Positions 1 to 64,000 of a stretch of DNA of 64,000 nucleotides are shown here, piece after piece. Source of the DNA: an uncultured Clostridia bacterium. GTDB taxonomy: Bacteria; Bacillota; Clostridia; Christensenellales; UBA1242. The stretch spans positions 40 through 64,039 of the forward strand of contig CAMENR010000003.1 in assembly GCA_945928645.1 (NCBI GenBank), written 5' to 3'. A program made the position numbers and the translations under genes. Each line of letters starts with the position of its first letter. The first letter of the stretch is position 1. The notes beneath the pieces were generated by a model. It was not told the DNA's origin. It saw only the letters and a list, made by a program, of their open reading frames with translations, and did not search any database.

Positions 1-1137
<1,137 letters not shown>

Positions 1138-1472
1138 TCTATTTGATCAACATCAGTAACTTTATTTCTAAAGCATTATGATAAAATCGTTTGACAATGT
1201 TCTTGTTATATTACTCAGCGTAAATTGAATTTACATTCAAATCGGTTCGATTTAATTGAAAATACATATTACACGTTTCCAACAGAAAAACATATTTACT
1301 AAATAAATTTAGCAGATAATTTTATGTTGAAAAATTTGCGTTTTAATTCTTAAACTTCAAAGTAAAAAAATTAACTCGATATTTGTCTTCTCATACAAAA
1401 TAAATATGCAGTTGTGATGGTGCTGTTGTCGTGCCGTAGCACGTTCGTAACCTTTGCGGTAACGACAAGGCA

Positions 1473-1501
1473 AGAATACCATAAGGAAAATTTACTGTCA
1501 A
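1473..1501 (-). promoter_or_regulatory. Candidate sigma-A promoter for the 23S rRNA transcript
   Basis: Minus strand reads aaatttttcaaaaaagTTGTTGACAgtaaattttccttatggTATTCTtgcc. The -35 is a perfect TTGACA (1496-1501), the spacer is 17 nt, and the -10 is TATTCT (1473-1478). An A/T-rich UP-like tract lies upstream. The site is about 330 nt upstream of the mature 23S 5' end. Confidence 0.45.
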
Positions 1502-1825
1502 CAACTTTTTTGAAAAATTTCTCTTTTTTTTCGGCATTTTTCCACAAATATACGGACACTCTGCCGAGTGTTTGCAATTTTGACCATTTTTTCATCTCTT
1601 TTTATCCCATTTTTTTAATAAAAGCATTACAAACTTTTGCTTTATATTTTTTTTATAGCGACCCAAATAAAAACTGTAACTCTATATAAAAACAATTATT
1701 TTACGCCGATAGAAACTATAGCCCTACCCCTTTCTCCAAATTGCTATTTTATTTGTTATTTAGGATATTAATTATTATATACATAGTAACAACATAAAAT
1801 ATGGCAAATAAATAACAAAAAATTA

Positions 1826-1854
1826 TTTTCAAATTAAAAAATATATGCTAAAAT
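1826..1854 (+). promoter_or_regulatory. Candidate extended -10 promoter for asnS
   Basis: TGcTAAAAT at 1846-1854 and TTTTCA at 1826-1831, with a 17-nt spacer. The same TGCTAAAAT motif recurs at 50896-50904. Confidence 0.4.
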
Positions 1855-1929
1855 ACATCGGACAATATTTAGAAGGTTGAAAAACCTTTAAGTTGTATCA
1901 AAATGGCCATAAGGCAAAAGAAGGCAAAT

Positions 1930-3309
1930 ATGAAAATACTAGAAATTAAGAAATTACACAAAGAAACAACAAAATATGCTGGCAAGACCGTAAAGATTGG
2001 TGGCTGGGTAAGAAGTGTCAGAGATAGTAAAAATTTTGGATTTATTGACCTAAATGACGGCACAAGTTTTAAGGGAGTGCAAATCGTATTCACTCCAGAA
2101 AAGATTGCAAACTACAGTGAAGTTGCAAAACTTAACGCAGGCTCCAGCATAACTTGCACAGGGACTTTGCTAGAAACTCCAAACAACAAACAACCATTTG
2201 AAATTCAGGCTGACAGTATAGATATAATCTGTAAGACAGACACAGACTATCCTCTGCAAAAGAAAGGGCACTCGATGGAGTTTTTGAGAGAGCAAGCCTA
2301 TCTTAGACCAAGAACGAACCTTTTTAACGCAGTGTTTAGGGTGAGGAGTGAAAGTTCATTTGCTTTGCACGAATTTTTCCACAAGGAAGGATTTGTGTAT
2401 GTTCATGCCCCAATACTAACATCTTCCGACTGTGAAGGGGCTGGAGAATTGTTTAAGGTTAGCACGCAGGATATTTATGCAGGCAAAAAACTTGACCCAA
2501 AAGACGAACTTTTTGCAAAAAAGGTATTCCTTTCGCCATCATGCCAGTTGGAAGGCGAGGCATTTGCGTTGTCAATGGGCAAAATTTATACCTTTGGCCC
2601 ATCATTTAGGGCAGAAAACAGCAACACAGTAAAACACGTCAACGAATTTTGGCACATAGAACCAGAAGTGGCATTTTATGAACTCTTTGATGATATGGAC
2701 CTTATGGAAAAAATGATAAAATATGTAATCAACCACTTGTTTGACCGCTGTCATGACGAGTTGGAATTCTTTGATAAGTTCGTAGAAAAAGGACTTTTGG
2801 ACAAACTTCACAACGTTGCAGACAGCGAGTTTGCTAGAGTAACCTACACAGAAGCAATAGAAATTCTTTCCAAAAACAACAAAAACTTTGAATTCCCTGT
2901 AAAATGGGGTGATGATATCCAGACAGAACACGAGAAATATCTCACTCAAAATATTTATGGTAGGCCAGTATTTGTTTATGATTATCCAAAAGAAATAAAG
3001 GCTTTCTATATGAAACTGAATGACGACAACAAGACAGTCAAAGCAACAGACTTGCTAGTGCCAGGCATTGGAGAATTGTGTGGAGCAAGCGAAAGAGAAG
3101 AAAGGTATGACGTTTTGCTAAACAGAATCCACGAACTTGGACTAAATGAAAAAGATTATTGGTGGTATCTCAACCTTCGCAAATTTGGCAGTGTAAAGCA
3201 TAGCGGGTTTGGTATGGGATTTGATAGATTTGTTATGTATGTAACTGGTATGCAAAACATTCGAGATGTATTGCCATTCCCAAGGACACCAAAGAACTGT
3301 GAATACTAA
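1930..3309 (+). CDS. asnS: Asparagine--tRNA ligase (class IIb aaRS)
   Basis: Motifs FGPSFRAENSNTVKHVNEFWHIEPEVAF and GFGMGFDRFVMY, plus an N-terminal OB-fold sequence MKILEIKKL...GWVRSVRDSKNFGFIDLNDG typical of AsnRS. The track ORF starts at 1903, but the ATG at 1930 follows AGAAGG and gives the canonical N-terminus. Stop TAA at 3307-3309. Confidence 0.93.
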   Translation: MKILEIKKLHKETTKYAGKTVKIGGWVRSVRDSKNFGFIDLNDGTSFKGVQIVFTPEKIANYSEVAKLNAGSSITCTGTLLETPNNKQPFEIQADSIDIICKTDTDYPLQKKGHSMEFLREQAYLRPRTNLFNAVFRVRSESSFALHEFFHKEGFVYVHAPILTSSDCEGAGELFKVSTQDIYAGKKLDPKDELFAKKVFLSPSCQLEGEAFALSMGKIYTFGPSFRAENSNTVKHVNEFWHIEPEVAFYELFDDMDLMEKMIKYVINHLFDRCHDELEFFDKFVEKGLLDKLHNVADSEFARVTYTEAIEILSKNNKNFEFPVKWGDDIQTEHEKYLTQNIYGRPVFVYDYPKEIKAFYMKLNDDNKTVKATDLLVPGIGELCGASEREERYDVLLNRIHELGLNEKDYWWYLNLRKFGSVKHSGFGMGFDRFVMYVTGMQNIRDVLPFPRTPKNCEY

Positions 3310-3340
3310 TATTGTAAAGATTGCAACAAATACAATCAAC

Positions 3341-3379
3341 AAAAAACACACCTAAGTATAAGGTGTGTTTTTTGTTTTG
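3341..3379. terminator. Bidirectional rho-independent terminator between convergent asnS and the 1418-aa gene
   Basis: aaaaAACACACCTaagtataAGGTGTGTTttttgttttg: a 9-bp GC-containing stem with an A-run upstream and a T-run downstream. Confidence 0.7.
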
Positions 3380-3525
3380 TATCGACTAGATATTGTAAAA
3401 CTTTACTATAAAAATGCTGTTGTGAATACACTATTGTAAATACACTTACAATTAAGATATTTACAACTATATCTTTTTGGCATAATGTAAACATTATTTA
3501 CTATTTAGCCTTGCAGAAATGATTA

Positions 3526-6500
3526 TTAAGGAACAAGTGTAGCTATATTGTCTAGTGCAGTTTTTATTTCTCCCATCAAGTCTTTGTAATATTTATCTCC
3601 GCTATAAGTGCCTTGTGGGTTGTCTGTTGCATAACTTTCAAAATGATACTTCTCACCATTTATTATTTCTTCTACCCTTGCACTACCCCCTTTATGCTCT
3701 GGATCAGATGATGCTGGAAGTTTAACTTCTGCAACTTCTTTTAATTTATCAAATACTATAGTTGCAATGTCTTTTGCCACTTCTTTATCGGCAATTTTTT
3801 GCATCTTCTCTATGCTGTCTAGATTTTGTCCGATTGTTGTAGCACTAGTCTGGAACCCTTCGTATGTCGTTACTTCTTGCATTTCGTCAAGTTTAGCCTT
3901 AAGAGAAATAACCTCTGCAAACATACTTTCATACTTGCCAGTTTCCTCCAAATCTACTACCGAAAGAGCCTTTGTTTTTATTGATGTTGCAATATCATTA
4001 TATTGTGAAGTGTCTGCCACATAACTAGACATTTTTTGGTCAAAGAAATAACCAATCAATTGTCCTATAATAGATTTGTTAAACAACACACTGTTGTCGC
4101 TTTCTGCTTTGTCTAGTTTTTTGCCAATTTTGTCGATTTCGATAACATTGCTGTTCATATCAGTTAACATACTATCAAGATGGCCAAATTCCATTTCATA
4201 ATCAACTATACCTACCGCATTAGAACCAATGGTATTTAGTATTTCTTTCAAGTCGTCTGCCATAGTAGTGTATGTCGCAAGTTGCTTGTTAATAACAACA
4301 TTTATAACTTCTGCTATTACATCTTTTGTAATAATAACACTTGCGTTAGGAGTTGCTGTTATGCTATTGAATACTTCCCCTGCAATGATGGCATTTTCTG
4401 GGTCAGTTTCCTTTCTTACCAGTTTTATTGGGTTTTGGCTTGCAAAGTCTTTAATTTGAGCCATATAGCCAAATTCTCTTTCATAAGACTCTATTTGCAC
4501 TGGATTAGTAGTGCTTTCTAGTTTTGCTTTTATGATATTTTTGGCAACATTATAGTCCGCTGGAACATTTTTATTAACATAATAAACTACTACATCATTC
4601 AAAATAGTTGGGATAAGGACGGAAGAAGACTTAATATTATCTATTGTTTTGCCAATTTCCACCAAGGTTTTGGAAGAATCTTTTGCAATCTCAACAAGTT
4701 TTATCAAATTTTCAAACTCTGTTTGATAGCAAGTAACATTATCCACATTGGCACAAATCCCAGCATATTCTTCGTTGCCAACAACTATCACTTTAAGGTC
4801 GCTGTCCAACGAAGATGAAGAATCTTTTATAAAGTATTTCAAGAACTCCTTAATAACTTCATTGGTCAAAAGGCTGCTTTGGGTGGTTGTTTCCGATTCC
4901 AATCTGTCAGTTTTCTTGCCAGTTAGCAAGTCAAACTGCCTACCTATTGCACTAAACTTCACTTGCTCTGCAGACAATTCAATTGTTCCTTCCCAATCTG
5001 TTTTATTAACTGTGTTCATAAGATTTGTTAGGTTAAGAATTTCCTTTTCGTAAGAGGTTACATAAGGAATATTATTTTTTATTAAGTTAATCAAATTCTC
5101 TTTTTCTTCGTTGCCATTTACAAAGGTTGCAGACTCTCTATCTATATAATAGCCAACCACTGCTCTTACTTCTGCTTCGCCAAAAATTTTACTGCCCATC
5201 ACATTGTCTAGCATTTCACCCATTTGCACAAGGTCGCTTGTGGCAAAGTCTGTTGCAAACAATGATTTCAACTTGCCAAGTTCTGTTTTCCAAGAAGTTA
5301 CACTGCTTTCGCCATTGTCCTCATTGTAAATGTTGTTAAGCACACTTTCCTTAACAGTAAGTCTTGTTGTTGGGTTGACTTCTACTGCCATAATTTTGTC
5401 TATTTCACTTTCTGCTTCTCCTGGTTTTGCCAAAAGATTTTTTTCCAAAAAGTTATTTATCAAGGCACGCAGAATTTTGTTTTCCACAAAAAGATGGGTA
5501 TTTTTCTCTCCGTTTACTACTTCCATTGCTTTGTCTATCGCTTCGCCCAAAGTTTCAAAGGAAGTATTTTCTGGATTTTTTAGTGCTTCTTTGTCAAAGT
5601 TTGACAAGGTTGTTGTTGCTTTTCTCAATACATCGAGCGAATATTTAAGCTCATTTCCCCAGTTTTTTATCTCACTCTTGCCTGTTGATTTTTCGCCAGT
5701 CCATATTTGACCTAGGATATATTCCTTAAGAGTTATATCCGTTGCGACTTCCTCCACCATTTTGGTATCCACAACCATATTTAGATATTCTGTGATTGAA
5801 GTGTCGCTTAAAGAATCTATCAATCCACTCAATACTTCTTTTATGTTGTAGTTAGTTATCAACACAGATTTTGCATCGATTGCTTTTTGAAGTGCAACAC
5901 CTATCCTTGTTGTTGGGCCATTTTCGTCCTCTGAATAATTAGATGCAAATATTGATTCTAACCTAAAAGTTGGGTCTTCACTCATAACTTGCATAACAGT
6001 GTTGATAAGTGGAGCAATGGATCGCAATTCCTTCTCCCAACTATGCTCTATGGTGATATCTTCCAGAGAGTTTAATATGGCAGAAAATTTACTTTCTTCC
6101 CCAACAGCCAATTCTTCGCCAAGCAGTTCTGTTGCCATATCTTTGACAAAGTCCAACAATCCCTGATAACTAGAATCCGACAAAAGCCTTTGACGAGCCA
6201 CATCAACTACTTTGCCCAAAGCACCATAAGCATTGCAAGCATCTTCTTCTGTTGCAAATGAACCATTTACCTTTTTATTGTCCAGTTTGAAATATGTTAC
6301 AACATTTTCCAAAATATCTTTTAGGTCTTGTTTTAGAGATGTTGTTGTAATCTTCTGTGAACTCTCAAAGCCGATAATTCCCATACTTTCAAAGAGCATT
6401 TGGACTGTTGAATCTAATAGTTTTGGGAATTCTCCCGAGAGCAAATCTACCTTGAACAAGTTTTCTGCCAAAGCCGAACTAAATGTCTTTGGGTTAACAT

Positions 6501-7782
6501 TATTGTTGACTAGCAAAGTTATAACTTGCTCGGCAGAAGATATTTCTCCCTTGATTATTGGCACCAAAATGCCATTGTCATTGAGCAAGGTTGCTATATC
6601 TACCACAGCTTCTAGTTGAGGCATAAATGAGTCTATTTTAAGTGGGTTTTCTGCAGTGGCATTTTTATATGCTTGTTTCAACAAAGTAGCATAATCTTGA
6701 CCTTGAATAACAAGCTTAAAATCGTCATTGTTAGCAAAATATTTGTCCACAAAGAATGGCAAAAGATCATTGCCAATTGTGCTTATAAGTTTGCTTTCAT
6801 TAAGCGAAAAAAGCATTTCCTTTATGTTGCTAAGTGCATCAGAAACAGAATCTTTGTCGCAAGTAGATGTGTTTTCTAGGAAACTTGAGAGTGCAGTATA
6901 TTTGTTATATAAGCTTATGCCATTGTCTACCTCGCTTGAAAGATAAATCTTTTCTCCGCTAACTTCTACAGTCGCAAGGCTATTAAACAACATATTAGAC
7001 ATATATTCTACACCTGTGTAAGTGGCGACTTCAAACGCATAAGACCCTTGATAACTATTGAGATATTTCTGGGTTTCTGGGTCAATAACCGTTGGCAAAT
7101 AAGGAACTTCTTCTCCAGCCTCATTTTGCGTAACAAGGTTTGCATTTGCCTTTTGATATATAGAATTAAGGCCAATGATTGGATTAAGTGTAACTACACA
7201 CAATACAAGCCCAGCCACTATACCTACCAATGCACCGGCAAACCTGTTTTTACCTGTAACGACCAGGTTTTCTGGTATATCGTCATCATCTACAGGCACA
7301 CCACGTTTTTTCAAGTTTTTTACTTTGCGTTTGTATTCTTTTAGTTTCCTCTTTTTCTTATCAAAAAATCTTGATGCAAACATTACCCACAATGGATAAA
7401 GCAAGATTTTAAGTAGCCAAAACCCCAACACAAAAACTACGACATTAAGTATCATTGTAGGGAAATTTTCAGCAAATGTTTTGATTGATTCGCTCTGTGC
7501 TATTGCTTCATCTAAGTTTAGTGAATTGAGAATATTTACACCAATATCACTTAACTTGTTCACAGGGCCATTTATATTTATCCCAAATGACGAAATGTCA
7601 AAGTTTTTTAGCCAGTTGGTTATTGTTGGTGTGAATATCCACAAAAGAGCACCAGTTGCCAGTAGCCATATTAGTCTAAAGGTGGTTTTGCCAAAGCCCC
7701 TTTTTATGCCAAACAACATAGAGCTCAATATAAAAAATCCCATAAGACCTAATATTATATATCCAACAATCGAACTATCCAT
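3526..7782 (-). CDS. Large membrane protein: N-terminal CvpA-like 4-TM domain fused to a ~1,200-aa uncharacterised, predicted helical domain
   Basis: AGGAG RBS 7 nt before the ATG. The N-terminus MDSSIVGYIILGLMGFFILSSMLFGIKRGFGKTTFRLIWLLATGALLWIF resembles the CvpA/Colicin_V family (PF02674). Four hydrophobic helices lie within the first ~205 aa. I recognise no motif in the remainder. Confidence 0.8.
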   Translation of the reverse strand: MDSSIVGYIILGLMGFFILSSMLFGIKRGFGKTTFRLIWLLATGALLWIFTPTITNWLKNFDISSFGININGPVNKLSDIGVNILNSLNLDEAIAQSESIKTFAENFPTMILNVVVFVLGFWLLKILLYPLWVMFASRFFDKKKRKLKEYKRKVKNLKKRGVPVDDDDIPENLVVTGKNRFAGALVGIVAGLVLCVVTLNPIIGLNSIYQKANANLVTQNEAGEEVPYLPTVIDPETQKYLNSYQGSYAFEVATYTGVEYMSNMLFNSLATVEVSGEKIYLSSEVDNGISLYNKYTALSSFLENTSTCDKDSVSDALSNIKEMLFSLNESKLISTIGNDLLPFFVDKYFANNDDFKLVIQGQDYATLLKQAYKNATAENPLKIDSFMPQLEAVVDIATLLNDNGILVPIIKGEISSAEQVITLLVNNNVNPKTFSSALAENLFKVDLLSGEFPKLLDSTVQMLFESMGIIGFESSQKITTTSLKQDLKDILENVVTYFKLDNKKVNGSFATEEDACNAYGALGKVVDVARQRLLSDSSYQGLLDFVKDMATELLGEELAVGEESKFSAILNSLEDITIEHSWEKELRSIAPLINTVMQVMSEDPTFRLESIFASNYSEDENGPTTRIGVALQKAIDAKSVLITNYNIKEVLSGLIDSLSDTSITEYLNMVVDTKMVEEVATDITLKEYILGQIWTGEKSTGKSEIKNWGNELKYSLDVLRKATTTLSNFDKEALKNPENTSFETLGEAIDKAMEVVNGEKNTHLFVENKILRALINNFLEKNLLAKPGEAESEIDKIMAVEVNPTTRLTVKESVLNNIYNEDNGESSVTSWKTELGKLKSLFATDFATSDLVQMGEMLDNVMGSKIFGEAEVRAVVGYYIDRESATFVNGNEEKENLINLIKNNIPYVTSYEKEILNLTNLMNTVNKTDWEGTIELSAEQVKFSAIGRQFDLLTGKKTDRLESETTTQSSLLTNEVIKEFLKYFIKDSSSSLDSDLKVIVVGNEEYAGICANVDNVTCYQTEFENLIKLVEIAKDSSKTLVEIGKTIDNIKSSSVLIPTILNDVVVYYVNKNVPADYNVAKNIIKAKLESTTNPVQIESYEREFGYMAQIKDFASQNPIKLVRKETDPENAIIAGEVFNSITATPNASVIITKDVIAEVINVVINKQLATYTTMADDLKEILNTIGSNAVGIVDYEMEFGHLDSMLTDMNSNVIEIDKIGKKLDKAESDNSVLFNKSIIGQLIGYFFDQKMSSYVADTSQYNDIATSIKTKALSVVDLEETGKYESMFAEVISLKAKLDEMQEVTTYEGFQTSATTIGQNLDSIEKMQKIADKEVAKDIATIVFDKLKEVAEVKLPASSDPEHKGGSARVEEIINGEKYHFESYATDNPQGTYSGDKYYKDLMGEIKTALDNIATLVP

Positions 7783-7940
7783 AGTAAACTCCTATATATA
7801 TTTTTTAATTTAACACTAATAATATACGACAAAATGAAAAAAGTTCAAAATGATTTTGTTTTTTTTGTGCTTTTATATAAAAAATTTTTAATTTTCAACA
7901 AATTACTTTGTTTTTCATATAGAAATAGGAGGTAAAAAAA

Positions 7941-9020
7941 GTGAAAATATGTGTTTATGCTATATGCAAAAATGAAGAAAAGTTTGCTGAAAGATGGATG
8001 AATAGTATGAGCGAAGCAGATGGAATATATGTGCTGGATACTGGGAGTTCAGATAATACGGTATCCATTCTATCAAAACTGGGAGCAAATGTGAAAACAG
8101 AAATAATATCCCCTTGGCGATTTGATGTGGCAAGAAATAGGAGTTTGCAACTTGTCCCAGATGATTGTGATGTATGTGTTTGCACAGACCTTGATGAAAT
8201 TTTTGAAAAAGGTTGGAGGAATAAGTTGGAAGGGTCTTGGCAAAAAGGAAAACATTTGCAGGCAAATTATACATATGTTTGGAATGTTTTGCCAAATGGA
8301 AAAGATGGCATAACTTTTTTGTATCAAAAGACTCACTCAAGGCATCATTTCAAATGGGTATATCCAGTGCATGAAGTCTTGGAATGTGATAAAGAAATAA
8401 CAGAAAATGAAATTTGTCATTGCGAAAATATAGTTTTGCGACATTTTCCAGATGACACCAAAAGTAGAGGGCAATATTTAGACTTGCTAAAGTTAAGTGT
8501 TGCAGAACACCCAGAAAGCGATCGAAACACTCATTATCTTGCACGAGAATATATGTTTGCAGGAGATTACCCTTCTGCAATAAGATATTTCAAAAAGCAC
8601 CTCAATCTACCTACTGCAACGTGGAAGGAAGAAAGAAGTGCTAGTTATAGATATATTGGTGATTGCTATCTTTATCAAAACAAACAATCTCTTGCTAAAC
8701 AATTTTATAAAAAATCAATTTGTGAAAGCCCAACCACACGAGAAGGTTATTTGGCTTTGGCAAAATTGCTGTATAACCAAAAAAAATATTTTGACTGTTA
8801 TATAACTTTGAAAGCAATGCTAGACATAACTGCCCGCAATCTTACATATATTTCTTCTCCAGAATGTTGGGACGAAACAGCATATGACCTATTATCATTG
8901 TGTTCACACTACCTTAATATGCCAGAAGAGGCTTACAAATATTGTTCCCTTGCACTATTGCAAAACCCACAAGACAAAAGGCTAACAGACAATCTACAAT
9001 ATTTTAGATCTCTCCTGTAA
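7941..9020 (+). CDS. Glycosyltransferase (GT-A / family 2-like N-terminus) with C-terminal TPR repeats
   Basis: GTG start 8 nt after AGGAGG. KICVYAICKNEEKFAERWMNSMSEADGIYVLDTGSSDNT and TDLDE (DxD-like) are typical of GT2. The C-terminal half has TPR-like A/Y/L periodicity (YLAREYMFAGDYPSAIRYFKKHL..., REGYLALAKLLYNQKKYFDC...). Confidence 0.8.
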   Translation: MKICVYAICKNEEKFAERWMNSMSEADGIYVLDTGSSDNTVSILSKLGANVKTEIISPWRFDVARNRSLQLVPDDCDVCVCTDLDEIFEKGWRNKLEGSWQKGKHLQANYTYVWNVLPNGKDGITFLYQKTHSRHHFKWVYPVHEVLECDKEITENEICHCENIVLRHFPDDTKSRGQYLDLLKLSVAEHPESDRNTHYLAREYMFAGDYPSAIRYFKKHLNLPTATWKEERSASYRYIGDCYLYQNKQSLAKQFYKKSICESPTTREGYLALAKLLYNQKKYFDCYITLKAMLDITARNLTYISSPECWDETAYDLLSLCSHYLNMPEEAYKYCSLALLQNPQDKRLTDNLQYFRSLL

Positions 9021-9603
9021 AGGCTCCAAGTTTTTTGGCAGACATAATCTTATTTACCTTGTAACTATTTATAAATGCAAGCCATGTTCCGCCAACTGCC
9101 AATGCATTGCCACCAAACCACAAATATGCAGAACGCAGTGTAGTAAGGGATTCGGATATCTGCATAAATAGAACTCTATACAAACAATCAAGAGTGGCAA
9201 ATGTGGTAATAAAAATAGATGCTATCAATGACACAATAAACAGAGCCTTATAAACTTTTGACTTCCTCTCTGGAAATTTTGAATTGGTGTTGCGTGCAAT
9301 AGTGAACAGACAAAACATAGCAACAACCAGCCCAACCAAAATACAAGCAGAAACATACTTTGCATAAGTAAGCATCAATAAGTTATTACCTATTGACTCT
9401 TTCCCTGCAGAATTTATTTCAATAACTAGCCTTAAAATCTCTGAATAAACTATCTGATGAATAAGACAGAAGAACACCACAACACTTACACATAAAAATA
9501 ATAAGCTAAACTTAAAGCCAGACTCCAGCCTCCTGGACACTTCAATTCTTTCATAAAACATTTTGTTTATTTCCTTTGCAGAAAGTTCTTCTGTATCTTT
9601 CAT
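9004..9603 (-). CDS. Hypothetical multi-pass membrane protein
   Basis: The track ORF is 9004..9666. The preferred start at 9603 (MKDTEEL...) follows AAGGAG-N9. About four hydrophobic segments. The 3' end overlaps the convergent GT gene by 17 nt. Confidence 0.6.
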   Translation of the reverse strand: MKDTEELSAKEINKMFYERIEVSRRLESGFKFSLLFLCVSVVVFFCLIHQIVYSEILRLVIEINSAGKESIGNNLLMLTYAKYVSACILVGLVVAMFCLFTIARNTNSKFPERKSKVYKALFIVSLIASIFITTFATLDCLYRVLFMQISESLTTLRSAYLWFGGNALAVGGTWLAFINSYKVNKIMSAKKLGAFTGEI

Positions 9604-9685
9604 CACACATTTCTCCTTCAAATAACTCAATAATAGAATTCTAACCTTTTTGTGCATTTTTATCAAGCAAAATTGCTATCTTATT

Positions 9686-11203
9686 TTAGTCAATTCCTAA
9701 ATTTTCATTTTCTACAGATGAAACCAGAATAATTTGTAGCACAAAGAAACCGAAAAGAATGGTCGCAACACAACTAAGCATACCCTGTATCGCTATTGCC
9801 ATAATCATACAAAAAATAAAAAATTTTGTTGAAGATTTTTTGTTATTTATATTTTCTACTTGTTGCATATTTCCTAGCGATCTATCATTTATCTCCCATG
9901 TGAAGTTCGCCAATTTTTTTTGTATATTTGTTTTGCTTTTTTTATCATTCAACTTTCCCTTTAGGTAGGCAAAGAAATTTGCATTACGATTTCCGCAGAA
10001 GAATGTCCAATATTTTTGAATGTAAAAAGGAATCACAAGTATCGTCCCTACAATACCCGTTGATGTGAGCCATTGCAAAATAGTATTGTGGCAGGCTACA
10101 ATATAACCAACTGTGCTAGGTGGAATAACATCTGTCATAAAACCAATACCAAAAATAGGAGAGGATATAAACTTGTCCCAACACCAAGGCCACAATTCTT
10201 CTCTACCACTGCCAGAAAGTCCACGAAGAACAATATCAAAAACAAAATTTCTTATCGCTTCAGATATCAAAATCAATAATAGAGCAATCAAAGCTAAACA
10301 ACCAACACCCCACCAAAAATATTTTCTTTTGCCATGCTTTGCAAATAGTTTGTAAACAATGAACAACAGGATAGGTATTACACTTAAAAATACTGCTCTG
10401 CAATTTGTTAATAACATACCCACAAACAAATAAATTACAACCAAGATATATATTGCTATTTGCCACTGTTTATGCGTGTTTTCAAAAATATAAAAACAAG
10501 CAAAAATACCCAAGCCTGCAAGCAAAGCACAATGATTGATACTGATTGAAGATATCCACTGCACCTCTCTACTTAATATAGCAGAAATGGGAGATGAGGT
10601 GCATAAACAAAGGAAAACAAATTGTGAAATGGCGGAGAATGCCAATATTATTATGCTTTTTAGCAAATAATCAGCAAGGTTTTTTGAACAATTTATTGCA
10701 ATAAAATAAAGAAAATGAGTTGCTACACAAGTAAGTATTATTTTGAATAACCTATTTGCATCAAAATACCCACAACAGCCTGCCAAGATAAATGCTACAT
10801 CAGCGATTATTAGCGGAAAGAATAAATTACCCAAACGATAAATTTTGACATCTGTTTGGTTAGAAGAGTTAGTCTTTTTTGATAAAATACCCTTGCCACG
10901 ATGTTTCCAAAAATAATATATAATTGCCAATAAATTGACAAACAGTATTATAATAGGATTAAACCTTGAGAAAAATGGCAGAGCAAAAACGGCACAAAAA
11001 ACAAGATTTAGACTGTCACAAAATATAAATGTAACAAAACAGACTGCAATCAAAATAAAAAATGTCAGTCCTTCCAGTCTAAATATCCAGGACAAAAAGC
11101 ACAAAGCACACATAACTGCCACTGCCCAAGGCGACTCCAAAAAAACTCTTATCTTTTGATAATTAACCCCTTTTGTAGTGGTTGAAATAATATTATTTTC
11201 CAT
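9686..11203 (-). CDS. O-antigen ligase family (Wzy_C domain) polytopic membrane protein
   Basis: More than 10 hydrophobic helices, plus the Wzy_C signature GSGREELWPWCWDKFISSPIFGIGF...ACHNTILQWLTSTGIVG (GRxxxW...PxxGxG...HNxxLxxxxxxGxxG). Confidence 0.8.
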   Translation of the reverse strand: MENNIISTTTKGVNYQKIRVFLESPWAVAVMCALCFLSWIFRLEGLTFFILIAVCFVTFIFCDSLNLVFCAVFALPFFSRFNPIIILFVNLLAIIYYFWKHRGKGILSKKTNSSNQTDVKIYRLGNLFFPLIIADVAFILAGCCGYFDANRLFKIILTCVATHFLYFIAINCSKNLADYLLKSIIILAFSAISQFVFLCLCTSSPISAILSREVQWISSISINHCALLAGLGIFACFYIFENTHKQWQIAIYILVVIYLFVGMLLTNCRAVFLSVIPILLFIVYKLFAKHGKRKYFWWGVGCLALIALLLILISEAIRNFVFDIVLRGLSGSGREELWPWCWDKFISSPIFGIGFMTDVIPPSTVGYIVACHNTILQWLTSTGIVGTILVIPFYIQKYWTFFCGNRNANFFAYLKGKLNDKKSKTNIQKKLANFTWEINDRSLGNMQQVENINNKKSSTKFFIFCMIMAIAIQGMLSCVATILFGFFVLQIILVSSVENENLGID

Positions 11204-11245
11204 AAAAATATTTTAACAATGTATACCATTTTAGTCAAATATTAC

Positions 11246-11279
11246 AATAAAAAATCAAGCCAAAATTTAGCCTGATTTT
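11246..11279 (-). terminator. Rho-independent terminator after the thioesterase gene
   Basis: Minus strand reads aaaatcaggctaaattttggcttgattttttatt: an imperfect stem followed by a T-run. Confidence 0.5.
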
Positions 11280-11358
11280 ATTATTAAGTATTTTTTTATG
11301 TAATCTATTTCCTAACGCCAACCTCTTTAATACCAATTTTATATTATTTAATAGGCTA

Positions 11359-11892
11359 TTAAACTTTATCAAAAAAATTCATATTTTTAATATCAAATGA
11401 TGTATATTGTGGAGTTTTTTCATCGAAAAACCACTCTGTTTGTTCAAAATCATTAGTTCCCGTAATAGTGTTTACTGACGCCTTGAAGTATGTTGCCTCA
11501 CACTCGGCTAATAGATTGCCTTCTTCATCTTCCACAAAACCCTTTGCAATAAAAATACGAGATGAATCCCTTGTAACCTTGCCTACGCAAAAGATTTTTT
11601 CACCAAGTGGAACAGGCTTTCTGTATTTAATCTTCAAATCTCCCGTAACACCCCATGCCTGAGGATTGCCAATTTGTATTGCTCTTCCCACAGTTTCATC
11701 TAGCAATGCACATATAACGCCACCATGCATTCTGTTTGGATAACTTTGATGTTCCTCCTTACCTTCACACACTGCAATTACGCAACCATTTTCTGTTTCA
11801 TAAAAATGTGCTTTCAAGCCCAACGAGTTGTCCAAACCACACACGATACAATTTTTTGAATTATTCTGAATTTTTGTAACTTTTACTTCCAT
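11359..11892 (-). CDS. PaaI-family hotdog-fold thioesterase
   Basis: NCIVCGLDNSLGLKAHFYE ... MHGGVICALLDETVGRA is the typical 4HBT/PaaI signature. Confidence 0.85.
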   Translation of the reverse strand: MEVKVTKIQNNSKNCIVCGLDNSLGLKAHFYETENGCVIAVCEGKEEHQSYPNRMHGGVICALLDETVGRAIQIGNPQAWGVTGDLKIKYRKPVPLGEKIFCVGKVTRDSSRIFIAKGFVEDEEGNLLAECEATYFKASVNTITGTNDFEQTEWFFDEKTPQYTSFDIKNMNFFDKV

Positions 11893-12069
11893 TTTTCTAA
11901 CCTTTTATATTTTACATTTTCCTTTTATTATGCATATTCCAGTAATTATCTTTATTTGTTTTTATCTACTTTATCTTTTTACCATAAACACATAAACCTA
12001 CTAATACACGATATATGATAAGCAACATTTTTTTGGATTGTCATATATGTTTTTATCAAAACAATTTTC

Positions 12070-12918
12070 TCAAACCACATCTTTATCTTCAAAAATTTCT
12101 GAAAAAGACTTTAGTTTGCTTTTCTTCATAATTTTCATTAACAAATTACCTGTTTTTTGTGGCATAATCTTGTATAAAAAATTTAATAACTTTGCGTCAA
12201 GGCCAATGATTGCGCGAGCCTTCCTTCTAGCCAATACCCTTACAATTTTCTTTGCCATTCTTTCGGCAGACATACTAAATTTGTTTACAAAAGATCTATC
12301 TTCCTCAAAAAATACATCTCTGTTGTTATCCTTTGAGGAAAATAAATTTGTTTTGACAAAGCCAGGCAAAACAGTAGAAACAAAAACTTTACCTTTTAAC
12401 TCGCTATGCAATATCTCACTAAATGTTTTCAGTGCCGATTTGCTGGCAGAATATGCACTTGTTCCGGGGAATACAGATAATGCAGAGATGCTGGAAACGT
12501 TTAGTATAGCAGGATTATTAGATTTCATAAGCAAAGGCAGTAGTTGTTTTGCTGAATACGTTGCAGAATAAAAATTTACTGCAAATACTCTTTGAAAACT
12601 CTCATTATCAATATCTTTCCCACTTTCAAAAGGTGGCATCGTCCCTGCACAGTTGATTAACACATCAATTTGAATATTATTTTTTTCGAGATAACTTTTC
12701 AATTCAACCCAATTACTCTCTATTGACACATCCATTGGATAAGGAATAAAGTTTTCTTTAGCAGTTAAAATTGCTTCTGTAGAATGTAATTTTTCTATAT
12801 TTCTTGCAATTCCTATTATTTTACAGTTATATTTTTCGACTAAAACGCAACAGATATTCTGCCCTATCCCACTAGACGCTCCAGTGACAATTACGGTTTT
12901 GTTTGAAAGCCAATTCAT
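12070..12918 (-). CDS. SDR-family oxidoreductase
   Basis: TGASSGIGQ (the TGxxxGxG cofactor motif), NCAG, and the YSASKSAL catalytic YxxxK. RBS GGGGAGAG. Confidence 0.9.
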   Translation of the reverse strand: MNWLSNKTVIVTGASSGIGQNICCVLVEKYNCKIIGIARNIEKLHSTEAILTAKENFIPYPMDVSIESNWVELKSYLEKNNIQIDVLINCAGTMPPFESGKDIDNESFQRVFAVNFYSATYSAKQLLPLLMKSNNPAILNVSSISALSVFPGTSAYSASKSALKTFSEILHSELKGKVFVSTVLPGFVKTNLFSSKDNNRDVFFEEDRSFVNKFSMSAERMAKKIVRVLARRKARAIIGLDAKLLNFLYKIMPQKTGNLLMKIMKKSKLKSFSEIFEDKDVV

Positions 12919-13117
12919 ATACTCTCCCCATAAATTATTTTAACATTAAAAAATTTTTATAGCAACCAAATAACCCCTTTATTTGTATTATTAACCTTAT
13001 GCAATTACAAAGTTATTACTGCTTTATTTATTAAACAAAAATTTTTCAAAAAAATAAAATTAAGTTATTTTCTTTGATAAAATGCATTTATATGCTAGAC
13101 TAAATTAAGAGGAATAT

Positions 13118-13651
13118 ATGTTTAACAGTTTAAGAAATAGGATAAATGAACTCAATTCTGATGTAAATATTGTTACTAACAGTGAAGAATCCCATAAATT
13201 AAGGGAAAAAATGCTTTGTTTTGGCATTCCAATGCTTGTTATTGGCATAATTGCAGTAATAACCTGTTTTGTTTTTTTAGTAAAAGGCGTGATAAATTAT
13301 ACCCAATCTATGATGGATTCAGCGAAAGATATGTCGCTGTCGCTCTCCTTTCCAACAGAGATTCTACTTCCCTTTTTTATATTGATTCCTTGTTTCTTTA
13401 TTCTTGCTATCGGAGGGACGCTAACTTCTCTTGGGCTTAGAATTGCTATAACAGGACACTCATCCAACTTTATTAACAAAACAGTTGGCGGCAATTGTCC
13501 AAATTGTGGCACTTTAATTGTGAAGGACAACTCTTTCTGCTCCAAATGCGGAACAAAACTTACCAAAAAATGCCCCAACTGCAACCACGACAATGACTAC
13601 AAAAACACCTACTGCGTAAATTGTGGCACACCAATGAACGAAAATAACTAA
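13118..13651 (+). CDS. Membrane protein with C-terminal double zinc-ribbon
   Basis: AAGAGG RBS. Two TM helices, then CPNCG...CSKCG...CPNCN...CVNCG. Confidence 0.75.
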   Translation: MFNSLRNRINELNSDVNIVTNSEESHKLREKMLCFGIPMLVIGIIAVITCFVFLVKGVINYTQSMMDSAKDMSLSLSFPTEILLPFFILIPCFFILAIGGTLTSLGLRIAITGHSSNFINKTVGGNCPNCGTLIVKDNSFCSKCGTKLTKKCPNCNHDNDYKNTYCVNCGTPMNENN

Positions 13652-13664
13652 TATAAAATACAAC

Positions 13665-13693
13665 AAAAAATGCAAGTTTATACTTGCATTTTT
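13665..13693. terminator. Bidirectional terminator
   Basis: aaaaaaTGCAAGTttatACTTGCAttttt, between convergent genes. Confidence 0.7.
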
Positions 13694-13738
13694 ACAACAC
13701 TATACGCTGGGGTAACCATCAAGGCTGAAACCTGTTGG

Positions 13739-13897
13739 TTAATCTTCCTTCATATAATAACTTCCGCTGTGTTGAGTTGCTGGAAAACGTTGTCCTTTCT
13801 CAAGATAGCAACAACCACCATTTCTTCCTTGTTCGTCAAAAGCACAATAATTTCCACTTTCTGGGGCAACTTCCCCTGGTTTGTATGTTCTGCTCAT
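13739..13897 (-). CDS. YjzC-like small protein
   Basis: MSRTYKPGEVAPESGNYCAFDEQGRNGGCCYLEKGQRFPATQHSGSYY matches the YjzC family pattern (kpGq.aP.sGiY...ekGerfPpt). AGGAGG RBS precedes the ATG at 13897. The track ORF extends to 13945 with no RBS. Confidence 0.75.
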   Translation of the reverse strand: MSRTYKPGEVAPESGNYCAFDEQGRNGGCCYLEKGQRFPATQHSGSYYMKED

Positions 13898-14135
13898 AAT
13901 TTTCCTCCTAACAATAGTCTTTGCATATTTTTGTCTGATATGCAAAAATTATTTGGTGAAAAGTCAAAAAAAATGTTACAATTATTCAGATTATGTTGAA
14001 AAACTAATAAATAACAAATGCTTTATTGCTATGGTTTATTATGAAAGGATAATAAAAGTCGTTGCTGATTGTTATTAAGATAGCAAGGTTTATGCTTTTG
14101 GTTTTACAACTATATAACAGATTTTTGGAGGAAAA

Positions 14136-15623
14136 ATGGCAAATAAAATATGTTTTGATGACGAAAAATATCTAAGTCTGCAAAGCAAACTCATAAGGGA
14201 AAGAATGAAACAGTTTGACAACAAGCTATATATGGAGTTTGGTGGGAAATTGTTTGACGATATGCACGCCTCTAGAGTTTTGCCTGGATTTGACCCAAAT
14301 GTTCAAATAAAATTGCTAGATAACTTTAAGAAGGAATGTGAAATTATTTTCGTTATAAACGCTAATGATATTGAAAAGAATAAAATTAGGTCAGACAACG
14401 GAATAACATATGATATGGAAGTGTTGCGACTAACCAATATTTTTCGCAAACGAGGACTGCTTGTAAGCGCTTTTGTTATTACACTTTTTGCAGAACAACC
14501 AAGTGCTTTGTTATTTAAGGCAAAGTTAGAATCTCTGGGCGAAAAAGTATATTTGCATTATCCAACAAAAGGATATCCTGCAGATGTGGATACAATAGTC
14601 AGCGATGAAGGATATGGCAAAAACCCATATATTCAAACAAGCAAGCCCTTAGTTGTAATCACTGCCCCAGGCCCAGGTAGTGGAAAACTGGCGACCTGTA
14701 TGAGCCAACTTTATCATGAATACAAGCGGAAAGTTAAAGCAGGATATGTGAAATTTGAGAAATTCCCAGTATGGAATCTCCCATTAAAACACCCTGTAAA
14801 TCTTGCTTACGAAGCAGCAACAGCAGACCTAAAAGATGTAAATCAGATTGATTTTTATCATCTGGAAAATTATGGCAAAGTGGCTGTTAGTTACAACAGA
14901 GATTTGGAAGCCTTCCCTGTGGTTAGGAATATAATAAGAAAAATAGCGGGCAAAGACATATATTTATCCCCAACAGATATGGGCATAAACACCATAGCCG
15001 ACTGTATTTTTGATGATGAAGTGGCAAGAGAAAGTGCAAAGCAAGAAATAATTAGGAGATATCTAAAATCCCTTGTAAACATCAAGAGAAAAGGCTCATC
15101 AAAAACTGAGGCAGAAAGAATAAAATTGTTAATGAACGAACTGAGCCTTGCAGTATATGATAGGAAATGCGTAAAACCAGCAGAGGAAAAAGAAAAACTT
15201 TGTCATCAACCTAGTGTAGCGATAGAGTTAAATGACGGTCAAGTAGTTGTTGGCAGAAGGACATCTATCCTCAGTGCAAGTGCCAGTGTTGTTCTCAATG
15301 CACTAAAAACACTTTCTGGCATAGAGGATAGAAATGAGTTAATTTCTGCACAAGTGCTCGAACCAATTCTTACACTGAAAAAAGACATTCTACATTCCGA
15401 AAATAGCACCTTGTCCCTTAACGATGTCCTAACAGCACTTTACATTTCTGCCAATCTTAATCCAAGTGCAAAGGAAGCCTGCAAGTATATAAAGGATCTA
15501 GAACACGCTCAGGCACACTCTACACACATTCTAAACAAAACTGATGAAGACTGTCTAAAAAGATTAGGCTTGGACATTACCTGTGGAGCAAAATTTTCAA
15601 CCAATAACCTTATGGAAATATAA
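14136..15623 (+). CDS. DUF1846 / UPF0371 family protein
   Basis: FDDEKYLSLQSKLIRERMKQFDNKLYMEFGGKLFDDMHASRVLPGFDPN..., ITAPGPGSGKLATCMSQLYHE and KFPVWNLPLKHPVNLAYEAATADL are hallmark blocks of this family. GGAGG RBS. Confidence 0.9.
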   Translation: MANKICFDDEKYLSLQSKLIRERMKQFDNKLYMEFGGKLFDDMHASRVLPGFDPNVQIKLLDNFKKECEIIFVINANDIEKNKIRSDNGITYDMEVLRLTNIFRKRGLLVSAFVITLFAEQPSALLFKAKLESLGEKVYLHYPTKGYPADVDTIVSDEGYGKNPYIQTSKPLVVITAPGPGSGKLATCMSQLYHEYKRKVKAGYVKFEKFPVWNLPLKHPVNLAYEAATADLKDVNQIDFYHLENYGKVAVSYNRDLEAFPVVRNIIRKIAGKDIYLSPTDMGINTIADCIFDDEVARESAKQEIIRRYLKSLVNIKRKGSSKTEAERIKLLMNELSLAVYDRKCVKPAEEKEKLCHQPSVAIELNDGQVVVGRRTSILSASASVVLNALKTLSGIEDRNELISAQVLEPILTLKKDILHSENSTLSLNDVLTALYISANLNPSAKEACKYIKDLEHAQAHSTHILNKTDEDCLKRLGLDITCGAKFSTNNLMEI

Positions 15624-15642
15624 AAATTATAATCGCTAAAAA

Positions 15643-15673
15643 GCCCTAAAACAGTGTGTTTTGGGGTTTATTT
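15643..15673 (+). terminator. Rho-independent terminator after the DUF1846 gene
   Basis: CCCTAAAACagtgtGTTTTGGGGtttattt. Confidence 0.7.
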
Positions 15674-15702
15674 ATCCACAAAAAACAAACAAATGTGGAT
15701 AA
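15672..15702. promoter_or_regulatory. Inverted pair of perfect DnaA-box 9-mers (TTATCCACA-N13-TGTGGATAA)
   Basis: TTATCCACA at 15672-15680 and TGTGGATAA at 15694-15702, with a 13-nt A-rich spacer. The pair sits 29 nt upstream of the TVP38 start codon. An identical architecture occurs at 61251-61281. Confidence 0.55.
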
Positions 15703-15730
15703 CACAACATTCTCTGCATAAACATAAACT

Positions 15731-16327
15731 ATGGAAAATGTAAAAACTAATCATTGCAAAGATTTTGTTGTGGCTATGGTCAAATTAACTGTAACTTTTT
15801 TGCTGAGCATAGGGTTCTTTGTTGGGTTGTATTATTTGTTCAAAAACACTGGTTGGATTGGCAAATTTTCCAATGTAGCAGAGTTAAAGGTTATCCTCTC
15901 GTCTGCTGGCTTTTGGTCTTATGCAGTGTTTGCTGTTATGCAGTTTTTGCAAGTGAGCATAATACCTATGCCAGCCTCTGTTAGCACCATAGTTGGTGTT
16001 ATTTGTTTTGGTCCATGGATTGCTTTTGGCATAAGTTTGCTGGCGATACTTCTTGGCAGTATAGTTGCATATATCTTTGGCAGAGTATTTGGAAGTAAAC
16101 TAATATATTGGATTGTGGGCAAAGAAAGAGGGGAGGAATTTTGCAAACTTCTACTTCGTGGCAAGTGGGCTTTTTTTGTTATGATGCTTTTGCCACTGTT
16201 CCCTGATGACATTTTATGTATTGTTGCTGGGGCTTGTGGAATGAATTTCCGTTTTTTCCTTGTTACCAATCTCATAACTCGAACAATAGGCATTTTTTGC
16301 TTGTGTTTTTTAGGTTTTTTGTTTTAA
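15731..16327 (+). CDS. TVP38/TMEM64 (DedA-related, SNARE_assoc) family membrane protein
   Basis: VSIIPMPASVSTIVGVICFGPW..., LPLFPDDILCIVAGACGMNFRFFL. Weak RBS. Confidence 0.85.
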   Translation: MENVKTNHCKDFVVAMVKLTVTFLLSIGFFVGLYYLFKNTGWIGKFSNVAELKVILSSAGFWSYAVFAVMQFLQVSIIPMPASVSTIVGVICFGPWIAFGISLLAILLGSIVAYIFGRVFGSKLIYWIVGKERGEEFCKLLLRGKWAFFVMMLLPLFPDDILCIVAGACGMNFRFFLVTNLITRTIGIFCLCFLGFLF

Positions 16328-16386
16328 CAAAATTTTGGAAATGACAGATAAATAGGCAAATTTATTCAAAGACTATCAATGGCAAA

Positions 16387-16467
16387 TAAAAAAAGAATAC
16401 TATCAATCACAAACTAAAACTCATAATTTTGGGAAATTTAGTTTGCAAGATAATATTCTTTTTTTTG
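16387..16467. terminator. Long compound hairpin between convergent TVP38 and recR genes
   Basis: Outer stem AAGAATAcTATC/GATAaTATTCTT and inner stem CAAACTAAA/TTTAGTTTG, flanked by A7 and T8 runs. Confidence 0.5.
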
Positions 16468-16474
16468 TTTGAAA

Positions 16475-17062
16475 TTACAATTCTCGCCTGGCTTCTATTG
16501 CACGTGAAAGGGTTACTTCGTCTGCATATTCCAAGTCACTCCCCATAGAAATCCCCTGAGCAATTCGAGTAACTTTTATGCCCAATGGTTTTAGCAAGCG
16601 AGCAATATACATTGCTGTTGCTTCACCTTCCACATCTGGATTGGTAGCAACCACCACTTCGTCCACTCCACCGGCATTCACTCGACCTAGCAATTCCTTT
16701 ATGCGAATGTCCTCAGGCCCCTTATTTTCCAATGGGCTGATACAACCATGCAAAACATGATAAACGCAGTCAAAGTTTTTTACCTTTTCCATACTAGCAA
16801 TGTCTTTTGGCTCTTTTACCACACAGATAATTCCACTCTTGCGATTTTTACAAATAGAGCAAACTTCTTCTGTTGCAAAGCCACCACACACCTTGCAAAA
16901 CTTCACCTGCTCTTTGGCTACCATAATGCATTGTGCGAGATTGCTTGCTACATCATAATCCCCTCCCAGTATGGAGTAGGCATAGCGTTGTGCTGTCTTT
17001 CTGCCCACTCCTGGGAGGCACATAAAAGCCCCAATCAATTTCTCAATAACTTGTTCTTCCAT
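16475..17062 (-). CDS. recR: Recombination protein RecR
   Basis: KLIGAFMCLPGVGRKTAQRYAY (HhH), the CKVCGGF...CSIC zinc finger, and a Toprim block (IICVVKEPKDIASMEKV...). Confidence 0.93.
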   Translation of the reverse strand: MEEQVIEKLIGAFMCLPGVGRKTAQRYAYSILGGDYDVASNLAQCIMVAKEQVKFCKVCGGFATEEVCSICKNRKSGIICVVKEPKDIASMEKVKNFDCVYHVLHGCISPLENKGPEDIRIKELLGRVNAGGVDEVVVATNPDVEGEATAMYIARLLKPLGIKVTRIAQGISMGSDLEYADEVTLSRAIEARREL

Positions 17063-17069
17063 AATACAT

Positions 17070-17097
17070 ATTATACCACAAAATTACAAAATTTCAA
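17070..17097 (-). promoter_or_regulatory. Candidate promoter that would give a leaderless recR mRNA
   Basis: Minus strand reads TTGAAA(17092-17097)-N16-TGgTATAAT(17070-17078)-atgtatt-ATG(17062). Only 7 nt separate the -10 from the start codon, and there is no Shine-Dalgarno sequence. Confidence 0.5.
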
Positions 17098-17149
17098 AGG
17101 GAAAAGGTTACATCTCAATATTTTTATTTATAATTACAAATTATTGTCA

Positions 17150-17700
17150 TTAAAAGGTTTTATCATATGTGCGAAGTGTTTTGAAATTCCTTGTTTTCCC
17201 TGGCGAAGAATAATTATTTGCAGTATAACTTGGCCAACTTGAAGATGAAGTTTTTCCTCCCCAATTTGCTAAGCTAGCCTTTACACTGTTATCCACTGCA
17301 TAATAATATTTCAGAACAGTTTTCCCAAATACTTTACTATCGCAAGTTCCTTCTGTTTGTGTATAATCAAAGAATCCTATTTTATTATTAGTAGTAGATT
17401 GCTCAACGCTACCATTGCAAACAATTGTGCTTATGTGATAATATTGAATATTTGTCCAAGTCTGTGTATACCACGTTTCCCACCAAAGGAAATTAGTATA
17501 CCTCCACTCAATACTATAATCATAAACGGTTCCATAACAAGCTCTATTGTAATAATATTTTAGATAATTATTTGGATAGATATTTACATTGCCTTTAATT
17601 TTCCCTTCCGATGCCAAGCCAGTTTTTAATGTATGATAACCAAACCATACCGCCCCAGCAATATATCCAGAATTTATAGTTAATGTTGAAAGAGTCCCTG
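17150..17700 (-). other. Giant protein C-terminal ~180-aa W/Y/N-rich, Cys-containing domain (distal tip); no cell-wall or membrane anchor
   Basis: ...YPNNYLKYYYNRACYGTVYDYSIEWRYTNFLWWETWYTQTWTNIQYYHISTIVCNGS...CDSKVFGKTVLKYYYAVDNSVKASLANWGG...KTF*. No LPXTG, SLH or hydrophobic tail. Boundaries are approximate. Confidence 0.6.
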
Positions 17701-20700
17701 TGACTACTATGGCAAAATTATTTGATGAGTAATCTCCCTCTCCATTTGCACAGAGTTTATTGGTTTTATCTGATAATTTTAATGTTCCCAAGTTTCCATT
17801 GACATATATACCATTGGTTCTTCCATTATCACCATTATATTTTACGTCATATCCAAAATCTTTACAAATAGCTTCGCCATTGTCCGCATGAGCTCCAGTA
17901 TTACTTGCAATTATCGCCCCACCTGAAAGAGTGATTTTTCTGCTATCTCCTCCACTCATATACACGCCACCGCCTTTACCACTTGCTGTGTTTTCAGAAA
18001 CTGTTCCACCAGAAGCAGTAAATTTACCATCTACATACACACCACCACCATTGCTGGTTGCTATGTTTTTGTAGACTGTGCCAGAAACAGTCAATCCTCC
18101 TGCGCTATACACACCACCACCGTTTTTGGCTTTGTTGTTTTCACCTACAGTGCCAGAAATTGTTCCACCTGCACAATAGACACCGCCACCATCTCCATTT
18201 GTCGCTGTGTTGCTAGAAATTGTTCCTGAAATGGTCAAACTCGTTGTGCTATACACACCACCACCATTACTATCTGCTGTGTTGCCATATATAGTTCCAC
18301 TAATAGATGTTCCCGCTCCGTCATTGCAGATAGCACCACCGTTTGTTGTGGCTGTATTTTCAACTGCTTCCCCAGTGAATGTAAATTTTACCGCTGAGTA
18401 GATAGCTCCACCATTGTTTGCTGTATTTCCTGTAAAGTATGAATTGATAGTTTTATCACTAGCGTTTATATACATACCACCACCATTGGAAGTGGCTGTG
18501 TTGCCACTTATAGCACGGTCATTACTGCATGTACTTATACTCCATGTTCCATTAAGATAAACACCACCACCACTTCCTGCCTTGTTATTTGCAATGGAAT
18601 ATTTTGTTGAACTTTCTCCATCTTTTTGGTCCGTAACGGTTCCACCAATATACATTCCACCACCGACATTACCTGCACCATTATATTTGATAGTGCCACC
18701 AAGGATATAGAATGTCGTTCCACTTGCAACATACACACCACCACCATCATTTGTTGCGTAGTTGAATGCTATAGTCCCACTTTCTTTCATTGTAAATGTT
18801 CCACTGCCAACATACACACCACCACCGTTTTGCGCTTTGTTGGAGTTATTCTCTGCTGTCGCAACAGATTCTTTTTTGGAATCTCCAATTACACCACCAG
18901 CTAGATTGAATGTGCCACCTCCAACATACACACCACCACCATTGGTTATCTTGTTGTCAATGTGGCGTTTAATTTCTCCACTATTAAAGTTAACTGTTCC
19001 CCCGTTTACATATATACCACCACCGTTGGTTGCTATATTACCTTCAATGGTTGCAGATATATTTGATACCCCGCCATTTGCATAGATACCACCACCACTG
19101 GTTGCACTGTTTTGTTGGATAGTAACATCAGTCAGAGTTAATATCCCGCCATTTACATAAATACCACCACCGTTGGTTGCTCTGTTTTCAAAAACTGTTC
19201 CACCATTTATGGTTAGTGTCCCATTATTGTAGATTGCACCACCATTGCCAGTTGCAATGTTTGAAATCCCTTTATTTACTACTCCAGTAAGCCTTTTCCC
19301 AAACAAAACTTTTGTAATCGTTGCATTTCCACTATTGTTATAAACGGCGCCACCATTTTCTGCACTGTTGCTTACAAATACAACACCTTTCCCCTCAAGA
19401 TTAGGACCATTTAGTTGATAACTAGACTCATCTCCTGTGTATTCTATATTAAGGATTGAATCTTCGCTGGTATAAATTGCACCACCATTTGTGGCATAAT
19501 TGTTTCGGAATACAATTGCATCTCCAAAGGAATTAACATTGTTGCTTGTGGCTTCTTGTGTGCCATAATTTACAGCAGATTCACTGTTTTCACTTATTAC
19601 AACCTTCCCTTTTGCATAAATTACGCCTCCATCGGTTGCACAGTTATATGCAAACAATCCACCGTTAATATTAAGAATTCCTCCGCCAGCGATATAAATT
19701 CCACCACCATTCTCTGCATAGTTGGCAGACAATCGGTTTTCATTTTTTACAAGGCAACTGTTATCTTCTGCTAAAACATATGCTTTGTAACTAAATCCTT
19801 TCTTGCTGGTTAATGTTACTGTTGGAGCAGTTGGCTTGCCATCAAACAATGTTCCTTCAATACCCAAGCCAGCATATGCTTTGTAGCCTATCACTCCATT
19901 ATTGATAGTTAATGTTGATGAACCATTAACATAAATACCTCCACCGTTAACCGTTGCATCGTTGTAGCATAACTCTATGTAAGATAGAACAACTTTATTG
20001 CTACCGATATATACACCACCACCAGAATTTGCTAAGTTATTTTGAATAACTGTGTCAATAGTCATTGCATTGTCAGAATCTGCACCAACAAGGTAAATGC
20101 CACCACCATTGTTTGCCTCGTTAAACGACACTACCCCGCCAGTCAAAGCAACATTACACTTACTACTACTAAAGGAAAGATTTGCATAAATACCACCACC
20201 ATCTGTTGCTGTGTTGCCAAAACTATCCTTAAATGCTGAAAGTCCATTGCCTTTCTCGCTAGTCCCACCAATTGAGCCATCTTCCATGGTGAAGAACCCG
20301 TTAACTTCTACGAATACACCACCACCTTTGGTTGTTGCTGTATTGTTTCTAATTGAACCACTTGATAATGTAAATGAAGCATTTTCTGTTATGCATACAC
20401 CACCACCATTGGTTGCTGTGTTGTCACCTACATAGCCACCTGACAACTTCAATGCGCTTTCTCCAGTGATATATATTCCACCACCATTGGTTGCTGTGTT
20501 ACTAGAAATATTTATTTTGCTATCCAATATAAGTGGAGTATCTCCGCTATAGACTTTTGAACTACCAATATACAAGCCACCACCTAAAGATTCCTTACCT
20601 TCTATGCCAGTATTACTATTGATATTAGTATTGTTTCCGGCAAAATTCAATTCTCCGTTCTCTGTTAATGCAATGCCTGAACCCTTTATAGAATGGTTGC

Positions 20701-23700
20701 TTGAGATTGTTATATCGTTTCCAAAAGTTACTTTCCCACCAGAAACATACAATGCTCCACCTGCTTCACTGGCTGTGTTGTCTGAAATACTTAAGTTATC
20801 GCCCAATTTCAATGTGCTTTCTTCAGTGATATATATTCCACCAGCATTGCTGGTTGCTGTGCTTTCTCCAGTAATATATATTCCACCACCATTGCTGGTT
20901 GCTGTGTTGTTGGAGATTTTTATATCTTTTTCAAATTCAACTTCACCACCACCAACATACAATGCGCCACCATTAGTTGCTGTGTTTTTAGAGATTGTTA
21001 ATCCTTTGCCCAATTTCAATGTGCCACCAGCAACATTCACTGCACCACCATTGGTTGCTGTATTGTCAGAGATTGTTACAGTTGATGGGATTGTGAGGTT
21101 GCCACTTGCAAGATAAATCGTAGAATCTGAGGTGTTATTTTTAATATTTACATTTTCGCCGAATGTTACTACGTTGTCTTCCGATCCCTCAGCTATATAA
21201 AGTATATAATTAGTTGATTTGTTGTTTGTTATAGATGTCGAAGTGATATTAACTGTCGAATAAACAACTTTTATCACTGCACTAGTAAATGTCGATTGCT
21301 CATCTTTATTTTCTGGATTGCTCCATTCGGTTATAGTGCAATCAGTTATGCTTACATTTGAGTTGTCGCTGAAGTCTAGTGCATTTGTTGCCGATATCTT
21401 GGACAATGTTATTCCACTTAACGCAACAGGGCTATTTGTTGCAGAAATAACTGAGCCTGAAGTAGTTTTTACATAAGTAATAGTGCTACTTGTAATCGAC
21501 AACCCTGTGCTTGTTGTGCCAGCACTACCTAATAGCGAACTTGCAGAAGAATTGCAATCTATAACTGTAAATAGGTTTTTGTTGCCAGAATCTATATTTT
21601 GTATCTTTATATTATTAGCCTCTAATTTTCCTCCTGAAATGGTTGCCACTGCAAGTTGAGATGGATCTCCTGCCTCATTACAGATATTAACTTTGCTAAG
21701 TTTTACATTTGCGCCTGTTGAAATATTGAAGATATTCTTTGTTGTGCCTGATATGTTAACATTGTTAAATTCAATTCCACCACTTTTTACATTGAGCCAA
21801 TCATAACTCATATCTAGTTCTATTGTGTAAGGCTCCACATTGACGTCAAACTCATAACCCACACCTTCTATTTTTGAGGCTATCTCAGCAGATTTTATTG
21901 TTATTGTATTTTTTACAGTAGTTATTTTTGAATCTGCTGATACATTATTTAGTAGATAAAGCTCTTGATTTACCGCTTTGCCTGTAGCCCCAGAAATTGC
22001 CGAGGTTATATCTTGATAGAATCTTTTGATTGTATTGTTGTAAATATTTCTTTCTGCAATGATAATAAACGCACCTGAGGAATCTGCCATTATTATAAAG
22101 CAATATTCTTCTCCATTAGGGTCCTCACCCTTAAAGATATCTTCCAGCAAGTTATATTTTGACAATTCTACATCTACATATCTTGCAACTTTCTGACCAT
22201 AATCTGTAGCCATATAATCACAAGAAACGGATATTTGTTTGTTGCCAGGTTCGTAAGGTTTGTTTATATTTATCAATGCCAAACTTTTCATTCCAGACTC
22301 TGTGACGGTCCTTTCAAGATAAAGAGTATTGTATATCTTTATATTCTCTGATAGATACTCTTCGTCACTATCTAGGGTAAGAGCAATGGTATGCCCTTGT
22401 TCGCTAAGATAAATTCCTGCACCCTTTTCTCCGGCTGTGTTGGCTAATGTAGAATCACTCTCTTCACCAACCTGCAACATAAATACTGTTATTTGTGATT
22501 TTGAATCCACAAATATTCCGCCACCTTTTCCTGTTGCACTGTTGGAGTAAAGTTTTAGATATTCTTCCCCTACACCATTGAAGGTTGCAATGGTGTCGCA
22601 GAGATATATACCTGCACCATTTTCACTGGCTGTGTTGGAAGATATTTGACCACCTTCAAAGTTAGCACTAATCTTTACAACTATGTCTATATCATTCTTC
22701 CTTTCTTTCTTTTGCCTTAGCCCATTGATATACACACCACCACCATTCTTTGCTGAGTTTTCAGAAACTACACCACCTGCAAATGTGAATTCCACATTCT
22801 TATAATTGTCAACATATGACACAATTCCATTTACTTCTTTTCTTTCAAATTCTTTTGCGTTGACAAATATACCACCACCATTCTCAGTTGCTATGTTGTT
22901 AGAAATTGCTATGTCTTGTGTAATTTCCACCTTGCAATCACTATCTAGATACAAACCACCACCATAGTCGGCTATGTTGTCTGTGATTGTTCCGCCAGAA
23001 ATGTTAACTGTTGAAGTTTTTGCATACAAACCACCACCAAAGCCTGCAACACCATTGGATATTGCACCACTTTCCATTGTAAATGAAGACTCTACTAAGT
23101 AAATTATTCCACCTAAGACGCCTTCATTTATATCCAAACTGCTTCTTCCCTCAACCCCAGAAAGCTCAGCTCCTGCAATATTAACTGTAGATAAGTTTGT
23201 CGCATTTACCACACTACCATTTGCGCTAGAGGTAGCATTGGTTATTATGAGGTTTGAAGTGAGTGTGATAGTAGAATCTTTGACATAGAACACACTTCCC
23301 TCTGAATCTGTGGAACAAATTATCCTTACATCTCCTCTTCCTTTTAAGTCATATACACTATTAAAATCTGCATCATAACCAAATGTTATATTCGATCCAC
23401 TATCCAATTGGAAGAGATTTTCCCTGATATTAGCATTAAATGTAACACCACCAGTTTTTGCAGAAATAACAACCCCCTTCAATCCACTAAATTCCACAGT
23501 TTTAGAAATTGCATAATTGCAATTATCTGCAAGTATAAGATACTTGTCGTAAGTATAAAGCGCCATAGACTGCATATCATTTATTGCCCCGTCTAGAGTA
23601 TCACTCTCGGCATATTGTTCTATGCCACTGCTGTTCTTTCCATATACTTGGAAAACTTGTGTCCTCAAAACAACTTCATTGCCAACAGCCTTTAGTCCAA

Positions 23701-26700
23701 AACCAGAATTGAGGTCTAGATTGAAGTAATTGATATACCCCTTGCCATCTACAGAATCAACATATTCGCTACGCACAAACTGCAAAATCTTATCTCCCTC
23801 AGCAAATACACCCTCTTCCAAGAACAAACTTATTCTCTTAAAGAATCTCTTGCCACGGAACTCCTCTTTGTTTGTTTTGCTTCTAAATCCACTGTTAACA
23901 TCACCACTTGGATCATCTTTTACATTTATGAATGATTTATTATTCAAAAGCAAAATTCCATCGTCAAGGCTGTCTATTTCTCCAGAAAGCACTAGGCCAC
24001 TCTTCACTATCAATCCTTCTGGGCCAGATACCTCGCTTTCAGATTCATTTGATAGAGTTATTGTTGCATTTATGCCATTGTTTAATACTATTGACTTCTC
24101 ATTGTTATAATCTTTAAGTTCTAGCACTCCACCAGCCACAGACAACCCGGCACCATTCTTTTCGCCACTTACAAGGGTGTTTCCTTCTATCACTGTTCCA
24201 TAAAGGGTAGTGTATCCACCTTGTGTATAAATTGCTCCACCATCGCCTTTGGCTGAAGCGCTGTTTTCTCTCAACTCTCCCAAAACCAACGACACATTGC
24301 CACCAACAACATAAATTGCCCCACCAACTGCATCAGATGAATTTTCACTAAAAGTAGAATAGGTGTTGTTTAATGAATTGATATTTATGGTTGTATTACC
24401 TTCTCTAACCGCTATCGCTCCACCACCAACTGCGTTATTAGAGCCAATCATCACAGCCTTGTTTGACTCAAACTTATTTTTACCAACGATATTCAATGAG
24501 CCACAAGACAATATTGCGCCACCTTGTGTAGATTGATTATCTCTAAACGAACAATCGTTAACAGTCAAAGTCCCAGCGCTTATGTACACACCACCGCCAT
24601 TGATTGCCTTATTTTCGCTAATTACACAACCATCGTTAAGGTTTATGTTTCCACTTGCTACATAAATTGCTCCACCATATAGTGCTGACTCATAACTTCT
24701 TATGCCATTTCCTATAAAGATGGTAGAGGAAATGGTAACCTCGCCATTAGAATCAAAGTAACAAGCACCACCGTTTTCTGCATAGTTGCTCTGGAAAGTT
24801 ATTCCCCTTGATTCAACTTCTGCTTCTTTAGTCACAGCGATTGCACCACCATACATGGTTGCATTATTATTTTGGAATGAAGTATTAGAATGAATTGACA
24901 ACTTGCCATTTTCCACACAAATTGCACCACCGTTTTTGGCACTATTATTGGAGAAAGTGCAACCAATAATCTCATAATTATTAGTTTTATCTGCTTTTGG
25001 AGTGGAGTTGAGATCCAAAGCACCACCATCTTCGATTGAACTATTGCCTTCAAACACTACTCCAGATGCTTTCAGTTGACCACCATTTTCTACACAAATT
25101 GCACCACCTTTCTTGGCATTGTTTTGTGAAATTATAGAGTTTTCATCAATCACAATACTTCCACCAACAGAGTAGATTGCACCACCAAGGCCATTTGTAG
25201 CACTACAATTTTGTATAGTGGAATTGTTGCTGATTTCAATAGTTCCATTTTCTTGATAAATCGCACCACCATTAAGAGTCGCTTGACTATCTATAATTGT
25301 AGAATTATCCAAAATTACAGAGCCATTCTTAAGCCAAATTGCACCACCACATTTTAGCTCGTTGACATTCAATCCACTAACAGAAAATACATTGTCGGTT
25401 GATGATAGATTTGCCTTAGTTTTTTGCACTGTTGTTCCGTTTGTCAACTTAAGTGTTCCGCCATCAATATAGAACATACTTGTATTTACTAATGTATCTT
25501 TATTTCCTTCTATTATAAATGGCTTGCAAGAATCACTGTCAGTTAACTTTAGCCCTTTGGAGTCTATATCATATTGGCTTAGGTAGGTAAGTTCCAAAGT
25601 TCCTCTTATTACAAACATAAAGTCTTGATAAGAGCCATCACGCAAAACCACAGCACCATCTGCATTTTCCCTGCAATCTACAATTACAATATCTTTGTTC
25701 TCTTCCACATAGATTGTGTTGTTGTAATTGACCACCTGTCTATTGAACAAACCAAAGTATGCTGTTTCGTTGCTTGGGGCTTGCTCTATTGCATCGTTTA
25801 TAGAAGCATACATCTTAAACTTGCCATTTTCGTCAGCCTTTAACGAACGGATAATACCCGCCATAGCATAGATGTCTTTGCCTCTTCTTGTAAACACTAT
25901 GATATCCGAATCCAACTTGCCTGCACTTGCAAATTTTTCTTGTGCAAATGTAGCAACCTTTATTTGTTCGTTATCTCCAAATACTTGTTCCAATACAAGA
26001 TAAATTTTGCTGTGCTCTTCTGCAACAAACATATCTGTAATATTAAGAATTGATTTGGTTGACAAGAAGACTCTATCCAATATCTTTGCAGAGTTGGAAA
26101 TATATAGGGAGTTGGATTCTACTGCTTCCTCAATGCCAGTAGCAGTGTTCAACTTCTTAGCGCCTTGGACATATATTCCACCAACATCTTCGTTGGATAC
26201 AACATTATCTCCTTCGGTGTAATTTGCACCATTTCCACTGATTTCTCCGCCAAAAATTCTTGCAATAGCACCAGAAGAAATAAATATTGCTCCGCCTTTA
26301 CCTTCGCTGGTTGTTGCTGTGTTGCCAAATACCTTGCCACCATACATATAAAGCACTTTTCCTACATAAATTCCACCACCCACAACAGCACTGTTGTTTG
26401 CTATTGTAGAGCCAGCATTTTCTAGTCCTTTTCGCTCTATATCGTCATAAATTTCAAATGACAAGTTGTTGCCTGTAGCATACACACCACCACCTTGCCC
26501 ATGAGATACATTGTTAGAAATATTTCCGTCACGCAAAGTAATCTTGCCATTCATAGCATATAATCCACCGCCATTTTCATTTGCAGTATTGGCATCTATG
26601 GTTGCACCACCAGACAATTCTACTTCCCCATCTGCTGTGGCATTTAGTTGCCCCATATACACACCGCCACCGTTTATAGTTGCAGTATTACCAGCAATTG

Positions 26701-29700
26701 ATGACAAACTGTGTGTTGCAAACAACTTTCCTCCGTCAATCAGCACACCACCACCAAGTTCTGCAGTGTTTGATGTGATAGAAGCATCATACAATTTGAG
26801 CGTTCCACACAGATAAACACCTGCGCCATTGGTTGCAGAGTTGTTGGATACTACTGCTCCTTGTTGAAGGTAAACAATAGAGTTTGCACAAATATACAAT
26901 CCTCCACCTTCCACAGCCGAGTTGCCATTGATTGAAAATTCTGATGAAATATCCAGTCTGCCAGATTCTACATAAACACCGCCACCTCGAATACTTGCTG
27001 TGGAAAGAGTTATTTGACCATAACCCAACCAAGATGTATTTGTGTTGATATTATTGCTTGCATAATACAACCCTGCCCCATATTCTGCTAGATTTCCAGA
27101 TACTATTGCAGAGCCATATTCTGATTTAAGCATCCTTACAATGCCTCTTTCGCCCACAAATATACCACCACCATACTTTGCACTGTTGGCAAGCGAACTA
27201 TCTTCCCCTTGTCCGATATATCCGTTGTAAATATCCACCTGCCCACTACGATTTGCACCACCTTCTACCTTAGAACCAATGTATATTGCACCACCTCTTT
27301 CGCTGGCAGTGTTAGATACAAATAGTGATCCTTGATCCACTTCGACCAAACCACAATTTACATACACAGCGCCACCATTTTGTGCTGTATTTTCTTTCAA
27401 AGTAGAATTGTATATCTCAACATAATATGTGTTGTCCATATTAGATTCAACATAGATTGCTCCACCATTGGTTGCTTCGTTGGAAGTAAGTTCTGAGCCT
27501 GTGATTACAACCTTCGCTTCTTCATGCACATAAATTGCTCCGCCTTCGGTTGCTTTGCAGTCTATTATTTTTGAATTTTCAACAGAAACAACTGCTGTGC
27601 CTATAGCATAAATCGCACCACCTTTGCCATCAGTCCCCACTGCATAACAACTGGTTATTTCGCTATTTACTAAGTTGAGTTGTCCTTCAAAAATACTAAT
27701 TGCGCCACCATTTGCCCCTTTGTTGCCAGTTATCGTTAGCCCACTTAAAGTAAGAATTCCATTTTCGCTTATACAGAACAAACTTGTATTGCTGTCATTT
27801 TCTGTTCCAGCGACTATTATATTGCCCTTTGCATAAGGAGATTCTCCTCCAAATATCACATCTTTTCCCTCGATATCAAATACCCAAGTAGAAAGATTTT
27901 CAGCACGTTGCAAAGTTATACCCTCTTCTTTGCCCGAAACAATATTAACAGGTTTGTTGATTGTTATAGTTTCAAAGATAACTAAGTCATCATTTATAAC
28001 GATTGTTTCTCCCCCTACACAATCTTCAAGTGCCATTGCAATAGAAGAATATTGCCCTAACAAGTTGCCATTTTGTGCATAGACATCAATCATATCTTCT
28101 ACAACAATGTTATAACTCAAATATCTTTCGCTGTTGCTATCAGATTTTAGTTGATTGTAGAAAGTTATATTTGTTATTATCATTCCTTGAGCAGATACGC
28201 CTGTTCCACGTGGAGTTATTTTTGTTTGATTTACCACTGCCTCAAATGCAATCTTGCTATATACTCGTGCACTGCTCAAATTGCTCTGAACAAATGCATT
28301 ATTTTCACTTCCCAGAGAAACTACATCTTTTGACAAGGCAACATATTCAATATTGGTTGACTTGAATGATTCTCCCCCAATCCTTGTTGCACTGGAAAGA
28401 CTTATTTTTTGTGGAAGTGCTTTGCAGTTTTCAAAGGCATTTTTGCCCACAACCTCAAGGTTTTCAAACACCAATTCTCCTGTTTTGCCCATTATGGTAA
28501 ATTGAGCACAATTCCTAAAGCTTGCTTCGCCCACTTCTTTAATTTCATTTTCAAATACTACATATTTTAGTTTTGAACAATTTTCAAATGCATGGGCAGG
28601 CACTGTATTACTGTTGCCAAGTAGAGTAACATTATAAGAATTTGCTGGTTCAAATATATTATCCTTGTATGTAAAGTTATTTCCCAATCCTGAGCCATCT
28701 ACAGCATTATCTCCTACTGTTTTTAATACAAGAGTTTGAAGATTGTCCATCATAGCAAAGCAACCTTCATATTGTCTTATGCCGTCATTTACTTCTACAA
28801 TTTGTGCAACACTTCCAGCAAATGCAAGAGGCAATATGCCAGATACATTGTCCACTGACACATAACTATCTTTTGCAAAATAAGTATGCAAGAGTGTTTT
28901 GACTTCTATTGCAAGATAGATATTTCCTGCATTGTCCAAAGTATAATTGGAATTTTGTGCAAATGTTACAGTTTGTATACTTGAACAAGCAAATGCCCCA
29001 TATTCAACATTTGTGATTGCTGGGATATTATACACAGCAGTAAGGTTGGACAATTTTTCAAATGCCAAAGAAGAAATATTTTCTACGGACGACAATGATA
29101 AGTCTATTGTTTTGATGTTTGCATAATCTTGAGCAAATGGTCCAATGCCTACAATAACGTCTCCAACTTCAACTACTCCGTCATTTACTATAAGTGTGTG
29201 TGATGGGACAATGATATCTCCTGTTATCCTGCTCACTCCCAAACTGGACAGCCCTGTAACATATCCATTGCTTACTTCAAGAAGGAATGGATTGGTCCAA
29301 TCTTTCCAAACTGCATAAAGGGTTACCTCGCCGGCAAATTGAGCCTCTCTCAAGCCATCAGCTGACCACTCTGGAGTGGTAGCATTTTGGTCTGTTGACC
29401 AGCCCAAGAATTTGGCATATCTAGAGTTGGAATCAGTATAATTTGCATCTGCAATTTCAAAGTCAGCAAACAGCAATTCTCCCTTTTCCGAAAGGGCTGT
29501 TGGCATAACCTTTGTTCCATTGCTATCAAAACCATTTTCTGTAGCCAAAAGAACATTGTGAGAATCATTATTAAGATTATAAACAAGATTATAACTATCT
29601 ACAAATATTGGATAGATGTTAATTTTTTGTTCGCCATTATCTGCCAAATTCATCACATTTTGGAGTGTTTCGCTGGATATAGAGAAATCTTCTCCCATAG

Positions 29701-32700
29701 CAAAATCTTTTGTTACATTCTGCTTTGCAAATGTATAACCATAAGCAATCTTGCCACAAAGTTCACTCAACTCACTAGATGTTGGCAGTGTAATTGTAGT
29801 ATTTGTTGCTGGAATGTCACTTGCCACCACTTTGCCTGTCCACAACAAAGTATTTCCATCAACAATGTTTACTGTTATTTCTTTCGCTTTCCATTCCACA
29901 AATACTTCTTTGTCAGCACTTAATGCAATTTCTGTAGAGTCGCTTAGCACCACTCTATTGCCTCCACTTACTGTATCTGTAACAGCCACTGGAGTAAACC
30001 CTGCAAATGCAAAGTTTTCGTTTATAACCTGAGCAGAAATATTTGTTTTGCCCATATCGTCTGCAGTTATGTAGAAACTTTCGTTGGCAATAGCATTGGT
30101 TACGGTCAACACATAATTTTGCCATATTGGATAGAGGTGGACTACATTCTCTCCCAACACATTTTCTACTTCACCACCATCAGCAACTTTCTTGCTAGTC
30201 TCAGGAGAATTTTCATAAGCCCAACCAGCAAAATGTGCTTGTTTTTGCAACCCAAGTTCTTCCAGTGTAGGAGCATAGGCTTTTGAACTGTAGTTGTATT
30301 CTACTTGTCTAGCCACTCCCCCTGTTGCATTGTGGAATATTGCAGTCCAATTGTCATCTTCCCACTCTGCATACAGAGTTATCTTGCCACTTGAAGCAAG
30401 ATTTTTGACCACTGCGCCGTTTGCATAACTTTCACCGTCCAAAGTGCTAGTTGTATTCCAACTTACAATATGCTTTCCGCTTACTGCAAACGAACTAACC
30501 AATGTAAACTCTTGGTCAAATACTGCATTTATCACTTCAACATCTTGCCTGCCTGCAATATTCATAACCAATTCCACTTGATAGTTGTTTGCTTGCCAAA
30601 CAGCCTCAAGGGTTATTTCTATATTTTCCTGTATATTATCTGGGTCAAATCCTGTCAAAATATCTTTTGGCAAGTTGATTACTTTTTGGTCAACTGCGTA
30701 GAGATTACCCCTTTCATCTTTCCATTGAACCACATTCCAGCCATCTGCGACAAACACTTCTTCTAGCCACTCGTAACTATCAAAATGAAATTGTCTTGTC
30801 TGACTGCCTTCTGTAATTGTAGTAGAGCCTTCTACCAAATTTGATACATATTTCACAGTGTATTCTTTGGCTTGCCAAATAGGTCTTAGGACTACATTGT
30901 CGCTTGGCATAACGAATGGAGTGTTATCGCTTGTTTTCCAAACATTTTCTGCACTCAAAGATAAGTTTGTATTTAGTTGCGAACATTCAAACCCTGCAAA
31001 GTTGTAGTAAGTCTTGCTCAAAGCATCTTTTGCCGAAGAAAGCACTCTTCCTGCATATTCTTGATTGTTCACAGACACTTTGATAGATGCTTTATCCGCC
31101 TTACCACTTACAGTTGTTACATTCCAAAGATCCTTAAACTCATCATTTACTTCAAAAGTTGCTCCACCTAATTCTATTGTAAGCAAACGATATTCTTCTG
31201 TATATTTGGCCCTTAATACCTCGTCATGTCTTGGCATTGTTGTTAGTGTAGTTACATCTTGAACTTCGCCATTCTCATCTACATATGTCCAACATACAAA
31301 ATCATAGTTTTCTTTGACGCAAGAGATAGAGTTGTCTATAAACATACTTAAAATATTTGTTCTATATTTTACCTCTTTGTGCCAAAGGGTGTTTTCTACT
31401 ATATAAGAACCATTGCCAGAAATCTTGCCTCCTGCTGGGTCAAGCGTCAATGTAAAGTATCCTTGAACAATATAAATTTTGCCTTCTAGAGCCTTTATCC
31501 TATAATCATTGATTTTGTCATCAACAACATCAAAATTCTTAACTCCATCTACTGCTTGATTGTCATAGGTTGCAATCTCCACACTTTCGGTTATATTCTT
31601 TGGATAATTTGCCTCGTCAATTTGCACTCTGATTAAATTATCATTGCTAAATGGCTTTGAAATAGCAAATCTAGAATTGCTTCCTTCTAGTTTAATAATG
31701 CTACTAAATGTGCTTGAACCTGCAAAGTCTAATAGACCATAACCCGAAACAACGACCAAACTCCCTTGCAAACCAATGTTTATTGTTCCATTGCTAATGA
31801 TAACTTTGCCAAATATGTCTTTTGCATTTGAACCGATAAACATCTCGTTGCTTTCGTTTTGAGCGATTGTTCCTCCTTTTATGTTCAGAGTTCCTCTTAC
31901 AACATACACACCACCACCATAAGTTGCAGTGTTGTCTGATATTTCGCCAGAAAGCAATACAATAATTTGCTTGCTTGCAGTGCCTGCTGTATCACCTATG
32001 CAAACACCACCACCATAAGTTGCAGTGTTGTTGTTTATCATTGCGCCATCAATGATAACATTGCCTTCACTTACACCCAAATCACTGTCGCCATCATAAT
32101 ACACACCACCACCTTTTTGAGCAGAGTTGTTTATGATTTCTACCCCTTGACCAATGGTTGCCCTGCCACAATCCAGAGCCAAATACAACCCACCACCATA
32201 GGTAGAGGCTTCGTTGCCACTTAATCTGCAGTTAGTTATATCCAACACTCCACCACCAAACCAAATGCCACCACCATTTGTTGCGGTGTTATCTGAGATT
32301 TCTCCTCCACTTATCACACAAGTGTTGCTTCCTATATAAATTGCACCACCATACAAAGCACTATTTCCCGAGATTGTTGCAGAGTAAATTTCTAGCCCAC
32401 CACGAGCAACTATTGCGCCACCAAAATTTCCTGCTTCATTTTCAGATAATATAGCACCATTCAATATCAACTTGCCATCGGCAAGCACACCTGCACCGTT
32501 TTCTGCATAGTTGTTTTGGATATAAACTTCTTCACCAATATTAAGAGTTCCATTTTTAACATAAACTGCACTGCTGTTTGCTCTAATTTGAAGTTTGTTT
32601 CCGTCTATTATAATGTTGGAAAGTGTTATATCTCCTGCAAATTCGAACATATTTCCAGCAAATGTTTCATTCCTTACAAAAGTCGTCTTGTAAACAGAAG

Positions 32701-35700
32701 AAATTGATACTTTTCCGTTAAACTTATACGTCTTATATATGTTGATATTGGCATTGACAAAGACGAGTTCATCTCCTTCTTCACAGTTTGCTACCCCGTC
32801 AGAATTAAACACTCCATCTTCGCCTTCGATTGAGTAATAATACACTCTAGTTGTTTCTCCGCCAGTTACAGCCTTTCTGTCTGCATAAGCAACAACCTCT
32901 TTCCAGATACATTCAAACTCTAGAGTTGTAGCCTCTTCTATGTTGTAGGACCAATACACAGGATATGTTGTTCCACTGGTATTTCTGCCAACATAAACAT
33001 CAGTAATAGCATTGTTGTATTTTGAGAAATCTTTAGTCATCTCTTGCAACTTGAATAGTATATCCCCTTGCTTTAGGACATACTTCCAACCAGCAACAAC
33101 AGTGCCATTTTCATCTTCTTCAAATCTTTCTGCAATCTCAAACGAACTGGATTGACTTTCGTTGGCACTGCCTTCTCCCTCATAAACTTTTATTGTTACA
33201 AGATTAGGATCCCAACATGCCACAAAGAATATTGAATATTTATCCAAATATGAGCCACTATCATTTTGATGTCCTCTGCATATTGCTGAATAAGCATCAA
33301 ACCAACTATATTCCGTATCGCCTACAGTTTGGCCATATTCGGTGATAATATCAAAGTTTAGTGGCGAATTGTATATGCTAAATGTAACTTTTCCCATTGG
33401 GTCTGGGATTAGTTTTACACCTGTCCTAATATAACTTGTCTTGCCCAGTTTTACCGAACCTTCTGTATTGTCTTCCACAGCATATGCCAATTCCCAAGCG
33501 CTAAAATGATGATATTTCAATGGATTGTTTATTAGGTCTGTTGCATCTAGTTCCACAGTTGTAGACACTTGAACTGTGCTTTTGTTGAATATTGTAGTGG
33601 ACAATCCACCGCTAGAATTGTTCTTTTGATAAAGGATATTTATCCCAAACTGAACCTCTGTCCATTGTGCCACCAAAGTAAGTTCTTCTACAGGGAGATT
33701 TTTATTTTGACTGCTAAAACTCATTCCGTTGTAGTCAGAATTTTCATTTGACACGATAAATGAATCTTGCAACGAATAACCAAATGCTTTGCCTAAAATA
33801 TCATTAAGGAAGGAGAAGTCCTTTTTGTCTGTAAGACTAATATCAAATACACCTTTTATTTCTTCTCCATTGTATTCAATAAGTTTTCCATTGGTGTCAA
33901 TAAATATCTTATCAGCAATCTTTCCTATTTTCAGGTAGTTTTCCTCTCCAAACAGGCAATATCCGTCAACATTGTCCAATGCAAACAATTCCATACTTGC
34001 CTTTCTTGAAGATATATCTATAAATTGTGCTACTATCCAGTTTTCTATCAAAGCCTTCAATGAGTCATCATCTGTTGGTGTTGAGCCTTGGTCGTCATTT
34101 ACACATTCTATCAAAATCTTTTCGATATTATAAAGTGAACTCTCTACATATATCCTTGCTCTTTTTAGCAGATAAACTTTTGCCAAGAACTTTCCACTTG
34201 AAACACCTGACAACAAATTTAGACCTTTGTTTGCTTCATTGCCCTTTACAAGCACACTGCCATACAGGTTGGAGCTGGCTACATTCAACAGACCTCCGTT
34301 GTCTATGTACACTGAATATGGATAGCCAGTCAAACTTTCACTGCCCACTGTTATGCCTGCAAGATTTGCAGTCCCAGTTTTGCCTACATAGACATCTGCT
34401 CCAAGAGTCAAAATGCCATTGTATATGTCATCACTGCCACCTGCGTTATTCCCTACTACAGAGCTGTAATAAAGATTTGTGCTGACGGTTGATGAAATGT
34501 ATATTCCGCCACCAAAACTTGCTGTATTGTTGGTTGCTACAAAAGGCTTTTTGCTGTTGTCAAATGTTGCATTATCACCAATATATAATGCCCCACCTGC
34601 ATTTGCAACTTTGTTAGATGAAAACTCTAGAGGGTTGGAGTCTTCTGTTTTCATAAGTGATAGAGAGGCATTTTCGCACACTGCCACAGCACCACCATTT
34701 TTGGCCATATTGCCAGATATACCCACACCTAATTGAAGTGTTGCAGAACCACATACTGCAATAGCGCCACCATATGTTGTGCTGATGTTTACTACACGAC
34801 TTGGAATATAATATCCGTTTTCACTAAACACGGCATCGCCATATATCGATACCCCATCGCTTCCATCAACATACACTGCACCACCATATGTCATTGCACC
34901 AGATGGAGATAGTGTGTAGTTGCCAGTAAATTGCCCTCCGAAAATTTCTCCTCCTTTTGATATAGCCACAGCTCCACCATAATTATTTGCAAAGTTGGAG
35001 GTGAAAGTTCCACCAGTAACAGTTACCTTTGCTCCAGCACTTATTGCCCCACCTTGAGCCTTGAGCATAGTCCCTTGGCCTATGGCAGAATTTGATGTAA
35101 ATATTCCATTATAAACAGACAAATTGCCCTTGGCATACACCGCACCACCTATTGTTGCAATATTGCTTGTAAATGTTATATCTGCACTTGACACAACAAC
35201 ACTTTCTTCACCATAAACAGCACCACCATAATATTTTGCAGAGTTGGAAGTAAAGGTATTTTTGTTGCTCAACTCCACTGTTCCCGCATAATACACTGCT
35301 CCACCATTTTCTTGCGCAGAGCAATTTGAAAACTCTGTTTCAACAATAGTTAACTTTGCTTCTTTTGCTACAAATATTGCACCACCATTTTTTGCTTGTG
35401 TTCCCTCAAATTTTGCATAAGAAATATCTACAGTAGATTTGTTATCTGCATAAATTGCACCACCATAATTATTTGCAAACACACTGCCTGATGACGCAAA
35501 TTTTGTTCCATTTATTATTACCTTTCCATATGTTGCCACATACAACACACCACCATTTTCTGCAGAAAGATTCTTTACATCAAAGTTTGCCAAAGTTGCA
35601 TTGCCTTCTACATAAATACCGCCTCCAGCCAAAGCATAGTTGTCATACAATCTCAACCCTTCATTAGCGACAAAATTTCCACTTGTAGACACTTTGACGA

Positions 35701-38700
35701 GTGAGTTCATTCCAGATGTTTTACCTTTTACAGAAAGAGTAGTTACAACTCCATCACTTGCAATGTTGCCCATGGTAAGAGTTACTCCACCGTTAACCAC
35801 AAACAAATTGCCAGACATCTCTTCCCCTGCAGAAATTGTGTATGCTCCGTTGGACACAATGACAACGTTTTTGGAGATTTGAATGGTGTTGTTTACTTGG
35901 CAATCTGCAGTAACAACGACCTTATACCTTCCGTCAAATGCTTTAACCTTGCCCGATGTAATATCATCGATAGCCTTTTCTAGAGTAGTGTAGTAAATAT
36001 TTACATTCTTACCATTAAATTGTGCTCCATTCTCCACATAGCAACAAGACTCCTTCCAAATAGCATACAAAATGAAGTCTTTTTTCATAGTAACTTCCAC
36101 AATGTCTTTTGGAAGATACTCTGGTTCTGTGCTTGTTTTGTCAAAACTGAACCCAACCAGCGAATATCCTGGTCTTGCAAACAGCACTTCTTCCCCGTCA
36201 TAGAATATTGACTCGGTTGCACTAGGGAGAGTGATGGTTTCTCCAACATATTTATTTATAATCACATTGTCGGTAGTGTCCTTCTTTGGAGCGTCCCAGT
36301 TACTCTCGATTTTAACATCTTTTTCTATTGCTTCAAATACCACATCAAAGACAATGTTTCTGCTGACAACAGTTGCCAGATTGGTGGTGGTCATATCAAA
36401 CACTTCACCTGCACCATAACTATTGCCATTAAAGGAAAAGTTTTTGAACCTAAATCCGTCAGGCCTATTAACAGCCCTAACAAGCCATGTCTTACCACCA
36501 AAGTCAAAGTAGTATTGTCCATTTGATTCCACAACATCAACTTCTTGCTCTCCGACCAAAATGCTTTGTGGATAGAAATAACTGTCTTCTTCATCAGAAA
36601 TTGCAGAGATTTTTCCATTGGTTGCTTCGTCAAACCTTACAAATGCAGTCTTGCGACTTGGTTCTACATAATACTTCTGCCCATTGTCTTCAAAGGAATA
36701 TAGCCCTGTCTTTTCGTCAAAGTTCAATCTATTAACAGCACTATCACTTCTTACAAAGGTTTTGCCATCATACACCACAGAGTCTATTAATGCCCCGTTA
36801 TAATTTACTTCGCTAAGCGAAACTATTTGCACTGCTTCCAATTTATTCACTTCGCTTAGAGATGGAAGAGTTATCTTGCCATATTCTCCATCAACTAAGT
36901 CAAAACTAATTCGAAGATTAGATGCAGGCACTCCGCCTATGGTGTAACCAGAAATGAGTCTGCCACCATACAATGTGTCATACTTATAACTAACTGTATA
37001 TTTTACAGGTTTCCAAACAGCATACAAATAAATGTTTCCTGCCAGGAATTTCGCATTTTCTACTCTAAACCAGTCTGATGTGGCTTCTTCACTGTCTCCA
37101 TTGGAATGTAAAGCAAACTTAAACATATCCGAATATTCGCCACCTGGATTTTGCATTTCTTGATAAATATCAAGCAAGCCATCTATTTCTAGCCTTGCAC
37201 TATTTATTTTGTCATAATATACCCAACCCACGAATTCATAATCGAATTTTGAAGGAGTCCTTGTAGCAATAAGGTCAGCCATTCCACTTTCGGCAACATT
37301 GGCATTATACTTAAACTTAAACTCACTCTCCCCAAAACTTTCTTGCGACAGATCGCATAGAGTAAGAGTATAATCTTGGAAATACAAGACTATATTTGTG
37401 CTAGGATATTCTTCTTTTGCAAACAAATAATTTATGCTATCGCAAGCGACGAAAACTTCTTCCAAAGAAGCCCATTTTTCACTTGAATACTCGACATAAG
37501 CCACCACTCTCTTCCCTAGTTGAGCTGTTATATCGTTGGTGTCTTTTTCAAAAGCAATCATTATCTGTTCGCCTGAGTTAGTGAAATATTCATAGTTTGA
37601 GCCAGATATCAGTCTTGCCTTTACTATTAGGTTGTTGAACGTTGATGGAGCTCCTTCTTCGTTGATATAATTTACGAAGAACATCTCACTGCTTCCAAAG
37701 TAATTTTCGCCCAAAATAGTAAATGAATTCCCATTGAAAATGGTTGAACCTTGATTACTGCTAGAAGTTGATGATTTTATGTTTTCTTTAGCACGAATAC
37801 CCTGAACAGTTGTTGAGCCTAAGTTGTATATAGTTGCATAGTCATCTGCAACATTCCCCTCAATGTCGCTGTTCTTCCATATACATTCGCCAGATGTTGC
37901 GACATATAGAGCCCCACCCACAACAGCAGTATTGCCTGCTTTTTTGCTGATAGCTGGGATATTGGCTGGCAAAACATCATCCATATTAAATTCTTGCCCG
38001 TTACTAAGATAATGATAACTATAATCATCACTACTTTCATTTGAAACAATATAGTAATATTTTTCATAGTTTTCTGTGGAAGAAGTTACTATATTGCCAT
38101 CCATATCTACATAGTTGCCAGACTGAGATTCTACTTGCAACAATATTGGGTTGCCAGTGCTTACACCAAATTGATCAACTTCATAGTAGTTAACCATTTT
38201 CCCATTGTCAGAGATTTTTACTGCGTAGCCAATGATAGTTTTTAGAACTCCACCTTCATATATCCACCTATATGCTGATGTAGAAACGTTGTCCAGTTCA
38301 CATTTTCCTTCTACATACAATGCTCCACCATATGTTGCATAGTTATCATATATTGCACTGTTTTCCAACTTAGCAAGCCCTGTGTTTACACATACACCAC
38401 CACCAAAACTCTCCCCTTGGTCATCGTTTGCAATATTGGAAGAAATGTATGCATAGCGAATAATGCTGGCACTGCTTGGAGAGCCGGCAATATATATACC
38501 TGCACCTTTGTTTGCACTGTTTTCACTTATGCTGACCCATTCCAATTCGTCTGCAGGGACAAAACTTATGTCGTTGTTTACATAAATTCTTGCAAGGTCA
38601 ATAACAGCAACCCCACCACCTATCTGTGAAGAGTTTTTGCTAAAAGTTGTTTTGCTTACCGTTACCAACACCTCATTACCGCTGATAAACAAACCACCAC

Positions 38701-41700
38701 CAGCCTCTTGAGCAATATTGCTTTCAAAATAACAAGATGCTAGGTTGTGCGCATTATCTTTGATATATCCGACCACAGCCACTGCGCCACCGTTTTGGGC
38801 AGTGTTGCCACTAATAAATTTGGAATAAACTGCATTAAGCAGACTATTGTCGCCCACAAACACAGCACCGCCATTGCCAGATTGTGCCATATTTGCAACA
38901 AATGAGCAATAGTTTAGTTTTAATTCACTTCTTTCTATATACAATGCCCCACCATTGCCTTGTGTTGCTCTGTTTTGATTAAATCCAACTGAAAGAGCCC
39001 CTGTTCCTGCAATTTTGTTGTTAACATCCATGCAATTTTGAAGTGCGATAGCACCACCAATTTTTGCTTGGTTGCTTGTCCATTCTAATCCTCTGTCAAC
39101 ACATACAATATTTATCTCTGCACCTGTTGCATAAACTGCACCACCATAGGCATTGCCAGAGCAATTTACCTCATTTTCTACAAAAGCCCCACCAGAAAGA
39201 TTAAACTCTCCACCTACTACTGCTATTGCACCACCAAAACCATTGACACCTGATACATAACAATTATCAAAGTTTGCATAGTTGATAGTTGTAGTGCTAT
39301 TTTCTGCATAGATAGCACCGCCATACAATTGTTCTACAGTTCTAGAAGTATTGAAGCAGTTTTCAAATGTAACATTGTCTAGTATTATTGTAGAATTTTT
39401 TGCAGAAATTACACTGCCATATCCACCAACTGTATTTACAATGGCTGTGAATAGAACATTGTTATTTATTTCCAATGTTCCACCTGCCACACTTAACAAC
39501 ACTTGCTTGTTTGTGGTATTGGTTGATTCCTCACCGATAGTTAGTTTGGTCAAATCTCCACCAGAGATAACCAACGTTCCCTTTATATCAAACAATGATT
39601 CGTTGAATGCTCTTGCACGAACCACTTTCATATCACTGTCAGAAAGCATTATTGTCAGTTTTTGTCCAGCAGGAATCTCTACCTTTGCACTCAAACTTTG
39701 CTGTCTTTCGTTGTTTTGAAGAACAACCACAGCACCATCTGCAGATGTGGCATGGCTTGCCGAATTTTTGGAAGTGCCTGCCATAGCATCTCTTATCGCC
39801 ATATCTATACTTGCATAATATTTGTGATATCCTGTGCTAAAAAAGTCCTTTATGTAAGCACACGCCTTTCCCCAGTTGACCAAAACCTCCACTACATCCT
39901 TGTTTAGAGGTATGCTGGTTGGTCTTGTATATGTGGTTGTGTTGTATTTATAACTAGACACAAGGTAATCATCACAATAGAGGTCATCAAAACTTGGTAA
40001 AGCAAAGTTTTCTCCATAATGATAATCTGTATCATTTAGTAGATAGGCAACATTGTCTTCCTTTACAAGTTTGAACTTGCTATCAGAGCCAATATATCTT
40101 GCATTTTCTTTGCCAAGATTTATCTTAACAGTAACAATATTTGTTTGCCAAATGGCATATACACTTACAGTTGCACCATCTCTTATATCTGCAATCTTTT
40201 CCAGGTCATATTCCTCGCCTTCCAGTATCACAAAGTTATAACCCAAGTCATATTCAATAACACCAGTTAGGCCACTGCCTACGCTTGGTCTTATTTGATA
40301 GCCAACATGAGTGTAATTTGCACGATTCCAACCTTCAATACTTTGTGGGAATTGCAATGCCTCACCATAAGCAACTTCCATTGTTACTGGGTCGCCATAA
40401 CTTTGAGTTCCAGTAATTTCTTTGCTGTAGAATGTGAACACAAATTTGTGTGGTCGCCATATTGCATAGAAGGTGATATTTTCGTTTGCAAGTTCAGTTA
40501 CTGTTATATCACTAGTTCCAGAATAACTTGGGCAATACAAATTGTCTGTTGACCCACTGTTTGCTACAAAATCAGCATAGTCCTTATATTGACTTGTCCA
40601 ACCAATAAATGTATACCCAACCTTTGTTGGTCCTAGGTCAGCGTTCGTTGTTTCTGACTTTGCAGATGGCAATGCGACCTGATAACTATCTCCATTTGAA
40701 ACAAGAGGTCTTGCTTCTATCTCCAAAGAGCCTTCGCCAGGGCCATATCTCCCACCGTTAAGCACAAAGTAGGCTTTTGCTTGCGACCAAATTGCATAGA
40801 CAACAAAAGTTCCCGCTTGATTTATTTCAAAATCATTTTGGCTATATATTATTGTTCCATTTTCATTTTCCCAACCACCAAAAGTTTCCGAACTAGTCGC
40901 AGTAACCAATAGCAAATCACTTGCCAAAATCTTTTGCCCATATCTAACCTTCACTGCAATCTTGCTATTATATTCTGTTTCGCCAAGTCCTACATTAGAC
41001 ACAAAGTTGTTGAAGTTGATATCTCTATTTACACTTCCACCTTTTGTATCAAACACCAACAACACTTCGTCGCCTTGCCATTCCACTTCAAAATGTCTAT
41101 CCAAACTATCTACTACAGCACTGTTGATTGCACTATAATTATCTCGTTCAAAGTTTGCAAAAACCTCTGCAGGAATGTTTATTTGCTTAAACTCTGTTGT
41201 CCAAGTGATAAGTTGAGTTCTATCTTCGTTTGTTGTCCAAGTCAAAGAGTTGTATTCTCCTTCTACAAAGGAATCCTTAACTTTTCCTCCACAGCCATCA
41301 ATCACCACCAAAACATCATTATAAACCGCATACAATACAAATTGAGAAGTAGATTGAATATCTTCAGCATTTGCTAGGACATAAGAAACCATATCCCCAC
41401 TATTTTCAATAGGGACCAAATTTATATCTCCACCTTTGCTCATTGACCAACCTGCAAGAGTCTTTCCGTCTTTCAAAATCTTGGTTGTGTCAATATTTTT
41501 TGTAGATATGTCAAGCCCTGCTTTGAGGCTAGAGTATAATGTATCAAAGGTTATGTTGAAAGTATAACTATCTGTTTCACTCTCTCTTGCATAGTTATAT
41601 TCAAAGTCTGATGTCTTATCCCCAAGATATTCTCCACCCAAAAGTTCGAGTTTTAGAGAGTAAGATTTTTCTTTCCATGTGCTAACAAATGTAATTTGTT

Positions 41701-44700
41701 CCTCATCAAAGTCTGCCGAAACAAAAAGGTTGTTAGTTTTAGAAATCTTCACGGAATAATCTTTTGATATTACTCTGGAATTATGGGCAAACCCATCAAA
41801 CTCATATATATATGTTCCGTCAAAATAACTTTGGAAAGCTGATTCCTCAAAGAAACTTCCAAATGTCACTTCGCTGTCGTATTTTACTGTTTTTTCGCCA
41901 GAAATTACACCAAAGGAGTCTGTAAATGCTAATTTAACGTCATTTTGAACCCACACTGGCCACAAATCAACCTTTCCGTCTTGTTCAAAAGTAAAATTAA
42001 ATACTCCTTGTGGAACTTTTACAATGATTGCTGGTTGATTGGTGTCTGGGTCTATTATTGCATTGCCACTTTCATCTTTTATTTCTTCATATTGGAACTC
42101 ATATACATTGCCACCCTCTCCTCTAACTTGGTTGGCGACAAGTTTTTCTGTGGACCAACCAATGTGAGTCCACCCGTCCAAAGAAAGTTGGTCTGCAAGC
42201 ATAGATGTTTCATAGCACCTCATTGTTTGCGAACCAAAATATCCAGAGATATTGCCAGAGGCATTTACAGTGTAACCATTGTCAGTGGAAGGCAATGCCT
42301 CCTTGCCACTTTGATAATTCACTACATAGTTATTGTTTTCCCATAGCAACGAAATCCAAATTTCAAAATGCCCACCAGAACTATCCTCTACATACAGGTT
42401 GTCAAAGTTTATACTCCCAACTTCAGTATCCCTAGATATAATATATCCTTCTGTGCTTAAATAAATGTAGTTTTCTGGTGTTGTCCCTGACTTGCCTGCA
42501 TAATTTATAAGCAAATAGTAATTGTAATGTTTGCCAGTAATTTCTAGTTTTGGATATTCTCTTAAAACAACACTATCTCCCAACTTATATCCTGACACGA
42601 CCAATCTACCAAGTTCATTTACCTTCATATTGGCAGAATCAAACCCTTCTAGATTGGTTGTATATCTTATGCTTTCGCCTTCACTAATCAAACTGCCCGT
42701 TGGGTCAACAACAATCTTAACTTCTCTACTCTGCCAAACGATAGACAACTCTATATCCTTAGAAGGCATACGGAATTGATTTTGTTTAAGGTTATATGTT
42801 CCCTTTTCGTTTTCTGCAAGCATTACATTTGTTTGATAATATATTGCTTTCATCACAGGATTTGTAGCGCCAATATCATCTTTGTGGATTAAACTGCTAA
42901 GAGATATTTCGCTTAGGTTGACATCAGAACCATATTCCACTCTAAACACGATTTCGCTGACATTTTCATAATTTTCGCCATTAAATTGTCCGCTGAAAGT
43001 TGTATCGTTAAACCTTACCTTAACTGCAAAGTCTGTTGGTTTCCAGACGCCATAGAATACATAGGTATTGCTATATCCAAAACTGGACATATCAAATATG
43101 CTGTTATTCTTATCAAAAGTCATTTCGCCTTCAGCATTATCCAAGACAAAATGGTCAAATCTATACCCCAAAAATTCTTCATCATCACTAAAAGTATAGA
43201 AGTATTTGGAAAGGTCAACCCTTTGTCCAAAGTTGACTATGTCAGAACTTTCTTTTTCGCCAATATTGTATTTATTTCTGCTCATATAGAAGTCAAAGGT
43301 AACTTCATCTCCCAACCAGTCGCAATACAGATATGCAACTTTTGCACTTCTGTCTACATTGAAAAATTCTCCCGTCAACGCAACAGACACTCCGTCATTG
43401 GCATATGAGAATAAGGCATTGCTAGATAAACTCTTGTAGCCATTTAGCGAATAGTGTTCTCTTTCAAAGTCAACATATCCCCCACCAACTTTGTATCTGT
43501 AGCCTTCGGCACCCTGTTCTTTTTCAAACAAAACATTGTTGCCATAAGTTACAAAAGCCACCGATTGATAACTGTCGTCTATGCCATTATACACTCGGAT
43601 TTCAATAACTTCATTGTAATTGGCAATGTATCTCAAAGGTTCTGCTGTTTGGCACATCTCTGTAGAACCTGCAGGCTTGATTTCTGTTCCCATCTTATAA
43701 TCTTTCAACTCATAACCTGGTCTAGAAATATAATTGCCATTAGGCAAAACAAATGATTTGCCTACATAGACATAGACTTTTAGCAAGTTTCCTACTTGCT
43801 CATACCTTTGAATATTTGTTGGGTTGGCATCAGTGTTTTCCACATACAAAGGTAGTTCTGTGCCATTTACACCATTGTTGTAAAACACTCCACCTTCACC
43901 AAGGTTAATAGTTATAGTTGCAACATTCAATTCCCAATGAGCATACAGGTTGATAACATATTCTCTCTTGCCAGATTTATTGACTTGTTCCACCACACCA
44001 TTTTGTTTGAGCATTTGTAAACTGGTCAACACTGCCTCTCCTGCAGGGGCAATCATCCAACCATTTATATAATAACCAGCAAGGTTATAAGGGTTGGCAG
44101 TTATTTCTACAGTTTCGCCATATTTTGGCACAACTGACAATGTTTGTGGAGTAGAACCGATTGCAGAGTTGTTGTTTTTGTGCAAAAGAACTTTTACTTC
44201 TGCTGGGGCAAAAACTGCACAAAGATTTGTTGCAATTTTTGGCACAACATATGCCCCTCCTACTGTGATTATTTCATAACTACCGTCATAGCCAGTATCT
44301 CCTACCGCTCCAGCAACCCAGCCTTTGAACTCGTAACCAAAAAGATAAGGCTCTCCATCTTTGTTCACTTCCGAAAGAGAAGATGTAGCGTTGTTAAAGA
44401 AATTACAAATTTGGTCATATGTCAAGTTTTGACCAGCGGTAACTTGCATACCTGTTATATTGCTTGCAAATTTTTCACCCAAGTGATTTCGCACTTCTAT
44501 TGTAAAATTGGTAGAATACCATGTTCCTAACAAAGTGATATCTTCGGCTATTTGCACCACAGTGTAAGGTTTGCCTAGAGGATTGGTCCAATTGTCAAAG
44601 GCAAAATTGCTTTCTATCAAGTTGAATGAATATTGTGAAAAGTCTACTATTTCTCCGCAATAGAATTGCATTTTTGGCTTCCAGTTGCTAGTTATAGAAG

Positions 44701-47700
44701 CATATTCTTCAGGGATAGTTATCTCTCCATCTGGACAACTTAGGCTCTTAATATTTACTCCTTGTGGCAATCTATCTGCGCTAAATGTTATAGTAGACTG
44801 CCATATTGCATAAAGTGTAACAGTGTTGGAAGATGTTAGATATCTTTGAACATCTTCTCTGCAAAGGCTAAACTTATCTCCCGTTGCCAAAAATTCTGTG
44901 GTCCTTTCTCCACTGCCAGAACTTTCTCCATATGTTCCCCACCATGTATCAAAATTCTCACTTGCTTCTTTCAATTCTGTTGGATCTTGTTCAAACCACC
45001 AACCAACAAAGGTTGCTCCCTCACGAGCAAATCTTCTGTAAGGAATTTCAAAATTGGAAGCATAATCTTGCATAGTATTTGCAGTCTTTGTTACATCTTG
45101 TGAAAGGGTAACAAAAGCATTTTCATCTCCAACAAAAGAGCCACCATTTAGGTCAAATCTAATAGAAAATATTTCTTGCCAAACAATTGAAAGCACATCT
45201 TGGTTAGCATTAAACTCATCTACTGTCCCAGAGTATGAATATGTGTATGTGTCATTGCTACTGTCGTAAGCAACATTTCCGGTAAGTGTTTTATATTGGG
45301 CAAATCTATACCCCTCTCTAACATATCCACTTGCCGACATAATCTCTATGCCTGCTTTTACTTCTGCATAAGTAACTGGGCGCACTAAAGTATTTTGAAC
45401 GCCATAATCAAACCCATAACTAGACAAAGATTCGCTTGCTTTAGAGTTATCCCATGTTCCACCTTCCAACTCTACCTGAAGGTTGTATGTTTTTACAGCC
45501 CACAGAGCATTGATTGTTATCTCTCCATTGTTCAAGTCTTCTTCATCAAATATTCCACCATTGGCATTGCTTAGCAACACGATGTTTTTGTCAAACTCTA
45601 TTGAATATGTTTTATCTCCGTAAGAATAAACAAAAGACTTCAAAACCCAATAGGTTTTTTCTCCATTTTCAACCTTAGACACTTCTGTTTGATTGTAGGC
45701 AGTTGCGTCAAATGTGAATGAATCGCCATAGGCAACCACCATATCGCTGTGGGTGTTAGAGCCCATATTATCTACATATTTTACTACTATCTCTGCCCCT
45801 ACCCAAATAGCATAATAGGTAATATCACCTTCAAGAATAATTATCCCACTAACATTATCTGTGCCAGCAGAGTTAGTTGACCAACGGCTAAATGTTTTGT
45901 GTGTGCACGAAAAACCATATTCATCGCCTGTTTTTAGTGTAAACAAGTTGTTGCCTACTTGACTGATTGCAATTTTCCCGTTGCTATCTGCCGAAGAATG
46001 TTCTGCACCAACATATTCATACACTGTATCGCTGTCCGATCCAATATTTTCATACACAGCAACAGTATATTTCCACACAGGTGTAAGTTTGTAAACAAAT
46101 TCATATTCTGCTTTGACACTATCAATTAGTATTTCGTTAAATGAAATAGAATAATTCTCTACCAACTGAGGAACTTCTACAACAAAAACTCCACTAACGT
46201 CAAAATATGCATAATTATCTTTGCTTCTAAGATAGTCTAGTTGATGTAATGCTTTTTGTGGCAATGATGTTATTTGCACCAATCTATCTGTTGAATTGTA
46301 AGCCAAAGTCTTTTGGAACACTCTTACATTGTTGTCATCATAGACTTCCAATCTTACATCTCTCAACTTCCAATCTGCCACTGCAGAAATTGTCTTGCCG
46401 ATATTATCCTTTGTAAATGCATAAGATGTATTTGCTTCGTTAGCGACCAAGGTTTGCACCTTGCTTTCTCCCCCATTGCCAGCAACTCTCCATCCATCAA
46501 ACTGATAAATTTTCTTATCAGAATACAGGCTGATTTCTTCTTTTGTTGGCAAGGTTACTGTTGCTCCGTAAGTCAACTCTCTTGTTGCTGGCACACTACC
46601 TGCAATGTTATAGTTTTCACCAGACTTACTTCCGCTGAAATTAATAACAAACCACATTGCAAACAAATCTACATTTTCCTGAGAGCCAAACAAATCTATA
46701 TAATTTTGTTTTTCTTCTTTTGCCTCTACCCTAAGTCCAGAGCCATCTGCCATTGTGTTGAAAGCATTAAATCTAACATCATCACTAAATCCAGCCACTC
46801 CAGACATGATTTGTGACAACTCACTTCCATTTATTACGATATCTCCAGCCCTATCTGAATAAATCTTTGTTGAAGATTCCAACATTTTTGTCGCTTCTGC
46901 ATAAAGGGTTACAGATTTTTGTTTTACCCATTTTGCAATCAAAGTGATATCTTTGGTTGCGACAAAATTTTGTTGGTCATAGTTGTAGGTAACAGAGTCG
47001 CTTGTCCAACCGTCAAACAAATATCCTTCTTTTACTTGTCCTAGTTGAAGAGAAACCTCTTCACCATGTTTTGCAACAAGAGAAATAGTATTTTCGTTGC
47101 CTTCAACATTGCCACCAGCAAGGGCAAAAGTAACATTGTATGTATAAACTTGCCATTTTGCACATAATCCGCCAAAGTTGGAGTTTATAATGATATTTTG
47201 CAAATCAGAATCTTGATACAATTCGCCATTTCTATTGGTCCAACCTACAAAGTCAAAACCTTCTTTTGTCTTTTCAATTTTATCCAAAAGAATACTTTGC
47301 CCATTAGAATAGAAATTGAAACTAATACTTGTAATTGCACCATTTTTTGTTGTATTGCAAAGCATTGCCATTGAAGAACCATATTCTATTTGGATAACTT
47401 CTTCTTCCCAACTATCACTTACCTCGTTATAGTCCAATCCAATAGGGACTTGCGTCATTTTACCTTGCCATACAGCAACCAGGGTAACAACTCCCGTTCC
47501 AAGAGAAATGTTCCCAGCAGAAATTTCTATTTGCTCTCCTTGTGATATAATTTCGCCTGCAAATCTAAATCCATTAAGATTGTAGTTTGCTCTATACAAT
47601 ACACTTTCTGTTGGAAGATTAAACTTTGTGCCTTCTATCAGATTGGTTATAACAATTTGTCTGGAATCAGAATCAAAATACACATCAATCCTGCTCTCAT

Positions 47701-49858
47701 CATAATGGAACCCTTCTCCTTCCAAATTTTCAAAATTGAAATTAAAAGATTCTTTCAAGTCTTCTTCATTTATAGATGCAATATCCGAGCTAAGCCCCAC
47801 ATCAACAACACTTATCAATGTTTGTCTTGCAAATTTCTTGTAGTAAGCATAAAGAATAATTGCATTCTCTTCTGCAACATAACCAATGCTATCACTTCCA
47901 CCTACAAGCAAAGTATCCAAACCTTGCTCCAAAACTATTCCGTCTTGAGTCTTCAAACCAACCAAAATATAGCCATCTTGTTCTCTATTAAGGTTAGAAA
48001 CATCAGCCCATTCGCTAACTTTTTGCGAATAACCATTAGAAACACTACCCACTGTTGCTAGTTGTGTCCCGTTTATTCCACTGGTGTATATTTTTAGTTC
48101 TGTGGCACACTCTTCCCACACAGCGTAAAGGTCAATGCTTTGTTGATTTTTCAAAAATTCCTTTGATATAGACACTTTGCCATTGCCGGCAGAGCCAATA
48201 GATATATAATCCTTGCCAAACACAGGATTGGTTGGTTCTCCGTTTTCTACCATAGGATCAACAGATGTCCAACCTACCAAATCATGATTCTTAAGAGATT
48301 CCTTGTCTGTGATGGTTGACATACCAGCAAGTGCTGGATAAGTTGGCAAAACATATTCTGTGCCATACTTTCTTGCAACAACAGCGACCTCATCTTGATA
48401 TTCCACTACATCTTCACTTACTGGATGCGAAGCAAAATATTTGTTTTTGCTATTTTTGTTGGTATGTAGCCTTATTTCAACATTCTTTGCAGAGTAATTT
48501 GCCACCAAGCAACTATCTCCAGCAGGAGTATCAATCTGTGAATTCAAGGAAAGCCTATTCCCTTCGCCACCAAACGATACCAATTCGTAATAATTATGGA
48601 TAAACTGTATGTAATCCGCCTTAGAAATATCTGACGATGCTTGTTCAACCTGCCCTGTAGTTATATCTATTTTTGAAACCAGAGATAAGTCGTCATAATA
48701 TTTGCAATCCAAATCAGAAATTTTTTCTGAAACAGTTGAAAGGTCGATTTGTTCCCCCCAATATTTTGTTGTTATTTCAAACAAAAACAAGTTGGAACCA
48801 TCGCCATCAAAATCATTTTGAGCATAAAATTTTGTTGTAACATCACCAAGAGTGTAACCAGCATAAAGAGTAATGTTATCTTTCAAAACAAAAGGAGAGT
48901 AAGGTTGAGTCCTTTCTTCATCCAAATACCACCCTTCAAATTTTGCCAAAAGTTGAGTTGAGCCATCATATCTAACCGACACAACATCTTCCAACCCCTC
49001 GGCAACTACTACTTCTCCCTCTGTGTATGTTTTGGTCGCAACAGGTTCAAAAGGTCCTGTTACAAATTGAACATCAAATGTCTTCTTTTTGCCACCAAAC
49101 AATATTCCAAGCCCAAGACTAAGCAAAAGAACACCAGCAACGATGGAACTAATTATCACTGCCATTTTCTTTTTCTTAGGTCTTTTGCCATTTAGCAAAA
49201 CGCCTGCCTTTTCTTTGGCTTTATCTTCTACAGCACTTTCAACAGTTTTAGAATCAACACCGTTGCCTTGTCCATTCTGCTGAACACCCCCTTGTGCATT
49301 TTGGCTTCCCATTGGTTGCCCATTTTGAACCCCAAATCTATTTGCATTGATATTTTGCCCCTGCAAATTTTGTGGGACATTTGGCCTTTGCATTTGTCCT
49401 TGGCTAAATTGAGGAGGAATATTTTGCCTTTGTCCAGCACCCTGCATAATTTGTCCATTTGGCATCTGTGGTCTATTAGAATTATTTTGTCCCATTGGCA
49501 TTTGAGGTCTATTAGACACATTGCCATTTTGTCCCATTGGAGAATTTGGCATATTAGGGACCCCACCTCCCTGACCTGCAGGTCTTGGAGGAGTATTCTG
49601 CATATATGGGTTTTGCCCAACAGGCCTTGAAGGTTGCTGTCCATTCATTTGCGCTGGACGTTGCACAAAGTTAGGATTGCCATTTTGCACCCTTCCTTGT
49701 GGGACACTTCCATTGTTTGATACCACACGAGAAGTATTGCCTTGCCCATTAGGCGCAAAAGAGCCTGATGCATTGTTTGCACCATTTTGAACTCTCTTTT
49801 GACCATTTGGTCCAAAGCCATTATTTCCATTTCCAGCTCCAAATAAATTTTTATCCAT
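17150..49858 (-). CDS. Giant (10,902 aa) N-terminally membrane-anchored surface protein: Flg_new (Listeria-Bacteroides) repeat arrays + 7 PMP-repeat beta-helix modules + 1 BspA-type LRR domain
   Basis: AAGGAG-N7-ATG start and TAA stop, with no in-frame stop for 10,902 codons, while all other frames of the interval give only short ORFs. Recurrent ...G(Y/F)xFxGW...(L/F)YA(I/V)W units and GGA(I/V)Y / NGGG(I/V)Y repeats. See the sub-features below. Confidence 0.95.
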   Translation of the reverse strand: MDKNLFGAGNGNNGFGPNGQKRVQNGANNASGSFAPNGQGNTSRVVSNNGSVPQGRVQNGNPNFVQRPAQMNGQQPSRPVGQNPYMQNTPPRPAGQGGGVPNMPNSPMGQNGNVSNRPQMPMGQNNSNRPQMPNGQIMQGAGQRQNIPPQFSQGQMQRPNVPQNLQGQNINANRFGVQNGQPMGSQNAQGGVQQNGQGNGVDSKTVESAVEDKAKEKAGVLLNGKRPKKKKMAVIISSIVAGVLLLSLGLGILFGGKKKTFDVQFVTGPFEPVATKTYTEGEVVVAEGLEDVVSVRYDGSTQLLAKFEGWYLDEERTQPYSPFVLKDNITLYAGYTLGDVTTKFYAQNDFDGDGSNLFLFEITTKYWGEQIDLSTVSEKISDLDCKYYDDLSLVSKIDITTGQVEQASSDISKADYIQFIHNYYELVSFGGEGNRLSLNSQIDTPAGDSCLVANYSAKNVEIRLHTNKNSKNKYFASHPVSEDVVEYQDEVAVVARKYGTEYVLPTYPALAGMSTITDKESLKNHDLVGWTSVDPMVENGEPTNPVFGKDYISIGSAGNGKVSISKEFLKNQQSIDLYAVWEECATELKIYTSGINGTQLATVGSVSNGYSQKVSEWADVSNLNREQDGYILVGLKTQDGIVLEQGLDTLLVGGSDSIGYVAEENAIILYAYYKKFARQTLISVVDVGLSSDIASINEEDLKESFNFNFENLEGEGFHYDESRIDVYFDSDSRQIVITNLIEGTKFNLPTESVLYRANYNLNGFRFAGEIISQGEQIEISAGNISLGTGVVTLVAVWQGKMTQVPIGLDYNEVSDSWEEEVIQIEYGSSMAMLCNTTKNGAITSISFNFYSNGQSILLDKIEKTKEGFDFVGWTNRNGELYQDSDLQNIIINSNFGGLCAKWQVYTYNVTFALAGGNVEGNENTISLVAKHGEEVSLQLGQVKEGYLFDGWTSDSVTYNYDQQNFVATKDITLIAKWVKQKSVTLYAEATKMLESSTKIYSDRAGDIVINGSELSQIMSGVAGFSDDVRFNAFNTMADGSGLRVEAKEEKQNYIDLFGSQENVDLFAMWFVINFSGSKSGENYNIAGSVPATRELTYGATVTLPTKEEISLYSDKKIYQFDGWRVAGNGGESKVQTLVANEANTSYAFTKDNIGKTISAVADWKLRDVRLEVYDDNNVRVFQKTLAYNSTDRLVQITSLPQKALHQLDYLRSKDNYAYFDVSGVFVVEVPQLVENYSISFNEILIDSVKAEYEFVYKLTPVWKYTVAVYENIGSDSDTVYEYVGAEHSSADSNGKIAISQVGNNLFTLKTGDEYGFSCTHKTFSRWSTNSAGTDNVSGIIILEGDITYYAIWVGAEIVVKYVDNMGSNTHSDMVVAYGDSFTFDATAYNQTEVSKVENGEKTYWVLKSFVYSYGDKTYSIEFDKNIVLLSNANGGIFDEEDLNNGEITINALWAVKTYNLQVELEGGTWDNSKASESLSSYGFDYGVQNTLVRPVTYAEVKAGIEIMSASGYVREGYRFAQYKTLTGNVAYDSSNDTYTYSYSGTVDEFNANQDVLSIVWQEIFSIRFDLNGGSFVGDENAFVTLSQDVTKTANTMQDYASNFEIPYRRFAREGATFVGWWFEQDPTELKEASENFDTWWGTYGESSGSGERTTEFLATGDKFSLCREDVQRYLTSSNTVTLYAIWQSTITFSADRLPQGVNIKSLSCPDGEITIPEEYASITSNWKPKMQFYCGEIVDFSQYSFNLIESNFAFDNWTNPLGKPYTVVQIAEDITLLGTWYSTNFTIEVRNHLGEKFASNITGMQVTAGQNLTYDQICNFFNNATSSLSEVNKDGEPYLFGYEFKGWVAGAVGDTGYDGSYEIITVGGAYVVPKIATNLCAVFAPAEVKVLLHKNNNSAIGSTPQTLSVVPKYGETVEITANPYNLAGYYINGWMIAPAGEAVLTSLQMLKQNGVVEQVNKSGKREYVINLYAHWELNVATITINLGEGGVFYNNGVNGTELPLYVENTDANPTNIQRYEQVGNLLKVYVYVGKSFVLPNGNYISRPGYELKDYKMGTEIKPAGSTEMCQTAEPLRYIANYNEVIEIRVYNGIDDSYQSVAFVTYGNNVLFEKEQGAEGYRYKVGGGYVDFEREHYSLNGYKSLSSNALFSYANDGVSVALTGEFFNVDRSAKVAYLYCDWLGDEVTFDFYMSRNKYNIGEKESSDIVNFGQRVDLSKYFYTFSDDEEFLGYRFDHFVLDNAEGEMTFDKNNSIFDMSSFGYSNTYVFYGVWKPTDFAVKVRFNDTTFSGQFNGENYENVSEIVFRVEYGSDVNLSEISLSSLIHKDDIGATNPVMKAIYYQTNVMLAENEKGTYNLKQNQFRMPSKDIELSIVWQSREVKIVVDPTGSLISEGESIRYTTNLEGFDSANMKVNELGRLVVSGYKLGDSVVLREYPKLEITGKHYNYYLLINYAGKSGTTPENYIYLSTEGYIISRDTEVGSINFDNLYVEDSSGGHFEIWISLLWENNNYVVNYQSGKEALPSTDNGYTVNASGNISGYFGSQTMRCYETSMLADQLSLDGWTHIGWSTEKLVANQVRGEGGNVYEFQYEEIKDESGNAIIDPDTNQPAIIVKVPQGVFNFTFEQDGKVDLWPVWVQNDVKLAFTDSFGVISGEKTVKYDSEVTFGSFFEESAFQSYFDGTYIYEFDGFAHNSRVISKDYSVKISKTNNLFVSADFDEEQITFVSTWKEKSYSLKLELLGGEYLGDKTSDFEYNYARESETDSYTFNITFDTLYSSLKAGLDISTKNIDTTKILKDGKTLAGWSMSKGGDINLVPIENSGDMVSYVLANAEDIQSTSQFVLYAVYNDVLVVIDGCGGKVKDSFVEGEYNSLTWTTNEDRTQLITWTTEFKQINIPAEVFANFERDNYSAINSAVVDSLDRHFEVEWQGDEVLLVFDTKGGSVNRDINFNNFVSNVGLGETEYNSKIAVKVRYGQKILASDLLLVTATSSETFGGWENENGTIIYSQNDFEINQAGTFVVYAIWSQAKAYFVLNGGRYGPGEGSLEIEARPLVSNGDSYQVALPSAKSETTNADLGPTKVGYTFIGWTSQYKDYADFVANSGSTDNLYCPSYSGTSDITVTELANENITFYAIWRPHKFVFTFYSKEITGTQSYGDPVTMEVAYGEALQFPQSIEGWNRANYTHVGYQIRPSVGSGLTGVIEYDLGYNFVILEGEEYDLEKIADIRDGATVSVYAIWQTNIVTVKINLGKENARYIGSDSKFKLVKEDNVAYLLNDTDYHYGENFALPSFDDLYCDDYLVSSYKYNTTTYTRPTSIPLNKDVVEVLVNWGKACAYIKDFFSTGYHKYYASIDMAIRDAMAGTSKNSASHATSADGAVVVLQNNERQQSLSAKVEIPAGQKLTIMLSDSDMKVVRARAFNESLFDIKGTLVISGGDLTKLTIGEESTNTTNKQVLLSVAGGTLEINNNVLFTAIVNTVGGYGSVISAKNSTIILDNVTFENCFNTSRTVEQLYGGAIYAENSTTTINYANFDNCYVSGVNGFGGAIAVVGGEFNLSGGAFVENEVNCSGNAYGGAVYATGAEINIVCVDRGLEWTSNQAKIGGAIALQNCMDVNNKIAGTGALSVGFNQNRATQGNGGALYIERSELKLNYCSFVANMAQSGNGGAVFVGDNSLLNAVYSKFISGNTAQNGGAVAVVGYIKDNAHNLASCYFESNIAQEAGGGLFISGNEVLVTVSKTTFSKNSSQIGGGVAVIDLARIYVNNDISFVPADELEWVSISENSANKGAGIYIAGSPSSASIIRYAYISSNIANDDQGESFGGGVCVNTGLAKLENSAIYDNYATYGGALYVEGKCELDNVSTSAYRWIYEGGVLKTIIGYAVKISDNGKMVNYYEVDQFGVSTGNPILLQVESQSGNYVDMDGNIVTSSTENYEKYYYIVSNESSDDYSYHYLSNGQEFNMDDVLPANIPAISKKAGNTAVVGGALYVATSGECIWKNSDIEGNVADDYATIYNLGSTTVQGIRAKENIKSSTSSSNQGSTIFNGNSFTILGENYFGSSEMFFVNYINEEGAPSTFNNLIVKARLISGSNYEYFTNSGEQIMIAFEKDTNDITAQLGKRVVAYVEYSSEKWASLEEVFVACDSINYLFAKEEYPSTNIVLYFQDYTLTLCDLSQESFGESEFKFKYNANVAESGMADLIATRTPSKFDYEFVGWVYYDKINSARLEIDGLLDIYQEMQNPGGEYSDMFKFALHSNGDSEEATSDWFRVENAKFLAGNIYLYAVWKPVKYTVSYKYDTLYGGRLISGYTIGGVPASNLRISFDLVDGEYGKITLPSLSEVNKLEAVQIVSLSEVNYNGALIDSVVYDGKTFVRSDSAVNRLNFDEKTGLYSFEDNGQKYYVEPSRKTAFVRFDEATNGKISAISDEEDSYFYPQSILVGEQEVDVVESNGQYYFDFGGKTWLVRAVNRPDGFRFKNFSFNGNSYGAGEVFDMTTTNLATVVSRNIVFDVVFEAIEKDVKIESNWDAPKKDTTDNVIINKYVGETITLPSATESIFYDGEEVLFARPGYSLVGFSFDKTSTEPEYLPKDIVEVTMKKDFILYAIWKESCCYVENGAQFNGKNVNIYYTTLEKAIDDITSGKVKAFDGRYKVVVTADCQVNNTIQISKNVVIVSNGAYTISAGEEMSGNLFVVNGGVTLTMGNIASDGVVTTLSVKGKTSGMNSLVKVSTSGNFVANEGLRLYDNYALAGGGIYVEGNATLANFDVKNLSAENGGVLYVATYGKVIINGTKFASSGSVFANNYGGAIYADNKSTVDISYAKFEGTQAKNGGAIFVAKEAKLTIVETEFSNCSAQENGGAVYYAGTVELSNKNTFTSNSAKYYGGAVYGEESVVVSSADITFTSNIATIGGAVYAKGNLSVYNGIFTSNSAIGQGTMLKAQGGAISAGAKVTVTGGTFTSNFANNYGGAVAISKGGEIFGGQFTGNYTLSPSGAMTYGGAVYVDGSDGVSIYGDAVFSENGYYIPSRVVNISTTYGGAIAVCGSATLQLGVGISGNMAKNGGAVAVCENASLSLMKTEDSNPLEFSSNKVANAGGALYIGDNATFDNSKKPFVATNNTASFGGGIYISSTVSTNLYYSSVVGNNAGGSDDIYNGILTLGADVYVGKTGTANLAGITVGSESLTGYPYSVYIDNGGLLNVASSNLYGSVLVKGNEANKGLNLLSGVSSGKFLAKVYLLKRARIYVESSLYNIEKILIECVNDDQGSTPTDDDSLKALIENWIVAQFIDISSRKASMELFALDNVDGYCLFGEENYLKIGKIADKIFIDTNGKLIEYNGEEIKGVFDISLTDKKDFSFLNDILGKAFGYSLQDSFIVSNENSDYNGMSFSSQNKNLPVEELTLVAQWTEVQFGINILYQKNNSSGGLSTTIFNKSTVQVSTTVELDATDLINNPLKYHHFSAWELAYAVEDNTEGSVKLGKTSYIRTGVKLIPDPMGKVTFSIYNSPLNFDIITEYGQTVGDTEYSWFDAYSAICRGHQNDSGSYLDKYSIFFVACWDPNLVTIKVYEGEGSANESQSSSFEIAERFEEDENGTVVAGWKYVLKQGDILFKLQEMTKDFSKYNNAITDVYVGRNTSGTTYPVYWSYNIEEATTLEFECIWKEVVAYADRKAVTGGETTRVYYYSIEGEDGVFNSDGVANCEEGDELVFVNANINIYKTYKFNGKVSISSVYKTTFVRNETFAGNMFEFAGDITLSNIIIDGNKLQIRANSSAVYVKNGTLNIGEEVYIQNNYAENGAGVLADGKLILNGAILSENEAGNFGGAIVARGGLEIYSATISGNSALYGGAIYIGSNTCVISGGEISDNTATNGGGIWFGGGVLDITNCRLSGNEASTYGGGLYLALDCGRATIGQGVEIINNSAQKGGGVYYDGDSDLGVSEGNVIIDGAMINNNTATYGGGVCIGDTAGTASKQIIVLLSGEISDNTATYGGGVYVVRGTLNIKGGTIAQNESNEMFIGSNAKDIFGKVIISNGTINIGLQGSLVVVSGYGLLDFAGSSTFSSIIKLEGSNSRFAISKPFSNDNLIRVQIDEANYPKNITESVEIATYDNQAVDGVKNFDVVDDKINDYRIKALEGKIYIVQGYFTLTLDPAGGKISGNGSYIVENTLWHKEVKYRTNILSMFIDNSISCVKENYDFVCWTYVDENGEVQDVTTLTTMPRHDEVLRAKYTEEYRLLTIELGGATFEVNDEFKDLWNVTTVSGKADKASIKVSVNNQEYAGRVLSSAKDALSKTYYNFAGFECSQLNTNLSLSAENVWKTSDNTPFVMPSDNVVLRPIWQAKEYTVKYVSNLVEGSTTITEGSQTRQFHFDSYEWLEEVFVADGWNVVQWKDERGNLYAVDQKVINLPKDILTGFDPDNIQENIEITLEAVWQANNYQVELVMNIAGRQDVEVINAVFDQEFTLVSSFAVSGKHIVSWNTTSTLDGESYANGAVVKNLASSGKITLYAEWEDDNWTAIFHNATGGVARQVEYNYSSKAYAPTLEELGLQKQAHFAGWAYENSPETSKKVADGGEVENVLGENVVHLYPIWQNYVLTVTNAIANESFYITADDMGKTNISAQVINENFAFAGFTPVAVTDTVSGGNRVVLSDSTEIALSADKEVFVEWKAKEITVNIVDGNTLLWTGKVVASDIPATNTTITLPTSSELSELCGKIAYGYTFAKQNVTKDFAMGEDFSISSETLQNVMNLADNGEQKINIYPIFVDSYNLVYNLNNDSHNVLLATENGFDSNGTKVMPTALSEKGELLFADFEIADANYTDSNSRYAKFLGWSTDQNATTPEWSADGLREAQFAGEVTLYAVWKDWTNPFLLEVSNGYVTGLSSLGVSRITGDIIVPSHTLIVNDGVVEVGDVIVGIGPFAQDYANIKTIDLSLSSVENISSLAFEKLSNLTAVYNIPAITNVEYGAFACSSIQTVTFAQNSNYTLDNAGNIYLAIEVKTLLHTYFAKDSYVSVDNVSGILPLAFAGSVAQIVEVNDGIRQYEGCFAMMDNLQTLVLKTVGDNAVDGSGLGNNFTYKDNIFEPANSYNVTLLGNSNTVPAHAFENCSKLKYVVFENEIKEVGEASFRNCAQFTIMGKTGELVFENLEVVGKNAFENCKALPQKISLSSATRIGGESFKSTNIEYVALSKDVVSLGSENNAFVQSNLSSARVYSKIAFEAVVNQTKITPRGTGVSAQGMIITNITFYNQLKSDSNSERYLSYNIVVEDMIDVYAQNGNLLGQYSSIAMALEDCVGGETIVINDDLVIFETITINKPVNIVSGKEEGITLQRAENLSTWVFDIEGKDVIFGGESPYAKGNIIVAGTENDSNTSLFCISENGILTLSGLTITGNKGANGGAISIFEGQLNLVNSEITSCYAVGTDGKGGAIYAIGTAVVSVENSKIIDCKATEGGAIYVHEEAKVVITGSELTSNEATNGGAIYVESNMDNTYYVEIYNSTLKENTAQNGGAVYVNCGLVEVDQGSLFVSNTASERGGAIYIGSKVEGGANRSGQVDIYNGYIGQGEDSSLANSAKYGGGIFVGERGIVRMLKSEYGSAIVSGNLAEYGAGLYYASNNINTNTSWLGYGQITLSTASIRGGGVYVESGRLDISSEFSINGNSAVEGGGLYICANSIVYLQQGAVVSNNSATNGAGVYLCGTLKLYDASITSNTAELGGGVLIDGGKLFATHSLSSIAGNTATINGGGVYMGQLNATADGEVELSGGATIDANTANENGGGLYAMNGKITLRDGNISNNVSHGQGGGVYATGNNLSFEIYDDIERKGLENAGSTIANNSAVVGGGIYVGKVLYMYGGKVFGNTATTSEGKGGAIFISSGAIARIFGGEISGNGANYTEGDNVVSNEDVGGIYVQGAKKLNTATGIEEAVESNSLYISNSAKILDRVFLSTKSILNITDMFVAEEHSKIYLVLEQVFGDNEQIKVATFAQEKFASAGKLDSDIIVFTRRGKDIYAMAGIIRSLKADENGKFKMYASINDAIEQAPSNETAYFGLFNRQVVNYNNTIYVEENKDIVIVDCRENADGAVVLRDGSYQDFMFVIRGTLELTYLSQYDIDSKGLKLTDSDSCKPFIIEGNKDTLVNTSMFYIDGGTLKLTNGTTVQKTKANLSSTDNVFSVSGLNVNELKCGGAIWLKNGSVILDNSTIIDSQATLNGGAIYQENGTIEISNNSTIQNCSATNGLGGAIYSVGGSIVIDENSIISQNNAKKGGAICVENGGQLKASGVVFEGNSSIEDGGALDLNSTPKADKTNNYEIIGCTFSNNSAKNGGAICVENGKLSIHSNTSFQNNNATMYGGAIAVTKEAEVESRGITFQSNYAENGGACYFDSNGEVTISSTIFIGNGIRSYESALYGGAIYVASGNINLNDGCVISENKAINGGGVYISAGTLTVNDCSFRDNQSTQGGAILSCGSLNIVGKNKFESNKAVMIGSNNAVGGGAIAVREGNTTININSLNNTYSTFSENSSDAVGGAIYVVGGNVSLVLGELRENSASAKGDGGAIYTQGGYTTLYGTVIEGNTLVSGEKNGAGLSVAGGVLELKDYNNEKSIVLNNGINATITLSNESESEVSGPEGLIVKSGLVLSGEIDSLDDGILLLNNKSFINVKDDPSGDVNSGFRSKTNKEEFRGKRFFKRISLFLEEGVFAEGDKILQFVRSEYVDSVDGKGYINYFNLDLNSGFGLKAVGNEVVLRTQVFQVYGKNSSGIEQYAESDTLDGAINDMQSMALYTYDKYLILADNCNYAISKTVEFSGLKGVVISAKTGGVTFNANIRENLFQLDSGSNITFGYDADFNSVYDLKGRGDVRIICSTDSEGSVFYVKDSTITLTSNLIITNATSSANGSVVNATNLSTVNIAGAELSGVEGRSSLDINEGVLGGIIYLVESSFTMESGAISNGVAGFGGGLYAKTSTVNISGGTITDNIADYGGGLYLDSDCKVEITQDIAISNNIATENGGGIFVNAKEFERKEVNGIVSYVDNYKNVEFTFAGGVVSENSAKNGGGVYINGLRQKKERKNDIDIVVKISANFEGGQISSNTASENGAGIYLCDTIATFNGVGEEYLKLYSNSATGKGGGIFVDSKSQITVFMLQVGEESDSTLANTAGEKGAGIYLSEQGHTIALTLDSDEEYLSENIKIYNTLYLERTVTESGMKSLALININKPYEPGNKQISVSCDYMATDYGQKVARYVDVELSKYNLLEDIFKGEDPNGEEYCFIIMADSSGAFIIIAERNIYNNTIKRFYQDITSAISGATGKAVNQELYLLNNVSADSKITTVKNTITIKSAEIASKIEGVGYEFDVNVEPYTIELDMSYDWLNVKSGGIEFNNVNISGTTKNIFNISTGANVKLSKVNICNEAGDPSQLAVATISGGKLEANNIKIQNIDSGNKNLFTVIDCNSSASSLLGSAGTTSTGLSITSSTITYVKTTSGSVISATNSPVALSGITLSKISATNALDFSDNSNVSITDCTITEWSNPENKDEQSTFTSAVIKVVYSTVNITSTSITNNKSTNYILYIAEGSEDNVVTFGENVNIKNNTSDSTIYLASGNLTIPSTVTISDNTATNGGAVNVAGGTLKLGKGLTISKNTATNGGALYVGGGEVEFEKDIKISNNTATSNGGGIYITGESTATSNAGGIYITEESTLKLGDNLSISDNTASEAGGALYVSGGKVTFGNDITISSNHSIKGSGIALTENGELNFAGNNTNINSNTGIEGKESLGGGLYIGSSKVYSGDTPLILDSKINISSNTATNGGGIYITGESALKLSGGYVGDNTATNGGGVCITENASFTLSSGSIRNNTATTKGGGVFVEVNGFFTMEDGSIGGTSEKGNGLSAFKDSFGNTATDGGGIYANLSFSSSKCNVALTGGVVSFNEANNGGGIYLVGADSDNAMTIDTVIQNNLANSGGGVYIGSNKVVLSYIELCYNDATVNGGGIYVNGSSTLTINNGVIGYKAYAGLGIEGTLFDGKPTAPTVTLTSKKGFSYKAYVLAEDNSCLVKNENRLSANYAENGGGIYIAGGGILNINGGLFAYNCATDGGVIYAKGKVVISENSESAVNYGTQEATSNNVNSFGDAIVFRNNYATNGGAIYTSEDSILNIEYTGDESSYQLNGPNLEGKGVVFVSNSAENGGAVYNNSGNATITKVLFGKRLTGVVNKGISNIATGNGGAIYNNGTLTINGGTVFENRATNGGGIYVNGGILTLTDVTIQQNSATSGGGIYANGGVSNISATIEGNIATNGGGIYVNGGTVNFNSGEIKRHIDNKITNGGGVYVGGGTFNLAGGVIGDSKKESVATAENNSNKAQNGGGVYVGSGTFTMKESGTIAFNYATNDGGGVYVASGTTFYILGGTIKYNGAGNVGGGMYIGGTVTDQKDGESSTKYSIANNKAGSGGGVYLNGTWSISTCSNDRAISGNTATSNGGGMYINASDKTINSYFTGNTANNGGAIYSAVKFTFTGEAVENTATTNGGAICNDGAGTSISGTIYGNTADSNGGGVYSTTSLTISGTISSNTATNGDGGGVYCAGGTISGTVGENNKAKNGGGVYSAGGLTVSGTVYKNIATSNGGGVYVDGKFTASGGTVSENTASGKGGGVYMSGGDSRKITLSGGAIIASNTGAHADNGEAICKDFGYDVKYNGDNGRTNGIYVNGNLGTLKLSDKTNKLCANGEGDYSSNNFAIVVTGTLSTLTINSGYIAGAVWFGYHTLKTGLASEGKIKGNVNIYPNNYLKYYYNRACYGTVYDYSIEWRYTNFLWWETWYTQTWTNIQYYHISTIVCNGSVEQSTTNNKIGFFDYTQTEGTCDSKVFGKTVLKYYYAVDNSVKASLANWGGKTSSSSWPSYTANNYSSPGKTRNFKTLRTYDKTF
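17700..22040 (-). repeat. Beta-helix module 7 (largest)
   Basis: I count about 35 N(T/S)A..NGGG(I/V)Y-type repeats. The cap is FYQDITSAISGATGKAVNQELYLLNN (~22000). A first part with few GG motifs (SGGKLEANNIKIQN...) is followed by dense ATNGGGIY / AxNGGGVY repeats down to ~17900. Confidence 0.7.
20817..20906 (-). repeat. 2 x 45-nt tandem duplication inside module 7 (TATSNGGGIYITGES / TATSNAGGIYITEES)
   Basis: 20817-20861 and 20862-20906 align with about 5 mismatches and are in frame (15 aa each). Confidence 0.8.
22050..23630 (-). repeat. Beta-helix module 6
   Basis: Cap IEQYAESDTLDGAINDMQSMALYTYDKYLILADN (~23600). Repeats include GFGGGLYA, DYGGGLYL, ENGGGIFV, KNGGGVYI, ENGAGIYL, GKGGGIFV. 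Confidence 0.65.
23640..25830 (-). repeat. Beta-helix module 5
   Basis: Cap FKMYASINDAIEQAPSNE (~25800). Repeats include CGGAIWL, LNGGAIYQ, GLGGAIYS, KKGGAICV, EDGGALDL, KNGGAICV, MYGGAIAV, ENGGACYF, LYGGAIYV, INGGGVYI, TQGGAILS. Confidence 0.7.
25850..28090 (-). repeat. Beta-helix module 4
   Basis: Cap IDVYAQNGNLLGQYSSIAMALEDCVGGETIVIND (~28060). Repeats include ANGGAISI, GKGGAIYA, TEGGAIYV, TNGGAIYV, QNGGAVYV, ERGGAIYI, KYGGGIFV, EYGAGLYY, IRGGGVYV, VEGGGLYI, TNGAGVYL, ELGGGVLI, INGGGVYM, ENGGGLYA, GQGGGVYA, VVGGGIYV, GKGGAIFI. Confidence 0.7.
28200..29290 (-). repeat. BspA-type leucine-rich repeat (LRR_5-like) domain, single occurrence
   Basis: ...IKTIDLSLSSVENISSLAFEKLSNLTAVYNIPAITNVEYGAFACSSIQTVTF..., VPAHAFENCSKLKYVVFENEIKEVGEASFRNCAQFTIMG..., LEVVGKNAFENCKALPQKISLSSATRIGGESFKSTNIEYVAL. 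This is the (A/S)F.(N/G)C..L..(I/V) pattern of PF13306. Confidence 0.7.
29290..31455 (-). repeat. Flg_new repeat stretch F3 (~720 aa)
   Basis: NYDFVCWTY, YYNFAGFEC, VVQWKDERGNLY, GKHIVSWNTTSTLDGESY, AHFAGWAYENSP, NFAFAGFTPV, AKFLGWSTDQNA, each followed by ...LYP(I)W / LYAVW / LEAVW. Confidence 0.65.
31455..32870 (-). repeat. Beta-helix module 3 (shortest)
   Basis: Cap TRVYYYSIEGEDGVFNSDG...ELVFVNANINIY. Repeats include ENGAGVLA, NFGGAIVA, LYGGAIYI, TNGGGIWF, TYGGGLYL, QKGGGVYY, TYGGGVCI, TYGGGVYV. The tail ends ...DYRIKALEGKIYIVQGY (~31455). Confidence 0.65.
33900..36010 (-). repeat. Beta-helix module 2
   Basis: Cap NVNIYYTTLEKAIDDITSGKVKAFDGRYKVVVTAD (~35990). Repeats include LAGGGIYV, ENGGVLYV, NYGGAIYA, KNGGAIFV, ENGGAVYY, YYGGAVYG, TIGGAVYA, AQGGAISA, NYGGAVAI, TYGGAVYV, TYGGAIAV, KNGGAVAV, NAGGALYI, SFGGGIYI. 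Confidence 0.7.
37350..39850 (-). repeat. Beta-helix module 1
   Basis: Cap GYHKYYASIDMAIRDAMAGTSKN (~39820). Repeats include LYGGAIYA, GFGGAIAV, AYGGAVYA, KIGGAIAL, GNGGALYI, GNGGAVFV, QNGGAVAV, EAGGGLFI, QIGGGVAV, SFGGGVCV, TYGGALYV, VVGGALYV, with FxxN-type spacers (FENC, FDNC, FVEN, FVAN, FESN, FSKN). Confidence 0.7.
39850..49080 (-). repeat. Membrane-proximal array of Listeria-Bacteroides (Flg_new, PF09479-like) repeat domains, ~3,070 aa
   Basis: At least ~25 clear units of ~70-90 aa, each ending in (I/L/F)(Y/F)A(I/V/H)W. Examples: FEGWYLDEE...LYAGY, LVGWTSVDP...LYAVW, FDFVGWTNRNGELY...CAKW, EGYLFDGWTSDS...LIAKW, YQFDGWRVAG, ATFVGWWFEQ...LYAIW, GYEFKGWVAG, VGYTFIGWTSQY...FYAIW. Confidence 0.75.
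49094..49165 (-). other. Single TM helix / signal anchor of the giant protein (aa ~232-255)
   Basis: KRPKKKKMAVIISSIVAGVLLLSLGLGILFGGKKK: the positive-inside rule places the N-terminus in the cytoplasm. No AxA-type cleavage site is obvious. Confidence 0.75.
49169..49858 (-). other. N-terminal ~230-aa Q/N/G/P/M-rich low-complexity (predicted disordered, cytoplasmic) region
   Basis: MDKNLFGAGNGNNGFGPNGQ...SNRPQMPMGQNNSNRPQMPNGQIMQGAGQRQNIPPQFSQGQMQRPNVPQNLQGQN.... It includes a 36-nt (12-aa) imperfect tandem repeat at 49451-49516. Confidence 0.8.
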
Positions 49859-50104
49859 AATTTACTCCTTAGTATTATTTCACTACTTCGCAAAAATATT
49901 TCGAATAACAGAGTTTTTGTAGAACAAGTTGATTACATAAGAAAAAGAAAAGTTTTACAGCATTCCAAGTTAAGCCCTTTCCAACTTTTGCTATTATTCT
50001 ATACAGCAATTCACACAGCGAGATTTTTATAAAAAAAATCAATTAAAATCAGTCATCTATGATAATCGCCAATTCTCAATAAACAAGCCACTTCTACGTT
50101 ATTT

Positions 50105-50134
50105 ATTATATCATACAACACCACTATATAACAA
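50105..50134 (-). promoter_or_regulatory. Candidate promoter for the giant gene
   Basis: Minus strand reads TTGTTA(50129-50134)-N18-TGaTATAAT(50105-50113). It would give a ~240-nt 5' UTR. Other weaker candidates exist. Confidence 0.3.
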
Positions 50135-50243
50135 ACAAATATAACAAATTTTTACAATTTTTTTAATGTATTTTTACCTCATTTTACTTGACATTTTTCA
50201 AGAATTTTTTTTACATTTTTTGTGCTCTCTTTTGCGCAAAAAG

Positions 50244-50353
50244 TTAACCACAAACGGTGGATAACCTAAAACAAATTTTAATAAAAAAATCATCAATTCA
50301 CACTACTTACCCACAAACAAAGAAAAAATTTAATAAATTTTCATTTATGCACA
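50244..50353. promoter_or_regulatory. Cluster of four one-mismatch DnaA-box-like 9-mers in an AT-rich intergenic region
   Basis: TTAACCACA 50244-50252, GGTGGATAA (= TTATCCACC on the minus strand) 50256-50264, TTACCCACA 50307-50315, TTATGCACA 50345-50353. Confidence 0.35.
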
Positions 50354-50875
50354 AATCAACATAAGCATCTATTTAGAATTATTCCGACTACTAATTTTAA
50401 TAAAAAAATCAAATAATTATATTTTTTTCAAAGTAAAGCGAATTGATATTCCTATAAAAATTTAACGTTTTGCAAAAAGACCTTTTATGCTTTTCTTTGT
50501 GTAAGAAAATTTGTTTGAAATTCCATATTATAATCTTAAGTTGTTTTGAATATTCGACCAGCAATTCGGAGTTTTTAATTGAAATATTATTGAATATTTC
50601 AGAACACAATAATGTAATACTTCTTATTTATGACTTATTGGTCGGAAAATATATTCCACTGTTTATGCGATTTCTAGCGATTCAAAAAATAGTTGCATAT
50701 TTATAACGAACAAATAGTTTTATATAGGGCTTTTGCTTCTAGTGGCAATTTTTTTCATAACAAGTTGAAAGAGTGTTTAGAGCTTGTTTATATCTAATCT
50801 TTACAATCAAATAAAGAAAATTGATTTGTCAATACCTATTATAAAATAGTTGTGTATTTTTAGTCATTTTGCACA

Positions 50876-50904
50876 TTGTAATTTTTGTGTATTAGTGCTA
50901 AAAT
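50876..50904 (+). promoter_or_regulatory. Candidate extended -10 promoter for the 50930 gene
   Basis: TTGTAA(50876-50881)-N17 (including TG)-TAAAAT(50899-50904). Confidence 0.45.
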
Positions 50905-50929
50905 TTATATAAATAAGGGGAGAGGGAAA

Positions 50930-51316
50930 ATGAATAATAAAATAAATTATATGGATTTTGTGGATAAAAAAATCGCCATACTACAAAATCACATCAACAA
51001 ATATACAAAAATGGGTGGTAAACTTGAATATCTAAATATAGACAATCCACAGTTGTATGAAGAATGCAAACATGCCATAAGCCTAATAAGAAAATATTAT
51101 GGTATATACATTAGGTCTGTAAGACACCTATTGAGTATGCTCGGATATTATTATTCTGCCTCTGATTATGTCTTTGATATAGAAGATTTTGATAGTCATG
51201 AAGAATGTTATAAACGAGATATTATGGACAGTTATTACGAGTATCTTGAAAGCAAAGACTTGTCTGATGGAGACAACTATCCATATCTTAGCGACGATAG
51301 TTTTTACCTTAGATAA
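50930..51316 (+). CDS. Hypothetical acidic, Tyr-rich protein (128 aa)
   Basis: GGGGAGAGGG RBS before the ATG at 50930 (the track ORF starts at a TTG at 50885). I recognise no motif. Confidence 0.6.
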   Translation: MNNKINYMDFVDKKIAILQNHINKYTKMGGKLEYLNIDNPQLYEECKHAISLIRKYYGIYIRSVRHLLSMLGYYYSASDYVFDIEDFDSHEECYKRDIMDSYYEYLESKDLSDGDNYPYLSDDSFYLR

Positions 51317-51693
51317 CTTAGAAATAATTTGTTTTTAGAAGAATAATTACAAGCATTTGTTCTTCTGCCAATAATATTATGTGCAGTTGTGAGAGCGACC
51401 AAAAGTTTACTTTTGAGCATTTGAGCAACAAGCATAATATATTTAGTTTATATTATCGGAGGTTTTGTCTGCAAGCGACGAAGTCATTTGCAAGCAAAAC
51501 TGATGATAATTCAAACTGTGATGACGCAATTTATTGTGATTTTATGTTATGTTTCTAAAAGCCTATCTCTGCCCTATTTTCCCCTCCATTGCTTTTGTAT
51601 GTTGCTTTACATTTTTCTCTTGCAACAACCCTAACATGTTAAAAAAGATAATCCACAAACTACTGATAAATAGCAACATTTGTAAAATATAAA

Positions 51694-51729
51694 TAAAAAA
51701 AAATGACATGAAATTATCATGTCTTTTTT
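51694..51729. terminator. Bidirectional terminator overlapping the TGA stop of the 51717 gene
   Basis: aaaaaaaaaatGACATGaaattatCATGTCtttttt. Confidence 0.6.
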
Positions 51730-52361
51730 ATCATCTTTTTTGTTGTAAAAAATGAAAATAAAATTATAATTGTCAATATTCCAAAACTTGAAATTGCAGA
51801 CAGTAATAGCATATCGTCAGTCATTCCGCCTTTGACCATAATCAAAATATGTTGAAGTGATAAAATGGAAGTCAGCGCATCAATAATGGACAATTCTCTC
51901 AAAAAAGTATAAGTCAGATTGCCCATTTTTTTCGTTTTGTTATAATTGACAATCGCCATTATAATTTTGTATGTTGTATGAGTTGCAAATGCTATTGCAG
52001 GGATTATGCCAAAAGAAACTTCTTTGGGACTAACAACCATCAATGTAATGGGAACAAAAAGACAAATGTCAATAAAAAATATAAATATCGACAATCCAAT
52101 ATAAGTTTTTCGCCTGATTATATTTCTATAATCTTCCTCATTCCCTTTTAACTTTTTCTCTACATTCAAACATATTGTTCTGGCAACTGTTAGACAAAGA
52201 TAATAGATAGCTATACTTATTCCCCAAACATCACAAAACCTCAAACCCAAATAACCATTATACAGGGCAAATAACAAGGTTGTAATTGAAGATAGCAATG
52301 CAGTAAGAAGAATTCTGTGTTCGCTCTTAAAAAAGCGATTATATGCTTCCCTTATCTTCAT
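51717..52361 (-). CDS. Hypothetical 6-TM membrane protein (third gene of the TetR operon)
   Basis: Start at 52361 (MKIREAYNRFF...) follows GGAGAAAAGCG. The track ORF extends to 52388. It overlaps the TetR stop by 23 nt. Confidence 0.7.
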   Translation of the reverse strand: MKIREAYNRFFKSEHRILLTALLSSITTLLFALYNGYLGLRFCDVWGISIAIYYLCLTVARTICLNVEKKLKGNEEDYRNIIRRKTYIGLSIFIFFIDICLFVPITLMVVSPKEVSFGIIPAIAFATHTTYKIIMAIVNYNKTKKMGNLTYTFLRELSIIDALTSILSLQHILIMVKGGMTDDMLLLSAISSFGILTIIILFSFFTTKKMIKKT

Positions 52362-52953
52362 CGCTTTTCTCCAATTTTGGTCTAACACAATCCATAACTA
52401 TTCTCTCTATATAAGAAATTTCTTCCATACAGCCACCTTTTATCCATTCGTTTATTATTGCTGTAACACCATTGAGATAATATGAAATCATATAACACCC
52501 TGTTTTCTCATCGACACCAAATCTACTGAATATAGGCTGAAAAATATGTTTGTTAAGCAAGTTAAATCTCTCGATAGAATTCATAATTTTGGTGTGTTTT
52601 ACTGCAACTTGGTGGACAATTTTATTTTCTTTTATAAATTTCAAATAAGGAGTGAGATATTCGGGTGTTATCAAAATCAAGTCTTCGCTGGAACAATTTT
52701 TAATTTTTTCAATAAACTCTTTAGAGTTTTTGTCAAAATATTTAATAAATTTTTTATTTATATTATCCAAACACTCCTCAAGCAAATCATTTATTGATTC
52801 GTAGTGGAGGTAAAATGTAGAACGATTTACCCCTGCTTTTTTGCAAATATCTTTAACTGTAATAAACTCAAACTCCTTTTTATTTAGCAGTTCAATAAAG
52901 GCTTGATTCATCAAAAGAGCAGTATTATAATACTTACTTTCTGATTTGTTCAT
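52339..52953 (-). CDS. TetR/AcrR family transcriptional regulator
   Basis: FITVKDICKKAGVNRSTFYLHYESINDLLEE is a canonical TetR HTH. AGGAGG RBS. Confidence 0.9.
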   Translation of the reverse strand: MNKSESKYYNTALLMNQAFIELLNKKEFEFITVKDICKKAGVNRSTFYLHYESINDLLEECLDNINKKFIKYFDKNSKEFIEKIKNCSSEDLILITPEYLTPYLKFIKENKIVHQVAVKHTKIMNSIERFNLLNKHIFQPIFSRFGVDEKTGCYMISYYLNGVTAIINEWIKGGCMEEISYIERIVMDCVRPKLEKSDEDKGSI

Positions 52954-52968
52954 AATACTGCCTCCTTT

Positions 52969-53322
52969 TTATTCTTCTTCGCTTATTTCTTTGGCAAGAC
53001 GAAGAATATCCGTTGCATATTTTTTCTTTCCATTTTCTCTAAGTTTTTTATAAATTGGATAGTTTATTCCACAACCTATCAATCCAAGCACTCCCACTAC
53101 AATGCCACCAACAAACCCCCAAACTCCTGAACCAATAACACTCATAGAAAGACACATTCCTGTCCCCAACACTAGAGCGCTGGCGATGCCAAAAGTATAA
53201 GCAAAAATATTGGCTGTATTCTTCGCCTTTGCATCTAATTTTTTTAATTGCTTAACCTTTGTAGTTTCCTTTACCGAGTATTCGTTTGCAATTTGTTCTG
53301 CATAAAATTTATCTGTATTCAT
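52969..53322 (-). CDS. Small two-TM membrane protein (first gene of the TetR operon)
   Basis: AAGGAGG RBS before MNTDKFYAEQIANEY.... A Gly-rich TM hairpin (GIASALVLGTGMCLSMSVIGSGVWGFVGGIVVGVLGLIGCG). Confidence 0.7.
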   Translation of the reverse strand: MNTDKFYAEQIANEYSVKETTKVKQLKKLDAKAKNTANIFAYTFGIASALVLGTGMCLSMSVIGSGVWGFVGGIVVGVLGLIGCGINYPIYKKLRENGKKKYATDILRLAKEISEEE

Positions 53323-53383
53323 CTTTTCCTCCTTTATGATACACACAAATTATACATAAAAATTTTGCAAAACTGAACAACAC

Positions 53384-53428
53384 AAAAGCCCTTTTATGTT
53401 GATTTCTAACAACACAAAAGGGCATTTT
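53384..53428 (-). terminator. Putative terminator after tex
   Basis: GCCCTTTT ... AAAAGGGC 8-bp stem with a 20-nt loop, and T-rich after it on the minus strand. Confidence 0.45.
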
Positions 53429-53470
53429 ATTTTGATTTTAGATTCTCAAATATTAGCGACTTAATCAATA

Positions 53471-55654
53471 TTATTCATTTATAACTCGCACTTCATCTTG
53501 GTCTTCTGTCGCTTTGCGAATGGAAAGCCCTATCCTTTGCTTTTGCAAATCAATCGAGATAACCTTAACTTTAACTACTTGACCAACTGTGAGTTCTTCA
53601 CTTGGGTGCTTGATATATCTATCACACACTTCGGATATATGCACAAGGCCGTCTTGATGCACTCCAATATCAACAAATGCACCAAAATCAATAACATTTC
53701 TCACTGTGCCCTTCATAATCATACCCACTTTGAGGTCTTCGATGCTCATTACATCACTTCTGAGTTCTGGCTTTGGCAAATCATCACGAATATCTCTACC
53801 TGGTTTTAGAAGTTCTTTGATTATGTCGTCTAGGGTTGGCACACCCACCCCGCATTGTTGTGCTACATTATCTTCTCCCTTTGCACCGACCAATCTTGGC
53901 AAATTTTGGATAGCATCTGTGCCAATATCCTTTTCGCTCATTCCAAAAAGATTTAGCAACTTCTTGGTAGCGTCATATGTTTCTGGGTGAACACCTGTGT
54001 TGTCTAGTATGTTCTTTTCATTTGGGATACGCAAGAAGCCTGCACATTGTTCATATGCTTTTGCTCCTAGTTTTGGAACATTCAAAAGGTCTTTTCTTTC
54101 TACAAATTTGCCATTGGACTTTCTGTATTCCACAATATTTTTTGCTATGCCAGCATTAAGCCCAGACACATGCTCCAGCAGTTTGTAACTTGCTGTATTT
54201 AGGTCCACACCAACGGAGTTGACACAGTCTTCCACCACGCCATCAAGCACAGTAGAGAGCCTTTTTTGTGGCATATCGTGTTGATATTGCCCCACACCAA
54301 TGGATTTTACATCAATTTTGATAAGTTCTGCCAATGGATCTTGCAAACGCCTTGCAATACTCACAGCACTTCTTAATGAAACATCATAGGTTGGAAATTC
54401 TTCTGCCCCAAGTTTTGAGGCACTGTAGACAGATGCCCCTGCTTCGTTGACCACCATATATTCTACCTTGCGAGGTAGTTTTTTGATAAGGTTGCTTACA
54501 AAAATCTCACTTTCCTTGCTGGCAGTCCCGTTGCCTATGGAGATAGCATCGACTTTGTGTTTTAAGATAAGTTCGGTCAATATCTCTTCCGATTTTTCAA
54601 TTTGATTATGTGGTGGTGTTGGATAAATAACTGTTTTGTCAATAACATTGCCATTTGAGTCAATAACAGCCACTTTGCACCCTGTTCTGTATGCTGGGTC
54701 AAGCCCCAAGATAATCTTATCTTTTAGAGGGGGTTGCATAAGCAGTGGTTTTAGATTTACTTCAAACATTTTTATTGCTTGCTCGTTGGCCATATCTGTA
54801 AGATTGTTCCTTAACTCTCTGACCAGAGATGGCAAAATAAGCCTATCAAAACTATCCGCTATTGCATTTTTCATAAAATCCGCAAATGATCCATTCTTTG
54901 CAAGCACTTCGCCTTCTATCAGTTCTATACACTTTTCGTTGTTTGTTTCTACTTCCACTTTTAAACAATCATCTTTTTCGCCACGATTGATTGCCAAAAT
55001 CCTGTGGCTTGGGATTTTGTTTACTGGTTCTTTATAATTTTCGTATGTTTGATAAACTAAATATTTTTCACCTGGCTTAAGTGTAGTAACAATTTGAGCA
55101 GAATCAGCCAAAAATTCTCTCAGCATTTTCCTTATATCTGCATTGTCTGATATCATTTCTGCGATAATATCCGATGCTCCTGCCACTGCTTCCTCTGCAG
55201 TTTTTACACCCTTTTCTTCATTTATATACTCCTTTGCAATCTCCAAAATATCTCTCTTGTCTTTTTGACCAAACAAAATCTCTGCCAATGGTTTAAGACC
55301 TTTTGCCTCTGCCACAGTAGCCCTTGTTTGTCTTTTTGGACGGAATGGCCTATATATATCCTCCAACTCAGTCATAGTAAGAGCCTTGTCTAGTGAAGCC
55401 ATAATTTCTGGAGTCATCTTCTCTTGTTCTGTGATAAGTTTAATTATTTCTTCTTTTCTCTTTTCAAAATTTCTAAGATACTCCAACCTATCAGCAAAAT
55501 CTCTTATCACTTGGTCATCACAACTGCCATGCATTTCCTTTCTGTATCTGGCAATAAATGGCACTGTGCAACCTTCGTCCAATAGAGAAATAAGGTTGTT
55601 TGCGTATTCTTGTTTTATATTAAATTCCAAACTTAATGCTTTTGCAATATCCAT
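53471..55654 (-). CDS. tex: Tex-like transcription accessory protein (YqgF/RuvX-like + HhH + S1 domains)
   Basis: VPFIARYRKE, LGLDPAYRTGCKVAVID, and a C-terminal S1 domain (GMIMKGTVRNVIDFGAFVDIGVHQDGLVHISE). Confidence 0.93.
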   Translation of the reverse strand: MDIAKALSLEFNIKQEYANNLISLLDEGCTVPFIARYRKEMHGSCDDQVIRDFADRLEYLRNFEKRKEEIIKLITEQEKMTPEIMASLDKALTMTELEDIYRPFRPKRQTRATVAEAKGLKPLAEILFGQKDKRDILEIAKEYINEEKGVKTAEEAVAGASDIIAEMISDNADIRKMLREFLADSAQIVTTLKPGEKYLVYQTYENYKEPVNKIPSHRILAINRGEKDDCLKVEVETNNEKCIELIEGEVLAKNGSFADFMKNAIADSFDRLILPSLVRELRNNLTDMANEQAIKMFEVNLKPLLMQPPLKDKIILGLDPAYRTGCKVAVIDSNGNVIDKTVIYPTPPHNQIEKSEEILTELILKHKVDAISIGNGTASKESEIFVSNLIKKLPRKVEYMVVNEAGASVYSASKLGAEEFPTYDVSLRSAVSIARRLQDPLAELIKIDVKSIGVGQYQHDMPQKRLSTVLDGVVEDCVNSVGVDLNTASYKLLEHVSGLNAGIAKNIVEYRKSNGKFVERKDLLNVPKLGAKAYEQCAGFLRIPNEKNILDNTGVHPETYDATKKLLNLFGMSEKDIGTDAIQNLPRLVGAKGEDNVAQQCGVGVPTLDDIIKELLKPGRDIRDDLPKPELRSDVMSIEDLKVGMIMKGTVRNVIDFGAFVDIGVHQDGLVHISEVCDRYIKHPSEELTVGQVVKVKVISIDLQKQRIGLSIRKATEDQDEVRVINE

Positions 55655-55747
55655 AATAAATAATCCTTGTAAAAATTCCTTTGTCTAATGTGTAAAATGC
55701 TATTTGAATAATTTCTAAGAAAACTACTCAAATAGCCATAAATTTTG

Positions 55748-56998
55748 TTAAATCAATTTGATTTTGTGAGATTCGAGATAATATCTCTTTTCTCTTGCTT
55801 CTCCAATGGAGAATGATTTGCGTGGGAGGACACCATGCTTTATAACAAATTCAAATAGTTGAGATTTGTCAAGTGTTGGCAAGGTTAACCCAATGCAATT
55901 GTCCTTTGCACAAATTTCTTGCAAACTATCTAGACCATGTACATAGTCCACTGACATTTCCAGTTGCTCCGTTAGGCAGTTGTCAATGTAGTCTTGCACC
56001 AGTTTTATGGCTAGAGGAGAATTGTTTGGTAGGTCATAAGATTCTGCCTTATTCCCCACAAAAATAGTTTCCTTTTTGCAATTTTCTTCGTCCTTTGGTC
56101 CTTTGTAAAGTCTTTTTAGTCCTTTTACAAAATTGGAATCAGCACCCTTAATTACCCTATATATTGGGCTAAACTCTATGCCTTGGTCGTGAATATTTAC
56201 TGCTTCTACCAACACATAACGAGCTGGATGATTTTCCCTTTCTGCCTCAGAAAGATTTACTTTTATCCTGTTCCAATGTTCTTTGGCTGTTGCCAAGCTA
56301 TGATTGCCATCTCCCACAGCAAACAGAAGTGGAGTTTCCGTATTGAATGTTTCTTTTAGATAATCTTTGTCTAATAATTTATCAAACTGAGAGATAACTT
56401 CGTCAACATTTTTGACCTTCCAGCCAGAAATATGCCCACCACCCATATTTAAGTCAAAATCATATACTTTCTCCAAGTTTTGTCTATTTGCATACAGTGT
56501 TTCCACTATTTTCTGCTTTCTGTCGTCAAACAACAACATAATGTGCGGAAATTCCAAAATAGCATCCCTTCTAATTTCCACTCTTGGTGGGATACGCTCG
56601 ATAATAGTTCCCTCTGTGGCCTTTATTAGTGCAGGGACATCTGACCTAAAATCGTAAGTTTCTAGGTCAACATTCATAACCAGTCCCAATCTGTGTGGAT
56701 GCAAAGAGGTTGACCTATCCACCAAAATCATACATGGGCCAGCATCTTCCACCAAGCCTTTTTCATAGTATGACCTCATATTTTTGTTGATTCTATCAAT
56801 TCTTTCGTGGTTGTCTTTGCCCAGATAAATCTCTGGAAATGTTAGGTCAAGAGTTGTAGGTGCACCCTCCACAAACTTTGACACTTGCTCCCAATAATTT
56901 GGCTCACTGGTAAACTGGTCACAAGCAATCACTGCCCACTTTGAATAATCCAAATGCTTTTTTGGCAAGTAAATGTGTTGTTTTTTGATAACTGACAT
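55748..56998 (-). CDS. DUF1015 family protein
   Basis: WAVIACDQFTSEPNYW..., FAVGDGNHSLATAKEHW, LPRKSFSIGEAREKRYY. GGAGG RBS. Confidence 0.88.
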   Translation of the reverse strand: MSVIKKQHIYLPKKHLDYSKWAVIACDQFTSEPNYWEQVSKFVEGAPTTLDLTFPEIYLGKDNHERIDRINKNMRSYYEKGLVEDAGPCMILVDRSTSLHPHRLGLVMNVDLETYDFRSDVPALIKATEGTIIERIPPRVEIRRDAILEFPHIMLLFDDRKQKIVETLYANRQNLEKVYDFDLNMGGGHISGWKVKNVDEVISQFDKLLDKDYLKETFNTETPLLFAVGDGNHSLATAKEHWNRIKVNLSEAERENHPARYVLVEAVNIHDQGIEFSPIYRVIKGADSNFVKGLKRLYKGPKDEENCKKETIFVGNKAESYDLPNNSPLAIKLVQDYIDNCLTEQLEMSVDYVHGLDSLQEICAKDNCIGLTLPTLDKSQLFEFVIKHGVLPRKSFSIGEAREKRYYLESHKIKLI

Positions 56999-57093
56999 AA
57001 ATTTCCTCCATTAGCAAATAAAATTTGCCTTAATATACTTAATTTTAACATATTACAAAAATTTTGTTAAATTTTTTCACTATATTGAAATTT

Positions 57094-58485
57094 TTATAGT
57101 GAAGTAACAAATTCCTCTGCACAAGAGGTAACCATTTGCATATCTTTTTTGTTTTTGAACTCTCCCATAATTCTCATCACTGGCTCTGTGCCAGAAAATC
57201 TCAACAGCAACCAACTGCCATCTTCAAAATAATACTTGTGCCCATCAAGGTTGCCCACAGAAGCCACCTTTATGCCAAGGTTTGGGATAAACTTTGCAAG
57301 TGCTGTTTCTACCCTTTTTTTGTTGTTAACTTTTACAGCCTTTGCATAGCAAGTCATATTGTAACCTACATGCTTTTTGAAATCTTTAACAATCTCGCTT
57401 AGTGGCATATTTAGGTTGGACACCATCTCCAACAAAAGTAGGTATGTTACTATCCCGTCTTTTGTGTAAACATTGGATGCTAGTTCCAGTCCATTTTCTT
57501 CTGCACCCATATATGCATTGTTTTTGATTAAGGCTTCGCCAATGTTCTTAAAACCAACCTTTGTTTCAAAATAATCTGTGTGAAGCACTTCACAAACGAG
57601 TTTGCCAAGAGAGGAAAAGGCATAATTTGCCACAAAACCACCTACAGCATCTTTTGCCTTTACTGCAAAATAATAAAGCATTGGGGCTATCAAATTGCCA
57701 TTATAATAATTACCCTTTTCGTCAATAACAGCAATCCTATCACCATCTCCGTCTGTTGCAAAGCCAAACGCATAACCTCCTTGCACAACACTTTTTGCAA
57801 AGTCTTTTAGCGATTCTTCCTTTGGATTTGGGGCAGATTTGCCAAACTCTACATCACGACCAGTATTTACAATGTCGCAATCCAATTTTAACTTATCACA
57901 AAGTCTTTCCACAGTTTCCACACTTGACCCTTGCATACAGTTAAATATTGTTTTTATATCTTTCAGCCCTTGTGTCAGTTTTACATTCTTAATCAAGTTA
58001 TCCACATAACTTTCTTGCAATGACTTTCTGCAAAATAGCCCAACTTCTTTTGCTTGGTCTATGGATATAAGTTTAACCCTTTTTTCCCTTAATACAAGAA
58101 AGTTATACTCCTCCTCCAAACAATGTTCCAAATCTCTTCCCTGACTGGAAAAAATCTTTACCCCATTGTAATAATATGGATTGTGGCTAGCAGAAATAAG
58201 CACACTCAAATCATTATCCAATGCCTTGCCTGCAAAACTTACAAGCGGACAAGGGACACTGCTTTCACTCAACACAGCTTTTATTTCGTTGCCAGATAAT
58301 ACTTGACAAAATCTTATGGCGAACTCCTCCGACAAAAATCTGTTGTCATAGCCAACAAAAACTTCTTTCTTAAATCTATGCCTTTTGATAATGTCGCAAG
58401 TTGCTTGGGCAATTTTTTCTACATTTGCAAAAGTAAAATCTTCTGCAATAACACCCCTAAACCCCGACGTGCCAATCTTCATCAT
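57094..58485 (-). CDS. Phosphoglucomutase/phosphomannomutase family (alpha-D-phosphohexomutase)
   Basis: GTSGFRG, the active-site loop ISASHNPYYYNGVKIF, the metal site FATDGDGDR, and the C-terminal RFSGTEP. The ATG at 58485 follows AAGGAG-N9. The track start at 58506 is a TTG. Confidence 0.9.
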   Translation of the reverse strand: MMKIGTSGFRGVIAEDFTFANVEKIAQATCDIIKRHRFKKEVFVGYDNRFLSEEFAIRFCQVLSGNEIKAVLSESSVPCPLVSFAGKALDNDLSVLISASHNPYYYNGVKIFSSQGRDLEHCLEEEYNFLVLREKRVKLISIDQAKEVGLFCRKSLQESYVDNLIKNVKLTQGLKDIKTIFNCMQGSSVETVERLCDKLKLDCDIVNTGRDVEFGKSAPNPKEESLKDFAKSVVQGGYAFGFATDGDGDRIAVIDEKGNYYNGNLIAPMLYYFAVKAKDAVGGFVANYAFSSLGKLVCEVLHTDYFETKVGFKNIGEALIKNNAYMGAEENGLELASNVYTKDGIVTYLLLLEMVSNLNMPLSEIVKDFKKHVGYNMTCYAKAVKVNNKKRVETALAKFIPNLGIKVASVGNLDGHKYYFEDGSWLLLRFSGTEPVMRIMGEFKNKKDMQMVTSCAEEFVTSL

Positions 58486-58672
58486 AAAACTAAACTCCTT
58501 ATCCAAAAATATCTTAACCTATTATATACACAAATCTTTTCAAATCAAAATAAAATGCATTGGTTGAGAAATAAAACTTTTTTTAATATATTTTATCAAA
58601 TGCTTGATTTAGATTTCATTTTAGAATAAAATATTGTTGTATAAATATTAAAACATAAGAAAAGGAGAGAAT

Positions 58673-59098
58673 ATGGACATTTACTTGATTTTGACAATAC
58701 TATTAGGTTGTGTCTGCTTGTTTATGTTGGTGTTGCTTGTTGCAATCAACAAAAAATATAGCAAAATGCTAAATGCTATGCGCAACAGAGAAGTGGACAA
58801 CATCAATCAAAAAAATGGAGTGAGATACACCATTGACCAAACTGTTGTAGACGAAAATGGAGAAATGAATGTTTCTCTATCCCAAAAGGATATCATATTG
58901 AAACAAAACGAAACACAAATAGCCGGCATCAAAAATAAAATCAAACCTGGCAAATACACAGTGCTATCCAGTGGAGATGACGAAAAATTTAACATTCGTC
59001 TTGGCGACCTTGTAAAAGAATATCGTCATGGGCAAAGCATAATTATTGCCGAAGGCGAAGAAATTACTGCTATAAGTAGCACAGTTATACTAAGATAA
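58673..59098 (+). CDS. Hypothetical N-terminally anchored small protein
   Basis: AAGGAGAG RBS. One TM helix, then a ~110-aa soluble domain. Confidence 0.65.
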   Translation: MDIYLILTILLGCVCLFMLVLLVAINKKYSKMLNAMRNREVDNINQKNGVRYTIDQTVVDENGEMNVSLSQKDIILKQNETQIAGIKNKIKPGKYTVLSSGDDEKFNIRLGDLVKEYRHGQSIIIAEGEEITAISSTVILR

Positions 59099-59111
59099 AT
59101 AGGAGAAAATT

Positions 59112-60179
59112 ATGGGACTTTTCAAATTCTTAAAATCACAACTTTTGAAAAATATCGACTGGCTGGATAACAGTCAAAATACTATGGTCTATCGCTTCCC
59201 TATGGAAGGCAGAGAGATTATGATTGGCTCTAAACTAACTGTTAGAGAAAGCCAAGTGGCAATCTTTATGGTCAAAGGAAAGATTGCTGATGTTTTTGGG
59301 CCAGGAATACATACCTTGGTTGTTAACAATCTGCCAATATTGTCTGCACTTTTGGCTTGGCCAAGGGGTTTCAAATCGCCATTTACTGCAGATGTGTTCT
59401 TTGTAAACACCAAGCAGTTTACCAATCAAAAATGGGGCACAACCAACCCAATAACAATGAGAGATAAAGATTTCGGCTCTATAAGAATAAAGAGTTATGG
59501 AACATTTGCCTTTAAGGTCAACGAGCCAACAATCTTTCTAAAAGAACTTTTTGGAACAAACTCCCTTTACACAACAGAGAGTGTAGTAAGTTATCTAAGG
59601 AGTATGCTTGTTTCTGGCATTTCGGACACCATTGCTCAGAGCAAAATAAGCGCATTAGATTTGGCTTGCAACCTTTTGGAATTTAATACTTTGGCAAAGG
59701 AGCAAATTGATACTCAATTTACAAAATTAGGCCTTGACCTAACCAACCTAGTCATAGAAAATATTTCCTTCCCAGAACAAGTAGAAAAAGCCTTGGACGA
59801 AAGGACTTCTATGGGAGTTATGGCAGACAAAATGGATGTGTATATCAAATACAAATCTGCACAAGCCATTGGCGACGCAGCCAAAAATCCAGGTATGGCT
59901 GGAGTAGGCAGTCAACTGGGTGCAGGGCTTGCCTTGGGACAGGTGATGAAAGATGCGATAAGTTCCTCCACTTCAACATCTTCTCCAAAAGAACAGGGGG
60001 AAAAAGAAAAGAAGGCTCGCTTCTGCCCAGAGTGTGGCGCTCAAAATGGTGCTAGGGCAAAGTTCTGCTGTGAATGTGGAAAGCCTCTTGCAAGCACTAA
60101 AAAAGTTTGTCCAAATTGTGGAGCAGAAGTCAACAAATCTGCAAAATTTTGTGGAGAATGTGGAGAAAAAATAAGTTAA
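59112..60179 (+). CDS. SPFH (band-7) domain protein with C-terminal triple zinc-ribbon (COG4260 / B. subtilis YdjI-like)
   Basis: DWLDNSQNTMVYRFPMEGREIMIGSKLTVRESQVAIFMVKGKIADVFGPGIHTL. The C-terminus has CPECG...CCECG...CPNCG...CGECG. Confidence 0.85.
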   Translation: MGLFKFLKSQLLKNIDWLDNSQNTMVYRFPMEGREIMIGSKLTVRESQVAIFMVKGKIADVFGPGIHTLVVNNLPILSALLAWPRGFKSPFTADVFFVNTKQFTNQKWGTTNPITMRDKDFGSIRIKSYGTFAFKVNEPTIFLKELFGTNSLYTTESVVSYLRSMLVSGISDTIAQSKISALDLACNLLEFNTLAKEQIDTQFTKLGLDLTNLVIENISFPEQVEKALDERTSMGVMADKMDVYIKYKSAQAIGDAAKNPGMAGVGSQLGAGLALGQVMKDAISSSTSTSSPKEQGEKEKKARFCPECGAQNGARAKFCCECGKPLASTKKVCPNCGAEVNKSAKFCGECGEKIS

Positions 60180-60180
60180 T

Positions 60181-61248
60181 ATGGCAACATCAAACAAATG
60201 TAAAAACTGTGGTGCAGAGTTAGTTTTTGGGGTAGAAGAACAAACCCTTGTTTGCACTCATTGCACATCAAAGGTAGAATTCGAAAAATCAACAAAAGCA
60301 TTGGAGAAAAAGACTTTTGACAACACATCGTCAATAGAGCAAGAGCCAGTAAAATTTACCCAATTCCTATGCTCAACATGTGGGCGTGGACACCTTTCTC
60401 CTGCAGATATCCCTCTAACACGTTGCCCAAGTTGTGGAGCAATGACTCTAGAGCGTACAATGAAGGTTTCTTATCGTCCAGATGGGATAATCCCTTTCAA
60501 AATAAAAAAGGCCACCGCTATAGAAAGGTTTTACAGTTGGGTAAAATACAGAAAACTAGCCCCAAACAACCTCAAAAAATTTGCGCGTGCAGAAACACTA
60601 AATGGATTATATATCCCAGCCTATGCCTTTGACTTTGACACTGTGAGCAACTATTCTGGTATAGGAAATACCGAACATCGAGATAGCAAAGGAAACACTC
60701 GCATAGAAAGCGAAAGGTTTTCTGGTTCGGAAAGTCGTAATTACAAAAACTATTTGGAAAGCGCTTGTAGTGAAGTATCCTCCTACAAACTTCAATCGTT
60801 AGGTGGATACAATTTCTCTAATATTTGCTTATATTCCCCAGAGTATCTCTATGGGTGGATAGCAAGCGAAGTTGTAAATAATTTGCAAGACGCACACAGG
60901 AATGTAATTGGTTGTGTGGAAACAGATATTGCCAATGCTATTCTATCCAAAAAACGCCTTCATTATGATTCTGTTAGCAACTTTATTTGTTCAACAACCT
61001 TTAACAATCAAAAATATAGTTATATATATCTACCTATTTGGAAAGGTACATACAAATATAAATCAAAAAACTATTACTACTATGTAAATGGCGAAAATGG
61101 GTCTGTAACAGGGACCTCTCCAAAAAGTGTTTTGAAAATACTCCTTATTGTGCTTGCTTTCTTAGGTTTCTTTGCTCTAATTATGTGGATAATATTCAAA
61201 TATGGCAATGGGGCAGATTCTATTGAAGGTCTTATAGGCAATTTGTAG
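60181..61248 (+). CDS. Double zinc-ribbon protein with C-terminal TM anchor (possibly YdjG-like)
   Basis: Start ATG lies 1 nt after the upstream stop (TAAtATG), suggesting coupling. CKNCG...CTHC and CSTCG...CPSCG, and a C-terminal LKILLIVLAFLGFFALIMWIIF. Confidence 0.7.
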   Translation: MATSNKCKNCGAELVFGVEEQTLVCTHCTSKVEFEKSTKALEKKTFDNTSSIEQEPVKFTQFLCSTCGRGHLSPADIPLTRCPSCGAMTLERTMKVSYRPDGIIPFKIKKATAIERFYSWVKYRKLAPNNLKKFARAETLNGLYIPAYAFDFDTVSNYSGIGNTEHRDSKGNTRIESERFSGSESRNYKNYLESACSEVSSYKLQSLGGYNFSNICLYSPEYLYGWIASEVVNNLQDAHRNVIGCVETDIANAILSKKRLHYDSVSNFICSTTFNNQKYSYIYLPIWKGTYKYKSKNYYYYVNGENGSVTGTSPKSVLKILLIVLAFLGFFALIMWIIFKYGNGADSIEGLIGNL

Positions 61249-61281
61249 ACTTATCCACATAGTTTGCAAATTTGTGGATAA
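61184..61281. promoter_or_regulatory. Three perfect DnaA-box 9-mers, including an inverted pair TTATCCACA-N13-TGTGGATAA
   Basis: TGTGGATAA 61184-61192 (inside the CDS 3' end), TTATCCACA 61251-61259, TGTGGATAA 61273-61281. Confidence 0.55.
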
Positions 61282-61331
61282 CTATCCTGTCTAGCCCACC
61301 TTAATACATTATTCTACGTTTAATGAGTAAC

Positions 61332-61365
61332 AAAAAATCCAAGGCAAATATGTCTTGGATTTTTA
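61332..61365. terminator. Bidirectional terminator between convergent genes
   Basis: aaaaaATCCAAGgcaaatatgtCTTGGATtttt. Confidence 0.7.
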
Positions 61366-61389
61366 TTATATAGCATAACAATTAGCAAA

Positions 61390-62553
61390 TTATTTGCTTT
61401 GAACATACTGATTGTCAAATTTTTCTGTCCACTGGCACCCTTCTACCCTTTGGCTATCCAAATTTGGCAATATTTGAATAAGTTCTCCAACGTGAACATC
61501 TGGGTCTTTTGTTCCGTATCCCATTTGACCTTTGGCATATTCCATAGCATTGTTTATAAGTCTTTCCAACTCTTTTTTGTCGGAAATAGGTTGTTCGGTT
61601 GTAAATGATGAAGAGATAAAATCTCCACCTTTGGTGTATGCAAAGAAGAATTCTTCCACCTTATTTGGCACAAGTCTTGCCATTGGTATAAGCCCGTTTA
61701 CTATATTATATGTCTTACCTTCATATATTTCGCCATACAAAGGTTCACCGTCAAGATTATCTACCTTATGATAAGTCCTTTTGAATATTTCAAATTTGTC
61801 ATCCGAATACTTTAAGGCGTGTTGCAAGTCTTCCTTGGTTGGTGTTGCATCCTCTTGTGCAGTTACTCCTATATAATATTTTGGCTTTTCAGTAACAAAG
61901 AAGTGAGCAATATTGTTGTCTACCCCTTTGACTTCTTTATAAGCAATCCTTTCGTTCCTATACCCCAAAATATAACTAGCCACCACCTGAGAGGCAATCT
62001 CCTGAGGGATATCATTTTTTTCATATTTTACATCTACTGCTTTCTCTTTGCATAGCTTTGCAATATCTGGATTAGGTTTAATAGATTCTTCTTTTAATGC
62101 CCTACCTACTATTCCTTTTGCAATAGAGTCAAGATGTCTTTGCTCTGTTTCCTTTTCTTTGTCATATATCCAACTGTCTGGCCTATCATTAAAATATGCT
62201 ACTGCATCCCCTGTGTCTATATTAAACACTATTGCATGTTTTGGTTTGTTTGAAGATACCGGAGTAGATTTGGAAAAATATTGTGGGATTTTTCCTTCTT
62301 TGTCTGGCACTGCATCATACCTTCTTCCCTCTACAAGAACACAATACAACCTCCCGTGTGGAGTATCTTGACAAATAGAGTTGATTATCTGAAAAACCTC
62401 AATTCTGTCAACAATATCACCAGGTTGCATTGCCTGTGCAATAATATCATCAGTCAAGGCAAAACTTCTGTCTTTCGATATCACCGAAAAGCAACTATTG
62501 TTGGCAACTTCTGACACTACATCCTCTACAAGCTCTTTGGTTGCGAATTTCAT
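61390..62553 (-). CDS. Hypothetical protein (387 aa), no recognised motif
   Basis: AAGGAG RBS. An intact ORF with coding-like composition. Confidence 0.7.
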   Translation of the reverse strand: MKFATKELVEDVVSEVANNSCFSVISKDRSFALTDDIIAQAMQPGDIVDRIEVFQIINSICQDTPHGRLYCVLVEGRRYDAVPDKEGKIPQYFSKSTPVSSNKPKHAIVFNIDTGDAVAYFNDRPDSWIYDKEKETEQRHLDSIAKGIVGRALKEESIKPNPDIAKLCKEKAVDVKYEKNDIPQEIASQVVASYILGYRNERIAYKEVKGVDNNIAHFFVTEKPKYYIGVTAQEDATPTKEDLQHALKYSDDKFEIFKRTYHKVDNLDGEPLYGEIYEGKTYNIVNGLIPMARLVPNKVEEFFFAYTKGGDFISSSFTTEQPISDKKELERLINNAMEYAKGQMGYGTKDPDVHVGELIQILPNLDSQRVEGCQWTEKFDNQYVQSK

Positions 62554-62574
62554 AATTTTGTCTCCTTTGGTAAA

Positions 62575-63123
62575 TTATCTAGATTGCTCTTGTTTATCAC
62601 TATTGCAAAAGTTAATAAAGTCTTCATCTTTTTCAATAGAGTTATAGTTTTCTTCCAAAATATGTCTAGTGGTTGTGTCTTTGGAATTTTCGGCAATTTG
62701 TTCTGTTTCTTCATTCACTTCCACTGCTTTTACACCATCTTCGCTAGCAAGAAGAACTACATCTTGTTCTTTCCCTGTTCTACGAGGAAGGGTAACCCCT
62801 TTGCCATCATATCTTTCAGCAAAATAGGCAATAGTTTCCTTTTCTATATTTTCAAAAACTTTTCCTTTTAGCCTAATAGCAATAACACCCTCTGCCTCAG
62901 GATATTTCTTCTTTTTCAAGCAAACTTTTTCAAGTGCATTGCAAAGGCGAATATTAACCTTTTTTGCACCCAACTCCTTTGCCTTTTTGTTGGCAGAAGT
63001 AATCATAGAAGGAGTAATCATATCCAAATTTCCACACAAGATATTTTCTGTATATACCCCATTTTCCACCTTGTTATGTTTCTTCAAATAATATTCAATT
63101 GCTTTATATTTGTTTACACTCAT
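62575..63123 (-). CDS. Hypothetical protein (~182 aa), no recognised motif
   Basis: AAGGAG RBS before the ATG at 63123 (MSVNKYKAIEYYLKK...). The track ORF extends to 63231 without an RBS. Confidence 0.6.
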   Translation of the reverse strand: MSVNKYKAIEYYLKKHNKVENGVYTENILCGNLDMITPSMITSANKKAKELGAKKVNIRLCNALEKVCLKKKKYPEAEGVIAIRLKGKVFENIEKETIAYFAERYDGKGVTLPRRTGKEQDVVLLASEDGVKAVEVNEETEQIAENSKDTTTRHILEENYNSIEKDEDFINFCNSDKQEQSR

Positions 63124-63486
63124 TTCAAAATCTCCTTTTGTTGAGTATATTTTACCACATAATGAAATTTTTTCAATAGAAAAAAATAAATTTGTTAATT
63201 TATACAATCTAAATTTTCCCCCAATATGCAATCATAGCCACATAAAAACCCCTTAACAAAAAACATTTCCTCGCAATTTATATACAACAAAAACCTTAAC
63301 TCTTCTCTAAACAAAAATCGTGTAATTAAAATCAATGAATACACGAATGTAAGTGTAAGGGATAGATAGGTAAAGTTGCATTAACAAACACTCATTAACA
63401 CATATTGTAAAGCAACGAATTAAAAAGTTATAATAATTAAGTAAAAGCAAAATAACAATAAATTTTAAGAATTTAGTTAATATCTA

Positions 63487-63515
63487 TTGACAACCAGCAA
63501 AAATTATATTAAAAT
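63487..63515 (+). promoter_or_regulatory. Strong sigma-A-type promoter upstream of the tRNA-Lys locus
   Basis: TTGACA(63487-63492)-N17-TAAAAT(63510-63515). Confidence 0.6.
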
Positions 63516-63628
63516 TGCATTGTTGTTGATTGGTTTTCATATGTTATAACTTTGTGTTATGTTTATGAATAAAAAGTTATTTTCAGTTAAAAACGGAATC
63601 CTAGTCTAACAATATCCAATAAATTTCT

Positions 63629-63672
63629 GGACCACTAGCTCAGTTGGTAGAGCACCTGACTCTTAATCAGGG
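63629..63672 (+). pseudogene. Orphan 5' half of tRNA-Lys(CTT) (acceptor 5' strand through anticodon arm), lacking T-arm and 3' acceptor
   Basis: 63626-63672 is 47/47 identical to 63791-63837. The sequence diverges exactly after the anticodon stem. Confidence 0.8.
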
Positions 63673-63793
63673 CGCGACGCGTTGGAAAAGTTGCCTGTGG
63701 CAAGTTTTTAGCCAAAGCGGTGAAGAAGCTGTGCTTCGAGCGGAGGGGTTTCCCCGGACACCCTTACAATAATCTGGGAATAATTTAATATCT

Positions 63794-63869
63794 GGACCAC
63801 TAGCTCAGTTGGTAGAGCACCTGACTCTTAATCAGGGTGTCCGGGGTTCGAGCCCCCGGTGGTCCACCA
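63794..63869 (+). tRNA. tRNA-Lys (anticodon CTT), CCA encoded
   Basis: GGACCAC/GTGGTCC acceptor stem, GCTC-AGTTGGTA-GAGC D-arm, CCTGA-CTCTTAA-TCAGG anticodon arm, CGGGG-TTCGAGC-CCCCG T-arm, then A-CCA. Confidence 0.95.
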
Positions 63870-63873
63870 GACA

Positions 63874-63898
63874 CTCCCTTTCTATTAGGGAGTTTTTT
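63874..63898 (+). terminator. Rho-independent terminator after tRNA-Lys
   Basis: CTCCCTttctattAGGGAGtttttt. Confidence 0.75.
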
Positions 63899-63922
63899 GT
63901 TGGATAAAGGGTATTTATTTGC

Positions 63923-63955
63923 AAAAAAACCTAGCGAATTAGCTAGGTTTTTTTT
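63923..63955. terminator. Second, bidirectional hairpin terminator
   Basis: aaaaaaaCCTAGCgaattaGCTAGGtttttttt. Confidence 0.6.
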
Positions 63956-64000
63956 AGGTTGTATATAAATCTTATTATTAAATTCTATCTTTTACTTTTC

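Follow-up and report, generated by a model that had tools for sequence, protein, structure and literature searches.

This locus raises the question of whether a single reading frame of 10,902 codons, filling 51% of the window (the whole 64,000-nucleotide stretch that was analysed), is one functional gene and, if so, what such a protein could do for its cell. The DNA originates from an uncultured pig-gut bacterium of the Christensenellales, an order of widespread gut bacteria that are poorly characterised. The ORF lies on the minus strand, as do all features given below in window coordinates, and reads from an ATG to one stop codon without any internal in-frame stop (17150..49858), confirming the claim of a first-pass annotation made from the same DNA. 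Its product is 10,902 amino acids long, with a mass of 1.174 MDa and a pI of 4.56. A Shine-Dalgarno sequence AAGGAG read directly from the sequence (49865..49870) precedes the ATG as had been claimed, at a distance of 6 nt and not 7, a trivial difference. The start cannot be extended because an in-frame TAA is found two codons upstream of the ATG (TAA ATT ATG). The recR gene starts 88 nt past the stop (16475..17062), and the flanks carry housekeeping genes with no phage context. The giant gene is the largest of the region. It is preceded by a 1.85-kb AT-rich leader in which Rfam, promoter and terminator scans identified nothing specific.

The five other frames of the same DNA contain 353 to 913 stops and remain open over 187 aa at most, which upholds the earlier observation of short alternative frames and corrects its figure of ~170 aa. 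Stops account for 6-8% of off-frame codons. In the sense off-frame poorest in stops their density is 6.6%, and at that density the chance of 10,902 consecutive codons without a stop is ~1e-321. Repeat collapse or a chimeric join is unlikely because the ORF sequence has no Ns, its G+C content of 0.38 is like that of the flanks, and its repeats are short and divergent: at DNA level they span just 40-60 nt with 60-87% identity, plus three tiny tandem arrays, while repeats at protein level are at most about 45% identical.

Independent assemblies carry the same gene. ENA scaffold L001, from another strain of the same species (95.7% nucleotide identity), has a called gene of 10,881 aa at the same locus, upstream of a RecR identical to that of the window, and colinear 3' fragments with an intact frame are found in six further assemblies (88-99% nucleotide identity). 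Syntenic genes also lie between tex and recR in two other species, where the implied lengths are 10,954 and 10,978 aa; these are coordinate spans divisible by 3, with the frame open over the ~29 of 33 kb that were fetched, on both sides of a middle ~4 kb. Over that extent both loci show a single syntenic frame, which argues against the fusion of several genes that had been considered a possible refutation. Full-length support consists of two contigs and coordinate arithmetic because short-read assemblies break in the head region. Length ranges from ~10,881 to 10,978 aa across strains and species, and in three species the domain order is colinear, with domain positions nearly superimposable at 45-77% identity. 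Strain comparisons yield dN/dS values of 0.09-0.47 with all indels in frame, in support of the purifying selection proposed in the first-pass annotation. The gene is real and forms one continuous frame under purifying selection.

The search for orthologues suggested at that time finds the family in 13 GTDB species-representative Christensenellales MAGs, each with a frame that stays open for 3,700 aa or more, in addition to the two syntenic orthologues of near-equal length. Word-indexed searches returned just 1-3 homologous proteins each. A pattern search for RecR in GTDB, limited by the patterns used, gave only matches of at most 66% identity, none of them beside a giant gene; RecR proteins 90% identical do adjoin orthologues.

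The protein starts with a low-complexity head of 231 residues rich in N/G/Q/P (57%) that ends in the lysine cluster KRPKKKK (aa 1-231; 49166..49858). A transmembrane helix follows (aa 232-256; 49091..49165), and then the conserved ectodomain start ...VxFVTGPF.... The single helix of the first-pass annotation is well founded, since aa 234-252 are the sole strong hydrophobic segment (KD 2.5 versus 1.6 for the next best). The window and the 13 representative loci share a layout made of a variable low-complexity head, a K-cluster, one transmembrane helix and the FVTGPF ectodomain start, which is kept in homologues down to 26-33% identity; head length among homologues varies from about 50 to 330 aa. 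The helix would act as a signal-anchor with N-in/C-out topology. The size and composition of the head agree with its earlier description; the attributes disordered and cytoplasmic, deduced from composition and topology, are likely ones. Three lysines after the helix weaken the positive-inside argument slightly. Assignment to sortase-anchored adhesins or MSCRAMMs was rejected: no LPXTG-like motif is found near the C-terminus and the sole hydrophobic segment is N-terminal (aa 234-252).

The membrane-proximal stalk (aa 257-3244; 40127..49090) contains 21 Flg_new or InlB-B-repeat-like domains recognised by HMM, together with degenerate copies. Further out are two Flg_new-like domains with long insertions (aa 4159-4608; 36035..37384), six more such domains (aa 6145-6856; 29291..31426) and a segment without Pfam match in which degenerate Flg_new signatures (…LVAQW, …FVACW, …FECIW) are discerned by eye (aa 5301-5654; 32897..33958). 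The N-terminal tile matches Pfam Flg_new (PF09479) with 84.4 bits for a cut-off of 27, and TIGR02543 with 32.5 for a cut-off of 20.95. An iterative HMM derived from the protein itself gave 3 Flg_new domains under strict inclusion and 29 Flg_new-like domains with relaxed seeding, compared to 0 in 10 shuffles; its profile matches only the InlB B-repeat in the PDB (E = 6e-8). The dozens of Flg_new domains announced by the first-pass annotation are thus found at the profile level, but of the 29 only 4 individually reach Pfam Flg_new and 3 Flg_new_2. A BspA-type leucine-rich repeat block, also predicted at that stage, occupies aa 6857-7257 (28088..29290). It matches LRR_5 (PF13306) in 3 stretches with 83 bits (cut-off 27.7), has weak PDB relatives in 4fs7 (E = 5e-9) and TpLRR 6mlx, and was alone in giving a match when all tiles were searched against PDB sequences.

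PMP motifs of the GGA[ILV] type number 129, compared to ~16 expected, and lie in seven clusters, the same number of β-helix modules as previously counted; 123 motifs show a spacing of 24-28 aa. Module 1 (aa 3336-4160; 37379..39853) combines a cap motif YASIDMAIRD, 16 GGAx motifs and a post-helix segment. It is followed by modules 2 (aa 4610-5300; 33959..36031), 3 (aa 5655-6140; 31439..32896), 4 (aa 7258-8004; 25847..28087), 5 (aa 8005-8740; 23639..25846) and 6 (aa 8741-9285; 22004..23638), and by the long distal module 7 with 39 GGAx motifs (aa 9286-10755; 17594..22003). All 8 module segments of the window match Chlam_PMP (PF02415) individually, the best with 93.8 bits for a cut-off of 20.6. 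AF2 models the core of module 5 (aa ~8175-8605) as a three-stranded β-solenoid with pLDDT 84-97. An autotransporter was rejected: no tile matches a β-barrel translocator (Autotransporter, PMP_M), the C-terminus is a 133-aa orphan tip and the anchor is the N-terminal transmembrane helix.

In all orthologues a conserved junction of consensus GNVN[IV][YF]PxxYLxYY precedes a variable tip. In the window the junction reads GNVNIYPNNYLKYY (aa 10756-10769; 17552..17593) and is followed by the class A tip, an orphan domain of 133 aa (aa 10770-10902; 17153..17551). Its content in W/Y/F of 21%, versus 10.6% for the entire protein, agrees with the aromatic-rich tip described before, and the last ~400 aa, tip included, are basic (pI 8.6). 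Past the junction, the last 133-156 aa of the orthologues belong to four classes whose distribution departs from species phylogeny; two of these classes co-occur within one species. Classes A to C have one shared aromatic/Cys scaffold with invariant Trp, Tyr and Cys, and one class is unrelated to the rest. Identity in the tip is decoupled from that upstream (79% versus 30% within species, 49% versus 64% between species) and there is a sharp breakpoint in nucleotide identity at about aa 10,650. The sequence comparisons indicate that the tip is exchanged like a cassette between strains and species. The exchangeable tip and the conserved length did not figure in the first-pass annotation.

The tip is close to an orphan because an exhaustive HMMER search of 1.8 billion representatives returned 3 proteins. 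Scans with tip patterns identified nothing among GTDB representatives and only 2 loci in a metagenome collection. None of the four classes has a significant Pfam match, the only two matches, of class D, being at chance level and far below cut-off, and the tips tested have no significant match in the PDB. Because the AF2 model of the class A tip, built from a 3-sequence alignment, has a pLDDT of 35 and Pfam and PDB relatives are lacking, a lectin-like tip would be suggested by aromatic composition and basic terminal charge alone.

We favour the hypothesis that the protein is a type-II-anchored fibrillar adhesin or tether with an exchangeable tip setting its binding specificity, a function that the domain types render fairly probable. 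Insertion by the single N-terminal signal-anchor helix would keep the low-complexity head in the cytoplasm and export ~10,650 residues. The membrane-proximal ~3,000 residues of InlB-B-repeat (Flg_new) domains would form a stalk lifting the remainder through and beyond the wall. In the distal two-thirds, seven PMP-type parallel β-helices alternating with Flg_new domains and one BspA-type LRR block may provide rigid rods and generic surfaces for interaction with proteins or glycans. The small aromatic-rich tip, in its basic terminal region, would determine what the fibre binds. Recombination at or just upstream of the conserved junction could swap the tip and parts of the last β-helix, altering specificity or antigenicity on an unchanged scaffold of ~150-200 nm. 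The ligand could be a glycan of host or dietary origin, or a partner microbe in flocs. We infer an extended fibre geometry, an adhesive function and a tip acting as specificity determinant. The faster evolution of the distal part among strains and the classes of exchanged tips count in favour of this model. An anchor followed by an extender and distal ligand-binding modules is an established arrangement in megadalton RTX adhesins (PMC5550230, PMC7493085), and Flg_new adhesin-like proteins have been linked to gut adaptation (PMC7883539).

Cultured Christensenella species flocculate and co-aggregate with methanogens, a behaviour for which no adhesin is known (PMC7002349). The bacterium studied here belongs to another branch of the order, which is uncultured. 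The locus is a concrete and conserved candidate for physical contact by such Christensenellales cells. A bolder and tentative reading, which we consider possible but unlikely, is that of a length-calibrated, membrane-anchored fibre of ~11,000 residues whose horizontally exchangeable specificity cassettes, unaccompanied by immunity genes, choose physical partners, as a cellular Gram-positive counterpart of tail-fibre tip swapping. The partners could be kin, hydrogen-consuming methanogens within flocs, or certain glycans from host or diet, and tip class would define partner specificity within a species. Relations of tip class to binding partner or host, and of fibre length to envelope or floc geometry, are directly testable hypotheses.

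Many copies of the fibre could instead form a passive coat or spacer, a brush or glycocalyx-like layer of long acidic molecules that keeps phages, immune effectors and other cells away. Distal variation would in that case reflect antigenic or phage-receptor escape and not ligand specificity. The ectodomain is uniformly acidic (pI ~4.5), its length and architecture show strict conservation despite sequence drift, and the exposed end evolves fastest: pN/pS among strains is 0.01-0.14 in the proximal part versus 0.46-0.68 in the distal part, and module 7 (aa 9286-10755) is the fastest-evolving region among strains, with a block-wise recombination mosaic. All these traits are compatible with a coat, which we nevertheless consider rather improbable. 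InlB B-repeats, PMP repeats and BspA LRRs are domain types typical of binding proteins, and a discrete tip with a conserved scaffold and invariant Trp, Tyr and Cys in classes A to C resembles a binding module. Furthermore, the class A tip is 99-100% conserved among strains that differ by 11-22% in the adjacent 600 aa, which argues for function over pure escape.

β-helices are also found in glycan-degrading enzymes, and some modules could be active polysaccharide lyases or hydrolases of the tailspike depolymerase or PL6-like type, making the fibre a tethered machine that harvests or remodels host, dietary or microbial glycans. Foldseek searches of the PDB with the module 5 model list PL6 alginate lyases, GH110 and phage tailspikes, but none of the matches is significant at E <= 1e-3 (best 4e-3, TM <= 0.33) and the non-enzymatic adhesins Ag43, pertactin and TibA are among them. 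The matches give no functional discrimination because they are generic β-helices. Carbohydrate-active domains do occur in giant proteins of Omnitrophota (bioRxiv 10.1101/2023.11.21.568195). The modules studied here match Chlam_PMP, an adhesin-type repeat, and Pfam Beta_helix (PF13229) barely passes its threshold on the C-terminal tile (26.1 bits for a cut-off of 25.9). No catalytic Pfam domain, and no lyase or hydrolase family, is matched in any tile or unassigned segment, in agreement with the absence of enzymatic motifs reported by the first-pass annotation. An enzymatic fibre is very unlikely on this evidence.

A conserved junction followed by interchangeable, horizontally distributed C-terminal cassettes is a trait shared with CdiA, WapA and Rhs proteins and with phage tail-fibre tips. 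The fibre might then present a variable C-terminal toxin to neighbouring cells in a contact-dependent manner, as polymorphic toxins do. The occurrence of at least 4 classes of C-terminal domains of 133-156 aa exchanged between strains and species, one of them unrelated to the others, is what such a toxin carrier would display. However, recR is found ~60-90 nt past the stop in the six loci checked (window, L003, L007, L194, L196 and L198), which carry different tips covering all four classes, and therefore there is no room for an immunity gene. The giant gene further differs from toxin carriers and tail fibres in having no downstream chaperone gene and no phage context, the tips have no toxin match in Pfam or the PDB, classes A to C have one common scaffold, and no processing or translocation domain was detected. 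A polymorphic toxin was rejected, the junction being present but neither an immunity gene nor a known toxin family, and we regard it as extremely improbable. An assembly artefact, a multi-gene fusion or a decaying pseudogene, which might be suspected from the metagenomic origin of the contig, the frequent break of short-read assemblies at the gene start and the few database homologues, is effectively refuted by the 10,902 codons without stop versus 6-8% stop codons off-frame, the absence of long DNA repeats, the full-length gene of the second strain and the implied lengths of the orthologues in two species, dN/dS below 0.5 and the colinear domain order in three species.

A protein that combines an N-terminal signal-anchor with a mosaic of Flg_new, PMP and LRR domains and with an orphan tip is absent from the literature and family databases searched, as the first-pass annotation had presumed. 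The fibrillar adhesin that we favour has its closest analogues in general design among the megadalton RTX adhesins of Gram-negative bacteria, such as MpIBP (1.5 MDa), SiiE, LapA and FrhA (PMC5550230, PMC7493085). It shares with them the size class above 1 MDa, an N-terminal end retained by the cell, a long extender of small β domains and distal C-terminal binding modules. RTX adhesins, however, are exported by a T1SS, carry RTX repeats at the C-terminus together with a secretion signal, and have an outer-membrane retention module and BIg extenders stiffened by Ca2+. The giant protein has a signal-anchor in the cytoplasmic membrane, is built from Flg_new and PMP domains and is encoded by a Firmicutes bacterium. 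No tile matched RTX/HemolysinCabind or Big in the Pfam scans, and an RTX adhesin was rejected.

Giant, repetitive, elongated and fast-evolving extracellular proteins are found also in Gram-positive bacteria, namely Giant1-5 of Apilactobacillus kunkeei (3,000-8,000 aa; PMC12863079), Ebh/Embp of staphylococci and the Mobiluncus adhesin (7,651 aa; PMC10619420). Giant1-5 lack a transmembrane helix; they carry a Sec signal peptide that is cleaved, and their C-terminal SH3b-like/DUF5776 region binds the wall, while Ebh/Embp and the Mobiluncus adhesin have LPXTG or other C-terminal anchors and other repeat folds. The C-terminal anchoring of these giants therefore implies a polarity opposite to that of the protein described here, in which Pfam identifies no DUF5776 or SH3 domain and the 231-aa head precedes the transmembrane helix. 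Giant genes of Omnitrophota are likewise metagenome-derived ORFs of more than 10,000 aa, largely extracellular by prediction and with attachment-type domains, but their products have many transmembrane helices and SecA-DEAD, peptidase and carbohydrate-active domains (bioRxiv 10.1101/2023.11.21.568195). None of these is found in the giant protein, which has one transmembrane helix only and no Pfam match to SecA. Predicted proteins of more than 10,000 and more than 30,000 aa were reported in Firmicutes in the same study (bioRxiv 10.1101/2023.11.21.568195), and the rarity initially attributed to genes of this size has to be tempered, size alone not being unprecedented. Validated bacterial proteins above 1 MDa are few, and the present gene adds a well-supported case.

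Regarding its building blocks, the stalk has the same repeat family as Flg_new proteins of Firmicutes and gut methanogens (PDB 2y5p; PMC7883539), which are associated with gut-adapted organisms; the examples described so far are smaller by one to two orders of magnitude. In InlB a single B-repeat is combined with wall anchoring by GW modules. Most copies in the giant protein are too divergent for Pfam. The β-helix of Pmp, Ag43 and pertactin serves adhesion or self-association. The chlamydial Pmps, Antigen 43 (7ko9, 4kh3) and pertactin resemble the giant protein in their GGA[ILV]/FxxN repeats forming a right-handed parallel β-helix. Pmps and Ag43 belong to the type V autotransporters and carry a β-barrel at the C-terminus, unlike the giant protein, which has no barrel and concatenates seven helices in one N-terminally anchored chain. 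As in surface proteins of the BspA/TpLRR type (PF13306; 6mlx, 4fs7), an LRR_5 block is present (aa ~6900-7200), here as a minor part making up ~3% of the chain and not its core.

The minus strand of the window encodes, at positions 17150-49858, a giant ORF of 10,902 codons. Its ATG start is preceded at 6 nt, not 7 nt as the first-pass annotation had it, by the Shine-Dalgarno sequence AAGGAG, and an in-frame TAA two codons 5' of the ATG makes an upstream extension of the start impossible. The ORF scan gives this single ~32.7-kb frame without in-frame stop, as originally described. The remaining five frames across the 32.7 kb are indeed short, with 353-913 stops, their longest open stretch being 187 aa rather than ~170 aa. 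The chance of a stop-free run as long as the giant ORF, calculated with the stop density of whichever sense off-frame is poorest in stops, is ~1e-321. The G+C content of the gene (0.38) is that of its flanks, and the product has a predicted mass of 1.174 MDa and a pI of 4.56. An assembly artefact is very improbable: neither collapsed repeats nor chimeric joining is a realistic cause, because intragenic DNA repeats, which encode the motif N-x-A-x-x-GGG-I-Y, span only 40-60 nt with 60-87% identity, tandem arrays are limited to three small ones, and internal repeats of the protein are at most ~45% identical. We looked for frameshifts, lack of Pfam support and split orthologues, and encountered none.

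An ENA scaffold (L001) from a different strain, 95.7% identical in the giant gene and 97% in the flank, has a 10,881-aa gene called 5' of recR. Six more assemblies contain colinear pieces of the 3' part, 642-3,305 aa long, at 88-99% nucleotide identity and with an intact frame. Pairwise dN/dS values of 0.09-0.47 among strains bear out the proposed purifying selection on the frame. Short-read assemblies of the 5' side stop ~150 codons inside the low-complexity head, which accounts for the near-absence of the giant protein from protein catalogues and its few homologue matches. In two contigs from short-read metagenomes the part within the head lies at 6441-6890 (L171) and 4643-5092 (L172).

A scan of species-representative genomes, with an alignment covering the region next to the anchor as query, yielded 13 family loci, all in Christensenellales MAGs. 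At each of them the frame is uninterrupted as far as the DNA was fetched, over at least 3,700-4,000 aa where this was ~10 kb. The MAG ERP122455_co2_49 carries two paralogous members (L185 and L188) on separate contigs, each open over >3,700 aa. A second scan with a conserved non-PMP C-terminal segment, in which N- and C-terminal matches were paired per contig, placed both ends on one contig in two species. The implied genes have 32,865 nt (10,954 aa) in UBA7862 and 32,937 nt (10,978 aa) in CAYLWT010000001, both spans being divisible by three; they are open over 3,952 and 5,713 aa (N- and C-side) in the former and 3,927 and 5,715 aa in the latter, around 3.9 and 4.0 kb, respectively, that were not fetched. 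A recR gene (90% identical) begins ~60-85 nt past both giant stops. Sampled regions of these orthologues are ~45-77% identical to the window protein, on whose positions their Flg_new-like domains and PMP clusters are nearly superimposable. Identity to UBA7862 is 95% for Tex, 91% for DUF1015, 76% for PGM and 65% for the giant N-terminus; the corresponding values for the INTA.CYC.065 MAG are 81, 66, 49 and 26%, showing that the giant protein evolves faster than its neighbours. Its length and domain order are kept nevertheless.

The head (aa 1-231) is composed to 57% of N/G/Q/P and terminates in KRPKKKK. It is followed by the sole strongly hydrophobic segment, aa 234-252 (KD 2.52; runner-up 1.6), in agreement with the single TM helix first proposed. 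The succession of head, lysine cluster, one TM helix and, at the start of the ectodomain, '...VxFVTGPF...' is kept in homologues down to 26-33% identity, with heads varying from ~50 to 330 aa. This conserved layout suggests that the helix is a signal-anchor of type II (N-in, C-out).

Pfam Flg_new matches the first tile with 84 bits in one stretch above cut-off only, an assignment supported by NCBIfam List_Bact_rpt. A local iterative HMM seeded on this match converged at 29 domains, distributed as 21 (aa 476-3244), 2 (aa 4159-4608) and 6 (aa 6145-6856), and found none in 10 of 10 shuffled control sequences. Their consensus is the classic YG...Y-F-GW...N...LYA-W signature, and the profile has a sole PDB match, over its full length, to the B-repeat of Internalin B (2y5p, E = 6e-8). 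The dozens of Flg_new domains announced earlier therefore stand at profile level but not as individual Pfam calls, which only 4 of the 29 reach. Additional, degenerate copies can be made out by eye in segments left unassigned, for example at aa 257-340 and 5330-5650.

G[GA][AGV][ILVMFC] motifs occur 129 times against ~16 expected by chance, and 123 of them fall in seven clusters with a modal spacing of 24-28 aa, corresponding to one solenoid turn. All eight module segments of the window individually match Pfam Chlam_PMP (best 94 bits), with further support from NCBIfam POMP_repeat, so that the seven PMP beta-helix modules of the first reading are retained. Most modules start with a cap-like Y-x-S-I-x-x-A-I, found by regular expression in modules 1, 4 and 5 and in degenerate form, by eye, elsewhere. 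The AF2 prediction of module 5 (aa 8005-8740), based on an alignment of paralogous modules, has a pTM of 0.75 and a regular three-stranded solenoid core (pLDDT 84-97); confidence is low for its cap and post-helix parts. Foldseek gives this model no significant match in the PDB; its weak matches are all right-handed parallel beta-helices (rhombotarget A, Antigen 43, pertactin, TibA, tailspikes and PL6 lyases). LRR_5 (83 bits, three stretches, aa ~6900-7200) confirms the BspA-type LRR domain, whose weak PDB relatives are 4fs7 and TpLRR. The beta-helices measure roughly 123 turns x 0.48 nm = ~59 nm; adding a few nm for each of ~30-35 small domains, the contour length would come to roughly 150-200 nm.

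Over its last ~400 aa the protein is basic (pI 8.6; rest of the ectodomain ~4.5), and W/Y/F make up 21% of the final 133 aa, consistent with the aromatic-rich tip noted before. The window tip (aa 10770-10902) has no relative in Pfam or the PDB, and searching 1.8 billion representatives exhaustively with HMMER returned one same-allele fragment and two relatives only; one of the two relatives forms the C-terminal end of P0005, a 2,724-aa fragment that runs colinearly with the final quarter of the giant protein. All orthologues have the junction GNVN[IV][YF]PxxYLxYY, after which come 133-156 aa of tip, and tips sort into four classes: A (window and eight more assemblies), B (L003 and L007 of the window's species, with identical RecR, and L195 of another species), C (L196, P0005 and P0006) and D (UBA7862 and the independent metagenome contig L198). 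A common aromatic/Cys scaffold unites classes A-C; class D is not detectably similar to them. How similar two tips are does not follow how similar their preceding 600 aa are: upstream and tip identities are 79 and 30% for window and L003, 49 and 64% for L003 and L195, 53 and 61% for L196 and P0005, and 81 and 99% for window and L009. Nucleotide identity between window and L003 is 94-100% at aa 10,501-10,600 and 89% at aa 10,601-10,650, and falls abruptly to 33-59% from ~aa 10,650 to the stop, the signature of recombinational replacement of a terminal cassette. Among strains, pN/pS rises from 0.01-0.14 at aa 7500-9250 to 0.46-0.68 in all that follows ~aa 9250. Within module 7 (window 17594-22003, aa 9286-10755) nucleotide identity profiles are block-wise mosaics: on a background of 95-100% identity, short low-identity blocks differ by strain (aa ~9651-9700 and 10301-10450 in L001; ~9751-9950 and 10451-10600 in L008). 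This pattern indicates frequent recombination inside the distal beta-helix, not at the tip alone.

We privilege a type-II-anchored fibrillar adhesin or tether as the best-supported reading. Flg_new domains would form the proximal stalk, the distal PMP beta-helices and LRR block would provide rigid interaction surfaces, and the exchangeable terminal domain may set specificity or antigenicity. The adhesive or surface role assigned at first sight is backed by the domain families, the major building blocks all being of known adhesin-type ones; the function itself is deduced from sequence. Less probably, the protein would serve as a passive coat or spacer. Enzymatic degradation of glycans by the tethered protein, also improbable, would accord with the PL6 lyases among the module 5 matches, but neither the tiles nor 20 separately scanned unassigned segments have a catalytic domain or further Pfam family, as the reported lack of enzymatic motifs had implied. 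Toxin delivery by the variable C-terminus is evoked by the junction followed by interchangeable cassettes, as in polymorphic toxins, but the defining immunity gene and toxin homology are absent, and recR directly after the giant stop in every locus leaves no room for the former. The fibrillar adhesin or tether resembles megadalton RTX adhesins in layout, with their anchor-extender-distal ligand-binding design (PMC5550230, PMC7493085), and lacks every feature defining that family. It likewise differs by the defining features of autotransporter Pmps and Ag43, LPXTG adhesins (an LPXTG-like motif is lacking around the C-terminus), the A. kunkeei Giant-type (PMC12863079) and the Omnitrophota giant-protein type (bioRxiv 10.1101/2023.11.21.568195). 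Predicted proteins >10,000 aa are known from metagenomes, Firmicutes included (bioRxiv 10.1101/2023.11.21.568195). The literature and databases searched hold no description of a family with a variable head, single N-terminal anchor, FVTGPF start and length-conserved mosaic of ~10.9-11.0 thousand residues, of its orphan tip, or of tip cassette exchange without immunity gene, in line with the novelty initially suspected for this organisation. Flocs of cultured Christensenella are colonised by methanogens, with no adhesin described for this (PMC7002349); a tie of the giant protein, from a different, uncultured lineage, to such flocs or methanogen contact is speculation.

The flanks are ordinary chromosomal genes. 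Downstream, recR (88 nt past the giant stop, same strand) precedes genes for a DedA/VTT protein, DUF1846, SDR, thioesterase, Wzy-like protein, GT2-TPR protein and AsnRS. The upstream side carries a TetR regulator, small membrane proteins, tex, DUF1015 and PGM. The window also holds a tRNA-Lys gene and part of a bacterial 23S rRNA gene (1-1139, minus strand; Rfam 1006 bits), which the window edge truncates after its first 1,134 nt. The window's Tex is 95% identical to that of MAG 'Christensenella sp. UBA7862', close relatives all come from Christensenellales or Clostridia gut MAGs, and contigs with identical RecR are mostly from pig-gut metagenomes. The 1.85-kb leader of the giant gene (49859-51716, 27% GC) contains a divergently oriented 128-aa ORF (MNNKINYMDF..., ~50927-51316, plus strand), also called as a gene in the independent assemblies L171, L172 and L174, whose precomputed annotation gives it no Pfam match. 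A terminator-like hairpin lies at 51705-51723. The TetR regulator and two membrane proteins, one of 223 aa and one an ORF of 125 aa (51717-53346, minus strand), separate tex from the giant gene. The related species L011 and L016 lack counterparts there; this lineage-specific insert might have a role in regulating the giant gene. A 1,418-aa protein (3526-7782, minus strand) begins with 3-4 TM helices, and its long remaining part is charged and looks helical; it matches nothing in Pfam or the PDB, bears no relation to the giant protein and is conserved in L001 and L005. Several double-zinc-ribbon (DZR) proteins are encoded on the plus strand (13118-13651, 59112-60179 and 60181-61248), one fused to an SPFH/Band-7 domain. 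In one strain (L006, GCA_019973095.1, positions 4733-6383) an additional 207-aa Tubulin/FtsZ-family (PF00091) gene and two small ORFs sit between DUF1846 and the zinc-ribbon gene.

What the first reader, a model, noticed from the sequence alone, without database searches (positions are those of the whole stretch)
17700..39850. Seven-fold 'cap + PMP beta-helix + tail' modular architecture with a clear polarity
Reading the translation, the same module recurs seven times.

Each module has three parts. It starts with a cap of the type Y(Y/A)(S/T)(I/L)xxA(I/L)xD followed by a ...(V/I)V(I/V)...N... strand: YYASIDMAIRDA, YYTTLEKAIDDI, RVYYYSIEGEDG, YSSIAMALEDC, MYASINDAIEQA, TLDGAINDMQ, FYQDITSAISGA. 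Then come 8 to ~35 turns carrying GGA(I/V)Y or NGGG(I/V)Y with FxxN/N(T/S)A spacers, which is the Chlamydia Pmp repeat logic and predicts a right-handed beta-helix. It ends with a non-repetitive tail of ~100-170 aa.

Modules 1-3 are each preceded by Flg_new spacers. A single LRR domain precedes module 4. Modules 4-7 are concatenated head-to-tail with no spacer.

The modules are diverged at the nucleotide level, with only short 20-25-nt identities such as ccaccattggttgctgtgtt. The array therefore looks old, or assembled from paralogous adhesin genes, rather than a recent amplification. Each module resembles a complete stand-alone 'adhesin-like protein', which raises the possibility of a polyprotein that is processed, or of a rod presenting seven heads.
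Basis: partly seen in the sequence, partly recalled or inferred. Interest (0 to 1): 0.7.

Follow-up and report, generated by a model that had tools for sequence, protein, structure and literature searches.

The report
Giant gut-bacterium surface protein, seven beta-helices
The region is the outer two-thirds of one 10,902-residue, membrane-anchored surface protein of an uncultured gut Christensenellales bacterium that carries seven separately capped beta-helix domains; it is a well-preserved example of the known giant adhesin-like proteins of gut Clostridia, not a new kind of system.

Summary
The finding lies inside one ORF (window 17150..49858, minus strand, 10,902 aa, about 1.17 MDa). All seven quoted "cap" strings exist, and the GGxΦY motif forms exactly seven blocks. 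Pfam finds Chlam_PMP in all seven blocks (M1 falls just under the cutoff) and a BspA-type LRR before block 4. AlphaFold2 folds module 3 as a right-handed parallel beta-helix.

Caps M1-M6 are truly homologous: each left-out cap is recovered by a leave-one-out HMM at 17-27 bits. The M7 cap is supported only by motif and position. The "tails" exist but are not homologous by any sequence test, and they have no relatives outside the orthologues. Flg_new passes the Pfam threshold in only some spacers and is not detected at all before module 3.

Orthologues at 73% and 47% identity keep the same colinear seven-block plan. The array is therefore old and conserved, not an artefact or a recent amplification. 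Caps M2 and M3 resemble stand-alone "cap-PMP helix-tail-Flg_new" surface proteins of other organisms, including an archaeon, more than they resemble their sister caps.

My best reading is a single N-terminally anchored fibrillar adhesin-like protein. The polyprotein idea has no support. This is a new member of a known kind, of modest interest.

The parts
17150..49858 (-). Whole giant ORF: 10,902 aa, about 1.17 MDa, pI 4.6. ATG at 49858 with an AAGGAG ribosome-binding site 8 nt upstream.
   Evidence: An independent pig-gut assembly has a 10,881-aa gene in the same position next to recR.
49175..49858 (-). aa 1-228: Q/N/G/P-rich low-complexity N-terminal region, presumed cytoplasmic.
   Evidence: composition; sequence. 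The topology is inferred.
49094..49165 (-). aa 232-255: the only hydrophobic transmembrane-like segment, flanked by KKKK and KKK. Read as an N-terminal membrane anchor.
   Evidence: the only 19-aa window with Kyte-Doolittle score >= 1.9 in the whole protein; no LPXTG motif.
39872..49078 (-). aa 261-3329: long stalk of divergent Flg_new / InlB B-repeat-like domains.
   Evidence: Pfam Flg_new and Flg_new_2 at aa 833-979 and about 1564-1627. 16 xFxGW and about 13 LYAxW signatures. Most copies are below Pfam detection.
37409..39871 (-). Module 1 (aa 3330-4150): cap, about 14-17 PMP rungs with a roughly 130-aa insertion at aa 3850-3980, then a tail.
   Evidence: The cap is recovered by the leave-one-out HMM (21.5 bits). 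Chlam_PMP scores 19.7 bits, just under the cutoff.
36047..37408 (-). Spacer 1 (aa 4151-4604): Flg_new-like, sub-threshold.
   Evidence: 14.9-16.9 bits; Flg_new_2 15.6 bits. Signatures at aa 4209, 4278 and 4597.
33899..36046 (-). Module 2 (aa 4605-5320): cap, about 15 PMP rungs, tail.
32897..33898 (-). Spacer 2 (aa 5321-5654): unassigned beta-rich spacer. No Flg_new hit, only weak signatures.
31439..32896 (-). Module 3 (aa 5655-6140): cap, about 9 PMP rungs, tail. The beta-helix is modelled with high confidence.
   Evidence: AlphaFold2, Foldseek.
29309..31438 (-). Spacer 3 (aa 6141-6850): Flg_new-containing spacer.
   Evidence: Pfam Flg_new 29.7 bits at aa 6813-6850. Four xFxGW signatures.
28097..29308 (-). 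BspA-type leucine-rich repeat domain (aa 6851-7254).
   Evidence: Pfam LRR_5 4e-24, three stretches.
25844..28096 (-). Module 4 (aa 7255-8005): cap, about 17-19 PMP rungs, tail. The tail is 93% identical in the 73%-identity orthologue.
23624..25843 (-). Module 5 (aa 8006-8745): cap, about 13-15 PMP rungs, tail. It follows M4 directly across a nearly invariant junction.
   Evidence: (93.8 bits).
22049..23623 (-). Module 6 (aa 8746-9270): cap, about 9 PMP rungs, tail.
17153..22048 (-). Module 7 (aa 9271-10902): divergent start (YQDITSAI helix motif), about 330 aa of rungs without the PMP motif, about 35 PMP rungs, and a C-terminal region. It is the fastest-evolving part (28-52% identity to the orthologues).
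17153..17641 (-). C-terminal aromatic- and Cys-containing domain (aa ~10740-10902; Y 12%, conserved NRAC...CNG motifs). This is the distal tip. It has no family assignment.

Best explanation
The region encodes the distal two-thirds of one giant fibrillar, adhesin-like cell-surface protein of an uncultured gut Christensenellales (Clostridia) bacterium.

Architecture. The chain is held in the cytoplasmic membrane by a single N-terminal transmembrane helix that follows a Q/N/P/G-rich cytoplasmic segment. It projects outward through a stalk of about 3,000 aa made of divergent Flg_new-type domains. It then carries seven independent right-handed parallel beta-helix domains of the PMP-repeat type plus one BspA-type LRR domain. 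Helices 1-3 are separated by spacers. Helices 4-7 are fused head to tail.

The modules. Each helix begins with its own N-terminal capping element: a strand, then a Y-x-S/T-I-x-x-A-I amphipathic helix, then two or three motif-less rungs. This is the known way in which beta-helices seal their hydrophobic core. After the last PMP rung the helix appears to continue for a few motif-less rungs and ends in a lineage-specific segment, the "tail".

Origin. The modules derive from the widespread stand-alone "signal peptide - cap - PMP helix - tail - Flg_new - anchor" surface proteins of bacteria and archaea. They were joined long ago, before the divergence of species that now share 47% identity.

Function. 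The inferred role is adhesion or aggregation, most plausibly binding of glycans or other cell surfaces, with the fast-evolving seventh helix and the C-terminal domain at the exposed tip.

What is shown and what is inferred. Shown: the ORF, the domain identities, cap homology, orthologue conservation and the beta-helix fold of M3. Inferred: membrane topology, surface exposure, lack of processing and the adhesive function.
For: - One continuous ORF with a ribosome-binding site. It is reproduced in independent assemblies (10,881 aa next to recR). It is colinear in two other species at 73% and 47% identity with the same seven-block pattern and no stops.
- Domain calls: Chlam_PMP / POMP_repeat in the seven blocks, LRR_5, and Flg_new.
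- AlphaFold2 models M3 as a beta-helix with pLDDT above 90. Foldseek matches only right-handed beta-helices.
- Cap homology: hhalign probabilities of 80-83% in register. The leave-one-out HMM recovers every cap M1-M6 at 17-27 bits, as the best non-training hit. The motif occurs only at module starts.
- N-terminal alpha-helical capping of beta-helices is an established feature (Bryan et al. 2011, as cited in PMC11532034).
- Stand-alone homologues have the same part order. One of them sits in an archaeal contig. Caps M2 and M3 are closer to these proteins than to their sister caps.
- There is a single transmembrane segment, no LPXTG motif and no autotransporter barrel.
- Giant 10-30k-aa Clostridia gut proteins with Listeria-Bacteroides repeats, LRR and autotransporter-adhesin-like regions, proposed to be adhesive, have been described (10.1101/2023.11.21.568195). 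Flg_new is used as a stalk domain in fibrillar adhesins (PMC9210967).
Against: - There is no experimental evidence of expression, localisation or binding.
- The anchor polarity (N-terminal transmembrane helix, C-terminal tip) is the reverse of the canonical LPXTG fibrillar adhesins.
- The tails and the last roughly 60 aa before each cap are poorly modelled (pLDDT below 55), so the rigidity and geometry of the junctions are unknown.
- Most of the "Flg_new" stalk is below Pfam detection.
- Beta-helices of this fold also include enzymes, so a catalytic role is not excluded.
Confidence: 0.72

Rival explanations
1. Polyprotein. The chain is cleaved at the module boundaries, which releases seven stand-alone adhesin-like beta-helix proteins.
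For: - Each module resembles a complete stand-alone protein.
- Chlamydial Pmps and some mycoplasma adhesins are known to be processed after translation (my own background knowledge, not tested here).
Against: - No protease domain was detected in the protein, and no protease gene lies nearby.
- The modules have no internal signal peptide or hydrophobic segment.
- The M4/M5, M5/M6 and M6/M7 junctions are among the best-conserved stretches and are not linker-like.
- Only the N-terminus has an anchor, so released fragments would be lost unless they stayed associated.
Confidence: 0.08
2. Surface-displayed array of polysaccharide-active enzymes. Some or all of the beta-helices would be lyases, hydrolases or epimerases rather than passive binders.
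For: The Foldseek hits include the AlgE4 epimerase, RbmB and PL6 lyases, pectate lyase and tailspike endoglycosidases.
Against: - The matches are at fold level only: 11-15% identity and TM-scores of 0.3-0.4.
- There are no hits to any lyase or glycoside-hydrolase family in Pfam or NCBIfam and no PDB sequence match.
- The rungs carry the regular GGxΦY/NxA PMP signature, which is typical of non-enzymatic adhesin helices.
Confidence: 0.1
3. Assembly artefact, or a recent repeat expansion that produced a falsely long ORF.
For: Repeat-rich genes are prone to mis-assembly.
Against: - Nucleotide repeats are only short and 60-80% identical.
- The same gene is found in independent assemblies.
- It is colinear with orthologues at 73% and 47% identity.
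- A 3,975-aa orthologue fragment is present in the representative library.
Confidence: 0.02

Closest known systems
Giant adhesin-like proteins of gut Clostridia (10,000-30,000 aa, with Listeria-Bacteroides repeats, LRR and autotransporter-adhesin-like regions), noted by West-Roberts et al. 2023 (bioRxiv 10.1101/2023.11.21.568195)
   Same: Same class of organism and habitat, same size range, same domain vocabulary (Flg_new, LRR, beta-helix) and the same proposed adhesive role.
   Different: That survey gives no module-level anatomy. This report adds the seven separately capped PMP helices, their order, the N-terminal anchor and the conservation across species.
Stand-alone 'cap - PMP beta-helix - tail - Flg_new - C-terminal anchor' surface proteins of bacteria and archaea, including the adhesin-like proteins of methanogens with right-handed beta-helix domains (PMC11532034)
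   Same: Homologous cap and PMP rungs (E down to 3e-28; cap alignments). The order of parts is the same. The N-terminal alpha-helix cap is recognised in these proteins.
   Different: Those proteins have one helix, are 450-860 aa long, and have a cleavable signal peptide and a C-terminal anchor. Here seven helices sit on one chain with an N-terminal anchor. Their tail profile does not significantly match the tails of this protein.
Chlamydia polymorphic membrane proteins (Pmp; type V autotransporters)
   Same: The GGA(I/L/V) / FxxN repeat signature (Pfam PF02415, TIGR01376) and the predicted beta-helix.
   Different: This protein has no autotransporter beta-barrel and no cleavable signal peptide. 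The host is a Firmicute. The protein carries many helices rather than one passenger domain.
Fibrillar adhesins of Gram-positive bacteria (stalk + adhesive domain + anchor; Monzon et al., PMC9210967)
   Same: A repetitive stalk of Flg_new-type domains, with LRR and other putative binding domains placed distally.
   Different: The anchor is an N-terminal transmembrane helix instead of a C-terminal LPXTG motif, so the polarity is reversed. The protein is about ten times larger.
Rhombotarget A (PDB 9cdv), the best structural match
   Same: A right-handed parallel beta-helix of similar rung geometry (Foldseek E 6e-5).
   Different: 12-15% identity, TM-score about 0.3, and no sequence-level hit. It is a single small domain with a different sorting signal.

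Membership tests
Chlamydia Pmp / type V autotransporter | GGA(I/L/V)-FxxN repeats (PF02415 / TIGR01376) | tested here: met
   All seven blocks are hit. M1 falls just under the cutoffs.
Chlamydia Pmp / type V autotransporter | C-terminal autotransporter beta-barrel | tested here: not met
   The Pfam scan of aa 9276-10902 returns only Chlam_PMP. The C-terminal 263 aa have no PDB or family match.
Chlamydia Pmp / type V autotransporter | Cleavable N-terminal signal peptide and an outer-membrane host | tested here: not met
   A 228-aa low-complexity N-terminus precedes the single transmembrane segment. The organism is a Clostridia/Christensenellales member.
Right-handed parallel beta-helix (pectin-lyase-like) fold | Three-stranded rungs stacked into a right-handed solenoid | tested here: met
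   AlphaFold2 model of M3 with pLDDT above 90 over residues 50-350. All Foldseek top hits are right-handed beta-helices. The rungs flanking the M4/M5 junction have pLDDT of 82-97. The other modules are inferred from the repeat signature.
Right-handed parallel beta-helix (pectin-lyase-like) fold | N-terminal capping alpha-helix | tested here: met
   Short helices are modelled at the Y-x-S-I-x-x-A-I motif (M3 residues 32-36; M5 aa 8020-8026). The caps are homologous across M1-M6. For M7 there is only motif evidence.
Fibrillar adhesin (stalk + adhesive domain + anchor) | Tandem stalk domains | tested here: inconclusive
   Flg_new passes the Pfam threshold at only three places. About 24 signature motifs suggest many divergent copies.
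Fibrillar adhesin (stalk + adhesive domain + anchor) | Cell-wall anchor (LPXTG) or other surface anchor | tested here: not met
   There is no LPXTG motif near the C-terminus. A single N-terminal transmembrane helix is present instead.
Fibrillar adhesin (stalk + adhesive domain + anchor) | Demonstrated binding activity | not testable with these tools
   This requires recombinant modules and binding assays.
CSLREA-domain PMP proteins (NCBIfam) | Match to the CSLREA N-terminal domain model | tested here: not met
   Several homologues are named this way. The NCBIfam scan of all seven modules at E <= 1 returned no such model.
   Pairwise z-scores are at most 2.7. hhalign probabilities are at most 9%, the same as the cap-versus-tail controls. 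The leave-one-out HMM recovers no tail. There are no homologues outside the orthologues among 1.84 billion representatives.
Polyprotein | Embedded or adjacent protease and defined cleavage sites | tested here: not met
   No protease family was found in the protein or in its neighbours. Cleavage itself cannot be tested here.

The most novel reading that the evidence does not exclude
The conserved chain of seven capped beta-helices could be a dedicated inter-species aggregation fibre. Its modules share ancestry with archaeal (methanogen-type) surface proteins of the same build. The fast-evolving distal helix and the C-terminal domain would mediate the physical association of Christensenellales with gut methanogens or other partners. 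Flocs of Christensenella with Methanobrevibacter have been described (PMC7002349). The invariant tail-to-cap junctions would make helices 4-7 one continuous rigid super-helix of about 50 nm or more, which would be a previously undescribed way of building a long beta-solenoid rod from separately capped units.
Probability: 0.12. Interest if true: 0.6.

Novelty: new member of a known kind. Interest (0 to 1): 0.33.

Why it matters
Christensenellales are heritable gut bacteria associated with host health. Almost nothing is known about their cell surface.

This locus gives a complete, cross-species-conserved map of one 1.17-MDa surface protein. It shows how giant adhesin-like proteins can be built by joining whole, separately capped beta-helix units, rather than by recent repeat amplification.

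It also provides defined domain boundaries for expression, structural work and binding assays. It does not reveal a new class of system.

Tried and rejected
- Tail homology. I tested it with Smith-Waterman against shuffles, profile-profile comparison of three-orthologue alignments, a leave-one-out HMM, and a tail profile built from 15 stand-alone homologues. All were negative or at control level. The best result was the M2 tail at 15.6% probability.
- Homologues of the M4 tail plus M5 cap. I searched 1.84 billion representatives (only an orthologue fragment and a 94-aa piece) and the word-indexed database (nothing). The structure of the tails could therefore not be supported by a deep alignment. 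AlphaFold2 gave pLDDT below 55 for the distal halves of the tails.
- The word-indexed protein search returned only proteins under about 860 aa. It was therefore of no use for finding other multi-module giants.
- An iterative in-protein HMM for Flg_new stalled at three copies. hhalign of the spacers against that small profile was uninformative.
- NCBIfam found no CSLREA model. PDB sequence searches with M5 and with the C-terminal domain found nothing.
- The cluster look-up gave no source names for the orthologue or for the stand-alone homologues.
- I considered and rejected an assembly artefact, a recent tandem amplification, and membership in the autotransporter Pmp family.
Full report
**What is at the coordinates**

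The window contains one very long open reading frame on the minus strand, 17150..49858. It encodes 10,902 aa, about 1.17 MDa, with a pI of 4.6. The ATG start has an AAGGAG ribosome-binding site 8 nt upstream. The finding (17700-39850) corresponds to residues ~3337-10720 of this protein.

The window is bacterial. The 5' part of a 23S rRNA gene lies at 1..1139. The Tex protein encoded in the window is 95% identical to that of "Christensenella sp. UBA7862", and its next relatives are uncultured Clostridia and Christensenellales from animal guts.

The recR gene lies immediately downstream of the giant gene. An identical recR is found on more than 20 metagenome contigs. On a 114-kb pig-gut scaffold the gene in front of it is 10,881 aa long. 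The giant ORF is therefore not an assembly artefact.

**Check of the observation**

All seven quoted "cap" strings occur once each, at aa 3347, 4622, 5671, 7270, 8016, 8754 and 9280. The GG[AG]ΦY motif is absent from the first 3,500 residues. It then falls into seven blocks with a rung spacing of 24-33 aa and roughly 9 to 37 rungs per block.

Domain assignments are as follows.
- Pfam assigns Chlam_PMP to all seven blocks. M5 scores 93.8 bits. M1 scores 19.7 bits against a cutoff of 20.6.
- NCBIfam POMP_repeat passes its cutoff in M2-M7.
- A BspA-type LRR (LRR_5, 4e-24) occupies aa 6851-7250, directly before module 4.
- The Flg_new signatures (xFxGW and LYAxW) occur 16+ times in the N-terminal 3,300 aa, and 1, 2 and 4 times in the three spacers. 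None occurs after aa 7255. Modules 4-7 are therefore directly concatenated.

At Pfam's own threshold, however, Flg_new is found only at aa 833-979, about 1564-1627 and 6813-6850. It is sub-threshold before M1 and M2 and is not detected in the spacer before M3.

At the nucleotide level the only repeats are the 26-60-nt stretch that encodes N-T-A-x-N-G-G-G/A-I/V-Y, at 60-80% identity.

**The fold**

AlphaFold2 was run on module 3 (aa 5655-6145) with 103 aligned sequences. It gives a beta-helix with pLDDT above 90 over about 300 residues. A short helix lies at the Y-x-S-I motif, and the last 135 residues, the tail, are unresolved. Foldseek against the PDB returns only right-handed parallel beta-helices: Rhombotarget A, the AlgE4 A-module, RbmB and PL6 lyases, and the Sf6 tailspike. 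These are fold-level matches only (11-15% identity). A sequence search of the PDB finds nothing.

**Caps are homologous; tails are not**

Cap-only Smith-Waterman comparisons give z-scores of up to 10 (M2-M3), and 4.5-6 for several other pairs.

Using alignments of three orthologues, hhalign puts caps M2-M3, M2-M4 and M4-M6 in register with 80-83% probability.

The strongest test was a leave-one-out HMM. Each cap from M1 to M6, when left out, is recovered over nearly the full model length at 17-27 bits. Each is the best non-training hit in the 10,902-aa protein.

The start of M7 aligns in register but with negative scores. It does carry the helix motif. A loose form of that motif ([YF]x[STD][ILM]xx[AE][ILD]) occurs six times in the whole protein, always at a proposed cap, against 0.86 expected from shuffles. 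It is also conserved in the orthologues.

This cap is the familiar N-terminal capping helix of right-handed beta-helices. The literature on methanogen adhesin-like proteins describes it as such (PMC11532034, citing Bryan et al. 2011).

The tails show no signal in any test.
- Pairwise z-scores are at most 2.7.
- hhalign probabilities are at most 9%, no better than the cap-versus-tail controls.
- The leave-one-out HMM recovers none of them.
- A tail profile built from 15 stand-alone homologues reaches only 15.6% probability on the M2 tail.
- The M4 tail plus M5 cap has only an orthologue fragment and a 94-aa piece as relatives among 1.84 billion representative proteins, and none in the word-indexed database.

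An AlphaFold2 model of aa 7781-8260 suggests that the first ~60 residues of the M4 tail continue the solenoid as short periodic strands (pLDDT 65-75). The last ~60 residues before the M5 cap are unresolved, with pLDDT of 40-55.

The tails are therefore real, non-repetitive and conserved within the lineage. The M2 and M4 tails are 91-93% identical in the closer orthologue. They are not, however, a demonstrably homologous third part of a repeated module.

**Age and origin**

Two other Christensenellales genomes carry colinear orthologues, at 73% and 47% identity over aa 3925-10900. Both have the same seven-block pattern and few indels in M2-M6. Module 7 and the C-terminal domain diverge fastest (28-52% identity). 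The junctions M4/M5, M5/M6 and M6/M7 are among the best-conserved stretches, for example IYAMAGIIRSLKADENGKFKMYASINDAIEQA.

Homologues of module 3 in the large protein database are 450-860-aa proteins. Sources name them CSLREA-domain, InlB B-repeat, right-handed beta-helix or "outer membrane repeat" proteins. They come from Treponema, Planctomycetes, Chloroflexota and archaea. Several have exactly this order of parts: signal peptide, cap, PMP helix, a ~90-aa tail, one to three Flg_new domains and a C-terminal anchor. One of them lies in a contig with archaeal marker genes (NMD3, DUF424, archaeal CoA-pathway genes).

Caps M2 and M3 are closer to such proteins (41-48 bits, 38-40% identity) than to any sister cap (at most 27 bits, 26% identity). 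The array is therefore an ancient fusion of distinct paralogous units and not a recent amplification.

**Most likely function and mechanism**

The protein has a single hydrophobic segment (aa 232-255). It follows a 228-aa Q/N/G/P-rich region and is flanked by lysines. There is no LPXTG motif and no autotransporter barrel. The neighbouring genes are housekeeping or unrelated: asnS, recR, tex, a TetR regulator, a GT2-TPR protein and a Wzy_C protein. There is no sortase, protease or dedicated secretion system.

The best-supported reading is one N-terminally anchored chain that projects from the cell. It would consist of a long Flg_new-type stalk, then beta-helix and LRR domains, with M7 and a small aromatic- and Cys-containing C-terminal domain at the exposed, fastest-evolving tip.

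Adhesion or aggregation is inferred from the domain types and from the literature. Giant Clostridia gut proteins with Listeria-Bacteroides repeats and LRRs have been proposed to be adhesive (10.1101/2023.11.21.568195). Flg_new is described as a stalk domain of fibrillar adhesins (PMC9210967).

**Rival explanations**

- The polyprotein idea has nothing in its favour beyond the completeness of each module, and the conserved, structured junctions argue against it.
- An enzymatic role for some helices cannot be excluded from fold matches alone. No lyase or hydrolase family is detected.

**Comparison with known systems, and verdict**

The protein shares the repeat signature of Chlamydia Pmps but fails the other defining features of that family: the barrel, the signal peptide and an outer-membrane host. 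It works like a fibrillar adhesin but with reversed anchor polarity.

It belongs to the already noted class of giant adhesin-like proteins of gut Clostridia. It is built from the widespread single-helix PMP surface-protein unit.

I rate it a new member of a known kind. The three-part module is really a two-part homologous unit (cap plus PMP helix) with a lineage-specific ending. The polyprotein suggestion is unsupported.

Noticed in passing
window 20823-20912 (aa ~9648-9677, module 7): A 45-nt tandem duplication encodes TATSNGGGIYITGES / TATSNAGGIYITEES. It is absent from both orthologues, so it is a recent, strain-specific insertion of half a rung.
   Followed up: partly
window 17153-17641 (aa ~10740-10902): The C-terminal ~160 aa are rich in Tyr, Trp and Thr, with Cys positions and motifs conserved in the orthologues (GNVNIYPxxYLxYYxxxAC ... 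CNG). There is no Pfam, NCBIfam or PDB match. This may be the functional tip of the fibre.
   Followed up: partly
window ~37920-38310 (aa 3850-3980, module 1): A non-repeat insertion of about 130 aa interrupts the PMP rungs of module 1. It is Y/S/N-rich (YYEVDQFG... YYYIVSNESSDDYSYHY). It may be an inserted loop or subdomain.
   Followed up: no
window 49859-51716: An unusually AT-rich (about 27% GC) 1.8-kb stretch lies upstream of the giant gene. It holds only a 143-aa ORF on the opposite strand (50885..51316) and an extended -10 promoter-like site at 50134-50105. It may be the regulatory region of the giant gene.
   Followed up: partly
window 3526-7782 (minus strand): A 1,418-aa predicted membrane protein has N-terminal hydrophobic segments, a long helical, K/E-rich remainder, and no Pfam family.
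   Followed up: partly
window 1-1139 (minus strand) and 63794-63869: The 5' 1,134 nt of a bacterial 23S rRNA gene lie at the window edge, and a tRNA-Lys(CTT) lies near the other edge.
   Followed up: yes
window 59112-61248 (plus strand): An adjacent pair of genes: an SPFH/Band-7 protein with C-terminal double zinc ribbons, followed by a zinc-ribbon protein with a C-terminal transmembrane helix. A further zinc-ribbon membrane protein lies at 13118-13651.
   Followed up: no
window 7941-11203: A GT2 glycosyltransferase fused to TPR repeats, a DUF5671-like membrane protein and a Wzy_C (O-antigen-ligase-like) protein lie 6-9 kb downstream of the giant gene. They may be surface-glycan genes. No link to the giant protein was established.
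   Followed up: no
L090 1429-4344 and 6001-8331 (archaeal contig ERZ16268059 scaffold_673): Two neighbouring single-helix 'cap-PMP-tail-Flg_new' surface-protein genes (971 and 776 aa) sit in an archaeal genomic context. The unit is therefore shared between gut or anaerobe archaea and Clostridia.
   Followed up: partly
tool behaviour: The word-indexed protein search returned no protein longer than about 860 aa. It also missed the window's own protein and its orthologues, so absence from that search says nothing about other giant proteins.
   Followed up: partly
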